Positions 1-64,000 of a stretch of DNA of 64,000 nucleotides are shown here, piece by piece. A program made the translations under genes and the position numbers. The notes beneath the pieces were generated by a model, which worked only from the letters and a program-made list of their open reading frames with translations, did no database searches and was not told the origin of the DNA. The stretch's first letter is position 1. Every line of letters starts with the position of its first letter. Source of the stretch: Laetmonice hystrix (taxonomy: Eukaryota); the NCBI GenBank assembly GCA_965235115.1, contig OZ249436.1:9920001-9984000 (forward strand). The letters run 5' to 3'.

Positions 1-1031
1 ACTTTGGCATTATGTTCTAACACTAGCAATTCATTGAGCACTAAACGCAACTTTAGAACCAAATTTTCAACCACACCTCTTTATAAGTTCAAGAGCGAGA
101 ACAATAAGAAAGAAATCGTTGAAGCTTTAAACTCTTTGGTGAGAAACAACAAATTCAAATCAAAATACATTTTGCCAAGTCCATGCCTTTACCCGGGCCA
201 GCACATCACATTTTTTTAGAGGGGCAGGAAGGTCTGTCTATCAGCCACAAGTGCCTCGAGCTCTCTCTCTTCTATAGCCTTTTCCCCTGACTAATCAATG
301 ATGGAATTCATTAGCTGTGAATCGGCATTCTGGTCAGTAGTACATAGTGGATTAGTCTCCCCGAACCACTAACCCCTCAACAAAAGAACTCTGCCGTGGC
401 GGTGTCTCTCAGCCTCCCGCCTTGTGGTAGCCAGTATCCACGACAACTTGGTTCATACGACCACAGGAGTCTGACACCCAGCCGCCACAATGTGTCAGAC
501 TCCTGTGATACGACAGACCAGCACATTGCCTCTGAGTAGTGTGAACTCCTGCCCTGAATATGTATCCTCATCCTGGAGCCAAATGGTCCATATAAATCAC
601 TCTGCCAAGACCACCTATTCAGTCAGTGCTCAGATCGCCAACTATAGCAATCCAGCAGTGGTTCTACGTCTGCCACCGAATAGAACGTGCCTCAAAGTCT
701 TTTGAATGTCAGAAGCTCAATACTGTTCATAAAAAAATCAGTTTTCAAATTTCACTTCACTGAAAGAAAGTATTTCGCTCCACTTAAAAGGAGATTTTAA
801 AAATTCCAAACATCCACACATTCTTTTAAAGTCATCAAACGATGCACACCCAAAGGTTAAGAAATGGTGTAATCACTGAATGGTAAGCCTAACTAAAATC
901 GACAAGGTGCCCTGAGTGTTGAGGTCATGCCAAGCTCATTTTAATGCATGTACAGAACTTCTGCAACAGAGCAGAATACATGTAGTAGATTTCCTGCAAA
1001 TTTATTGTGTAGTACCGGTGGAAATACTTAC

Positions 1032-1080
1032 GTGTTCTCTTTTTATAAACTGGGTCATAAGCATCGGTAAAGAAGTAAGT
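1032..1080 (-). CDS. Fng: Fringe coding exon 2 (49 nt, TYFFTDAYDPVYKKRT+1 nt)
   Basis: Acceptor tctgttgcag|ACT TAC TTC TTT ACC GAT and donor ACA C|GTAAGT. Matches the Fringe T(Y/F)xFTD motif and continues in frame from exon 1. I found no exon 3 in 1-1031, so the gene continues left of the window. Confidence 0.92.
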
Positions 1081-3705
1081 CTGCAACAGAAAAACAACAA
1101 CTTAGGCTATGGGAATAATACTGATAGATGCATCAGTAGGACAGCAAAGACAGAAAGATCACTTGTGGCTGTTCTCAAAAACATTTGATCTATTACGTCT
1201 AAAGTAGAAACTGATAGTTGTTTCTCCAAGTGGCCTACTACTGATCGTACTGCAGGGTGTTGACTCCGGTAAATGGGGCAGGATGTCAACACTAGCGGGA
1301 GTGAAGTGAAGGGCACATACATATATCCCATACGGTCCCTCTGCCAACACCAATCTCTTTGATGAGAAAACTAGATAATCGCCCCTTGCCCTGACGCATA
1401 TTTTATGCCTACACTTGGCTGATGTCAAAGCCTTTTTTCAGGCATCAATTCGCCAGGATAATCGGGGTTCCTCGTCGGGGGGGGGGATCCTTTTAGTTAA
1501 TGGTACATAATAGGAAAGACAAAGCGGGTTGGTTGCGCTCTATCGAGGATGGTTGCAGTGAGTCATGTGTGACAGGGTAGGGGGTAGGGGAGGCATGCAG
1601 TCACGCTGTCTGTCTACTGTTCGTAGGGCGCAGATGCCTTCCTCAGGCTGGGTATGTCTTGACTAAGTGTGGGAAAGTGGCTGGGCAGGCAGGGCTGTCT
1701 GCCGAACCCATCTGCGACTGTGAGTGTATTGAGTCAGCCAGTGAAAGAGTGAGCAGCATCAGTCATGGTACTAAGTCATAGACATATGTCATGACTGGGG
1801 ACAGTGGGGACAGCTCCCACGTCCCAGGCTCCAAGGGCACACAGGGGATCACATGTACTACAGTAACTGCTGCTACTGCTGGGGTCGTGGCACAGAAAAA
1901 GCTGCCCTTTCCCCTAGGCTAAGTAAAACACTAGATCTAGGCCCATTCTCGAGCCCTTGCTAGTACTAACTCTTGTACCTGCATTGATGCAACTTCTTTC
2001 TTGAGGTTGTTGCAAGACCTAGGCCTATCCCATACCATAAAATACAGCAACCCCAAAGACGGCAGGTAAACCATTACAGCAAGGTGTTTTTTATGTTCCC
2101 ATTCGGCTATTTGCAATTTGGTGCTGGCAAAGTTGAGTCAGACCGTTATTGGTCAGAGTAATATACGAAAAAGGCATATAGGCACGCCACCCCCACCCCC
2201 ACCCCACCCCCTTGGCATTTACATGTACATGTTGTATAAGCATTTTCGTATTTTACAGACCTGGGGGAGGGGGCTATAGGGAGGGGGCAGGGGACCCTCT
2301 CAGATATCACACAATGAGGAATACAGATTACAACATTTGCCATACACCATTTTTTACCTCCCCTTCTGTTCTACCTACACAATATCATCACCTAAAAGGC
2401 TAAAATATGCCCTGCCAAAGTTATACACACAAATGCTTTATCATAATACGGTTGGGAAATATAATACATTTCTGAACAGGTAAGTCTACAGCAACGCTCC
2501 TTGAATCTCTATCTGATGTCCATGAAATCTCCTACCCTTTGTTTATTTCCTACCTTATCTCAGTCATTGAGTCAATCACTAATAAAAAATTGTGATAGAA
2601 AAAGGGGGGCAGCCTTTTTTCATGCCAAGATATTCAGGTCAGTGTGCACAGACCACTGACTGCGACTGCTAGGAAACCCCAAATTCCAATTCAACACCAC
2701 ATTCATTCCACCTGAAAAGAGCTGTCTTCCATGCATTGCTACAAAGTGGAGATGTGGCTACTTCAAAGTACTTTCTACAATACATGTAGTACTATCACTG
2801 TTGCAACATTTTAGAAAACATGCATGTGGCCCACCTGCCCCCCCCCCCCCTCCAAAAAAAACCCTGCTTATGTATACATAACTGATATTCTAGTTGAAGA
2901 GTGGGGCTGGGTTGGTGACACACTTCACTGCACACAACAGGTGAGTGACATTCTGCGTGACCATCTGCTGCCGTCTGAATGAGGGTGTAACCAGCTGCCA
3001 TGAGTACAGGTGGGTAGCTTCAGCAACCAATCCTTACTGTCACCAACTTGGGTACATCAATTAGAAGCACAACCAGTGGACCCCACCCCTCCAGCAACTT
3101 AGAAAAAAATAAAAGATTTATCAGGGCTTGAAAAATATGGGCGCCAACTCGCATTTGGTGAGAGAAATTATTGGCAGGACTAGGTAAATATCAAATTTTG
3201 GAGCCCTGACTGATCAACTTTTACAAAAAGTTTTTAGAAACTTTGGGACATATAGCCAATAAAAATTATGGATGATGGGGCGTGGCACTGATAAAGGGCA
3301 GGAATTGGTTGGAAAAGGCAATGTGATACACTATCCAAGGGTTCCTCAAAATTCAAAATTATCTGTTGAAATTTTGTGGGAATGTTCACTACTGTAGCTG
3401 TGTTGGCCTACTGGCATTTAAAGGGGCATGTTAGAACCAAAACTACAAAAGTGGCTTTGGGCTTTTCCAAAGAGCTTGTTTATAATTTTGATAGTTTAGA
3501 TGCATTACAAAATTGTTGGCACTACCGTAGAGACGGATAAGCAGTGATTTCCACGAGATTTCGATTTTTTTTTTACCGCTCCTTAAATTAATATAATCTC
3601 AAAGCCAAATTAGAGGATGTGTTACTTTGTAATTGTTTGTAGGCCTATGTTTGGGTTAGGCGCTATTATTATATTTAAGAGTTGAGAAAAGATTTGTTTT
3701 CTTAC

Positions 3706-4248
3706 CTGATCCCTTGCCATGATAAACCATGTGTCTAAGATGAAATCCAGTCTCATCTTGTGAAATCTTTTAGTAGTTTTCACGCTGATAAAAATATCAT
3801 TGAGTTCTGTAGCCCGGTGCTGGGGCCGACCCTGTGCCTGTGGCACCTGCAACCCGGCTGGACCGCCAGACTCTCCAAGTTTTCTAAAAGTTTTCAGATC
3901 CAGATGCCGTTTTTTAGATCTGACATCATTTGCAGGGTAATAATCCAAGCTTCGTTTTCTCCGATCTAAAGTCGAAACTCGTCTCCCCGAAATGTCCACC
4001 GGGTTTACCGGCTGTTGCATTCCCCGCTGCAGTATAAACCTCCACTTGTCAGTGTACCTAATGCCGCTCCTGTCGCCATTTTGGTATTGTTCCCCCTGCC
4101 CCCTTGCCTTCGCCGCTGGCCCCGACTCCCGCACAGATGGGGCGGTATTCGCACCATCCTTCGTGACCAGTTCGTAGACAGAATTCAACGCCAGCAAGCC
4201 GGAGAACAGAAAGACGGCCGATACCGCTCTCCGTAAGGATAAGCGCAT
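3706..4248 (-). CDS. Fng: Fringe O-fucose beta-1,3-N-acetylglucosaminyltransferase, coding exon 1 (181 codons)
   Basis: ATG at 4248. N-terminal signal anchor (AVSAVFLFSGLLALNSV), stem with RRKR, then the Fringe motif DIFISVKTTKRFHKMRLDFILDTW. Ends GAT CAG|GTAAGA (phase 0 donor); the ORF-track tail VRKQIF... is intron read-through. Confidence 0.95.
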
Positions 4249-4432
4249 CCTGACGGTCTGCTCTCACTCACCGTGCAGGAGCATTTATAGGAGCACATTC
4301 CGTCACAGCGGCCACAACTTCCATTCACGCCATGTCCCTTTCCCAAACAAGCGGCTGACCTAGGTTCACGAGGTCGAAGGTTGCAGCGGCTGCGCAGAAT
4401 ATGACTTCCGTTGTAGTCACACGGAGGAAAAC
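4249..4432. promoter_or_regulatory. Compact bidirectional promoter and 5' UTRs between Fringe (-) and STX8 (+)
   Basis: 184 bp between two divergent ATGs. Contains TATAAA on the - strand (4284-4289, facing Fringe), an ETS-like ACTTCCG (4404-4410) and a YY1-like AACATGGCG over the STX8 ATG. Confidence 0.7.
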
Positions 4433-4455
4433 ATGGCGAGCGCAAGAGACAAGTG
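4433..4455 (+). CDS. STX8: Syntaxin-8 exon 1 (MASARDK-W, 23 nt)
   Basis: aaacATGGCG start context. Ends AAG TG|GTAGGT; the split Trp codon joins exon 2 in frame (compare human MAPDPW). Confidence 0.8.
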
Positions 4456-4894
4456 GTAGGTTTTTAACAGGAAATCATTGGTATACAGCAAAGTGTGATG
4501 TGTGACACGATTACAAGATTCAGTAGAGAATAAATGGAAACGATATTTTCTAAGAGAGATAGGATCAGATAGCGGTAATTTGCCAGACTAACTGTAAATT
4601 GTCACATTGCTGTGACTCAGTGACCCACCCCACCACGGATGGCGGTGTCGATGCACGCCCCACCCCCGCCGGGGCCCCGGGGCCCGTTGACGTTGCTAGA
4701 GCCTTGCCCCAACTTGGCCTTGCCCTTGGCTTGGCCCAAGTCAAGGAATACTGCAGTGGCTTGCAATAATAATGTCATTACCTATTTAATTAAGTTGTAC
4801 ACACTGGGTAACCTAACGTTATACGGGGGGGGGGGGCTAGAGTAGTACTAGTAGTAGGGGGGCATAACCCCCCCCCCCCCAATATTTTGCAATA

Positions 4895-5217
4895 GGGCGC
4901 CTAAGTCTCGTGACCTGGTTATGCAAATGACGTTAAATAGCCTCAAACCAGCTCGCGATAGCACCAAACGTACGCCATGCGATTGTGACGTCAAAAATTT
5001 CCCCATAGGATTAGCATTGACAGGGCAGACAGGTTTACAAAAACCAGCCTGTATATTCACAATCTAACTTTCTAAACTATAAAACAAACTTTATCCTAGA
5101 GTAAACATGCCAGCAATCATGTATTGTAATGTTGAAATATTAACAGCGACTTCACTGCAGAATGAAAATATTTTAAAGTTGAAATCTCTTGAATTCTCGT
5201 GACATACTTAGGCGCCC
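4895..5217. mobile_element. MITE (323 bp) with 12-bp perfect TIRs and a TA target duplication, in STX8 intron 1
   Basis: TA|GGGCGCCTAAGT ... ACTTAGGCGCCC|TA; no coding capacity. Confidence 0.7.
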
Positions 5218-5309
5218 TATGGTGCTAGTCTCTTCAGCCTTCAGGGCTTTGTTTCTATATAACAAATAAGTATCTGTTATCGAAAAGTACTGGAAAAGTA
5301 GTGGTATAA

Positions 5310-5581
5310 CAGGGGTGGAAATTAAAGTTTTTGGGAACTAGCCAGCTGGGCTAGTAAAGTAAAAAACCAACTAGCCCTGATGAAAAATTACTAGCCCACA
5401 TGAAGGAAATGTCAGATGCCCGGGCCTGTTTTGCAATAAATTAGCCCCAGTCAGACCGGGTAAGTCAATAAGTGTGCCTATCCCCAGAATATGCTACTGG
5501 CCAACCAGGCATGTGTTTTGTCATGTCTAGTCGCCCGAGCTCGAATTCAGTCGCCTCGGTTGACTCCAAATGTCACCCCTG
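5310..5581. mobile_element. hAT-like non-autonomous element (about 272 bp)
   Basis: Ends CAGGGGTGGAAATT and AAATGTCACCCCTG are imperfect inverted repeats starting CAGGG. No intact 8-bp TSD, so probably old. Confidence 0.4.
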
Positions 5582-6144
5582 TATTTAATGGGAATATCCC
5601 ATGATGTGTACAGAGCCCTTGCGTTGCACCTTGCCCTTGGTGCCATTATTGCTGTCTAACATATTACAGGGCTTGGGCTCTGCACTTGCACTAGGTTAGA
5701 CAGGGATAACAGCATCTTTCATGGCGTCATGGGTGGGTTATTCCCTAACTATAGTATCGGTACAGCCGGATTTTGCATCATTATATGGAAAGCAAGATAT
5801 CCGAATTCTAATATCTTTCGACTTTCTCCTAAAACCTATGTCATGTTAGTGTGATAACCTACACAAAACTATTTTAGACTGTTGTAGATGAAAACAGAAT
5901 TAGCCTACTGTAATAATAACCACTCTGCATTTAACTGTACAATTGCTATTGTTCACATGCAAAGAGGTTGTAACATGTGTGCATGCTTTAATTGCCCGCT
6001 CGTGCTTCCACATGGATTTTGTCTGAACTGAGACGCCCTTGAATAGAACAAGTAGGGTACTGAAGGAAGAATTCTCGCCTCTTTGAAATTGAGTCACCTC
6101 TATGAGTGATAGAATGATGCTTTAAATGCTGTCTAATGTTCCAG

Positions 6145-6244
6145 GTTGGTTGACTATGAGAGTTGTGCCCAGTTGGGACAGGATGTCATGGAAAAGATTG
6201 CCACCAGAAACCGTAACCCAAAAGGCAGCACAGCATATACTAAG
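6145..6244 (+). CDS. STX8: Syntaxin-8 exon 2 (100 nt)
   Basis: ttccag|G TTG GTT GAC TAT...ACT AAG|GTAATG. Encodes (W)LVDYESCAQLGQDVMEKIATRNRNPKGSTAYTK, similar to the STX8 N-terminus WFSTYDSTCQIAQEIAEKIQQRN. Confidence 0.92.
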
Positions 6245-7400
6245 GTAATGATTGGCTGGTTGTTCAGTAGCACTAGTGGAAAAGCAAATTAAAGTTTTGT
6301 CAAAACATACATCTGTGCCTGGGCTGTGATCCCCCCCCCCCCCCCCGATTTAAAAAAATTATTAATGGGCCTGGATCTCCAACATTGACACCTGGTACTG
6401 AAGGCCCTGCCCCCTTGTGTACTTTGCCCAGACTACGGTCCTGATCTGTCCATTGAGGTAATTTAAGATTTTCTTATGTATGGCATCTTTTACATTTGGT
6501 TTTGAAAAGGTGATACTTATTGTGATAAATTAGTACAAATGTTATAAAGAATATTTGTTCAAATATAAGTAGATGTACCATTTTGTAGGTGTACTTATCT
6601 ATAACTGCAGTCAGGGAGCCACATTACTCTGAAATTATGTCATGTAATTTCAGGCATCAAAATCAGGGGGAGGCTCCCAAATTTGTTGCCAGGCTCCCAA
6701 AACTCTCCTACAGAGGAGTCCGGTGGGCCCCTGGATTTTTGGGGTTATCTTATAAAGAAAACCCAGATGTAGCTCTGAAAGTGACAGTCTCACTAATAAG
6801 CACATCTCAGATATGAGAATCTCCCACCAAATGGGGATTCATTCACCTTTATTCAGGTATTTTGGTCATCCTTTAGATTCATGCAAGATTGTTGAGAATA
6901 ACAAAGTCAGTAGGGGCCTATGTTGGGGGGGGGGGGGGGGTATCTGCAGATTTCAGTTGATGTATATCGTCAAGGCCGTGCAGGTTTTCATACTTTTTCC
7001 AACTTTTCCCAACCCCCTCACTAGTCGTAAAATTACGGGCCCCCAGAGTTCCTGCCTAATTTTCAATGATGAACGTGAGTAATGAATGTGAACAAATTAT
7101 TTGTAAGAAATGAAGTATTCATACCATCTCACTTTTGAAAGGGCTAGAGAAGCTGGATTATCATTTTTTTTCTTTGCTTTATAGAGGTCATGCATTGACG
7201 TCATTTGGAGGGAAACAGCATGGTTATGTTTATGTGCATGGGCATGGGCATTGTCGGAGTCGGGTCACGGTTCATTGGATTCTATTGTCCAGGGCCTATT
7301 TATCAATGTACCTCGGTTTGTCGTCCCTCCAAAATACATCACCTGCATAACCTCAATAATCGTGAAGGATGAAGTTGGTATACTTGCTATTGTATGTACA

Positions 7401-7414
7401 GAGCCCCCTGGTGG
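7401..7414 (-). promoter_or_regulatory. CTCF-like motif in STX8 intron 2
   Basis: Reverse complement is CCACCAGGGGGCTC, one mismatch from the canonical core; motif match only. Confidence 0.45.
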
Positions 7415-7495
7415 GAAACGTATGAGTTAGTCACTCAGTTGAAAACACAGGTAATTGAATTATGTAATAATGTGTATTTGTTGATGTTATTTTAG

Positions 7496-7590
7496 GAATG
7501 TGCTCACATACGCTCCTCACTACATCAGTTCTCAGCCCATCTGAATAATCTGAGACAAGACCTTGTGAGTACGGGGATGAGATACTCTAT
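7496..7590 (+). CDS. STX8: Syntaxin-8 exon 3 (95 nt)
   Basis: ttttag|GAA TGT GCT...TCT AT|GTATCC. Encodes ECAHIRSSLHQFSAHLNNLRQDLVSTGMRYS(M); phases fit both neighbours. Confidence 0.85.
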
Positions 7591-7999
7591 GTATCCTTGG
7601 CCATACACTGTTTGATGGACTTTGTGTTGTGGAGGTAGGACAGAGTAGAAGGCACTAGGACAGTGCTGAGACTGTAACCAGGGTTCTAGCTAGACCTTTT
7701 TGGTATATCGGCCCCGATATGTTTTGGCCCCAATACGTGACCCAAATCACCAATATTCAGTGTTTCAGGCCTGATATAGGAGAAAATCACTGATAAGCGA
7801 TAAAGCTGAGGATTCCAGCTTTCCACCACCCTCACCTTAGAATGGAAGTGTGTTTTTCGCTCAGATTGCACCAAATTACATCCGTTTTGTTGGGGCGGAG
7901 GGGGAGCGCAAGGGTCAATGGGATATGTTTTTGACATGAGTGCAGATGGCTGTAATTCTTGGTACATAGACTTAGTTATTTACATCCCTAGAACACATA

Positions 8000-8852
8000 T
8001 CGGATGAATAAAAAAAAACGCCCCGAACTTTAAACTTTAATATTTCAAAAACTATGCATTATAATTCGATAAAATTTCTCTCAATATCACTTCATGATAT
8101 TATCTCTGGTATGTCAAAGTTTCAGCTCAATAGCTTTGATATTAATCCCGTGGCGCTAAAAACAAAAATCAGTGTCTAAAATCGCAATGCCGGAATTAGG
8201 TCAAATATCATGCCGCTGCCAGGTGTCCAATTTGACACCTGTTTGATGCACCGCTTTGTACCTTGGGTTTGAAAAATCAAAATTTAGTTTTTGCATGTTT
8301 TACAATATGTATAATGTTGTGGGCCACTAGATTTAATAAAATATGTGCTATTCCTAGTACTTTTAGAGAAAAAGAGATGTTTAATGTGCCAAACCCTACA
8401 CAGAAACTGCAACATTAGGACGATATGACTGTAACGAGAAGTTCAAGGGAAATCGTATCATTATCACGTTTAGCAACACATTCAGAACGTTTCATATTTC
8501 CCAATGTTGGCAAGATATTTCCCTATCAGAGATCATGAAGTGCATTGGCTCATGGAAAAAGAGACTGAGAGCAGTATGGAGTGAAAACGGGGGACCGATT
8601 GACCACCTACTCTAGTGTGAGGCCATGGACTCTGGGTGCGACTACCACTCGCTTTAGGCCGGCATTGCGCTTTTGTACAATGATTTTTGTTTTAAGCCCC
8701 ACGGAAATATTATCCAAGCTATTGAGTTGTAACATTAACAACTAAGAGACAACATCATGAAGTGATATTAAGAAAAATTTCATTGAATTACAATCATTAC
8801 TTTTTGAGATATTGAAGTTTAAAGTTCGGGGCGTTTTTTTTTATCCACCCGA
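8000..8852. mobile_element. Non-autonomous Tc1/mariner-like element (853 bp) with about 195-bp imperfect TIRs, in STX8 intron 3
   Basis: TA|TCGGATGAATAAAAAAAAACGCCCCGAACTTTAAACTT... is mirrored by ...AAGTTTAAAGTTCGGGGCGTTTTTTTTTATCCACCCGA|TA. Similarity runs about 8000-8195 versus 8655-8852; TA on both flanks. Confidence 0.85.
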
Positions 8853-8995
8853 TATAACTTTGAAAGTTGAATGAATTCCGCAAAAACGGCCCTCATGAAT
8901 TGGCCCTTTAAAGTTTAAGGTAAGAAAGGTGAAGGAAGGAATTTTTAAAGTAGGAGGGGGCTCAGGGGGCAGATTTAACCTTGACCTGAATTCAG

Positions 8996-9106
8996 GACAC
9001 AAAGAGAACTGGAGCGTAGGCAAGCACAACTGGATCAGCTGTCTACCAAAGAAAAGCAACTAGATCAAGCCTTCAAAAATAATGGACGCACAGAATTTGG
9101 AAATAG
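8996..9106 (+). CDS. STX8: Syntaxin-8 exon 4 (111 nt)
   Basis: aattcag|G ACA CAA AGA GAA...AAT AG|GTAGGC. Encodes TQRELERRQAQLDQLSTKEKQLDQAFKNNGRTEFGN(R); compare STX8 TQLEGDRRQNLLDDL. Confidence 0.92.
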
Positions 9107-9341
9107 GTAGGCAGCATACTTGTATTCATATATTTTACAATAATAATATTAATTGGATCCTTTCATTTGTTTTAATTATGATTAATGTACCTTTGTCCTT
9201 TTATTTTCCTTAATTTTTTGTCATTCGAGCAGAGAAGTGCCAGGTTGTATGTGATGTGTATAACACCTGGACTATCTCATATATATTTGGAGATAAACCT
9301 GACACATTGCTTCATATTAATTAACCTCATCTTTGCCCCAG

Positions 9342-9466
9342 GTCATCCTTACTAGACATGGGACCTGGCAGTATTAACAGTAACCCCTGGGATGCCACTC
9401 CTTCAGTGGACCCTACAGGCATATCCTTCGATGACATACGACAGCAGCAGCAACATGCGATAAGAG
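9342..9466 (+). CDS. STX8: Syntaxin-8 exon 5 (125 nt)
   Basis: gccccag|G TCA TCC TTA...AGA G|GTAGAG. Encodes SSLLDMGPGSINSNPWDATPSVDPTGISFDDIRQQQQHAIR(E), with the NPW and FDDIRQQQQ motifs. Confidence 0.93.
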
Positions 9467-10361
9467 GTAGAGAATTAGGTTTTCTTCTGTTCTCTTTATT
9501 TGATAACGTAAGCTTCATTATCCTGTCATGGTAATGGACAGGATACTTTGTCTCTGTTATACAAATATTAGCCACTGTGACCCCACTTATTTCAGGTCAC
9601 AGCTTGCAACTTTATCATGTGTTATTTAAGATTCCATTGATTACTCCTCTTTATGATCTTAAAGAGTCAGAGTGATCGTGTAAACAGGTTGAGAATTTTT
9701 TTTACTGTTTTTTTATGATGTGGTCCCGACTATAAAAAGGTTGACAGAGTACGGCTAGCCAATATGATTATGAAATAACATTTTTGTGAGACTTGAGCTG
9801 TAAATAATAAATAATAATATGTTTACACCTATGTAAACCAGGGGCCACAAACTAGATTACTGATCAAAGCGAGAGGGTTTTAGAAAAAGGGCGCTAGTAT
9901 TGTAGTATAGTGGTAGTTACCGGAGTGAGTCACTACTAGGTGGCGCCTCTAAAATGTGATATCGGACAAACAAATCTCCAGGTGGCAGCACCAACAAATG
10001 CGGGCGGCAGCACTGTCGAACCCTACCAGCCGTGAAACGCCAGGACAGTTTGGTTTCAGTGAGGAAGTTTCCTTTGCTCTTTCTTTTGATGTATTTTCAT
10101 TGAAACAAATCAGACCTAGACGATAGAAACAAAAAAGCAAACCTTGCTGTGCTAAATTCTGTCATCCTTTTGACCTAATGGAGAGGATAGTTTAATTTTT
10201 CTCGCAAGGTCTTACAAACATATCACTGGAGAAGAGTAGGGCGTGGTCCCGATGACCTCCTATATCATTTCACAATCGTCATTAGACAGTTGAAATAAGA
10301 AAAAAGAAACTTTTCCCGTCCCAAAGATTGCCAATAGGTGCCAACAGGACGAAATTCTGTG

Positions 10362-10590
10362 TAAGGTCAGGTGCAAAATATCACTGGTGTACATAGAGGA
10401 TTTATCTAAGGTCAGGTGCAAAATATCACTGGTGTACATAGAGGATTTATCTAAGGTCAGGTGCAAAATATCACTGGTGTACATAGAGGATTTATCTAAG
10501 GTCAGGTGCAAAATATCACTGGTGTACATAGAGGATTTATCTAAGGTCAGGTGCAAAATATCACTGGTGTACATAGAGGATTTATCTAAG
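10362..10590. repeat. Perfect 45-bp minisatellite, 5 copies
   Basis: (TAAGGTCAGGTGCAAAATATCACTGGTGTACATAGAGGATTTATC)x5 plus TAAG; explains ORFs 10260-10610 and 10387-10626. Confidence 0.97.
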
Positions 10591-13500
10591 ATAAAAGTGC
10601 AGACGTTCATCTTGTGTAAGTTGTAGTTTCTTGTGACTTTGAATGGAGCAAATGACAGTCTTTCTTTTGGTTATGCCTATAGTGTTTACAGATGACAGAT
10701 AATTGTTATTATTTATCTCTGGGAAATGTACAACACAAAAGACGTTACAAAATATTGCAGACCAAAGCCTGTAATCTTCGTCACCAGATAAGGGGTGTAC
10801 AGAACATTATCTACCCGTATACTAACACCAAAAACAACATAACGCCTTTATCGTCCCATCATATTTCTGAGTTTGCTGCCCCAAGTATTTGATCTGATAG
10901 TATGATCTGATCTGAGAAGGACAGGATCTCGGCCTCACCTCTCCACAAACTATACAAATGGAGCCAGTGCTATAGTTCTCGTTCTATGCACAGTTTACAT
11001 TATTGACATTCGTGTTCTTACATTTTTGACAGTTGCAAAATTTGATAATATGTCAACATTACTGATAAAGACTGCGATTGCCAAACGAAAGTGGCTTTTC
11101 AGTGGTCAGGGCCATTGCGCCGGGATTGGATCCGGGCAAGTGGTATCAGGGCCGACCAGGGCACAGAGGGCAGCACCACCGTCTCTAGATCAAAAGTCTA
11201 ACATTAAACAATATCGAGAGTGGTCGGATGGGAACAGCACATCCAGTTGGGTGCACTGGAGCAAACTCGCGGTAACCAGGGCTGAAATGAAAAAAAAAAT
11301 TGTTAAAAATAAAGATAAATAAAAAAAAGAGAGTAAATAATGGGGGGAGGGGGGTGTAGTAAGTGACATAAAGTGAGGGGGCCCCAACGGATTCCCCATG
11401 CACGCCCGCATACACACCCGAGAAGGGAAAAGTGAAAGGCGAAGATGGAGAAGATCAGCTCCAGGTGTTCATGCCTCCTGGGCGAGGCGTTACATTCTAG
11501 TTACGCTCCTCCTGTGGCCACGGGCGGTACAAATTTCAGAAACACCCTTGGTTACATAACTGTGGCCACAGACCTCATAATCGCCTGTACTTCGGCAGTA
11601 AAAGTCGATTTCACAACGACAATGTGTTGAGATGGGTTCCCAGTGGCACGGGCGTGTCGTTCAGTTAGCCAATTGTTGTGGTTTATATCCTCGCCAGGGG
11701 GATGTAGCTCTAGGGCACTGTGTTCCATTCATAATGTTTCACCGGCACCTGCGTTGCATTACGCTGCGTAGCTCCTGACAGCCTCCGTAAGTAGGCCCAG
11801 TACTGTGGGGAGCGTGGGGAACCACATTGATCAGCTGTAGAGCTGATGGATGGTGAGCCTGCTACACAGTGGTGTAAAAAGTCACCTCAAAGCAGGTCAT
11901 TTACCCGTTAACTGTTTTCACAATGCTATAAAATAGTCATGCGTAGGACCTGATAAAATTTCCCATTTAACTGACCAGAAATTAATCAGTCCGGACAGTC
12001 TGGTTAAATCAGAATTCACCCGGAGTGTAGGTAGCTAAGTTAATAGAGGTAGCATGTAATATTTATTGAGAACGAATACCGAACATGGTAATATTGAACC
12101 CAACAAGGATACGCAGAAGTCAAGTCGTATTATCACATATATCTGAACATTAATTAAAGGCGTTTTAATAGATATAGCTTGAGGCTGACATGTAAAAAGG
12201 CCCGGAATATTTCATTTTACGCACCGATACGTCAGACAATGTTTTTCATTAAAAGATTAATAAGCTAGTAATTTATTCCATTCAGCTACTTGGAAACAAC
12301 AATCGATTTTAAGGTGACCACTGAGAAGTATCTAGGAGCGAATTTAAAAGTGCTAGATACGATATGCGCACCTCGTCATGAAAAGCGCTGTCAGTCTAAC
12401 ACAGAGTCAGGATGCTGCTCGTTCCCATTAAATGTCGTTCACTGTGGTCCGATAACGGTTCGGGAAGACTGCCGTGATGGACTGTTCCCAACAGGATTCA
12501 GGCAGTGCATGCTGGAGCCAGCCGACCTCAGTTCAATGAGGTACTCCCCGACTACTGAATTGTTAAAATAAAAATGTTATCATATGTATTATGTTGACAT
12601 AACAGAAACGGTAACTTTATTCAATAGGCCCTTTCATTTCATATATTAGTATCATTTTTATGATAATTTCTTCAAATGATAGATTGGGCTGGGGAGGGAG
12701 ATGAGGAAATATTTCTTTGATACGCCTGCTGGCTTTAAGATGTCAAACAAATCAATTAAGTTAAATTGTGATTTAATTTGAGTTTTATCTGAGTTACCTT
12801 CTAAAATCGGTGAACAAAATACCGGTAGGGGTTATAAAGTTTTATATGGAATTGGCTTTTAATTTAAAAAAATAATCCACATTTTGTGGACTCCCTAATA
12901 GCTTGTTCATCAAAAAACTACATCGATAAACAAGGAGACAATCCTGCCATAAGGTAGAAAACCTACATCGCTCTAAAGTAAATTGTTTGTTCGCTTTAAC
13001 CTTTGCTAAATGGCAGGAACGTTTTGTTTGCAACAAGCTCTTAAAGAGAGGAAAGGTTTGAAACGACTCGTTTTTACTGCTCTGCCTGTCTATGGGAGAG
13101 TGAAATGTTGTTTACATGCACAGTATTAACAAAACGGAGCATTTTATCCTCAACTACCAGGGCGGGCTAGTGTGCACCTGCTACAAGCAACACTTTGTGC
13201 CATTACCGGCATAGTAAATGTGGAAAGGGGCCTGGGATTGTATGTCGCTCGCATAGTAGCAGATGGGAGGTAGGAGAGCTGGTGCATCACACGGGGCACA
13301 TATGGAGACAATTACCTGCCGTATGGACCGTATTCCTAAGCCTGTTACATCAGCGCACCCTGGCGGGTTTCAGGAGAACTACTCTTACCCCGCACCAACC
13401 GCCGGTACTGCACTTAGCTCGACCATCAATAAATTATGACAAACAAAACAAGGAGTAATAACATACCTGAGAACTTTTCTGGAAACTTCACTATCCTCTT

Positions 13501-13843
13501 CATCTTTAAACTATTTATGTATAGCATGCTCTTAAATGTGAATTTTTGTTTCGTCGTTCATCAGGTGTAGATGAAAGTCGGGAAAGAATTGAAATGAGAG
13601 GTTGCAGTTTTCGGAATTTTGGCAGCCCATAATCACTTATGTCAAATAGAAGCATATAGATACTTCTAAATAGACTATAGGTCTATGATAGAAGTAACTG
13701 ACGTAAAGGGCTTATTTCTACGCAGGTGGAGCCTGCCTGCGTAACATCCTAAAAATAAGAATTAATACACGAAACTTTTAATACGTGTAGTTTATGATGT
13801 TACATCAACATATATTTTCATAGTGGTACGAGGAACATACTTT

Positions 13844-14039
13844 ATGTGGTCCCATTAAGTTTTTAATAAAAATTGACGTTGCGTTGACATAAAGGCCCAC
13901 ATCACGTCAACGAAACGTCCCCACCGTCCGTCCTTCACTTGGGTGGAGTCGGACCTACGTCAAATCGACATAAGAAGTAGCATTCTACTTCTTACGTCAA
14001 CGCTACGTCAATTTTTAGGCAAAATTTATGGGCCCTCAT
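13844..14039. mobile_element. Small foldback/MITE-like element (about 196 bp)
   Basis: AAAAATTGACGTTGCGTTGACATAA (13868-13892) versus the reverse complement of 13992-14016 matches at 23/25; weaker inverted similarity extends outward to ATGTGGTCCCAT / ATGGGCCCTCAT. Confidence 0.6.
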
Positions 14040-15207
14040 ACTGGAGGTAAGAACTGTCAATGTTTTCTACACCATGATGTAACACCAGCTAAAACAGGTA
14101 TACGTTATAGTAAATCTTATTTATTTTAGAAATGACATACTGAGATTTAAATTTTGTATATTGACTATGAAAAACCTTAACGTTTAAAAGTTTAAAAATA
14201 ACACAACAGGAGTTACATTGCCAGTGACGTGAGAAACTTGAACATGATTCATATGTATCCTTTATTTACTATGGTCACTGTACTTCCACATTTAATATGA
14301 CGCCTAGCTGTCTGCCGATTCATTGGTCTTTTAAAAGACACTGAAGAACTTAATACTTTTTTTCAAATTGGCTGAGCCGGAATAATTCTTTGCACTCAAA
14401 ATGTAACAGTTTATGGTAAACAAAGGACGATGAAGTCATTTGAAGTTAGTTCCTTACTGATGCAAACTTGAAATTGGAGAGGCCCAGGGGTACTGATGAC
14501 TGAAATCACCGACTGCTCAACCACCAAGAAAAAGTCCTATAACTCAGTGTTTTCAAACTGGTTTTACCCCACATGTCTATGGGGGTTTGTGGGAAGTGAA
14601 AGAAAAATTACTGATCACTTTTGTGACAGTGTTTTACTGGTACTCGCCCCTCCCCAGCACCGATATAATTCCACCCAGATCTTCTAGATGGCGACAACCT
14701 CTGGGAGTTTCTAATCCAGAGGGTATATTAATCACGGGCAACTCTTCCATTGCGCAGTTGAAGCTAACTCAAGAGTGTTATCGGGTTTCAGAAAGGCTCC
14801 GAGATGCTGACGTGAGAAAAGGCTGACATATTCCAGCAAAACAAAACGTGTGTTAGGAAGTTTTGCACATAATCTTTGGTGGCCCGTGGGGATCTATATT
14901 CTAGCTTGCTGTAAATTATATCTTTCTTGAAGTGATTCATATTTTAAAGATCCTCAGATATAAGTACTACCTCGAGCTCCTGGTTGACTAAGCCGTTCTT
15001 GTTGAGCCAGTCAGCAGCAAAAAGGACTGCGTGGACGTAAATTCGCGAAATATTCAGCAGGAGATATAGAGATGGCGGTATTCCGTGAGAGAGAATTTGG
15101 AGGAATATATAATCAGTCTGTATTAGGTTAAACTCGTATGACCTGCTCACAATAACAACTCACTGGGTATCTCTATACGAGTTGGAATTACGTATCACTC
15201 CACACAC

Positions 15208-15652
15208 AGTATACCTGGTCACATACTGTCATAACACCGGGAGAGGGAGGAATTGAATATACCTGGTCACATACTGTCATAACACCGGGAGGGGGAGGAA
15301 TGGAGTATACCTGGTCACATACTGTCATAACACCGGGAGGGGGAGGGGGAGGAATGGAGAATACCAGGTCACATACTGTCAGAACACCGGGAGGGGGAGG
15401 GGGAGGAATGAAGTATACCTGGTCACATACTGTCATAACACCGGGGGGGGATGGAGTATACCTGGTCACATACTGTCATAACACCGGGAGGGGGAGGGGG
15501 AGGGGAGGGGAGGAATGAAGTATACCAGGTCACATACTGTTATAACACCGGGAGGGGGAGGGGGAGGAATGGAGTATACCTGGTCACATACTGTCATAAC
15601 ACCGGGAGGGGGAGGGGGAGGGGGAGGGGGAGGGGGAGGGGAAGGCGGAGGA
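15208..15652. repeat. G-rich minisatellite, 8 copies of a constant core with variable (GGGGA)n tails
   Basis: Core TATACCTGGTCACATACTGTCATAACACCGG followed by GGAGGGGG... tracts of variable length; ends in a pure (GGGGA)n run. Confidence 0.95.
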
Positions 15653-15989
15653 ATGACTTAAAAGGAAAGCAGAAGTCGCGTTTAAGAGTTTAATATTTAA
15701 CAATAATGTGAAGATATATCCCTCTTTATACTCTGTCGGCCGTATGTATCCAGTCTTTTGTTCACTCTGGCTGATGTACTTAGCTCAAGGTAATGTTAAC
15801 CACAAAACAGTCCTGACATTCTCATGAGAAAATGTTGGCAGCTTGTCGATTTGATTTACGTTTTAGAGCACTTATTCCATCATCAACTGTCACTAACCGA
15901 CAGAGGTAACCAAGGTATTTGGAGTGAAGCCCTGCCTAGAACATTTACATACTACCATGATATAATTTGATTCATTACGTCTGTTTCAG

Positions 15990-16082
15990 AACAAGACGAG
16001 GGGCTTGACGTTCTCTCACAGGTGCTGAGTCGGCAGAAACAAATGGCCACCGACATCGGAGCTGAAGTGGATGGTCAGAATG
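15990..16082 (+). CDS. STX8: Syntaxin-8 exon 6 (93 nt, first half of the Qc-SNARE motif)
   Basis: gtttcag|AA CAA GAC GAG...AAT G|GTGAGT. Encodes (E)QDEGLDVLSQVLSRQKQMATDIGAEVDGQN(E). Confidence 0.96.
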
Positions 16083-17804
16083 GTGAGTGGACGGGATAGA
16101 GTGATGGAAGAGGATACATAAGTTCACGAAGAAATGACTTCATCAGTTTGACCTTTTCTCAGATAGTTAGTTACCCACGAGGCTGATGGGAAGATGAGTA
16201 AAAGAGTGAGTAATCGTCACAAAGTGGCCAACTACTCGCACAGATGATTAAGTTGTTTGATTCCGAGGCCATTGGAGGCTTTGCAGTTGATGGGAAAACG
16301 TTTTTTCCTTTTACGTTGAAATCCCGAAATTGATCTTTTGAAAATAAGCATAGGATTTGTGGATTGGACAGTCGGATCTAAAGTGCTGAGTCACGGCATG
16401 GTCGGTAGAAGGAGGAGGCCGGCCATTGATCGTGTCTATAATTGCATATTATCCGGTGATATCCTTTGTATTGTCTCCAGCTGATTTGACACCCTGGCAG
16501 TCTGTTTGCCCGTGTTAACAACCCCTAGAGAGTCATCGACATGTTGACCGTGTGTTTCCCGTTGTTGGCACCCTGACGTCCGGTATGTCGGCCGTGTGGG
16601 GCCAGGACCCCGGCTGAGTCAGGCTGGATGACCGGCCCACCCGCCCGCCTGCCGAGTGAGGCCAGGCGGCGGGGGGTGGAGAGGACGGCCGGCCGGGAGC
16701 CTGTCGGTAACACCCGTTGTCAGTCGGAGATAACACTGAGGTTGGGGTGTTACCCCAGAATCTGATCCGAGTGCTCTAGGCAGGTGATGGGGAACCCTCA
16801 CACCAAGGACGGCTCCATTAGTGGAACGGATCAAGGTTGGGATCAGGCTGCCAGAAGTGCATGGCCAGGCCATTGATCCAAGCAATCATATTAACGTTTT
16901 TGTTCAATTTTCTGGCCGGGAGACCGCAGGGTGGCGTTTTATCGGTTGGCCTGAGAGCTGTCAACACGATGGCGACTTGTTGAGTCTGCGGTCATCGCTG
17001 ACTCACCCGGACCGGCCCATTGATTGCCCACAAGGCCGCGGTAATGGCAGAAGCTAGACTGGAAATCATTGAATTGCCAGGCGAGTCGGTTGTTGTTGGA
17101 ATGCCCATCTTGATTGATCCCCTCGTGGCTGCTGCATCCTGTTTCTTGCAGAGGTCCAATTCTTGTAATGCGTTCAAGTGCTGCAGGGGTCGCTTTGGTT
17201 TCGTTATACCGTTAAAAATGTCAACAGCTCTTCAAGCCGCGAGTGGCAGCATACTTGCTGATAATGATATGTATGTATGACCATTCAGATCGCTTCCTTT
17301 CCTGTTCACCTTCTCTCGTATTGAATTTTGAAGAACCTTCGAGTAAGAACATGATCCTTAACATTCTCAACAATTCACGTGTAAGGCGCGTTGTTAAGAA
17401 CGGCCCAAGACTTAGCTTTGGCCCTTCAGATATTTTTAGTGTGTCAAGTGGCAGGTATAATTGTCAGCTTGGTCTTTTTTAACGTGAAGCTGATGAACAA
17501 ACTTGTAAAGCATGATTTCACTTGAAGTTGAAAATACCTTGGGTCTATTTCTGAATTATGGGATTTGACGTGGATTAGTGGCTGGTATTAAGTGGTTTAA
17601 GTGGCACGTAATTGGCACCTGTCATCCACGATCTGTCTGTCAGTATTTATTTGTTAATCACGCTGCACAAGGAAGTAGCGAAAGGAACTTGTTGGAAAGT
17701 CTGTACATGAATTCTGCTGGTTTTTATACAATGGTACAGAGTCTCAAAAAGCAACGAAATCTCGGTAGGATCTGCTCATTTTTAGGATATTCCTCGGCGT
17801 TGGG

Positions 17805-18021
17805 ATAACAGGTCAATGGGTTGGTATTTTTATAACGGGTCAATGGGTTGGTATTTTTATAACAGGTCAATGGGTTGGTATTTTTATTAAAGGTCAATGG
17901 GTTGGTATTTTTATTAAAGGTCAATGGGTTGGTATTTTTATAACAGGTCAATGGGTTGGTAGTTTTATAACAGGTCAATGGGTTGGTATTTTTATAACAG
18001 GTCAATGGGTTGGTATTTTTT
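17805..18021. repeat. 27-bp minisatellite, 8 copies
   Basis: (ATAACAGGTCAATGGGTTGGTATTTTT)n with few substitutions; explains ORF 17724-18005. Confidence 0.95.
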
Positions 18022-20182
18022 TAAAGTTGGAAACTTTCTATACGCCTGCTGTGGTTCGTCTACATATTATCAGTAAAGTAATAACTTCCAGTGGCCAGGC
18101 AGATGGCTCCTAAATAATGGTGGCTCCATCATCTTAAGTTACATCATCAAAGAGTCCCCACCTTTTTTTAGGATTCGGAGGAAATGAAGGGCGCACTGTG
18201 TTTTTCTTCCATTTGCACCTTATTACGTGACGTGGTCCGGTGTCCCCCTCTCAGCCCATTCATACATTTCAACCAGCCCCCATTGGACATAGAGATTGAC
18301 ATAGGTAAACACCGTCAGCGAATCTATCCAAGCGGTGACCGGAGGGCGTTGTATTCGTAAAGAACAATGGTGAATGAGATTGACTTGGTCACAGTAAAAG
18401 GTTATTATGGTACAGGATATAGAAGGCGTAGGGAGTGGAATTACGGGTTGATATAATAAGAACACTGACTCTAACTCTAGACGCCGTAACCTATCGCTAT
18501 GCTCACACAAACAATATTTCAATATCGTTTTATAAATGTTTGTCGCCTGAAGAACTGCTCCGTCAAGAGAGGAACGTAATTAGACAGCTGAATTCAAGGC
18601 AGTCCGCTGGTGAGTTTACTCACTATGGAACAAAAAGCCCTAGCACATCTGTAGTTTCTTCATCTATACACCAAATATTCCATAATAGCTGGCAAGTACC
18701 AGGTTATGGATTCCACTGTTATACTTCTGGCTTTATTGGTTTAAGTTGAAGACCAAAGAAACACTATGAAAGCAATGCTGGCTGTACTCACCGGCTATCA
18801 CGGAAACGTTTGATTTAGTTCCACCAGTGCATTTCTTTATGTTAATTGGTTTCTATGATTCAACATGTAGGCGTACAGAGAGGAGTAGTGACATCGTATC
18901 CCGAGCAAATGACAGCTGATCTTTAGTAAGACAAGTCGGTATACGTCTACATCTAATAACAAACGCCAGACTGGGGCAAGTTGGGGTCAGTTTGAAATGC
19001 ATTTACACTTCCAAGGTTTTAAGAGACATTTACCTGTGTTGAGGCATTTCATTTGAAGAAAAACTTGGGACTATAATAGCCATGCTCATATTGCTAGTTT
19101 GTGAATTTGCACTATGTTGGAAGCAGATGTTTATAGTATAAATATTTTCTACTTTACAGTATTTTGAAACATTAAATTAGAAGTGAAGTTACTGTAGTGA
19201 GATAATTTACTGATAATTGTTCCGCAATGAAAATATTTTTTTGAGTATGTGAATATTTTGAGTAGGTGGGGCAAGTTTAGATCCTTGAGTCGATTTGCTA
19301 CAATTGTTCCAGGTTTCTGGGGACCTTTTGGAGTAAAGCGACTATAGGCAGTCCCCTGTGTAGGCAACTGTTTCGGAAACAGCTGGACCGTATTGGCAGA
19401 GATGTCAGTGTGGCCGATATAAACACGCTGCCTGCACTTTAATGCCTGGGCCTGCGCCCACCGACAGCTTTCTCATCACTCAAATTGTTTACATACACAC
19501 GTAAAGCTTACACGTCTTAAACACTGCTCGGCGGCGGTAGACAGCCCGAGTTATGATCTTCATGTATCATGGGATGCTATCGAACTATCTGTGTGACATC
19601 GGGCTGGCTGATGCTTTCTAAAGGGTTCTATGCCAGCAGCAACACCGCTTTTTTAAAGATCTATTGCTGATGCGCTTCGTTTTGTCACTGATCCTGTAGA
19701 ATTGATGTTGTTTATGCACACGGATCAGTAATGGTAGGGTGTGACGATTTGGCGAATTCATGAGATTTAAAGTGCTGACATCACATAGGCACCTTTACTG
19801 ATCTAGATAGATCACTGTGAGTTGTAGACGTGTCCGGGATAGGTTTTTCTGATCAATTGTCTCAGAAAGTAACATTTGTAAAAATATTGACAATTTGAAT
19901 CACGCGCCACATGCAGTTTCGCTCCCGACTGCTCTTGACCGAAAACCGGAAGTGACGTGTACACGGGAATTGGTCGTTTTGATCACGGATTGCAGTCAGT
20001 TCACGTTGTACAACAACCGTTCCTTTACAGAACAACGACAAATTACAAGTATTATCGGGATCTGGTACAACAGTTCATGTTAATTGTGATGTCTGTAGCA
20101 CTTTAAGAGGGGAGTAAGAGAAGTAAAGATGTGTTTGATATTCGTACTACCGGTAAATGAATGTTCACTTTTTGTTTGACAG

Positions 20183-20284
20183 AGCTGATAGATGACATCG
20201 GTGACCATGTGAGCAGCACAGACCAACGCCTTCTGCGGGAGACACGACATGTCAAAATTGTTGATAGGAAGTCCAATACATGTG
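20183..20284 (+). CDS. STX8: Syntaxin-8 exon 7 (102 nt, second half of the SNARE motif)
   Basis: tttgacag|AG CTG ATA GAT...TGT G|GTAAGT. Encodes LIDDIGDHVSSTDQRLLRETRHVKIVDRKSNTC(G). Confidence 0.96.
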
Positions 20285-23200
20285 GTAAGTTAAACATCGT
20301 TAAAGGGCAACAATGTGTCTGCAACCCATCATTTATAGTTATTGGGGCTGAAACGATGAGGAAAAAACACTTTACTGAAGATTTCGGTGGGCATATTTGA
20401 TGATTGTCGGATTATGAATACAAATAGTTTTTTGGTATTTTTAACCGAACAGTATTAACAAGTCTACATCCGAAAATGGCTGAAGAGAATGGGTGATTCA
20501 TGTTCAGCAGGTCTATCTGCACTCCGTTACTTGTTGTCTTGTTTGCAGTCTTAATGTAAGATGTATGGATTATATATGACGTAGGGCTGAGCCTCAGTTG
20601 CCAAGTGATGGTGACGTAGCCATTTTTGCCTGCAAAGCGTACTTGTCTAGAAGCGATGTGACGTTGTACCATCCGAGGAGTGGGGGAAGGACCTAGATTA
20701 ACAGCTATTAAGGAGATGACAGGAAAACCACCCAGGGGACTGCACCAGACCATTGACCACGCTTAATGCTCCCACTGCAACCGACTGTCAGACAGCAATA
20801 ACGGATGCTCCCCAGGCCCCGGCCAGGAAAAGCATGCTGTATACACTGGCAGCAGATAAGGGATGCTCCCACCAGGCCCCTTGACATCATCAGTGCCTTC
20901 AACAAGGCATCGTGTCGGGAGGATGGTCCATGCCTCAACACAGCAACCTGAGGCATTGGGCAACTCCTCCGCCCCTACCCCACACCCCCTACCAACCTCA
21001 ACCCCCCCGTCCTCTCTTTGCTTCGTTGTAATCAAGTTAGTCTGTCACTTAATTCACATGATCGAAGGCGGCAGACTCTATTGAGGTCCAGCCTGTCACA
21101 TCTAGCTTGTCTACCTCTGGAGACATCACCAATGACAGGTTGGCAGAGATGACTGCTCTACTAGACGTAATGATTTACTGGCAATCCCCTGAAGACATGA
21201 AAACTGTCGTTCAATAATCCAAACATTGATTAGATTTCATGACACGAACAGCCTATGAGGGATCAGGAGACAGCCTTAATACCCGTCACAAAGTAGTGCT
21301 GTTCTGATCCCCAACGCCCGCCACATGGCAGGCGGGCACTCCATTTCACAAGTTCTTACCGTTGACAGTTCATGTCGAACTTTGGGTATGTAGCGCTGCT
21401 TGTTGCACTTTACTTCAAGCTGTGCGCATCAGAGATGAGTAATTTTCACGCAATGAAGTGTTATATCCTTTCCAGGCCAACTGCATGGACAGGAGATATT
21501 GCAGATGGGCCTGACCTTTGACACAGTTCAACTTATGACACAACGGACAAAACCCGCCCGACGTTACGTCGCTAGAACGCCGGCTAGCTAGCACATCAGC
21601 CAGAAACAGGGCCAGTCGGGATGAAATTATAAAATGGTCGTTAAGAATGTCATCTTTAAGCTTCCTTTTGGCACTCTGAGTTATTTGACTTCAGGAGAAC
21701 CTCAAGTATGACAAAGTTACTAAACGTGCAAGATGAAATATTAGATGATGATCTCCCTTGTCAAGTCCTGACAATTGTTTTAAGTAATTTTTGGCCAGGC
21801 AAAGGCTTTCTTAGTTCTTTGTTCCCCTTTTCATTATACACACTCTGATCGATCCAGATCGGCCGGGAGGCCAGCGACTACATGGGTTTGTTACTGGTCA
21901 CGCGATAGTAAACGTGAGACAGTGAGGACGTGTATAAACTGATCCAGACAAGCAATAGGCTGGACTTTGTCGATGACATTTGCCAGACAGGATGCCTGGA
22001 TTACAGGTCCTGTTTGCAGGTTGTCTTGGTCCGCACACAGGCACTATCCGGGCACTTCCTCAAAACCTGGCCCAGACTCTGAGCATAAGGCAGGCCCACA
22101 AAACCCTGCACCATGATGCAATAGACCCGCAAGTGACTTGCAGATAATGGTTGCGGCGTATTCTCTCTAGCTTTAACGGTGGGCCACCTGTTCAAACTCA
22201 CCACTACAGGCCTGCATAGACTCAGTGAGTAGTCTCACAGAACCCAGCTACAGCCCAACATCAAGAGCTACTCTTCATGTGAGAGACCTATCCAGATAAG
22301 TGTCTCTAAGAATACTGGTGTAAAGTACAGTGTTGTGATTTAGACGAGGGCAGTCGTGTGTGGGTGTAGAAGACACTTCCTGAGAGGTTTCCATCCAAGT
22401 GCGGCGGTTCTGATAGGAAAGTGGTGGAATGGGCAAAGTGGTCCAGGAAGGGGACCGAGGTATGCACTGCGAAAATTAGTAGGGCTGGACTGAGCTTGCA
22501 AGCTGTGGATGTACACTTGTAACTGTTTTTACTATAGAAAGTGCTCGGAGTGGTCTGTGTATCAAAGTGTGAACGATACACATACAAGCAGTGAGTTCCC
22601 TTCCTGAGAACGTTCCTTGACCACGACGAGTTGAAGCTCTCAGCTTAATCTTTGAATTATGTAGTGTGCGAAGAGTAGCCGGGTAATTTGGGGCCAGATC
22701 AAACACTTCATACTACATTCCAGTAGTTCTTGTGAAATCTCAAAGAGAGAAGTTTCCCTTTCACATAGTTTTACTGAAGAAGGAGCGTAATGTTTCTGCA
22801 GCAGTTTGTCTTCATTCCTCGCCCGCATCTTTTGTAGGAAATATATTTCTGTGGGTAACATTGACTGGTGAGTGCAGTATAATAGTAAAAGTGAAGTTGG
22901 CCTAGGTCGTACCGACATTTGGTTCTCTCACCTTCTCATGTTTACAGAACAGAAAGCCTTTGTGAATTGTAAAGAAACGTTTCACCTATCTCGCTGATAT
23001 TGGAGAATATGCGAGCACGAACTCTCGAGATTTCATGAAAGAATTCGAAGAGTTACATCATGTAAAAAGATTCACGACCTGACGCTTTCCTCGACTCTGC
23101 ATTGTTTTATACAGATCTGTTCAGAAGTAAGCTAAACTTGAGTGCGATTGTTACCAGGAACCAGGAGCCAGTCTTCTGTGGCCTGAATGATGTTACAAAC

Positions 23201-26200
23201 TGAAGTAGGTATGGGTACCGGTAGTTATTGATTGAAAGAATCCCTGGTTGACGTTCACCATACTCTCTCTGTAGGTAACCCTAGATATCCCTGAGGCTGT
23301 ATGTGCCAAGATATATGCTTTACATCATGTTGTTAGGGGTTGCAGCCAGATATGTGGAGGACTTTGTAGTTATATATAGCCAGTTAGTACCGTATTGATT
23401 CCATCATGCATACTCTACTTGAAATACCGGCCAGGTGATGTATAGTGACCCGGCCGACCCGGACCGTCTCGGCACCAAGAACGTGCTGCATGATCTCCCT
23501 ACTTTTTATCAACTGTATCCGGTGTTAAGGGTTAGGAATAAAAACAGGAGAAAATGATGTCTCCCTAGGTGGCGCTTTACACCCCGAATCCTGCTTGTTA
23601 AACACACACTGGTTCCTAGTTTAGATCCTATGAATGGAACTGGGCGCACTGTTTCTATATTTCTTCCTCTTTTTTTCGAACGTGACTCTACGGGTGACAT
23701 ACCTTCTAGGAAGCAATTTGCAGGATCAGATATTTTTTAGGGGGGAGGGGCCTTTCTGGGGAGGAAGCTTTATGTGTGAGAAGTCTGAGGGGGTGTTGTC
23801 GTGGGAGACGAGCCGGGGAGATGGTGTTAGGAGGTGGAATGCCCGCCGCCAGAGTACCAAGGCTAGATCTGACGGGTTGGCCGGTGGGGCGCGGATCCTT
23901 ACAGGGACTCCCATTGCGATGCCTGCCTCAGCCCGGCCGCCCAACTTAATTTGTGATGGCAGAGAGGTTAAGGAGGCAGGTGTGAGATGAATAGTAAAGA
24001 TCCACCGTGTGAATACCGACAACATTGGGCCAGGCATTCATCACCTTGCCGGACTGGCCGGCCTTCATGAGCCGTTGAAAAGGTGCGCGGAAAGTGGGAA
24101 ATTTGTGGCCGAGGGAATTGAAAGGACAGGCCGGGGACGAGGCGGATTGATGGAGCATTGGGAGGGGTGACAGTGACAGCCGAGGTGGTCTGTAAGGGCC
24201 ACTGATTGAACCCCAATGGTCTGCAGGAGCCGGCGAGCACAATGAATACGGCCACTTTGTATGTGCATACACCCAAGCTAGAGACGGAATCAAAGTTTAC
24301 AAGTTTGGTTTCTGCAGTGGCCGCCATGGTCTGCATAAACATGGCTCACAAATTATCACCCTGAGCATCATGCCTGTCATGGGGCCATAAAGAAAGCCGG
24401 TGAATTCCTGACACATATCGGTACATGTCACACCAGGTCAACATCTCAAGGGCCCTGGTGTAGCTGACACTGATCCTACTGTCCCCGGGAAATAATTGCC
24501 GCCAGCGTAGATTCTTTAGGGACCTGTGTGGGTGTTAGAAGGCGACCAAGTTAGTGAATTCTTGTTGGTAACGGAGATGTATGGCAGCGATATCAGCACG
24601 CCCGGAAATGAGGAGCTCACTGAGCAGAGCTGATTGGTGCAAACGCAAACTAATCAGAGGGCGCAATGTGCGAGATTGGTCGTAAATTGTCAGATTTAGG
24701 TCTGCTATATCTGTGCTGGGGTTCTGGTGTGAGTGAAGAGAAGCCGTGACGTGTGTATGGGGAGGTTTTGAAGGGTGCCGTCATGCGGCCGTCCCGGCTG
24801 GGCAGGACGTGTGTCCAGGGCCTGCTGACAGAGGTATTGACGCTGAAAATTGCGGTATTGTGGGCGGGGGTCGGGGTTGGGGTTCCAGGGGGTTCGACCG
24901 GCCCTGCTCACATCAAACCAAGGGTCGATAATGTGGCGGAGGTAACTGATAATCCATCGCCCAGATTCAGTTCCGGGAAGACAGGTTTACAATGCTGCCG
25001 CTAGGGGGAGTTGACGTAAATCAAACATGGCATCCATTGGGACCTTACGCGATCGTGTTGGTGCCGTGGCGAACTATTAAGACCCACATTTAATAAGGTC
25101 ATGCGGGGTATTAATTTGATATGTCCCGGGTTCCTTTCCAAGGAAAGATCAAAGATGAAAGGGCCAAGGGTGGATGGCAAAAGCAGATGGCTCGTGGGCA
25201 TCCGACACCATCAAAGAGTTGGTTTAAACTGTTCGACAAGATACCAAGACTTCTCTGACGTGGTCATGTATCATAATGGACATTAGTGATAGCTCTTCCA
25301 TGTAATGTCTTTACCAACAAGACATGAGGACGGTAAATGTCTCTCACTCAGAAAATAAGGTGAGCGGCAGCAGTTGCCCACTAGGGGTTCATTCAGTACA
25401 AACTGGATTATCCCACGGGGTCTGAGTGGTTCGGAGGGGATAATCCGATGGCAGACAATCTGCTAAGTTGGTAATGCTGGCGTGTCATAACCCTGTCAGG
25501 AGTAGTTTGTCTGTACCGTGCATCAAACACTGCGGGCACCCAAGGCAGCAAATCTCATCAGCTTGTGTCAGCTGACTACATAGGAGGAGGCGGCGGCCGC
25601 CCCTGGCTGCCGGACCCGCCTCTTCGAGATGGGAAACTCGCACAACGTCCTCTGGCTCTCCGACGATAAACAGTCGGCCTGATTGGATAGGTGAAAAACT
25701 AAATCACCCAAAACAAGCGAAGTTCTTCTACTCTTCTACTTCAGCTGCTGCAAGTCGGAACTAGGAAACATTAGTGGAGGCACAGCGGTCGTAATTATAT
25801 TATTTCTTTTTTTGCAGAGGACTGAATCATTATTCAGCAGTTAAGAAGTTAAAAAATAGTCTGAGTTGGGGAAAGTTATATGTCGTATTGGTGTTCATTA
25901 TGATCTGGTGGTAACAGGGGAGATTTCCAGGAGACTCCGTCACTTTTACAACTTCTTTTCTTGGAAAGTAGAGAAATTACTTGATGGAATTAAAGTTTGT
26001 TGGAATACAATGGTTCAGTAGTATATGTGAAAACTTTGTCCCTGGCAGTGTTACGGAAGGAATTTAAAGAAAATGTTTGTCGCGCTCTCTCGCGCGCATT
26101 TACCCCCTTGTCCTGTTTAGATGCAGGACCTGCCGCGGTCGTTTACAAATAGTTGATATATGTAACGCTAGGGGGAAGCACTACCGGCCAGGTATGACTC

Positions 26201-27194
26201 GCCAGGGCTTGGCGGTGCTCCCGACTTACACAACGGCAACATCGGACAGCCAAAGGTGTGACATTTGACACCTGGGTCAGATTTGTAAAATGATTTTCTG
26301 TTATATGCTAGACTTTATGTTTCAGAAACACGGAAACAGCGCATAACTCATAGAAGAACTAAATTACTAGTAGTAGTCGTAGTTATTGACGTCACAGGTC
26401 CACAACAATACAATACAAATCCTCGTAACGGAGTCATGCAAGCATGTTGAAGGATTTATTGCACAGTTAGTAGTTTGAATATTGCGGTTTTGTTCCCCCT
26501 AAATGATAGTCTGTGTCTAAATATCTATCTATTGCCGCTATTGAAAGTTCAGTTTGACATCCCTTATGGAAACCGATGTCTGCATTGAATGATCGGATTG
26601 AAGACCATAAAACATATGGTCTATTGACATTGATCTAAGCAGATGGTCTTGTTGCCGTGTTTGGAATAGATTAACGTGTCTGCCAACAGTTACCGTGCCA
26701 AGATCAGTGAAAAGACCGAACGGAACTGCTGCACCTGCCTTTCCTGATTAGACTGCTGGCCACTGTGTCAGTCACGAGCTCTTCCCATCGCCACAGAACA
26801 CCATTGTCAACTGCAAATGGTGCTGGCTATAACACCCGTCTCAAACAAATGCCGTCTCAAACAAATGGATGGCTTTGATTAGGAGGTGGCCAACTTGTTT
26901 CCTCAGCAGTTGCGAAGAAAGTGTTTGACCCCTGCAAGTATCGAGTCTCATTCAGCGCAGGGATTGACAGAGCACACTGGACGGAGATTAAGCCTGGTCT
27001 AAATTCATGGCCACTGATTAAATTGGATTTGTCGGGGGGGGGGGGGGGGGGGGCTGATGGGAACAAGTGTAGTCTGGTGAGGACTGGGGGGGGGGGGTAT
27101 TCTTCTCCAGCGTGTACATCGGCTGGAGGAACTGCTTCCAGCCAGGAGGCGCTGGGTTCTTGTATGAAACTCTGAAAGACGGCATCCCTGAATG

Positions 27195-27418
27195 GGCACA
27201 CAGGGAGGGCAGGGAGGGAGGGCACACAGGGAGGGAGGACACACAGGGAGGGAGGACACACAGGGAGAGCACACAGGGAGGGAGGGCACACAGGGAGGGA
27301 GGACACACAGGAAGGGTACACAGGGAGGGCAGGGAGGGAGGGCACACAGGGAGGGAGAGCACACAGGGAGGGAGAGCACACAGGGAGGGAGGACACACAG
27401 GAAGGGCACACAGGGAGG
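27195..27418. repeat. Purine-rich low-complexity minisatellite (GGGAGGGCACACA-type units)
   Basis: Recurrent CACACAGGGAGGG units; explains the Pro/Cys/Leu-rich and Gly/Arg/Glu-rich ORFs at 26857-27440. Confidence 0.9.
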
Positions 27419-27861
27419 TTAAATGATCGCCACAAACCAAGTGAAGTTTACTATACTTTCAGAAAACGGACCAAGATTTAAACAAAATACTTAAAGTGTC
27501 TGATGTTACTAACAGTAATGTATTGAATAACAAGCTAGGCATTTCAGCCACATATTCTCTAGAGTGTTTCCATTTTCTCTCTCATTTTCCGATTAACCTA
27601 TTCGAATTCAATTAAAAGTCGTGCCAAAGTGCCTAGCTGTTACAAGCTGAGCTGTTACAAGCCGAGTTGTTGCACAATGGGCGGTTTAATGAAGGCAGTA
27701 TTGATAACATTGATCCCGATCAGGGAAATCAGTTCAGATCCAGGTCAGCGGTACCGGTAGGTGTTACAAAGCCAGGAAGCTGGGCTTTACGGTGTTAAAT
27801 TGGTGTGAAGTGATTGTATGTAAGCAGTTGAGGTAATCAAATCATGATCAGTGTTTCAGAC

Positions 27862-27967
27862 GTTTGACAGGTATTAAACATGCTCACTTAGATCCTGGGT
27901 GACAAGTCGCTTGATGTTTGACAGGTCTGAAACATGCTCACTTAGATCCTGGGTGACAAGTCGCTTG
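27862..27967. repeat. Tandem duplication of about 53 bp
   Basis: GTTTGACAGGT...AAACATGCTCACTTAGATCCTGGGTGACAAGTCGCTTG occurs twice in tandem. Confidence 0.9.
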
Positions 27968-28206
27968 TACTCAGTTTACTGAGCTTTATCTGAGCCCCAC
28001 TACATGGTGGATTATTTGTGGTCATTACTAAAAGGCTGATCGTTGTGAAAGGACTGATCCTGATGAAAAGACTGAGCGTGCTGAAAGGACTGATCGTAGT
28101 GAAAGGAATGAGTATGGTGAAAGACTGTCGGGTGCCGACACGGGTTGCGGGGTTCTGACACAAAGGTAAACCTAGGCACGGCGTGGTTCAAGTGGCGTGT
28201 TGCAAC

Positions 28207-28274
28207 CAGGAGGAGTTGGATGGCTGTTGCCAGGAGGAGTTGGATGGCTGTTGTAGCCAGGAGGAGTTGGATGG
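28207..28274. repeat. Short tandem repeat, 3 copies of CCAGGAGGAGTTGGATGGC(TGTTG)
   Basis: Directly visible; gives RRSWMAVA repeats in the ORF track. Confidence 0.85.
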
Positions 28275-31200
28275 CAGCGAGAGCCCTTCAGGAGGAGTGC
28301 TGCCTCCAGGACGTCAGTCCATCTACTGAAGGTTTTCTCCTGATTATAGATCGGCCTACTATTGAGAGGGTTGGTGAGAAGTTGTAACACTGCCCCCCTG
28401 ACTCCTGGATCGGCATGCACTCTACTTCTATGTTTGTTGATTGTCGCTCCATGTGTGGCTAGACTTGTACTGGAATGTTTCAATAGAAAAAATTCTTTAT
28501 ATTAACAGAAGGTCAGACAGACTTGACAGGTACCACAGACTTTGTGGTAGTTTATCTGCATGACTTTATTTTGATGTTTCTTGAAGTGTTAGATATAGTT
28601 AGTGAAGTCTATATTTTCGTCGATTGTACAACACCCAGCCGTGGTTTTACAAGTCAGTAGGTAGCGAGTTGTCAGAAGTGCGCAGAAGTACGAAGTGCGC
28701 AGATATCGTAGTGAGTACTTTAGAGACTGCGGTACGAACTCAACACCTCAGAGTGTATTTCCAAGATGAAGTGCGGCATTATGCGGTACTGGATGTAGGG
28801 GTAGGTTTGGAATGGTGCGGCCAGCTCTCACCTTCCTTTACCAGGTCATTAATCAACCAGTTGAACCCCCTCCCTAACCCCACCACTATCAGCCCCGACT
28901 CCTGACACAGCACCCAGCTGGACACATTTGTTCACAAAGTGACGCCCATCAACCTTCACAGGCTCACCCTTGACCACACCACAGAGGGCCATAATCCCGA
29001 GTCGGTGTGGATAAAAGGGCCCCGGTCAAGGCCCTCTCCAACGTCCTCATTTGCAGTTTAATGAGAGGTGCCCACTGAGGTGCTGCCCATTGATGGCATG
29101 GTCCAATTAGAGTTCACAGCCGAAATTGGCATTGTCCACGTGAAATTGAGCTTGGACCACCTGAGGACTGAACCCCGTGGTGGGGACTAATACAGGCGGG
29201 CTTCAACCTTACCTTAACAAAGTCATCAGGTAAATCAGATTACAAGCCATGTCTGTTTTTATTACAGCTCAGCCGGCTGAGTGGCCTGTTTAACGTGTTA
29301 GCAGAGTGTAGGGGTCAGTTTGGCCGGGCGTTGGCATGGTCACTTTATTCGGACCACAAATCTCAAGAACACATCACTAAAAGAGTTCTCCAGCTTATAA
29401 CACTCCGATACCGTATGGAGGTGTGGTAAAGCACATTAAATTTTCAGAAGATATTATTCTTTGTCATAACACCAGAAAATAAATCAGACGTCGATTAAAT
29501 GAGGGAAAAGCTCGAGCTGTCAGGAACATATGTACTGATTTTTTAACACATGTTGAGACTCTTAAGTGTGTAGCCTGTCATAAGATTTCAATAAAACTCT
29601 GATTAGTAATTAGGCTGAAGTGTCTGAGAAATGAAGAAAGTCACCAAGTGTTAATTATAGAATGGGGATACGTCGTACATAAATTAATCCTGTTCTCCGT
29701 AATAGAGGTAGAGTAGTTATGCCCCTGGATGAGAAAGATGGGGTAGGAAACAAACCCCCTGCGTTCGGCATTGATCTTCCCCTTGACCCCAGCGATGTCC
29801 GTCGACTTGTTGAGCCTGGACCCAGCACTCTCTCGGTTTGGTGTATGTATATAACATGTTGGCGGTACACACAGTTACAACTGTACACACAGTGTGGCAG
29901 TTTTCCCAAAAATAACATTTAGCCAGGCCAATTTGGCTTACAGTAATGTTGACACGATATCTCAACGACACTGCTACCTCATACCTAATTGACTGGCTTC
30001 TGTTTGCCTGCCAGTCAGTGCGGCCTTGACGGGTGTAATGCCGATTTGATTGGGTTTGATTTGATTGGGTGTTATGTGTACCGGTGTAGGTTTAATTTGG
30101 ACCAATCTAATCCGTCTTTTTGAGATTTTTACCAGAACAAGTGGCTTGGCTATGGCGATATCTAGGCCAAAGGAAACTGTGACCTATATTAACTTATGTT
30201 ATCATACTGTACCCCGCAGGAAATATTTTGAAACTTTGACGTTGACAGTTAAAGGTAAAGGGTTTTTTAAAAATTAGAAAATCATGATTGTGAAGTAGCC
30301 ATAGTTTGAATGAATCAGCTCGTATCTTTTTGTTGTTCTGAGTATTGTTTTCGTTGACCCCACTATTGATCATACTCTATAGAGTGGGATGGACATTTCT
30401 ATGTGTGGAGTTATGATGTATTTCTAGGCACCCAGCGGTGTTTTTGGGGGTTGTCTTGGGTAGGAGACCAAGTAGGACACAGAGAATGGGAGAGACCTGT
30501 TTGTAGTCCCCCCAGGGGAGGGGAGGTACTGCACCAGGCCTAATTTAGACATACAGCATGTACTCGCTAATGCATAACTGATTGCCCTCATGATTCCAGA
30601 CCTGGGCTGAATTATTTGCCAATGTGAATCACGCACCGTGGGTTTGCTCTTGCTTCTTTACTGTATCCACGAATAAAACCGCCAACTTGTGTGTTTCTCA
30701 CTGCAAAGTAAACCTTCTTTTGGTGGACATTTTTAATGAGAGTTGCATGAGGAAATACAAGTTTGAAGTTGTTTTCTCAATAATAAAATGGCGTGAAATG
30801 TTTTTGGTGGGGTGGTGTGCGGTGTGTGCGAGGAGCGTGGTGGGTGTGCTGGCTGAGTGGGTCGCGCTCTGCGGGGGGTCGGTTAGGTCCCAGGCTCTCC
30901 TGGCGACACCAGGTGGAGCGACTAGCGCATACACTCAAACCAAGCTATACACAGCGGCTGTGGTGGTGGTAGCGGCAGCCGAACCGTACACCTGAGGCCG
31001 CTCTCCTCACCTCCCACACACCCCTGTCCATACCCTCCGACCTACACCTACCTGAGAACTCCCACCTCACCAACGGAACCCTGCCCAGGTATTCCCTCGG
31101 CAGGTGATTGTCATAGGTCGCCGACTCTAAACCTTAACTGGGCCACCCATTCCTAGCACTGTGATAGGTGACAGATAGAATAGAATATCAATGATATAAT

Positions 31201-33051
31201 ATCATAAGTTACAACTCAAAGAACCTCAGAGTATATAATATATCTTTGGACGTAATGTTCTGCCGGGCAGGCTGGCTGTGGGGAAGTCTGACCTTGCTAG
31301 ATTTACTTACTTAGATTTGACAGTAATTTAATCATGGCACAAAATTAATATTGTAGACGGATACATAAACTTCATTGCGGGCACCGTATGAATGTGAAGT
31401 ACATGATTAATTGTGATGGTACACCTAGGCTGGGTTGTAGCGTTCCCTGACCTTGTATGAGAGTGTTCATTAAGTTTTAATCAAGAGGGCCTTGCATCCG
31501 TTCTTACTGCCGTCTTCACAAATAAAATCATCAATATTACAAATGATAGTATACGTTTGATCAATAATGTGGTAACCTGGAGGTATTACTGGTTGTGATT
31601 CAAGGTTAAGAACGAAGGTCCGTCTGTAATTAAAGGCTGAGGCCCGAGTGTGTGTGGATGCTGATACTCTACCCTGTAGGATCGACAACATGCATACTTA
31701 TGTTGTCTGCCTCGTAATTATCCCATCCCCACGGAGGGGATGGGATTTTGAAATTGTAGTTGTTAACCGTTGTAAACACTATCATGTCATAACTCGGTCG
31801 TTTTTCAAGATATCTCAACCAAACTTGGTACGTATCTTAACCATGACGAAGTCTGGTCAGACACTCAGTCATTACGTCATGTGACGTCACGTCATGACTT
31901 CAAATTTTTGGGTCTTTGGGGGCCATTTTTAAAGTTCATATTGGGAAATACTGTCTGAATTAAATTTTAAAATGAAATGGTTAGGCCTAATCCGTTAGAA
32001 TAGTTTATTAATTTGCGGACACGTAGTGTGACTAGCAAAGTGTTGGTGCTTTCTGAATACAATAAATCTAAACAGTACAGTGCGCGGAAGTCTTCGGTCC
32101 TGCGAAACAAGCGTTGCCACATCACTGTTGGATACCTTTTGAATGTTGTTTCATAATCCGCCAGTTCATGAATAATAAAATAATGAAGCCATTTCACATG
32201 CTTATTTTAAAGATGTGTGATTTATGTTACTCCTGAATTACAGTACCAGTTTATTCTGTCGTATTACAGGTGCCTTGGTACTTCAACAATCCTCGTATTG
32301 TCCCGAATTCTATGTTTGCAGAACTATAATGGGGTCAGTGCCCCATCTTGATGCACATGTAATTTGAATGAAGCTATGTAGACACGCATAATAATAACAA
32401 TATATACGAAGGGGAAGGCAGATGCATATGTGATTCATACTTTTTTCAGTTATTCATGCAGCTTTCAATAGAAAATTGGCGAAATCATTGGATCACAGAA
32501 GAAAGACCAGAATGTAAACACTGCTTCAAAGATATCCCAATGACTTGGACAACCAAATATTTAGAGGCGTCTGGGTGACTGTCCTTGTATTAATTTACAT
32601 CTCATGTTTTTTCCTCACCTTTGTCCGCGGATATTTTGTCGCGTTTTAAAGATCTATATGTAAAACATGAGAATTATGGCGCTCACAGTGCGGGATCGGC
32701 GGCGTGCTATTGTAAGTACGGTACAATAACGTGGACGTGAAGTGTTCAGCCACGCACAGTTTTTACGGCCTCAGTACACACGAGAGGCATGTAGTTTGAG
32801 TGAGAGGCAGAACGCCCCAAGGAACCAGACAATGCACTGACACAGTGTACACAGCGAACGACTACTGTGTCGTTCTATCAACACAACCAACACCACAGAC
32901 GTAATGTTGAGACATATTTTAGATTGTCAACTGTGTGGACTCGTAAGCCACTGTCCTTACCGACTTTATTTTTTGCCCAGGTATGCACACATGTTAGGTG
33001 ACGAGAATTGACAAAGGATTTCTCACACTCTCTAATGTTTGCTTGCTGCAG

Positions 33052-33128
33052 GCTACTGGGTCGTCATCATTCTACTTTTTATCGCAATCTTCATCATAGC
33101 AGTCGTACCGTATGGAGGCAAGGCTTGA
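33052..33128 (+). CDS. STX8: Syntaxin-8 exon 8 (C-terminal transmembrane anchor and stop)
   Basis: ttgctgcag|GC TAC TGG GTC...GCT TGA. Encodes (G)YWVVIILLFIAIFIIAVVPYGGKA*, the tail anchor expected after the SNARE motif. Total CDS 726 nt, 241 aa. Confidence 0.9.
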
Positions 33129-36100
33129 CGCGGGGAATATGCAGGTAACTCCTTTCGTCATGTAATGGATGTAGTTTACAGTCGCGGACTGAACCTGGAA
33201 CCTTGGGAAATGGACATTTAGTCTCATTTGAAGCATTGCTCTCAAGATGGAATATTCAAAAGGAATGTAATAAGAATTTTGGGGGACGATATTATCGATA
33301 GATTACTGTAGAAAAATTGCAAACAATTAAGCGTTTTAGGACTGATTAACTTTGCCATTTGTTAATCATTTCTGTGTGTAATTGTCCAAGTTTACGCATT
33401 TCACCCTTTTAGATGGTTTGAAAGGATTAAAATCTATCAGAAAGAGATCGTAAGGTATCACAAAAAATTGAAGTTAAGACATCTGCATGTATCTTGTGAG
33501 AAAGGTAGCGTCCTCTTGTCCGACAGAAATCAAGAACTTCCATCTCGTCTTTTTTCCAGAATTTAATCAGATCGCTCCGGAATATCGTTTTATAACCTGT
33601 ACTGTCTGACTTTTGTGTAGTAGATTTAGCTCCATAGAATAACCATTTATTACGTGAAGGGATGGATTGTGTGTGGGCAAGTGCCGACACAGAACTACAG
33701 CAGCAGTTATTTGATTACATGCCTTGCCATCCTGTCTCAGAAATTGCAGCTGTCACAACGCGTTAGCTCTCTAATGCATATGTGAGGCCTCCGTGTATTT
33801 GGTCTGCCCTTATTTGCTACAAGTACGACACGTATTTTTATAAGTAGTCTGTTGACGGCATTAACACTAAGCCTGTCTCCGCAATCTACCTTGTTCCTCC
33901 TGGCACTTAGATTATCAGTTGGCCGCATACTCTACCCCCTTGTTATTCCTCATTGATTTAATCACGGCGTCCATTGCAGACAGAAGAAAACATCATAATG
34001 CTTCATGAAAACCCAGAGGCTGTTCACAGTCCAAAACGAGGCAGAGTCAATGACAATGAAATTACCGTCCTTTCTGCCATTAACGCTGAATGTATCTACA
34101 TGCCAAGAGAAATATGATATAGACAGGAGTAAAATTGACTTAGCTGGCCATCCTTTTCGCCATCAGTGGTTTCTTGGTTAGGTAAAGAAGATGTGTATCC
34201 ACAAAGGCAGTCACCCGGGCGATCTGCTGGGATAATGAAGAGGACCAGGAGATAGACTCAGACCGGGCAGGTGATCAGCTTCTGCACAGTCTTGTTGACG
34301 CAGGGAATGATGACAAGTTGCTGAGACGTAATTGATGCTTTGATCAGGAAGATGACATGGCAGAGTGACAGACACAGACGAGGGTAAACACAAGGCCTCA
34401 GGAATGGAACATTATAAAACAACATTCATCAGAGGAACACCTATAAGTTAGGACGGCCGTCATTTTAAACATAAAAGAACAACTATAAAGTGTATTTAAC
34501 GGGGATGGTGCGAGAGAATGATGGATTCCTACTCAAATGTAGTCATTGTCAGCAGCTGACTTTACTGCATGTAGAAAGTAATTTATAGAAGTACATGTAT
34601 ATTATGTGTACTACTTACGACACGTAAATGATAATAGCTATTAGGATACAGACAAAGCAGGGATTCCTCAGTGTCGTAACTTATGAGGCAAAATGTTAGC
34701 AGTGGGCGAAGAATTGGATATATGGGAAGCTCAAGACTGCCATGGCAAATTTTCATATTGCTGATCCCTGTAGTTAGATGCGACATTTTGCAGGCTGACA
34801 GTTCACATTTAAGCGTGTTCAAAGAAGAAAAGACTTAGTTTTTGCGGAATGTCGTGTACAGGTGGGCAGTTGCTGACCGCGGCACAAGGGCACTACTTTA
34901 GGATGTGGCTATGTTTGACCAGTTGATCCACGTTACCTTGTGCTGACCGCAATGACTTGCCGGTGTCGTCATCGGTGGCTCTTTTCATTGCCTTCAACCG
35001 GAACCATGGTCAGCACTGCTCGCCGGGGCAGGGGGCATTAGGCCGGGGGCCAGGGCAAGGGGCAGGGGGATGGGCAGGGGGGGCCGGGGACGCCTCCAGG
35101 TATGTGTGTGTGTGGGGGGGGGGTCGTCTGGGCCGGGAGGCGGCCTCAGTCCACTGTTTGGTCTGGAATCGAACAGGCCGTGCGCCCTCCATGTACCCAG
35201 CCATTCCGTCGCTGTTTGCTTTCATAATACAACTGGCTTCTGTGACAGCGGAAGGTCGGGCTGGCTGGCTCGGTCTCCACCCACGGGTAGCCAACCTGCG
35301 GCGGGTCACCGCCACGGCCCATGTTTCAGATGGTCACACCGTCAAATAACCTCGATGGAGGCCAATATTTGCACCGACAAATCCCAACAAGCCGAGAATG
35401 TAGGCATGAAATATCTCACAGGAAGTTTGGGTAAGGGTGTGAACCCAGAAACTTGGCGTTTGCTCATAAAGATTTGGTTTCGTTTGCAAATGAAAGGCGG
35501 CAAAATGTAGAAGAACATGACCCAGCTGCTACCTAGGTAAAACTGGCACCGCGGCCGAGCGGAGGCGTCACTCCATTGAGTTGGTCCTTAGATCCGGGTG
35601 TCGGGGTTTACTAAGGTTGATTACTGGGCTTCTATGTAAATGACCTCGTGAATTGCCGTCGTCGAGGATATCAAGGCTACACCACATTGAAAGCTGTCAA
35701 CAAATGGCATTGTCATTTTACCAAGGATACTCAAACAGTTGAGGGTCCTGCGTCAATGGTCTGTGAACAGAGGTGATACTTTGGGCTGACTGACTCGCCA
35801 CCCACTGCCTTTCTATTCCTCTGGTCGAACCAAAATGACAATGTGAATACACAGCGTGATTGAGCCGGTAACCTTGGCAGTTCGGGCTTAACTTACATAT
35901 TTGGTTGCCTTTCACTCGTGTGTGACTAATTTGCTTCAGATCTATCTGATAGTTTCGGCTCCCCGTTGTGTGGACATAACTTTGGGGTTCCAAGGAAGTG
36001 CAACGCCCCAGGATGTAAGCTTTGTGAAATTGTATAATAATGTCACATCAGCGGGAGTAATAGCAGAGCTTGTCACTTTCCGTCTAACTGTGCTAGCACG

Positions 36101-39100
36101 TCAGCACAGCAGTAAAGTCAAGTCTGACCTGATGGAACATATTTTTAGTAGACCAAAGGTCGAAACAGTACAAGACTTAACCTATGTTCAAGCCATCAGG
36201 GGAGTAGCTGAACGTTACGAAATGACCGTCGTGGTGAGCGTGTAATGCCAGGTGGCAGGTTCAATCCCCATAACATATCTAACGGGATGAACGCCTTCAA
36301 ATGATCACCGTCGTGTAAAGTTAGGGCTAGTGGTTTGTGACCGTGTTGATGTAAGGTAGATGTTGCCAGGAGAAACGATTGGAATGAATGGGTCAGGCTG
36401 AGTGAGACAAACGTTCGCAGAGCGCGCACCGCGGCGTACATCACTTTACAACTGCTGCCTGGTGAAAATTCTCGGAAAGTTCTGGCCATTCTGTGTCTCT
36501 CGTCTATAGAAATGATGGCTTGTTTAGCCTATAAAACAAAGCTATTAAGGGTAATGCATAGAAGTCTGGCTGTCGCCTGAATCATTGCTGCGGCAAGTGT
36601 AGCGTATTTTTGGTTTTAAAAAGAAGCGCTTATTAAATTTCTAGGAAAGGCTCACGTCGTGACCCAAACCGTCGTGCTCCAGACAGCCGAGACCCCAAAG
36701 GAACATCCATCCTGGTGAAAAATATCATACATAATAAATGGCAGGAAGGCTCGCGTGCCATATATTTCCACTTCTCTAATCAGTGTTTCCGCGTTTAGGA
36801 GACGACCCCAGTGGCCCCCAATCAGGTGTTAGGTTGTTCAGATTTGTCTCACAATTGTATCTGTGGCACACGGCAATGACTTATGGGATTTTAAAAATGT
36901 ATGACATCATATTCATCTCCCACCATTAGCCGTCACATCCTCGTAAAGCTCCTGGGCTTTGAATTTTCAAGGTAGGACATAGGATTACAATTATCCCATG
37001 TCAAAGTGTGTACCTGTGCATTCATTCCTGAATGTAGGTTGTTAGGTTTGTATCCATTTCAATATTGTCAACAGCTGCTGAAAAGTCCAGGTAGTTTTAC
37101 CCAGTAGTTTCTCTGTTCGACAAAAGAAGGAGGCCCTGGGATGGCTGGGGAGGCCGTCTAGACCCTAATCCTACCACATTCACCGCTCACTGCCCATGTG
37201 AGAATTCCCTTAAAGGTTACTTCCAAAAGAAAGTACAAATTATGCGTGGAAGGTTCTCGGTGGGAGATTGAAGTAGAAGCGTTAGTGATTGGCAGGAGTC
37301 TGGTGCCGTATTAAGACTCTGCCTGCTGCAGCAGCTGACCAAATGAAAATGTTCGCCCTGTACGTGACGCCAGTTAATGAAGCACCTCGGCGGCCGGACC
37401 TCGGCGGGGCCATTAGCCACGATCGCTGTTAGTGTCGGGATCAGCCAGGCTACGTCCGAGCCGCGAAGGGGCCGGGGGGGGGGAGGGAGGGGGGAACCGT
37501 CCACGTGTGGGCCTTGATCAGCGCTGTTAATGGCCGACTGGCAGAGGGCATTGAGGTACCAAAGGTAGGACACCGGATTAGAGTGGAAAGTGCTTCGACG
37601 GGCTCATGTGGACATCTCATCTGCTCAATTACGCCTGCTCAGTGGCCCTTTGAAGGTGGCTTTGTACACGACAACAAAGCCAGGGTTGGGATCTACAAAG
37701 CTGGGCCGGCGTGGTTTAGGATTAGGGCTTTAGGGATTCAGGCTCTGAAGTAGTTCACAGCCTCGGACTTCTAGAGAAGTATTCTCGCACGTCGCCTCTA
37801 CGTCAAACACCATTGGATGGAGGGAGGCTTCAGGTGTGGGCCTTGCAATGAGAGGTTCTCTAGTCAGGCCCTATCTCGGTAATGTGGGAACTGGTGATTG
37901 GAGGTGATTATCCTATTATGTAAGGTCCTGACCTCTTGACATTCTCCCGGTTCATAATGGTGGCGGTTAAGGAGAAGATCTTGGCTGAGGTCAGCGCCAC
38001 CACGTGACTCGAGTATGCTAAACGCCCCACCTGTCACTATCCATTTGTACATTCTAAACTAACAAGTACACTCAGTTGTCCACAGGCAACTTGATACATT
38101 AACTATAGTAGACTTCGATTGCAATGCTAACGGCACGTCTAATGCACCGGCTAACTATTTCAAGGATATTTTACGACTCGAAGGAATCGACGCTCTGGCC
38201 TATGATATATAGGTCACCAAAACTTCTGGTTTCCCTAGAAAAAAAAAACAGTTGATTTTTTTATTCTGACACTTATCCCTGATGTGAATTAATTTTTTAG
38301 CATTAAATACATTAGTTATTTAATCTATTACTTTCAGCGATCTTTTGTCGTTTGACTTGTCTGTCTTCGGACGAAGAAGCCGGCCAGCGAAGTTGGCTGG
38401 CCCTTCAGCATCGTATGTACAATTTATGTTTGAAGATACCCCAGTAATGTAAAGAAAGTCTTTTTGTTGTAGGCTGGAAGACGCCGAGTTGTGATAATTA
38501 GACCATTTGGAAGTCGTACTGATCCCAGGCGAACTGGGGACAAGGAAGATCTTTCAACAGCCAAGTGCCTTTGAAGCAAACCGTCAGCCTGCTCGGATCA
38601 CAGCAGGAACGCTGTCCACCAGCTGTCTGGCATATGTCATCAGAGAACTTCTGCTGCACACATGAAAGACCCGCGATCAGGTCGCCATGAACTCTGTTAT
38701 AGCCAAAATTTTGCACAAGTTGGGTTTTATTTTGGGAGCGGCGCGACCTTGCTTTCTCCCGGCCCGTTGTTACCAGCAATGACCTCGTGTATGTCCTGAA
38801 CGCAGGGTTTCAGATGGAAGGCTCGGTGGCTAACGGAACTTCCCACAACTTGTTACAGAAAATATATTTTCCTACTGCCGAAGTTCATATTCGCCTCTGT
38901 ACTTCATTTCATTCCGCTTTAAAACTTCCGTATTTTACAAAGTCTTTGTCTGTTCATGATATTAACTAATAAACCGAAGCAATATGACTTGGATATAAAT
39001 ACATGTGTGTGCTAAACTAGAAATTCGTGAGACGTTCGCATTCGAATACGACGTCTTAACTTCTCAAATTCTAGTAGTACGTCCTTGTTTATTAAACAGA

Positions 39101-42100
39101 GGAATGTGGGTAAAACAATATTAGCTTCATGCAATAACAACAACAGAAAGTCGAGTGTACATAAATTATGATGTATTTATTGTAACAAAACTGGTATTAG
39201 CGTATTACACATTGAATGGGTTTGGTGGCACCTCCAGTCTCCATACACACATACACACCTCAGTGAGGAGACGACCAGGGTGCCACCGGACGCCACGTCA
39301 AGCCGCATCACGTCGCGCTACGCCACGTCAACTCGCGTCACAACAACTGACGTTGTTGTGAGTGGTTGTAAAGTACGGTAGCCTATAAGGACATGTCATT
39401 TCGATGTTGGTACACGACGTGTAGGCCTGTATAGGTTGGTGTACGAGCGTGCATCCACGCGTGAGAGAGAATATGTCATGTACGTACTGAGTTATGCGCC
39501 GTCTCGGCCTGATGTGGACCTTCATGAATTAAAGCTATATTTGTTTATTAAACACAGTCGATCTTGTCTTGTCCAGGTAGATTCCCTCTGAATCCATTCT
39601 CTAAGTTCTCTGACTTACAAAACCTGTCAGCATCCTGATTGTAGCAATGGTACGATGGAGGATATTTGAAAAAATGCCGCCGTTTCATGTCCAAATGCTA
39701 TAAGTTACATTACATCGCCATGTAGTAATGAATATTTGTTTGCTTGTGATTTTTATGTCGTTAACTTTGTCGGGGATAAAGCTTTAAAATATCAGAAGAC
39801 AGATGGATATTGGGAGATAAGTTGAAATTATTGCTTGAGGAATACACGACTGTGCATCGCGCCACGACCAGTTCTGATATTGCTTTGAGCTTTCCTACAA
39901 AGACGGAAATAAGGAAATACATGGAAGGTGGATTTACGCACATCGTATATTAAATACGAAATGTAAAGGACGGGAACTAGTGTACATTGTGTAGATACGA
40001 AATGTAAAGAAGGAGAATTACTGCACATCGTAGATTAAGAACCTCACGTGGATATCTGACTATGTAAACGACAGCCGAGGTTACGTTATGATACTGACAC
40101 GGTTCGAATCAGCAGTCCAACCACTGAAGGTAGACTGCAGCTACTTACAGTATACATTGTTAAGTACAACTAGTCATAGTTATCAATACTAACAGTTACA
40201 CCTACACGTCGTCGTCAGCTGGGGGTTAGGTGATCTATCGTACGGCACTAGACGAGCTATAAAAATAATGCCTCCACAACACAGTGCGGCCCGGGTAGAT
40301 GTGTTACTGTCAAGTACACGCAGCATTAACGGGTTGCTTTCACATTGGCCGCATCATAGTCAATTGTACAGTTTACAACTATGCACCTTCGTCTGTACAG
40401 GGGACATGTATAATACTATAATCACCAGCTTCCATTATTATATATAGTAATAAGGATAAGTACTAAATTATATTTTCAACCTGTCTGGACACATTAATGT
40501 CTCAGTTTTCTCTCAACCTCGCACTTTATACAAGAATACAGCGCGCTGTATTAATTATTATTATTAGGGTAAAGACATGGGTAAATTACGTTGTAACGGG
40601 TTAGAGATAATTACAGCTGGACCCGATTACATACCAGACACAACTCCACCTTACAAAGTTAAATATATCAACAAAATATTCTCTATCGCGCAGCTAGGTA
40701 TTCACGTGCTTTGTAACATGAGCACAGCGATTCAATATCATATGGGTAGAAGGATATCGTCATTACGGCCTCAGGCTTGCTGTCATAAATAAACACTACT
40801 GAGTATCATAAAGCAGGTGGATAGAACGCGTTGTCTTGGGAACCCATCCAACCTGTCTAGTATATAATATACATAGATACCATCTTAGCCCGTATTCTAG
40901 TGTCCTACCGTAGCCTGTGTTGATACTTTTATTGACACGTCCATTGAAACATTCACTTCCTTCCTCAATTATCTGCTGATGTTCCAAGTGCTAACAACTA
41001 TTTTTTTGACATACTGGCTCACGGTACAAACGTTTAGTATTGTGGTTGAGGTGATTAAGTCATGAGAGGTTTGAGAGTAAAATTGAATTTGATCTTGATA
41101 AAAACCGAATGCGGTAGAAAATTAAATTACCTTAAATTGAATACAATCAGACATTATCGATTAATCTCAGCCGGCAGTCGGTGTTTTAGTAGTCGATTGT
41201 TTCTAATTGTTAAGCCATAACACTGAACATGGTTTTCACATTTCATTCATTGTTGGGGGCCTGTGCACAACGAGAATCATGAAAGTCCTACAAGTCTAGA
41301 CTGAAAAGCTCCTCAGTTCAACATTATCACAGAGAAATGGATTTTGGGCCCCTTGCGCTCTTGCCGATAGGGTAGATTTACATTGAATAAGTTTGTGCCT
41401 TAAACTCCTTGGATAATACTTCTGCCAGATGAACACAAGGGTTTCCTGTTCAACATGATAATTTTGATACATTGGGTTCGAGAGGTCATTTTTAAATACC
41501 TCCGAATGAACCCGATACGACAGGCGGGCGGTAGGCATTTGAAGTCCCGATCTAAAGTGAAGGGAGCCTTCATCTGTGGGCGTGCTCCATGCAGAGGAGT
41601 CCTTGTCGCTTAGTATAAATTACAAGGAAGTCAGGGGAGGTCTGCAAGGTTGGCCATCAAAGCTGCTTGGTGTTGTGAGGCCATCTGGAATAGTGATTTA
41701 ACGATGGTTCACGTGAGGCTCGCCAGCGCACTGGTCGTCGGCCGCGCCAGTTCTGGGTGACGGCCTCCGCCCAGCCAGTTAACGGCTCCCCGCCCGCCGC
41801 CGGCCCTGCCTCACCCGTCACAAAACGGATGGGCCTGGTCACCGGCCAGCAACACTTGCTCTGCAAAACTTCCCCCAAACTCTGGCCAACACCGCAGCAC
41901 CTTCCCAAAAATCTTTCAGGGTTTGGAAAACGGAGGTATCTTTCCAAGTGTCACAAATGATCTCTATATGTATGCAAATCGTAGGCCTATACATGCGCAT
42001 TCTACGATATAGGATTAAATACCCCTCCATACCTTTCAAATCAGTAGAACCTACGTTAGAGCCTGCGCATGTCCCATATAACTTTGTGTATTATTTATGT

Positions 42101-43377
42101 TTCACACATGTGGTTGCTATCGGAACTTCGCACTACTTCTAACATCCTAATCAGCGGAGATGGATACCATATGACACGAGCTATGAGATTCTCTTTGTGT
42201 GGACCGTCAGGTCCGTGGCACCCTAGCACGCGCCAACACTTTTTACCGAGCAACCATACGAACGCCGCTACACGGCCGGTGCCTGTGTCTACAATACCCA
42301 TTTAGGAAACCTCTTTGAGCGTTTGAAATATAATAGAAACGAACCAGACTCGAGTAATGCACATGTATTTTAACTTGTCATATCAACACTTTCGCACTTG
42401 AACTCGGGTGACTTACATGTGTGACGGTCTAAGAACAGATTATCTTAAGAAACCAATTACATAACCTTTTATGACATTTCATTGTTCGTAACCTTTTTTT
42501 TGGAAACCTTCTACATCCTAAAAAAACCGGACCTGGACCAACATCGTATGCAAGCTTGAATTCCATGGAAACATTGTGTTTCACTTCCAACGCTACACTG
42601 GGATTAATAAGGGATAGTTTCGAGTTTAAATACGTGTAGAAGTGAGATGAATTACTTAGTGCTTGCAGGATTGTACATCCAGTAGACGGTCCTGACGGAC
42701 CAAACAATATGCACAAGATGGGGTGAGCCCGTGTAACCTATAGGATAAATAATATATACACATAATTGAAGAAACGACGCAGTTCATAATAATTATTATA
42801 TCAGCTGATTTTGTTCCTTGCGGAGAACAGGGATCTGTCCATTTTGACGAGAGGTTCTCCTTGACGGCCTTCCTTTGTTCTATCCAGAACAAGTTCCACA
42901 GTCGGACTTCAATGTCACTTCACGACGAGTGATTATTATGCATTTCTTACATTAAGTCAGCAGACGAGACAACGGTGAGACTTTGAAGTCCAACAGGCAA
43001 TCCATGGCAACTGAAGGTGGAAGTCTGGACGCCTAAGTCTGGACAGAGTACGTTATCTCTGATAACGGGTAGGTTCTAGAGGTGTTTCTAGACACACACC
43101 GCACATCTCCTGACGGAGAGCATGTTACGGTGGAGTCAGAGAAAGCAGTCGTTCCGCTGGCAGCTGTAAGCCTTAGGTAAACTAGATACATGTTTTTCAT
43201 GTATTATGTGTTCATGTAATTTCCATTGCTCGCCACCATAATATAGCTCCATGGGTGACTTTGTCCTTTGAGTTATAATACTTAAATTAAACATACGTGC
43301 TTGTGGGATATAGTCATCTACCAGCAGTCTGGTTCAACTGTAGACAGGTACACAGTTAAAGAATCTCATCGGATAGT

Positions 43378-43383
43378 TTTATT
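43378..43383 (-). other. Possible proximal netrin polyadenylation signal (AATAAA)
   Basis: First AATAAA I saw on the - strand, about 285 nt past the stop. Further candidates lie near 40.9 kb and 39.1-39.6 kb, so the 3' UTR could be much longer. Confidence 0.3.
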
Positions 43384-43666
43384 GATGTCGTAGGGATTCT
43401 CCTTGGGTTGAATACCGATATCCCATGTTTGTTTTCTGATTGTCCTAGTCTGGTATTGAGTCCTACAAAAACCACGAGTGTCACAGATATCAACTTTGGC
43501 TCAGTTCACTGCAGCCTAGATAAAGAAGATACAGTGGTGCTGACGACCCCGCTGGTGGTGGCTGACGTATACGTCCTGGGACTGTCCACTCCATGCTTGG
43601 CCGCCAGGATAACGTGAGGATCGGTTAGTTGTGGCTGGAGGGGCCGGGAGGGGGAGAGATCCCACC

Positions 43667-43828
43667 TCAGCACCGCCCCTTCCGTTCGTATCGCTGGAAA
43701 CGTTTTAGCCGTCGCTGCCACTCATCCTGCCATGGAATGACGATACTCTTGCGGTCGAGCGTGATGCCACTCCGATTGCTCGTTTTGTTGTCCCTGCTGA
43801 TGATCAGGTATCGTCTGTGTAAACGAAT
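43667..43828 (-). CDS. Ntn: Netrin last coding exon (162 nt including stop)
   Basis: ttttttcacag|ATT CGT TTA...TGC TGA. Encodes IRLHRRYLIISRDNKTSNRSGITLDRKSIVIPWQDEWQRRLKRFQRYERKGRC*, the basic netrin C-terminus. Confidence 0.95.
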   Translation of the reverse strand: MRLHRRYLIISRDNKTSNRSGITLDRKSIVIPWQDEWQRRLKRFQRYERKGRC

Positions 43829-45798
43829 CTGTGAAAAAACAATAACACGTGATATCAAACGTTACGACAATATACATGTGCAGGGCCCAACTTTTGATTT
43901 TAATCTTAATGTTTATGATTGGCTGGCCTTTGCAGATCAACCAATGAGAACCGTTTAGCTTAAACATGAACCGGGCCCTGTGTAATATGTATGGCCAGGT
44001 TCGAGCAGGCTTTCAGCATTGGCATTTCATTCTGCAAGGATCACACAGGACATAATTAGGCCTATAGCGTATGTAGCTATTATCGTTCTCTGTAGTGTTC
44101 CAGAAGGAAGGGTTCCTTCTTTCTAGGATAAAAGCAATCCAATTCATTATACAAGTCCCTCCTGTGATACAGTCACTATATGCGGAGTGTCCAGAGTGGC
44201 GATTTCATATTTTACTGAAAGAAGTAAGCAGAAACAACAGCCAATGCTTGGCTGGAACCAGCAGCGGTCCCTACCAGTCCTAACTCCCACTGGCTGATGT
44301 AACTGGTACTTTGGTCGTAACTGTGGGCGATACCTCCTCAAGTTAGAAACAGACATAAAATCTGAACGTGTCAAACTGCATGGTTATAGTCCGATTTTGG
44401 GTCTATATCGATTGATATCTTATAGGGCCTAGTTATATCCTGCTCAATACAACCTAGAACCTTACGGAGTTGATTTCACGCCAGTCTTTGGTAAATGTCT
44501 GTTGTGTTGTTAGTCACACCATGCAAACCTAGAGATTACTAAAAGTACTGCGACGGGATACTGCATGCTTTAACTGTCATGTCGATTCCAGTTTACAACC
44601 ATCACGAAATTACGGATTTTTGATACGTTGCATCTTGCGGGGATGACCATCGTATTCTTATTGGTGTGAACGCTGCAATGTGTAATGATTATTCTAGTGT
44701 GTATGGTATAGTCTAAAACGACCCACAGAAGTAATATTTCTATTTGATCAGTTCGTCTATAGAGAGGGCTGAACGCAGAGAGTTTCTGACGAACCTAGAG
44801 CCCTCTTTGCCTTACATCATGCAAATAATTAGGTCAATGTAACCAGAGTAGGTATACGCCCGTTAGCACTAAGTTTAACTTAATTTCTCCCATGCATTTC
44901 ACTATGTGTTGTAAAAATCGTACGAAAAACTGTCAAAGTCTTAACGATATAGATCAGAAGTGTTCATTAATAGAACTTAATGTTCTGTTTCTGAACATCA
45001 TTCTGAAAGATTTGAAATAAATCGCAATATTTCTATAAGGATATTGTTAAACTCATTTCAATTTGAGATAAAAACTTGAAAAAATAAATTACATTTTCAG
45101 AATCAATTTGAGTTCAACCTTCATCAAAATATTGCGATTATTCCATTAAACTATTAATGGTGCAATAGCACTTGATTTGTTAGTGGCAAAATATTCAAGG
45201 TTTATTCTCTGCCGGTGATGACAATGAGTGCACAAAATGTCTTCCACCACTAGCATTATAAAGCTCATGATGAATTGTCGCCCATGTCTGTTCAAATTAA
45301 TACTTCCTCTTCGCAAAAACCCTCAGATTCCTAGTTCCTTGAAACATGCGAAAGCCTCATGAAATGTCAGATTCTTTCCACTTAAATCAAAACGCTCCAT
45401 GCTGGAGCATGTTAGAAAACTTTCATGCGTCAGCAAAACCAAATCATGCAAAGAAACTGTCTCAGAACACTGGCCTACCGATAAATGTTGTATAGCTGTT
45501 TTTGATTTGCCTCTTCCCTGTTGTGAGACAAAAAAGTTTGGAATGTAAACGCAATGATTGAAAAAAAGGATTTTGTTGTGCCACGATTTCTACCGACGGT
45601 GTTACCTATAAAGAAATGGCGTAATAAATCAGAGGTAATTTCCAACTATATTTCACGTTTTTCTCCCCCCAGTTCAAGCTCGGGTCTGTGTGTTTCCCTG
45701 AAATATTGAGCTGGGCGTTTTATTCCATTAAGGGTATAGCTGAGCTCAGAGATTTTCTACCCGGGAGATTGAATGTGAAAGAATTATCGATATGTTAC

Positions 45799-45956
45799 CT
45801 TAGGGCATTTACACATGAGGTCGGACATGGCCACCCAGATGACATGTTCTCCACGTCCTACTTTGTTTCCTCCCAGTTTGTAGACTGTGATGACGTTAAC
45901 CGTGAACTTCACCCACTCATTCACCGTCTCCCGTCTCTCCACCTCCGCCTGGATCG
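45799..45956 (-). CDS. Ntn: Netrin exon, NTR domain core (158 nt)
   Basis: cgcctcctag|CG ATC CAG...CCT AAG|GTAACA. Encodes (A)IQAEVERRETVNEWVKFTVNVITVYKLGGNKVGRGEHVIWVAMSDLMCKCPK. Confidence 0.95.
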
Positions 45957-47833
45957 CTAGGAGGCGAAAACAAAGAAATAAATCACAAGGAAAACGTTAA
46001 AGAAGGTATGCAACAACAAATTATTTGAGGTCTTGGAGAATACTAGTAGGCATGGGCATATTTCACAAAGATTACTCATGGAAAGGAAGTACAGTATAGT
46101 TACGTTTGAAAGCCGCTACTTATGTTTGCGTGTCTACGGATCATAAGTTCTAACCCCATCATTGAACATAAAAAAAAATAATCCGCGAGGATAATTGTTT
46201 CTATGTCTATTATTCACATCAATATAAGTCTCATACAGGCCTCCGAGCGTTTGTTTGTGTGAACGGCTATTTTGGCCTCTCTTAAATTTTCTGAAGATAA
46301 TGCTAAGGTCAAGACACGTCATTCAATTTTACATGCTAATGAAGTTATCTGGAGAACATTTTAACATCACTTCTTGTGAGGACTCAGTGAGACAATTCGT
46401 AAATAAAAACCCAAGCAGTTTTATCTTTTACTTTGCTAGAAGTTGTCCAAATATAATTTCACTTTTTATAAAATCTCTCCTTAATCAAGCTGAACACAAC
46501 AGGCATAATAATCGTGATGTCGAACCATAACAATGGAAAGAAAATGAAATGCTTCGAACATGTCAGATGGGAATCTATTAGCAGCCTTATCGTTTGCAGC
46601 CAGCTGCTCGGAGATCGGACCATGGCGTCATAACTATGTACGATTCTAGGAGAATATTGACGTCCTATCCAACCGCTAGTCCAAATCTGAGCTGAATAAT
46701 GATAACTTAGTAGAACAGATTCAGTATTCTACTAGACTGAAAAACTTGAACAACTACGCCGACCAACGCGCAATGGAACTCGAACGGTATACAGTTATTT
46801 GCCGATGTAGAAGTAATACTCTACGTCTTTTGACATTATGCTGGTGAACAATATCGATAAGAGACACTGCATAATATGATAGAACTGCCCATTATGTTGT
46901 AGGCCTAAACAAGAACCTTTGGATAGAAACCGATCATATAGGGGCCTAGATTTTCGTAAGGAGTGAAGATGGACCGCGCCTGGAAGCTGTCAACAGCAGG
47001 CGTGTAGTAGCCAAGCCGGCCGGTATGCTGCAACATGACAAACTGCAGCACGCCTCCCGTTTTACAACAGAGAGCCGTGCTTCAGAACACCGACCTCCCA
47101 GACTTCTTACAAATCTCTACAACTCCAATCACCCTGGACAGTCACTTAGTTCCGCTTGCACTGACGAACCCCATAACCGATTTTCTTATTCAGGCGCTGA
47201 AACTTCACACAAACTTGGCCACCCGACTACAGATGGGAAAATAATCAATTTGTTTGTGGAAGGGTAGTTTTCTGTATTTTTAGAGGTGGTGGTCGGGGTG
47301 TCCGCGAACGGACGATCGTCTGGTCTGCCATATTTATCTTGCCGCCAGGAGGCGAGCGCCAAACACGTCACCCCTGAACTTTGAGCACCAGTTGCCGCCC
47401 CATACACATCCCTAACTTTCAGTTCGACTAACATCCTTATAGGCCTAGATCAGGAGGCAAGCCGGATTATCGTATCATGGACTCCACACTGATTAGTCAT
47501 CGTTAATTACTAATAACGCTCGGCAAATAGTTGGCATAACAAATTGTTGAGGAAACCGCCTTGCGCCAGAGAGAGGGTTAACACATTCTGTAAAGAAACC
47601 AAGAAGGCCCTGAGTTGTAAATGGTTCTATGACATGGTATCAGTCTCTTTAAGAAAATACCGACCTCGCTTATCGGAGTGCTTTAGGTATATGCTGCCTC
47701 GAAAAAGTGTGAGGCCTATGACGGTGAGTCAAACGGAGCGGCGACGGCCGTACGCCAGGAGAACCGAGTCAATGTTATGATTGTAACCTGTTGCCATCGC
47801 CAACTATTGAGCGGTATTTATGCGCGCTTATAG

Positions 47834-47871
47834 TCCGCAGGTGTCGCCTTGCGCTCTGCACCAGGGGGCGC
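47834..47871 (+). promoter_or_regulatory. Two adjacent CTCF-like motifs in a netrin intron
   Basis: TCCGCAGGTGTCGC (47834-47847) and GCACCAGGGGGCGC (47858-47871) resemble the CCACCAG(G/A)(G/T)GGCGC core; motif match only. Confidence 0.45.
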
Positions 47872-48880
47872 AGTCTGTACAAACACCCGTACGAGGAAAG
47901 GACGCCAAGACCCGGCCATGGTGGACACGTAGCCGACTGCTCTGTCTATTCTAACCGACAGACTTGTTCACGTGGGCACGAGGCTGGGATGAACGCAGCC
48001 GAGTTCACGTAGACAGTTGTATAGGGGTAATGCTGGGCGGATAAAGGCAGACATGTTCAAGTCTGGGGGTCAGGATGCTATACCTGCAGCTAAAGGTTAA
48101 CAGGTGCGGGATTCTTTTCGACCTCAACATTTCAAACATGTTGTCGTGTGAAACGGCACACCCTGCTACCGAATGGATCTATTCCATGTGGCAGCACTGC
48201 TGATCATTTAGCCCTGCAGGATCTCTTCTTACAAAACGACCTGAGATTCGAAAGACATCGAAATAGTAAAACAACAACTTTGTTCTTCGACGCAAAAGAT
48301 CGCTGATATCCAAACACACAGAAATGTTGTACTTTTGACCCAAGGAGTTCTTCCAAATAATAAACGCACAGATTGTTGAAGATGAAGACAGGTCTGAGGG
48401 TGATCTTACTCGGGCGATATTTGGATGCTGAGTGACACAAAATGGGTGAGGGGTCCACGGCAGGTTGACCAACACGACCACACGAGAATATTACCTTCAC
48501 GAAGCACGCAATATGTGGGCGGAGAGGTGTTTGATTGCAGGCACGACAGTTCTGGGACATTTCTCTAGATTCAGAGAGACTTGTCTGCTGCCTCTGGCGA
48601 TCTTAATGACCTACTGTGAAGGGTTCTGGTAGAGTTTAGATATCCTAGTGCCAGCGTTAGCTTGCCACTTCAAGGATACAGAGGAGGTCTCTGAACACGT
48701 CAAATGAATTTGCTGGTTCACCCTTCAGTATTCTGAAGATCAACTGGCTATTTCTGCTCGCAAAAGGGGCAAGCCTTGATATTACCTTGCAAGAGAGATT
48801 GACTTTTGAAAATAAAATCAAATAAGAACATTTTCAGTGACTGCTGTGTAGCAGTTGGCGCCATAATTTGTAGTACTTAC

Positions 48881-48946
48881 CGAAGTCACGTCTGCAGTAC
48901 TTGTGGATATTAACCTTCCGACTCGCCGCTTTACATTTGCCACAAT
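48881..48946 (-). CDS. Ntn: Netrin exon, start of the NTR/C345C domain (66 nt)
   Basis: ttattttgcag|AT TGT GGC AAA TGT...TTC G|GTAAGT. Encodes (D)CGKCKAASRKVNIHKYCRRDF(A); compare netrin-1 KINMKKYCKKDYA. Confidence 0.95.
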
Positions 48947-51900
48947 CTGCAAAATAAAATGATAATAATTAGACAAATGAATCTTCTGAAGCGTTCTACA
49001 ACGCCTTAAATGAGGTTCAATAAGTCAAATTTAACTAGATAATTTGACATAGGTCTTATCAACAGAGGGAGCCTATCACTCAAACACATTCCAAAACACA
49101 CGCGCAGACAGAGCCTGCTTGATGTACTCATGTGGCCAATATCTCAATCAGAACTTTCGTGTCTTTTTGGAGTTGTTTGAGTAAACAGAAAGAAATCAAA
49201 GGATGCTGACATATGCTGGAAACTTTGAAACCGTTTCTAGAAACGGTTTACAAAATGTTACAACCCAAGTGATTGCTAATTATCGCCATGGTTGCTATGT
49301 GACTGAAAGCCACTTTGGTCTCGTCGCACATTCTCTGGGCGCGGTTTATGACGTACGCAGACGAAGACGCGTCAAGCGCCACCTGTGGGACATAAATTAG
49401 GGCGATCTGTCAGAGGAGGCCACTCTGAGGTTGGCAGGAGTCGTTTTAAATTGCGCGACACCTGCAGTCTGCGAGCAACAGGCTGCCTCCGTTATTCACC
49501 GTCTTTAGCCCCTCACAACCACGGGTAAAGCCACTTCCTAGACGTGGCTGTCCGCCACCCCTTGTTCGCGGTGTATATATCAACGGATTACACAAAATCT
49601 TTCTGGCAAACTCATCGTTTCCGCTCTTTTAAAAACTGACACTTTTACATGTTGTAGTTGGTTTACAACGAGCAAAACGATTTTCCCGATGAGAACATCA
49701 ATCTTTTAGTTAAAAAGTTAGACCTGTTACGAGCTCTTTACATATGAACGCAGGCGCAACAGAAATGTTTCGTTCCAGTTGCCGAGGGAAAAGTTCGGAA
49801 ACTATATGATATCAACGTTTATTACAATGATATCCTCAGGTCAGTCGTGAGGACATATACCGGAATAGTAAGTTATTCTGGTAAATCCCCATGTTCTGTT
49901 GTTTGTCAAAATCTGACATGAAAACTGAGCTATTACCTAACAAGGACCGAAGTCCTGCTGTAGCGAAGTTTGCCATTGAGAGGAAAAGCAGTGTGAAAAG
50001 TGACAAATTGACTTCTTTCACAGACAAATAATGAGGGGCTGTCAAAGGGCCTTTGTAGATAGGGTCTTCTAGATTGCAATCTGGCATCTTTAGACTGACG
50101 GACTGAGTACTCCAGATCAATTAAGTCGGCAAATAGCATGGCAATTGGCTTCTGACAATCTCGACACGCCAAACGTCATTAGCGGAGTAAATGCTGATGA
50201 GATCTGGTAGTTGATAACCAAGTCCCATGGTTAACGAACAGTTTCCTCTGTAAGACATCGACAGAAAGTTATGCCCGAACGTCAACTGAAGGCCACACAC
50301 CACGTCCGAAGACGGGCCCGATTCAAAGAGAAACGCCGAGGATGAGATGGCGTAGTTCTGAGGCGACAATTAGTATGACTAATTACAGAGGTACAGCCAG
50401 GAGCATTTCGGTAATATTACCGATTCTGTATCATTTCAAGTGATGTCCCTCTTGGCAGTGATCCGGACAACAAAGAACGAGCGAGATGTAAATTTATGTC
50501 ATGTCTGCTATACGAAAGTCCGGTGAAGGTACCGGTAACTTTTAAGATCCATCTAGACCCTAAGGCTACGGGATGGTGCACTACAAGGTAGGTTCCCTCT
50601 ATGTTGTAAGTGCTATGGGAGGGCGTGTACATGTGAAGCATATATATCGATTGAGTCCAGATCCAACAAGGTGACAATGGACACACCACTAAACACATAT
50701 CGCACACGGCAGTAATTCGTCAAAAAGAAGACTCTCTCAATGCATACCTCGGTAGAAGCCTGTGGGGGTCATGAACACATTGGGAGAAAAGGCGGTCAGT
50801 GGCCGCCAGCACTCGCCGTCTGAAAGACCTCACTCGGCCGTGGACGCTCACAGCCACACAGGGTCGTCGTTCTCGCAGCATTTAGCTCACAATACATTTT
50901 ACGCGCTGTCGCATGCTCTCAAAAGACTAAATCACCTTGAAAACAATCTCACGGGTGTATCAAAGGCTCATGTTTGGATTTACATTGGCCGCAATCGTCA
51001 ACATATCATCTCATAAGGTGTGATCTAGGCCGCTCTGGGCCGCTCGCGATTTAAAGCAATTCCCATTTGCTTGGAAAATACGTTGACCCCGTGTCGTGCT
51101 GAATCAAGTGTTAGCCAGGCGTGAACTCGGTGAAAGGAGGTAAGAGTGTACAAACTGGAGGTAAACGTATAAACGGGTCGATGCTATCATGATGGGAGTC
51201 GGAAACGAATTTTGGAAAGGAGGCGAAGACTTCCTACTTTTCTGATTGTCTGACTATCGTGTTAAAGCGGAGATATGTAACAGAATAATAATGCCCCGAC
51301 CGATGAAACGATCACCTGACTGCTGGCAAACATGCTGCCAACATTCCAGAGCTATAAATTTGTCAGTTTTGAAAGTTATTAGGATCTGCCGATTTAGATT
51401 CCCAGTGTGGACTGGGTCAATTATCTGAGGAGTTAGTCGATTGCAGGAAGAGGCGGAACACTCCAAAAGGTTAGGCCACCCACAGGTTTGCAGAGCTTCT
51501 ACACTTGTTGAAGGCTTTACAAAATGTCAGAAGGCTGAAGAGGAAACCCAAGGCTCTATGCGCATAAGTTAAAGCAATATCTCAGTTGCTTCTACTGATA
51601 TGCGATTCGATGCCCTAGGACCCCAATACTTTTAAATTAAAGCTTTGGCTCCTAAGCCCACTATACGCCTGAACGACAATTAATGGCCAAGGAATAACAA
51701 AGACACCCTTTACCCATCAATTGTGCTCAGTGTCGGGGCTGGCTGACGCGGAGGCCCTTACGTGCATGCCGCCACACACCAATATGTCTGCTCGTTTAGC
51801 AGCATTTGCTTGCCTCAATAAAAACGATTTGCGCGGTTCAATTGAGGCACAAAGGGTCCGACAAAGGACGTCAACTATGGTCATCCTGAGGAGCACATTC

Positions 51901-52420
51901 CATGGCCTTCTCCTGGGTTCTCCATGGTAAGTGTCCTATTAGGGCTAGTTATGGGTTCGTTCTCACTTCATCATCGCTGACGTAGGACTTGGAAATGATC
52001 ACGGGGTGTAACTATAGAAACGATCCCGTTCTGACTGCAGCTTTACCAGATCCCCGAACACCTTATAACCTAGCCGCCCATAGAATACTGTTTTGTCGTA
52101 CGACTGTATACATCCTGTAGGCCTACTCGACTATATATCTGGCACATACTGAACGAGGGGGTTCTCATGACACGAAAAGTGTACCATTTCCACAGTTCCT
52201 GAAACAATGGTTCCTTGAATTATGAGATCAACCCTCTAACCGCCAAGACAGCAATTTGATTTCTGTCCTATACACTACTGTAAGGCTAGTTATGATGGAT
52301 TTGGAGTTTGGCCTTGGGTCAGTATTTTTGGTATCCCTTTGACACAGTGAGCCAGAAGGTTGACTGGTGGTGAAGATAAGGCAGGTTGACGAGTAGGCCT
52401 AAAGAACCTACCTGATTTAC

Positions 52421-52477
52421 CTCGTCCTCCCGGCGATCGTGTGGCAGACCAGGTCGGTGTTGTCAACTTGGGAATCT
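52421..52477 (-). CDS. Ntn: Netrin linker exon (57 nt; 66 nt if the second donor at 52412 is used)
   Basis: ttttacattctag|AG ATT CCC AAG...CGA G|GTAAAT. Encodes (K)IPKLTTPTWSATRSPGGR(D), equivalent to the KIP... Ser/Thr/Pro linker of netrin-1; phase 1-1. Confidence 0.85.
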
Positions 52478-53844
52478 CTAGAATGTAAAAAAACGGTACT
52501 TTGTGTTAAAACTCCATTCTCACTTGATAGGACCTACATTCTATATTGTCAAACCGGAAACACAGTTTTCAACTGATTAAGAATTTATTAATCGCACACC
52601 AAAAAGACAAGAAGAGAGCAAACCTAGTTCATGACATCAAGTTCTCAATACCATCTAAATATATCTTTAAGTTCCTCTGTAGTCGTGGTATGTTGGAAAT
52701 ACAGAACAACTGTAGAAGTGCACTCTGTACTGATATATCAGGTGTTAGATATACACGTAGTTTTACATGTTATTAACAGAAGACACGTATAGAGGGCGAT
52801 CATGCCTTAACTGGGAATCATCCGACCACCATCAACATGAACACGATAAAGCAAGCGGCATCCGTGCATATATAGCAGTGGCCAAACCACGCCTTGGATC
52901 GGTTACATGTCATGAGACAAGTCAAATGGCGGGATCCTGTGTTTTTACTTGATATAACAGAACCAAGACAATGTACGTGCGTCGTCCTTAGGGCCTAATA
53001 TCCGTAGAGATGTTCGTCTCACGTTTGTTGCTGCCAACCGACATGAAGCGTTGCATTTCCGTGTCCGGTAAAACGTTAGCATTTGTTTTTGCTGTAGGCC
53101 TACATCATTACATTATTGAAAATCTAAAAACTCCTTTCACGGGACGTCGGGAATTCTTGCGGCGAAGAAGTTTTAAGCAGTAACATTGTGTTTCACCGCG
53201 AGGCAGAACTCCTAAATAGAAATGTCTTTGCTTTGTATTTGTAAGTAGGGAAACCAAAGCATGCTAAAGAAATAAAGAACTAACTTGATACCGCATTAAG
53301 TACATTTCCGTCCCGTGCTTCGTTGATCTCCACAGTGCCTGTAAGACAGTATACGGTATATCAAACACGTTCGTGCCACAGACGTAACGAACTAGCCAGG
53401 GGTGAAACACATTCAAGCAGGCCGCCGCCGTAAGCTGCCCTGATCGCCAGTTGGACCCTTTTTCTCAGCGTTTTAGTGTTTTCCATAGTGTCCACGATGC
53501 AAAAAGTCATTGTTAGCCTAGAACGCTGCATTCTGTTGTCTCTACTGCTGCGGCTTCCGGTAGATGGACCAGTTAGGACGCTAGTCGTCACCGGATGTGA
53601 CGTCATGCAAGGTTGTTCATTCCTTAGCGTTCCTACGTGGGGCGGAACCTGTGATGGTGATCTCTTGGTCTAAACTCCAGTATGTTAGAATGGACTCAAT
53701 TCAACTAAACAGGTGGATTTTCATGCGGGAACTGCTACTTGTAGAGGGATATGTGGGTTCAGTATCCGTCATGCGAGACATAGAGAAAAACAAACACGAT
53801 TGGACAAGGACAGTGTCCGATCCTAGCACTGAGCCTGCGCTCAC

Positions 53845-53970
53845 GTGTCCAGTCGGCAATACCGGACCGTGATCTTTGGATAATTTCTTTTCGAGGTATT
53901 TGCGTTATGTCAGGCTTGGTTTGACAAACGGGGTCCTCGGAAATACCTTCAGGCTGTCGACTTTCACATT
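53845..53970 (-). CDS. Candidate in-frame cassette exon in the netrin linker (126 nt, unverified)
   Basis: Acceptor ccctttgtctgcag|AA, donor ACA C|GTGAGC, phase 1-1, no stop codon. No recognised homology. Confidence 0.3.
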
Positions 53971-54931
53971 CTGCAGACAAAGGGTCTAATAAACGAGTGA
54001 GATATAATACATAAAACGTAGAGGAAGGTGATCTAAGATAGTTTAGCATTTCTTGGTGGATCACCTTGAGTTCTATTGCTCCAAAGCGACGACATAATTC
54101 TTTTACACGTACACATTTGTGCCCTTCTATTGTGGTCTAAACGTAGGTCGGGATATTTTTAACAATGGCAGGTTCCTAATAGTGCCATTACCTGGCTATA
54201 CATCTCAGCCTTCTCTATAGACACTGTGCATACAGGGAACACATAAACACACACTGATAGAACACGGTGGTCTTTTCAAGGCGATAGAGTACGCCTACGT
54301 ATACATTAGTTACTCTGCTGATTTTCCCTCTTTCCCTGAATACTAGAGCATTTCTCCTTTTAAAGTCTCGTTTCATATTAGGCCAAAAGTAAAACTTGCG
54401 AATTACCTAAAGCAGTAGGGCGTAATGTTATTTCCCCCGTTTGAGTTCTATTTATAGGCCTAGCTATAGGCCTACCTAAGCCTGCTATTCTTGGGTGTCT
54501 TTCAGATTTGATGACAGCACGTCGTATCTCGAGTCTAAAGTCACTGGGGTGCATATACACCCCAGTGACTTTCCTACTTCCTACGAATAGCAGGTTAAAC
54601 TTAAAACAAACTTGCGATAGTTGAGGAACGTACCTCTAGCTAGTTGCTAGGGGTAAAATGTTCACTAAATTCCCTAAGATACTGCTTATAATGTGCATAC
54701 AGGCTCATTATGACCATGACTAAACAGATCGACAGATCAACTAAAACCTGAGTGAAATCTTAGACCACTTAGGACTATACAAGCACATACAGCGGGCAAC
54801 AGTACTGATAGGATTTTTCAAATGTGTCAATCGTGCACGATGCTCGACAGACGATGGCTGCTATTGGTTGATTGATGAGTGGTCGCTATTGGCTGCTGGT
54901 GACGTAACCAGGAAGACGTCAGAGCACTTAC

Positions 54932-55081
54932 TTATGCACGGCGCCACGGGCGAGCGGCTCTGCTGGTAACCTTTGGCACACCTGTTACAGGTCGTGCCCG
55001 TCACTCCGTCCTTGCAGGGACATTGTCCAGTTGTCAGGTTGCAGGTCTTGCCGAGCGCTCCCACCGGGTGGCAGTCACAAG
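54932..55081 (-). CDS. Ntn: Netrin (netrin-1 type) exon encoding laminin EGF-like repeat V-3 (150 nt)
   Basis: tttcag|CT TGT GAC...ATA A|GTAAGT. Encodes [50 protein letters not shown], diagnostic for netrin-1/UNC-6. Confidence 0.97.
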
Positions 55082-55376
55082 CTGAAACATATAGTCGTAA
55101 ATATTGCAATTATGACCGCCAAATTATGTGGAAATATGTTGCTTATATTTGTAGTTAACTGTAACGTTAAAAACAGTAGAATGAACATTTCAGGTGAGTT
55201 CGTAGAGGATCATATGTTGTGAACCCTTTCAATGTTAGACACACCGAAACCTTTTAAGGTTTGAGTCACAGTCGGGTCTAGGGACTCTTGAACGACCTTC
55301 CCGTATCTTTTGGTCACCTTCAGCCAAAAGGCCTGAATACTCCAACTACGCCCTTCGACATTTGAACGCGTTAAGT

Positions 55377-55603
55377 GTCATTCACACTGGCACGAACGCG
55401 AGTGTGTACGAAATTCGTAAGGCTTTGCGAATTCGTAGGAAAAATCACAGAGGTGGGGGCCAAGTTCGTAACAGTTCGTAGGCCTACGACTACTTGCGAA
55501 TTCGCAAGCAGCAAAAATTTAGTTCCTAGAACGTCGAAAATGTACGAAGTTCGTACGACGATAAAGTTCATACGGCTAAAAGGTTCTGTTTAGTGTGAAT
55601 GGC
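55377..55603. mobile_element. PIF/Harbinger-like MITE in a netrin intron
   Basis: Termini GTCATTCACACT and AGTGTGAATGGC match 11/12 as inverted repeats; TTAA-like flanks; interior rich in TTCGTA/TACGAA subrepeats. Superfamily assignment is inferred. Confidence 0.55.
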
Positions 55604-58236
55604 CTTTTAATAGACGACACCAATGCCGTGCCAGTGCCAGCTGCTATATGTGCCTAGATGGGGACATCACCCCGACCACACATGGGCCAATGGGGACAAC
55701 GCTAAAACATATGAATGCGTTTTTAGCTGTACGAAAGGTTATACGAGTTTACGTACGCCTACAGCATTTCAAATATCGCGGTCGCATTCATATACCTTCG
55801 CCACCACCAGATGTTGCCGTTTCGGCTGGAAGGTCCCCTCTCCGATAAGTCCTCAAAGGTTGCTACTGGCAGGGAAAGATCAGTTTTCTTTATTAAAACC
55901 AGGTTCCTTACAGTTTTCGAGAGGTACGCTTATTTTAAAAGTTATCTACATATAACGGCGAGTGTCCTCAGTCAGAATAGGTACTGCAGTATAGACCTCC
56001 GTCGGTAGACTCCCATTGGTTGCAGATACTGGCGCGATCATGAGAAGCACGACACGCATGGGTACACACAAATGACACGTTTTACGTCATCTCGTATATA
56101 ATTACAAATGATCGAGGCGGCACTGATTTAGATCCGACTGGTGATCATACCGCTGGCCCTGTTCAAGCTGTTCACGGTCAGCGACGATCGGCCCCTATCG
56201 GCCGCTCATGAGCACCGTGAACGAACGACCCGTTCAAGTGAACCTGGCAGGCTGATATCGGGTAAATTACCCACATCATTTCCAGACCCAGACCTTCTGA
56301 GAATTGGGCTTATTTACACGGTGTTTTGAATTATGGTACATCCTGTAGGGCGCTAGTGCGCATGATCCAGATGGCTACAGTATGTATTCATGTACTGTGA
56401 TTTCAAACTCGACCCAAGGAATCCTTGCCAGGTTTCAGTTTTTCTGAGGGATGTGATAAAACGGGTAAGATGTACGTATAATTATAACCAAACGCGGCAT
56501 TCGAAGGTATGTTTGTAAAAACAGTCTCGACTCGATATAGGCCTATCTCTTTCCGAGTGCAGTATTTATCCTTGGGGTAATAAAGGTGTGATTTGTCCCG
56601 GAAATAAAGCATCCCAGTTATGTAATATGTAATCATGAACGATAATTTGTTCTTACTGCAGGAAACCATTGTGTAATATTCTATTGGTACAAAGTTCATC
56701 ACATATTAAAAATATTATACCGAATTTATATTTACTGGTCATTTTGATGAGAGCTGTGGAGCGTACATGGTAAAAGGTGAGCTGTTATATGAATGAACCA
56801 TAAAACATGCCAACAGTCATAAAAGTCATCATTTCTGCTCATTAACCAATTCCTGCTGCTTGGAAACGTAAGAAAAAATATCCGATGACTGGCTATGCCT
56901 AAAAGTTCGAATATTTTTATAATATATGTTAGAAACACGATGAATTCCGCGCATTCCCTCAGCTCGGTCGGCATCAGATAGCATGGAATGGACGACGGTT
57001 ACTGGTTGAACGGAATTTATTGATATGCTGAAGTTATTTCTACATATCACATAACAGAACTTGAATGTAAAATATGACGAGGATCAATATGTCGACTTGG
57101 ACAAATTTATATCTAAATCTTCGGCTCTGTTTCCCAAACTGTTCAGTATCTCCCCTCACTGAAATATCCGGTGTGGTTACTATGAAGGTGGGCCCTAACG
57201 CGGCCCACATGCAGAGATCACGAACATGTAGGAGGCAGCGGTAAGACGGCCGGAAAGATCAGGAGCTGGGCAATCAATTAGACTGCGAATAGACAGATAC
57301 AGACACACCTAACGCCCCGTAACTGATGATGGCAGAGTTAGTCTGCTGCCCTTGGCATTATAAACCTACTGGTATAGGATCAACTCTCTCACCAGGAGGG
57401 TTGCAAGGTTCTCACTCTCTCCATTCAACATTTCAACATGTCTGCAAAAGGTTTCGTTGCGTGCTGCAGTGTTGCCTACCTCCAGACGTCCCATTCATCC
57501 ATAGCAAAACTTTTGCAGAAGATCATAACACATCTTCTGAACCTTTTAACATGATCCTTTTAGTTAACATTTCGAACGATAAAATTGGGTAAGACAAGAT
57601 TGCAAAAGAAAGTTAGGCCTGGAGCCTCAGCCAGTCCATTGAAAATAATATTATACAACATGGCCGAGGAGATCCAAGAAAAGCCCCCTTTTCATGTAAG
57701 ATAAAGGGCTAGACTAGAGCCAGAGCGAGGTAGGAGTCCCACTTGTCCCAACAGCACGTCTCGGGCTCGCCTACTTGCGAGCCCTGACAACGAGTCGGTG
57801 AGGGTCAAGTGGTGTTGCCATCAGACCAGGGTTGCGAGCCGAAAACGCGGCACCCAGAAGGAATATTTTCCCATACCGTCGTGCCCACTCAAGGGTCGAC
57901 TGTTATACCTGCGCATGTTGGGAACAATAAAGTTGTGGGCGTGTGGAATGACACCGCACGGTAAGCGTGTAAACGCTGAGGCCCTAATACGGAAACAAAA
58001 CAAAAATTGCCCTTCACGCTTCGTGGATAGCTTACAAAAATCGACCAGGGCGATTATACCCCATGGCGAGATAACGTAATCAGAGTAAATCATTATGCAT
58101 TCTACTTTAGGGTGTGGAATCACAATGTCTAGCCACTGGATCAGGTACTCGTGTTCATACTGTAGCCGACCTACCCTATTTAACTACAAGGCAGTTCTGT
58201 GTCGGTGGTGTCTGGCAGAGTTCTATGGTTATAGCC

Positions 58237-58330
58237 AGTCCCGACTCCACCAAAACTTTACGCCATGGGAGGGTGGAGTCAGAGTCCCGACTCCACCAAA
58301 ACTTTACGCCATGGGAGGGTGGAGTCAGAG
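58237..58330. repeat. Exact tandem duplication of a 46-bp unit that contains a hairpin
   Basis: (AGTCCCGACTCCACCAAAACTTTACGCCATGGGAGGGTGGAGTCAG)x2; each unit has a GACTCCACC / GGTGGAGTC 9-bp inverted repeat. Confidence 0.9.
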
Positions 58331-61300
58331 GGTTGGGGCAGTCACCATCGAACGGACGTGTAAACCTTCTATACCCAGGTGCGATTTTGATTTCAGGTCC
58401 GATGAATGTAGAGCCTTTGACTTTAATGGTAACGTTTCCACTACAAGTTCCGAAGGTATAAACACTATCCAAGTACGTTATGTTCGCTCCCTCATCCTTC
58501 GGGAGGGGGAGAGTTAGGATGCGTTTTGTGCATGGAGGACATGTAGGATTTGATAAACGTGAAGTCTCCTGACGTGTTACAGGTCACACTTGGAGTGAGT
58601 AAGTAATGGTGGTTTTACAACGTGTCGTAATAAAGGACACTCGGAATCCAAGTTCTTGTCCCCGCTCCCACTGGATCTTCACATATAATAGACGAAATAA
58701 AAGTTGGAAGATGTTTCCAGAAACCTGAATACACTCGGATGTGAAGAGTCCTTGACTCCGTGCGCCGTTGGTGGCAACTTCTTGTTGCGCCACATCTGTG
58801 AGCCAACCCCTCGCGAAGAGCAGTTTTCTGGTATGAACGCATATCTTCCCTTCACTGGACAGTGACTCCAGTCATCGAGGTATTCAAGGCGGATCAGGAT
58901 GACCATCTACACAATTGCCTTTTTGCCTCGTTACTGGATTTATATGAGACGGGATGTCAAAATTGTAGATATTCTGACACTTCTGACAACATGGGCCCAT
59001 GTCATCGCATGACCATGCCCTTTCACTGTGATTTGGGTGGCTCCCCTCCATAAAAGAGTATGCATTCCCCTGCTGAGTCCCGCCACTATAGAACCATTCA
59101 ATACATAAAAAACACTGTGTTCCCACGGTAGGATATTTTCAAAATGATCATGGCAGCGACCTGATGATTGCATGACACGCCCGGCTATTGTACACTCTAT
59201 GTATACAAAACTGAACATTTAGGCCAAACGCTACAGGATGTCCAATTCTACGTCTTGCGACGTTCTCCATTGTGTGCGGCGTCTCGCAGACACAACACAA
59301 GCGTTCGATTGACGCTGTCTGACAACACAACCGTTCTCGTCAACCACCACACTTAAGGCCAGCTTCCGACAGATAACTCACACTGGCAATATATTATTCC
59401 TAACAATGTCCTCCTGCAAACCTGCGCTTCGACGTTGCTCCCACAATATAGTGGTACTTTTTTAAAGGATCACACAATGAAACATGACGGAGGCCTTTCG
59501 ATACAGGAAAACTGAAGGAAGGCATTTTTATTTCTAGACGTGATCATACAAGTGGTAAGGACGTGAGGCCATAGCCAAAAAAATCAAACCTAACGAGTAT
59601 TAGGTAATGTGATTGACTATGGAATCTCACAGAGCTGCCGCTTTTGACTTTTGATGAACTCGGCAAATACCGGCCATTCGTAAGTTGACGAGGAGTTTGC
59701 ACAATCGAGGCAAATGAGAGACACACATGTTGTAGTGATTAAAAACTTTTGCACTTTAATGGTAACATGATATTCAGGACTTCCGCCAGGTTTCAAGACA
59801 GGTAAAGGGTTCAAGGTCGACGGTTAGAACAAGTATCTCATGTCGAGGAGGTTAACGGTATATAACTCGGACCTCAGTCACGGGTTGCCTCCGCGGAACA
59901 TGTATTACAGCAGAGTTTACACCACGTGAGTGACGTCATTACGTGCCTCAGTAACTTCAACATGACATTGAATGTAGCAAGAACTCACTGGCTTCACGGT
60001 CGTCAATGTGACTGGTATCCCGCTACCAATTCTTCGCCAATATACAAATGTACTTCACGAGTGTCTGGGAATCAATGACGACAAATACAAATAACGGCTG
60101 TAAGAATAAGCAGAATTTCATCTACTGGCGGATAATAAGACAATTTATTTCAAGTCACTGCCGGGTATTGGTGCCCGCTCGAGTGGACCTGAAAGGTCAT
60201 GAAGTCATCGTCATAACCAATCAAAGAACGCTCGTCCATGACGTTAATGAAAATGGATACCACTTCAAGAGATGTTCTCATTTAGACCGACAGAGTAGCC
60301 TCTAATCACTTCGAAAACATGTTCTTGTGTGGCGACTGCTACTGAATCGTCGTCAGGTTATAGCACCTGACTGCATGCCAAGGGAGCGGCTGCAAGCGTG
60401 CACAAGAAGAAATAACGGACACTAAAGTAACTCTGGCATACATACTTGTGTCTTTATCACAATGACGCCTTTATCACCAAACCATGCAAAGTATCCAAAC
60501 GCTCTCGTAAAACATTCAAGTCTTCATGGTGCGATATCAGCTTTTTGTGCTTTGACGCTGAAGACAAAATTTGTCACTGACACAGAGGGAATCTACTGCG
60601 CATCAAATGGAGTGCTCATTTGGCCGTCAAGGACCATTCGCAGATTTCTGATTAACTCCTGCTTTAAACCTTATGATATCAGGGATGAAGTACTCAGAAT
60701 ACCGCTAGGAGACATGCAACACAGGACTTGGTGCTATGCTTAATGGTGTACCACGAGGCCAAAGTCGCCGATAGGCGTAATAGGAAGTAATATCAAACGC
60801 CGCCAGTTTGACTGATAAATCGGTTCCCAACTTCGCAGGGGAAGCAAAGAAGTTCATTGCATGAGTGAGAAATTTTACAAAGCAGTTACGGTCTCATTCA
60901 TTGGCGAGTAAAAACAAGGCAATAAAGGGAGCTCGCAGCCGGGGCTCTGTCAGCAGTGGAATCCGAACGGTTCACGTAGTGCTCGCTAAATCACTCCGCT
61001 TCCATCGAGAGGTCAACCACAGATGAGTCTCATGTCGGCAGAGGCTGGAGCGTAGTGGCTTCACTCGGTGGCCGCAGCAGGGTCGCCAGACCATAACAAC
61101 GCGGGATTACAGATAGTCCTATAATGGATTACCATAAATCTTGCCCGTGGAAAGCTGGCATGGAAGCACTTTGGTCAGTAGAATATTGTCGCCCAATGAC
61201 TCCGCCCTTCCTCATGCCATTTAAAGAAGTTCTCATCTAGATTTTAAAGTTTGATGGTAACTCGGCGGGGTACATCAGACTCCTTGGGCAAGGCCTCGTA

Positions 61301-64000
61301 CAGCCAACGACATGATAGGTCGGCCGGTGTTACCGGACTATGTATGAGGTCGGCCGCCAATACTTCACCGTTTCTACCCGGGCGGGCGGGGCTGGCCTCT
61401 CGGACCGGTTAGCACCGTGAGGCCGGACTCGTGGCACTTTGAGCGGTCGGCTCGACGGGTCAAGGTGTCTCAGATGAGGTCCGGCTACCGTTGCGAACAG
61501 CTGGGACCTGTCTACAAGGGTGATTGATCTGCCAAACGCCGCGTCTGTGGTTCCGGCGTGCATCACTCGTCCCTTCATACATTGGCTTCACCCAGAAGTA
61601 AACGATTTAACATGTGCTCGGGAAATGTTATCGTTTTCCAATGTTCATATTTGTAAGTGCATTGGTGCAATCTGTTAGGACGGCACCAAGTAGATTTGAC
61701 TGTAGGGGGCAGTGGAAGCACACATGTTAAGACGCAAAACTTCCATCGGCCACATAAAAATCCGCCGCAATATGTATAAAACGGCTAGGGAATATATCAA
61801 ACGAAGGGGGGTAACACTTTAATAACAACTGACCCTCCTCGGACCAGCGTATAACAAAATGTGACAAATGGAAGAACAGTCTGTCAACAATTTTGCGATT
61901 TCTCCCAAAAGAGCGTGTTTGCCTTCTTCCTGCATCGCTAATTGATAAAAATGACATTCATCGAATGTATCAAAACTTCTATGTGCGGTAACGGTAATGT
62001 ATTGAATGTTCTATGGCACGGCAAGGCCGGTACAGGCGGATATAGTCTCATTTGACTTACGTCCGTGAAAATGGATTAATATCAGAGAGAAAGAGAGGAC
62101 CAGGAAGCGCTTGGTACTACGTAGTCAAGTAGGTCATCTGATCATTCCCATGTGGGGCCATGTCTGGCACACATTGGCCAGTTTCTGGCCCCGTGTCTGG
62201 CATTTGTCCCACGTTTCCAGTTGTCCCCCTACTCGCCAGCCAGGAGGCAGGGATCAGGTGGGGCCTGCGATCTATCCCACAAATTCTGTTGTTGATTACG
62301 TGGCCGGAACATTTGACCGCTCGTGAAACTCGTCCACACGAGCCGCCCCAAGGATCAAACTCATCCGGTCGAGTTGGAATTATCATTTCTTTATTGGCCA
62401 ACGGATTCTTATCGGAGTGAAGAATGCCATCATTCAATGTCTGGCAGACGAATAAATATAACCGTCAGTCAGCTCTACGGTCTGCTGTAAACGTCGACAT
62501 CACAGAAACGTCGTGTGTGCTGTGTGCTACAAGCACAACGAGATATGATGGCGGATTATATGCAAGGTGATGCAATACGTGAACAATCCTGGACTATTGA
62601 TGTGCCTCCATCCTGTGCTATTGCCTTCCCTTCATGTTTCTGCTTGCTATTCCTACTTGTTGGACGCACGAGTAGTGGTCCGAAGATAGACCCATACAAT
62701 GGATCCTGGATCCCGAGTCGGACGGTAGCAGATCTGCCCTCAGTTACTGCCCTAGCAGGCCATGTGACAAGCTTCATAAATGACTTCCTCTGGCGAGTGG
62801 GAATGTGTGTGATATGTGTGTCAGAGGCTGGGTTATCTCTCTTCAGTTCTCATCTGTATTAACTGGATCCAAATCATTGCCTCACGTCAGTGTGAGACGC
62901 CTAGACTCACGAACTGGGCACTATATAGCACGATGATAGATTAAACATTCTTTCAATGTGATTGCGGATCGCCATCGAGCTAGCTGCAAGCAGGAGAAGA
63001 GCGTCTGGATGTAAAGTGCGGCTGAGCCAAAGCCTCGACCATACCCCACACGGATCTGGGAGCTACTTTAAGCTAACAACCGTTATTGGCTTCCGAGACA
63101 GGGCATCGTTGTTACGTCCATAAAACGGTTAATAAAGTGTCTCTTGCTGATCCCATTGGGCCATCACGACACGCAATACAAGGCGGCATTCAGTGCTATA
63201 ATACATCCCCCATGGCTCACACCGCAGACACAGTCCTAGCAGGTGTCCAATAAGGAGGCTGGCCATGCTGGCAAAAACATTTCTTCAATATACGAGTACA
63301 CATACAGTGATCCTGCGGTTTCCTGCCGGTGGCACAAATTCCCATGAGTGGCACCAATACGAAAGGTGATTTCATATCTTGCGATCTTCACAATAGGAAA
63401 GTGTCTTTCTGATAATCAGATACAATCAGATCTGTTTCACAGCCCCTAGTGCGAAGTGATCGAAAATAGGCATAAACAAATGATTCATACTGTGATGCGT
63501 TAAACATCCTTTAGGGATAGCTCTAAGATCAAATGTGAAGCTAACTTTACAGATAATAATATTGTTCGCCCAGGGATTAACAAAGTGAAAGACAGAGATT
63601 GGAGTTTGGTGAGGCCGGACTGCAGGGTCCATTCTCCGGCCTCCGTCCCGTTGGGTGCACAGTAGACTTTGTCTCAGTCCGTGCCCAGACGGCAGCCGTT
63701 ATGGCAGTAATACGATGGTGGAGTATCCATGGGTGAGTCACGACAAGTCATTATCAAGTTACAACCACAGTGCCACTCGCACGACAAGCCGATACCATCG
63801 ACCCCGTGAGCTAATCACGTCAGTCCCTACTAACCGTTCATCAGGGCATGCCGTCACTACCATTAATCTGCCTCATTATCGCCCAGATAATCCACCCGAA
63901 TTATAAGTATCGCATCCTGAAGAAAAAACTGCAAGCGAGTTCTACTACTGGACTGATGCGGCTTCTGTCGTCAGCTCCTAGCCTAGGCCACAGGACTGTT

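What the first reader, a model, noticed from the sequence alone, without database searches (positions are those of the whole stretch)
4433..55081. STX8 and netrin tail-to-tail as in human NTN1-STX8: a candidate ancient genomic regulatory block
Seen: STX8 (+) ends at 33128 and netrin (-) ends at 43667, 10.5 kb apart and convergent. STX8 introns are short away from netrin (1689, 1251, 1405, 235 bp) and long toward it (6523, 4100, 12767 bp). Known: human NTN1 and STX8 are adjacent and convergent on 17p13, and human STX8 has very large distal introns. Inference: STX8 is a bystander gene whose 3' introns carry netrin enhancers (netrin is a floor-plate/notochord gene), which would have kept the pair linked since early chordates.
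Basis: partly seen in the sequence, partly recalled or inferred. Interest (0 to 1): 0.72.

Follow-up and report, generated by a model that had tools for sequence, protein, structure and literature searches.

The report
Ancient STX8–netrin tail-to-tail gene pair
An annelid worm genome has the vesicle-fusion gene STX8 and the axon-guidance gene netrin end to end, and a ribbon worm, amphioxus and a coral share this layout, so the pairing predates bilaterian animals, but nothing here shows that STX8 introns regulate netrin.

Summary
The 3' exons of a netrin gene (-, stop at 43667) converge on it across a 10.5-kb gap.

Two corrections:
- Netrin does not start at 55081. Its first coding exon lies 31 kb further on, outside the window.
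- The genome is a spiralian, most likely an annelid, not a chordate.

The same convergent STX8/netrin adjacency was found in three other phyla:
- the nemertean Lineus, gap 5.2 kb
- Branchiostoma, gap 2.8 kb
- the coral Porites, gap 3.0 kb

The pair is therefore much older than "early chordates". It probably dates to the cnidarian-bilaterian ancestor.

It was not seen within 10 kb in Priapulus, Saccoglossus, Haliotis or snow leopard.

The regulatory-block reading remains untested:
- The 3'-long intron gradient is not seen in Haliotis, Porites or Priapulus.
- No non-coding conservation was detectable, but only other phyla could be compared.
- No RNA or chromatin data exist for this species.
- No paper in the held library describes the pair.

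Verdict: a new, well-supported member of a known class, ancient conserved microsynteny. The bystander mechanism is plausible but unshown.

The parts
3622..4248 (-). First coding exon of a Fringe (Notch-modifying glycosyltransferase) gene, head to head with STX8
   Evidence: 208-aa ORF. Pfam Fringe PF02434, E 4.4e-11. The same Fringe/STX8 divergent pairing occurs in Haliotis.
4249..4432 (.). 184-bp spacer between the Fringe and STX8 start codons, a presumed bidirectional promoter
   Evidence: Coordinates. Function is inferred.
4433..4455 (+). STX8 exon 1
   Evidence: Splice model
6145..6244 (+). STX8 exon 2
   Evidence: Splice model
7496..7590 (+). STX8 exon 3
   Evidence: Splice model. The alternative junction lacks a good donor and acceptor.
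8996..9106 (+). STX8 exon 4
   Evidence: Splice model. Profile hit.
9342..9466 (+). STX8 exon 5
   Evidence: Splice model
9467..15989 (+). STX8 intron 5 (6523 bp), first of the three long 3' introns
   Evidence: Holds tandem arrays at 10362-10590 and 15208-15651. No cross-phylum non-coding match.
15990..16082 (+). STX8 exon 6 (start of the SNARE motif)
16083..20182 (+). STX8 intron 6 (4100 bp)
   Evidence: Tandem array at 17805-18024.
20183..20284 (+). STX8 exon 7 (SNARE motif), the most conserved exon
20285..33051 (+). STX8 intron 7 (12767 bp), the largest intron
   Evidence: SINE-like element at 31717-31947. Tandem arrays at 27210-28275. No Pfam hit in its ORFs.
33052..33128 (+). STX8 exon 8 (transmembrane anchor and stop)
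33129..43666 (.). 10,538-bp spacer between the two stop codons, holding both 3' UTRs and the true intergenic DNA
   Evidence: First poly(A)-type hexamers are about 300 nt beyond each stop. No Pfam, Rfam or tRNA hit. No cross-phylum match.
43667..43831 (-). Netrin last coding exon (C-terminal half of the NTR domain, plus stop)
45796..45972 (-). Netrin NTR-domain exon
   Evidence: Exact splice sites were not fixed.
48879..48950 (-). Small netrin exon (linker and start of the NTR module)
   Evidence: tblastn with Lineus, Mytilus and Patella netrins and a DNA match to the Lineus netrin gene. Borders are approximate.
54933..55082 (-). Netrin laminin-EGF V-3 exon. The gene continues 5' beyond the window.

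Best explanation
The window holds a complete syntaxin-8 gene and the 3' part of the genome's netrin-1-type gene, tail to tail, in a spiralian (annelid-like) genome.

Shown: this is an inherited, very old gene pair. The same two orthologues sit convergently, 3-10 kb apart, in a nemertean, in amphioxus and in a coral. The arrangement therefore goes back at least to the cnidarian-bilaterian ancestor.

Inferred: the pair has been kept because DNA needed in cis by netrin lies in the shared 3' interval and reaches into the last introns of the housekeeping gene STX8. That DNA would be distal enhancers or a boundary element. A break between the genes would then damage netrin expression. This is the 'developmental gene plus bystander' type of conserved microsynteny.
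For: Gene identities.

Convergent adjacency in other phyla:
- Branchiostoma: netrin followed 2.8 kb later by a 239-aa gene on the opposite strand whose exons match STX8 exons 7 and 8.
- Lineus longissimus: gap 5.2 kb, 236-aa SNARE gene, exons 5-8 mapped.
- Porites lutea: STX8 followed 3.0 kb later by a convergent 580-aa Laminin_N/EGF/NTR gene.

Wider linkage: netrin and STX8 sit on contigs of identical length in all 12 species named in both search lists. These include the 322-kb Lottia scaffold.

Mammals: the order NTN1-STX8-WDR16 is given for dog.

Local context that fits a 3'-directed regulatory landscape:
- Netrin's 5' neighbour, an LRR-GPCR exon, is only about 9.4 kb upstream.
- About 77 kb from STX8 intron 5 to netrin intron 1 is almost free of coding sequence. 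It has few local repeats and no nested gene or RNA family.
Against: - No regulatory element was shown.
- The intron-size gradient is absent in Haliotis (about 11.5, 5.2, 1.2, 15.3, 4.4, 3.2 and 4.6 kb), Porites (about 0.5-2.8 kb) and Priapulus (all 1 kb or less).
- blastn and nhmmer found only coding exons conserved between the window and the six other loci.
- The pair is not within 10 kb in Priapulus, Saccoglossus, Haliotis or snow leopard.
- The NTN1 regulatory elements described in a paper I read lie in the NTN1 promoter and in NTN1's own intron, not in STX8.
- Netrin is a secreted cue, not a transcription factor, so it is not the classic kind of GRB target.
Confidence: 0.55

Rival explanations
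1. Neutral retention through a small target. Convergent genes share a short, promoter-free spacer, and a break inside either gene is harmful. Very few rearrangement breakpoints can therefore separate them. The pair survives in slowly rearranging genomes without any shared regulatory DNA.
For: Spacers are small wherever the pair was seen: 2.8, 3.0, 5.2 and 10.5 kb. No conserved non-coding sequence was found. The intron gradient is not conserved. The pair appears loosened or lost in Priapulus, Saccoglossus and Haliotis at the 10-kb scale.
Against: Gene order within chromosomes is otherwise largely scrambled between these phyla (established knowledge: Irimia et al. 2012, PMC3514665). Retaining both adjacency and orientation in four phyla, plus vertebrates by report, is far beyond an average pair. 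In snow leopard STX8 has grown to 252 kb, yet carnivores are still reported to have NTN1 as its neighbour.
Confidence: 0.33
2. 3'-end coupling. The two convergent transcription units depend on each other's termination region, through shared terminator or insulator elements, transcriptional interference or antisense overlap of the 3' UTRs. This fixes the tail-to-tail orientation.
For: The orientation, not just the adjacency, is the same in all four phyla where the pair was seen.
Against: Annotated gene ranges do not overlap in Branchiostoma, Lineus or Porites; the gaps are 2.8-5.2 kb. Here the first poly(A)-type hexamers lie about 300 nt past each stop, leaving about 10 kb between them. No transcript data are available.
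Confidence: 0.08
3. Independent, chance juxtaposition of the two genes in each lineage.
For: None beyond the fact that only one species per phylum was inspected.
Against: With roughly 20,000 genes, a given gene has a given neighbour in a given orientation with probability of about 1 in 40,000 per lineage. It was seen in four phyla.
Confidence: 0.01

Closest known systems
Human/mammalian NTN1-STX8-CFAP52(WDR16) locus, 17p13.1
   Same: Netrin-1 and syntaxin-8 are direct neighbours, with netrin on the 3' side of STX8. Dog order is NTN1, STX8, WDR16. Snow-leopard STX8 has a head-to-head 629-aa 5' neighbour. The convergent orientation in human is from my own knowledge.
   Different: Mammalian STX8 spans about 250 kb, against 28.7 kb here. 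The 5' neighbour here and in Haliotis is Fringe, not CFAP52. No gene was listed within 10 kb of the snow-leopard STX8 3' end.
Ancient conserved microsyntenic pairs (Irimia et al. 2012, Genome Res 22:2356, PMC3514665)
   Same: Orthologous neighbours kept adjacent across distant animal phyla. One partner is a developmental gene and the other a housekeeping-type gene.
   Different: The main text of that paper names neither gene and its supplement is not held. I cannot tell whether the pair is already on their list.
Genomic regulatory blocks with bystander genes, such as Pax6-Elp4 and Shh-Lmbr1 (Kikuta et al. 2007; from my own knowledge)
   Same: A developmental gene next to an unrelated, broadly used gene with long introns on the side facing the developmental gene. 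Long-term synteny.
   Different: The defining arrays of conserved non-coding elements and the enhancer-promoter contacts were not shown here. The target is a secreted ligand, not a transcription factor. The known cases are mostly vertebrate-wide, whereas this pair reaches a coral.

Membership tests
Syntaxin-8 (Qc-SNARE) | Full-length similarity to proteins annotated as syntaxin-8 | tested here: met
   45-57% identity over about 235 aa to syntaxin-8 of spiders, Priapulus, annelids and molluscs.
Syntaxin-8 (Qc-SNARE) | C-terminal SNARE motif followed by a single transmembrane anchor | tested here: met
   Exons 6-7 match the SNARE part of an STX8 profile. Exon 8 encodes a hydrophobic tail that aligns with the Lineus and amphioxus TM exons. 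Orthologues carry Pfam SNARE PF05739.
Netrin (UNC-6/netrin-1 type) | Laminin N-terminal domain, three laminin-type EGF repeats and a C-terminal NTR module in one gene | tested here: met
   Laminin_N E 4e-82 plus EGF in L004:1221-2258. EGF_laminin in 54864-55109. NTR in 45787-45996 and 43670-43861. Colinear tblastn with mollusc and nemertean netrin-1.
Ancient conserved microsyntenic pair | Orthologues adjacent, in the same relative orientation, in several distant phyla | tested here: met
   Annelid-like window, nemertean, cephalochordate and cnidarian. Not seen within 10 kb in a priapulid, a hemichordate, a gastropod or a felid.
Ancient conserved microsyntenic pair | Retention above that of matched control pairs | not testable with these tools
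   This needs whole-genome gene orders of many species. Only 12 single-gene look-ups with 10-kb flanks were available.
Genomic regulatory block (target plus bystander) | Array of conserved non-coding elements spanning the target and the bystander's introns | tested here: inconclusive
   No non-coding match to six loci from other phyla. No close relative's locus could be fetched, so within-annelid conservation is unknown.
Genomic regulatory block (target plus bystander) | Elements in the bystander drive or contact the target gene, not the bystander | not testable with these tools
   No RNA, ATAC or Hi-C runs exist for this organism.
Genomic regulatory block (target plus bystander) | Long bystander introns on the side facing the target, as a conserved trait | tested here: not met
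   Present here. In Lineus only the last three introns were visible (about 0.18, 0.25 and 3.7 kb) and the last is the largest. Absent in Haliotis, Porites and Priapulus.

The most novel reading that the evidence does not exclude
STX8/netrin is a regulatory block as old as the cnidarian-bilaterian ancestor. Part of netrin's cis-regulatory landscape, or its 3' boundary, is embedded in the last introns of STX8. This has locked the two genes tail to tail for over 600 million years in corals, worms, amphioxus and vertebrates.
Probability: 0.3. Interest if true: 0.65.

Novelty: new member of a known kind. Interest (0 to 1): 0.5.

Why it matters
Netrin is the archetypal midline axon-guidance cue, and little is known about how its expression is encoded outside vertebrates. 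A gene pair kept in one orientation from coral to mammals gives a concrete, small interval of 3-10 kb plus a few introns. In that interval, enhancer or boundary function can be tested in compact genomes such as annelid, amphioxus and coral. It can also be used to ask whether deep microsynteny reflects regulatory constraint or merely a small breakpoint target. It further corrects the framing of the finding: the linkage is not a chordate feature.

Tried and rejected
- Chordate origin of the window: rejected. The best netrin and STX8 relatives are spiralians. A netrin exon-1 tree places the window inside Spiralia with an unnamed clade, apart from molluscs.
- My own interim reading 'mollusc': dropped.
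- Look-ups that gave nothing. Patella, Haliotis, Lingula and Argiope netrin isoforms were not on record. The Owenia record was withheld.
- Cross-phylum search for conserved non-coding DNA: only exons matched (blastn with word size 9 over 184 kb against six loci; nhmmer on the tail-to-tail intervals).
- Genome-wide repeat mapping of intron 7 showed only one SINE-like family, because the tool scores the best candidates only. Self-comparison of 184 kb found few local repeats.
- Nested genes or RNAs in the long introns and the spacer: none by Pfam, Rfam or tRNA scan.
- Expression data: only four DNA runs from one study and no RNA.
- Literature: no paper holds STX8 and NTN1 together with 'synteny'. 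None holds 'genomic regulatory block' together with STX8, or 'regulatory block' together with NTN1. None holds netrin, syntaxin and microsynteny together. Irimia 2012 has no held supplement. The truncated supplements of Robert et al. 2022 list neither gene as a pair.
- The spliced 241-aa STX8 protein has no reference, so it was never sent to a database tool. An exon-7 alignment was used instead.
Full report
**What is in the window**

A splice-aware reading of the + strand gives an 8-exon gene from 4433 to 33128. All junctions are GT-AG. The 241-aa product is 45-57% identical over its whole length to proteins that databases name syntaxin-8, in spiders, Priapulus, annelids and molluscs. The gene is single-copy in this 627-Mb genome.

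The − strand carries the 3' exons of a netrin:
- EGF V-3 at 55082-54933
- a small linker exon at about 48950-48879
- two NTR exons at about 45972-45796 and 43831-43670, with the stop at 43667-43669

The two stop codons are 10,538 bp apart and the genes converge.

**Two corrections**

First, netrin does not begin at 55081. A Laminin_N search of the whole genome, followed by fetching the flanks, shows more exons outside the window. There is a tandemly duplicated EGF V-2 exon (L002:2043-2478, window-equivalent 66043-66478). There is also a 345-aa first coding exon (L004:1221-2258, window-equivalent 85221-86258). The gene spans at least 42.6 kb.

Second, the genome is not a chordate.
- Netrin exon 1 is 80-87% identical to spiralian sequences and 65-70% to chordate ones.
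- STX8 is closest to annelid and mollusc proteins.
- A maximum-likelihood tree places the window's netrin inside a supported spiralian clade. It groups with unnamed ENA/Logan sequences, apart from molluscs, brachiopods, Lineus and Owenia.
- Other agents of this scan call the genome an annelid, which fits.

**Surroundings**

- STX8 is head to head with the first exon of a Fringe gene (3622-4248, −). The start codons are 184 bp apart.
- Upstream of netrin, the next coding sequence is an LRR plus 7TM (LGR-like) receptor exon about 9.4 kb away. CUB exons and a PAZ-domain gene follow.
- The roughly 77 kb from STX8 intron 5 to netrin intron 1 is almost entirely non-coding. It holds a few tandem arrays and one abundant SINE-like element. 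It has no nested Pfam domain, Rfam family or tRNA.

**Is the pairing conserved?**

| Species (group) | Result |
|---|---|
| Branchiostoma (cephalochordate) | Netrin is followed after 2.8 kb by a convergent 239-aa gene whose exons match STX8 exons 7 and 8 |
| Lineus longissimus (nemertean) | Gap 5.2 kb to a convergent 236-aa SNARE gene; exons 5-8 mapped |
| Porites lutea (coral) | STX8 is followed after 3.0 kb by a convergent 580-aa Laminin_N/EGF/NTR gene |
| Saccoglossus (hemichordate) | Not seen within 10 kb |
| Priapulus (priapulid) | Not seen within 10 kb; STX8 is a 3.6-kb gene |
| Haliotis rufescens (gastropod) | Not seen within 10 kb; both genes are on the same 22.5-Mb scaffold |
| Snow leopard (felid) | No gene within 10 kb of the STX8 3' end; STX8 is 252 kb |

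In all 12 species that appear by name in both protein searches, the two genes lie on contigs of identical length. These include a 322-kb Lottia scaffold.

For mammals, a dog GWAS paper lists NTN1, STX8 and WDR16 as neighbours. That order, together with the snow-leopard 5' neighbour, puts NTN1 on the 3' side of STX8. The human strand orientation is from my memory only.

Chance juxtaposition in four phyla is out of the question. The pair is ancestral, probably to cnidarians plus bilaterians.

**Is STX8 a bystander carrying netrin enhancers?**

This could not be tested directly, and the indirect evidence is mixed.

- The intron gradient is real here. Its chance probability is only 1/35, and the comparison was made after the fact.
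- The gradient is not conserved. Haliotis introns are about 11.5, 5.2, 1.2, 15.3, 4.4, 3.2 and 4.6 kb. Porites introns are about 0.5-2.8 kb. Priapulus introns are all 1 kb or less. In Lineus only the last three introns were visible in the fetched locus, and the last is the largest at 3.7 kb, against about 0.2 kb for the other two.
- Sensitive DNA comparisons of 184 kb around the window with the six fetched loci matched only coding exons. So did comparisons of the tail-to-tail intervals with each other. All comparators are from other phyla, where non-coding alignment is not expected, so this neither supports nor refutes the idea.
- Close annelid relatives exist only as unannotated contigs that I could no longer fetch.
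- No RNA or chromatin runs exist for the organism.
- One paper on NTN1 regulation places its elements in the NTN1 promoter and in NTN1's own intron.

**Most likely explanation**

Shown: an ancient, orientation-preserving microsyntenic pair.

Inferred, at roughly one chance in three: it is held together by netrin cis-regulatory or boundary DNA in the shared 3' interval and the last STX8 introns.

The main rival is about equally likely. A short, promoter-free spacer between two genes that cannot be broken is simply a very small target for rearrangements. 3'-end coupling of the two transcription units is a minor rival. Annotated gene ends do not overlap in three species.

**Comparison with what is known, and novelty**

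Conserved ancient microsynteny and bystander-type regulatory blocks are well-described classes (Irimia et al. 2012, PMC3514665; GRB literature from my knowledge). No paper in the held library names this pair in that context. The supplementary lists of the key surveys are not available. I therefore class it as a new member of a known kind.

It deserves moderate interest. The conservation is deep and clean, and the interval is small enough for direct experiments. The mechanism that would make it important is still unshown.

Noticed in passing
window 3622-4455; L017:1-10001: The Fringe(-)/STX8(+) head-to-head arrangement has start codons 184 bp apart here. It is also present in the abalone Haliotis rufescens, where the annotated gene ends are about 200 bp apart. 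The block is therefore Fringe<->STX8-><-netrin in at least two spiralian phyla. In snow leopard the head-to-head partner is a 629-aa gene instead.
   Followed up: partly
L002:2043-2478 (window-equivalent 66043-66478); L016:26856-27304: The netrin EGF V-2 exon is tandemly duplicated (192 and 195 nt, about 50 bp apart). The same duplicate pair, with a conserved spacer, exists in the nemertean Lineus, whose protein contains only one copy. Amphioxus, Saccoglossus and Porites have a single exon. This is probably a spiralian pair of mutually exclusive exons.
   Followed up: partly
protein P0341 (Logan contig of 1043 bp, species not given): A mammalian transcript contig encodes STX8 exons 1-7 joined in frame, exactly at exon borders, to the last two exons (NTR domain) of netrin-1. 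A sense-sense fusion cannot arise by simple read-through of convergent genes. It points to a local rearrangement, trans-splicing or an assembly chimera in that sample.
   Followed up: partly
window 31717-31947: A SINE-like element of about 230 bp with at least 39 copies at 93-97% identity on many chromosomes. The first look found 2225 candidates for the whole intron.
   Followed up: no
window 10362-10590, 15208-15651, 17805-18024, 27210-27418, 27862-28275: Minisatellite arrays inside STX8 introns 5-7. The first has 5.1 perfect copies of a 45-bp unit.
   Followed up: no
L005:1727-2824 (-), L006:3628-4236 (-), L008:9127-9507 (-): Upstream of netrin lie an LRR plus rhodopsin-type 7TM (LGR-like) receptor exon, CUB-domain exons and a PAZ-domain (Piwi/Argonaute) exon.
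   Followed up: partly
L011:3754-6114 (-): A 787-aa serine-rich open frame with no Pfam match, 24-26 kb beyond the Fringe side of the window.
   Followed up: no
L019 (Priapulus), L018 (Porites): STX8 gene size varies about 70-fold: 3.6 kb in Priapulus, 10.6 kb in Porites, 28.7 kb here, 46 kb in Haliotis and 252 kb in snow leopard. The protein stays at 217-241 aa.
   Followed up: partly
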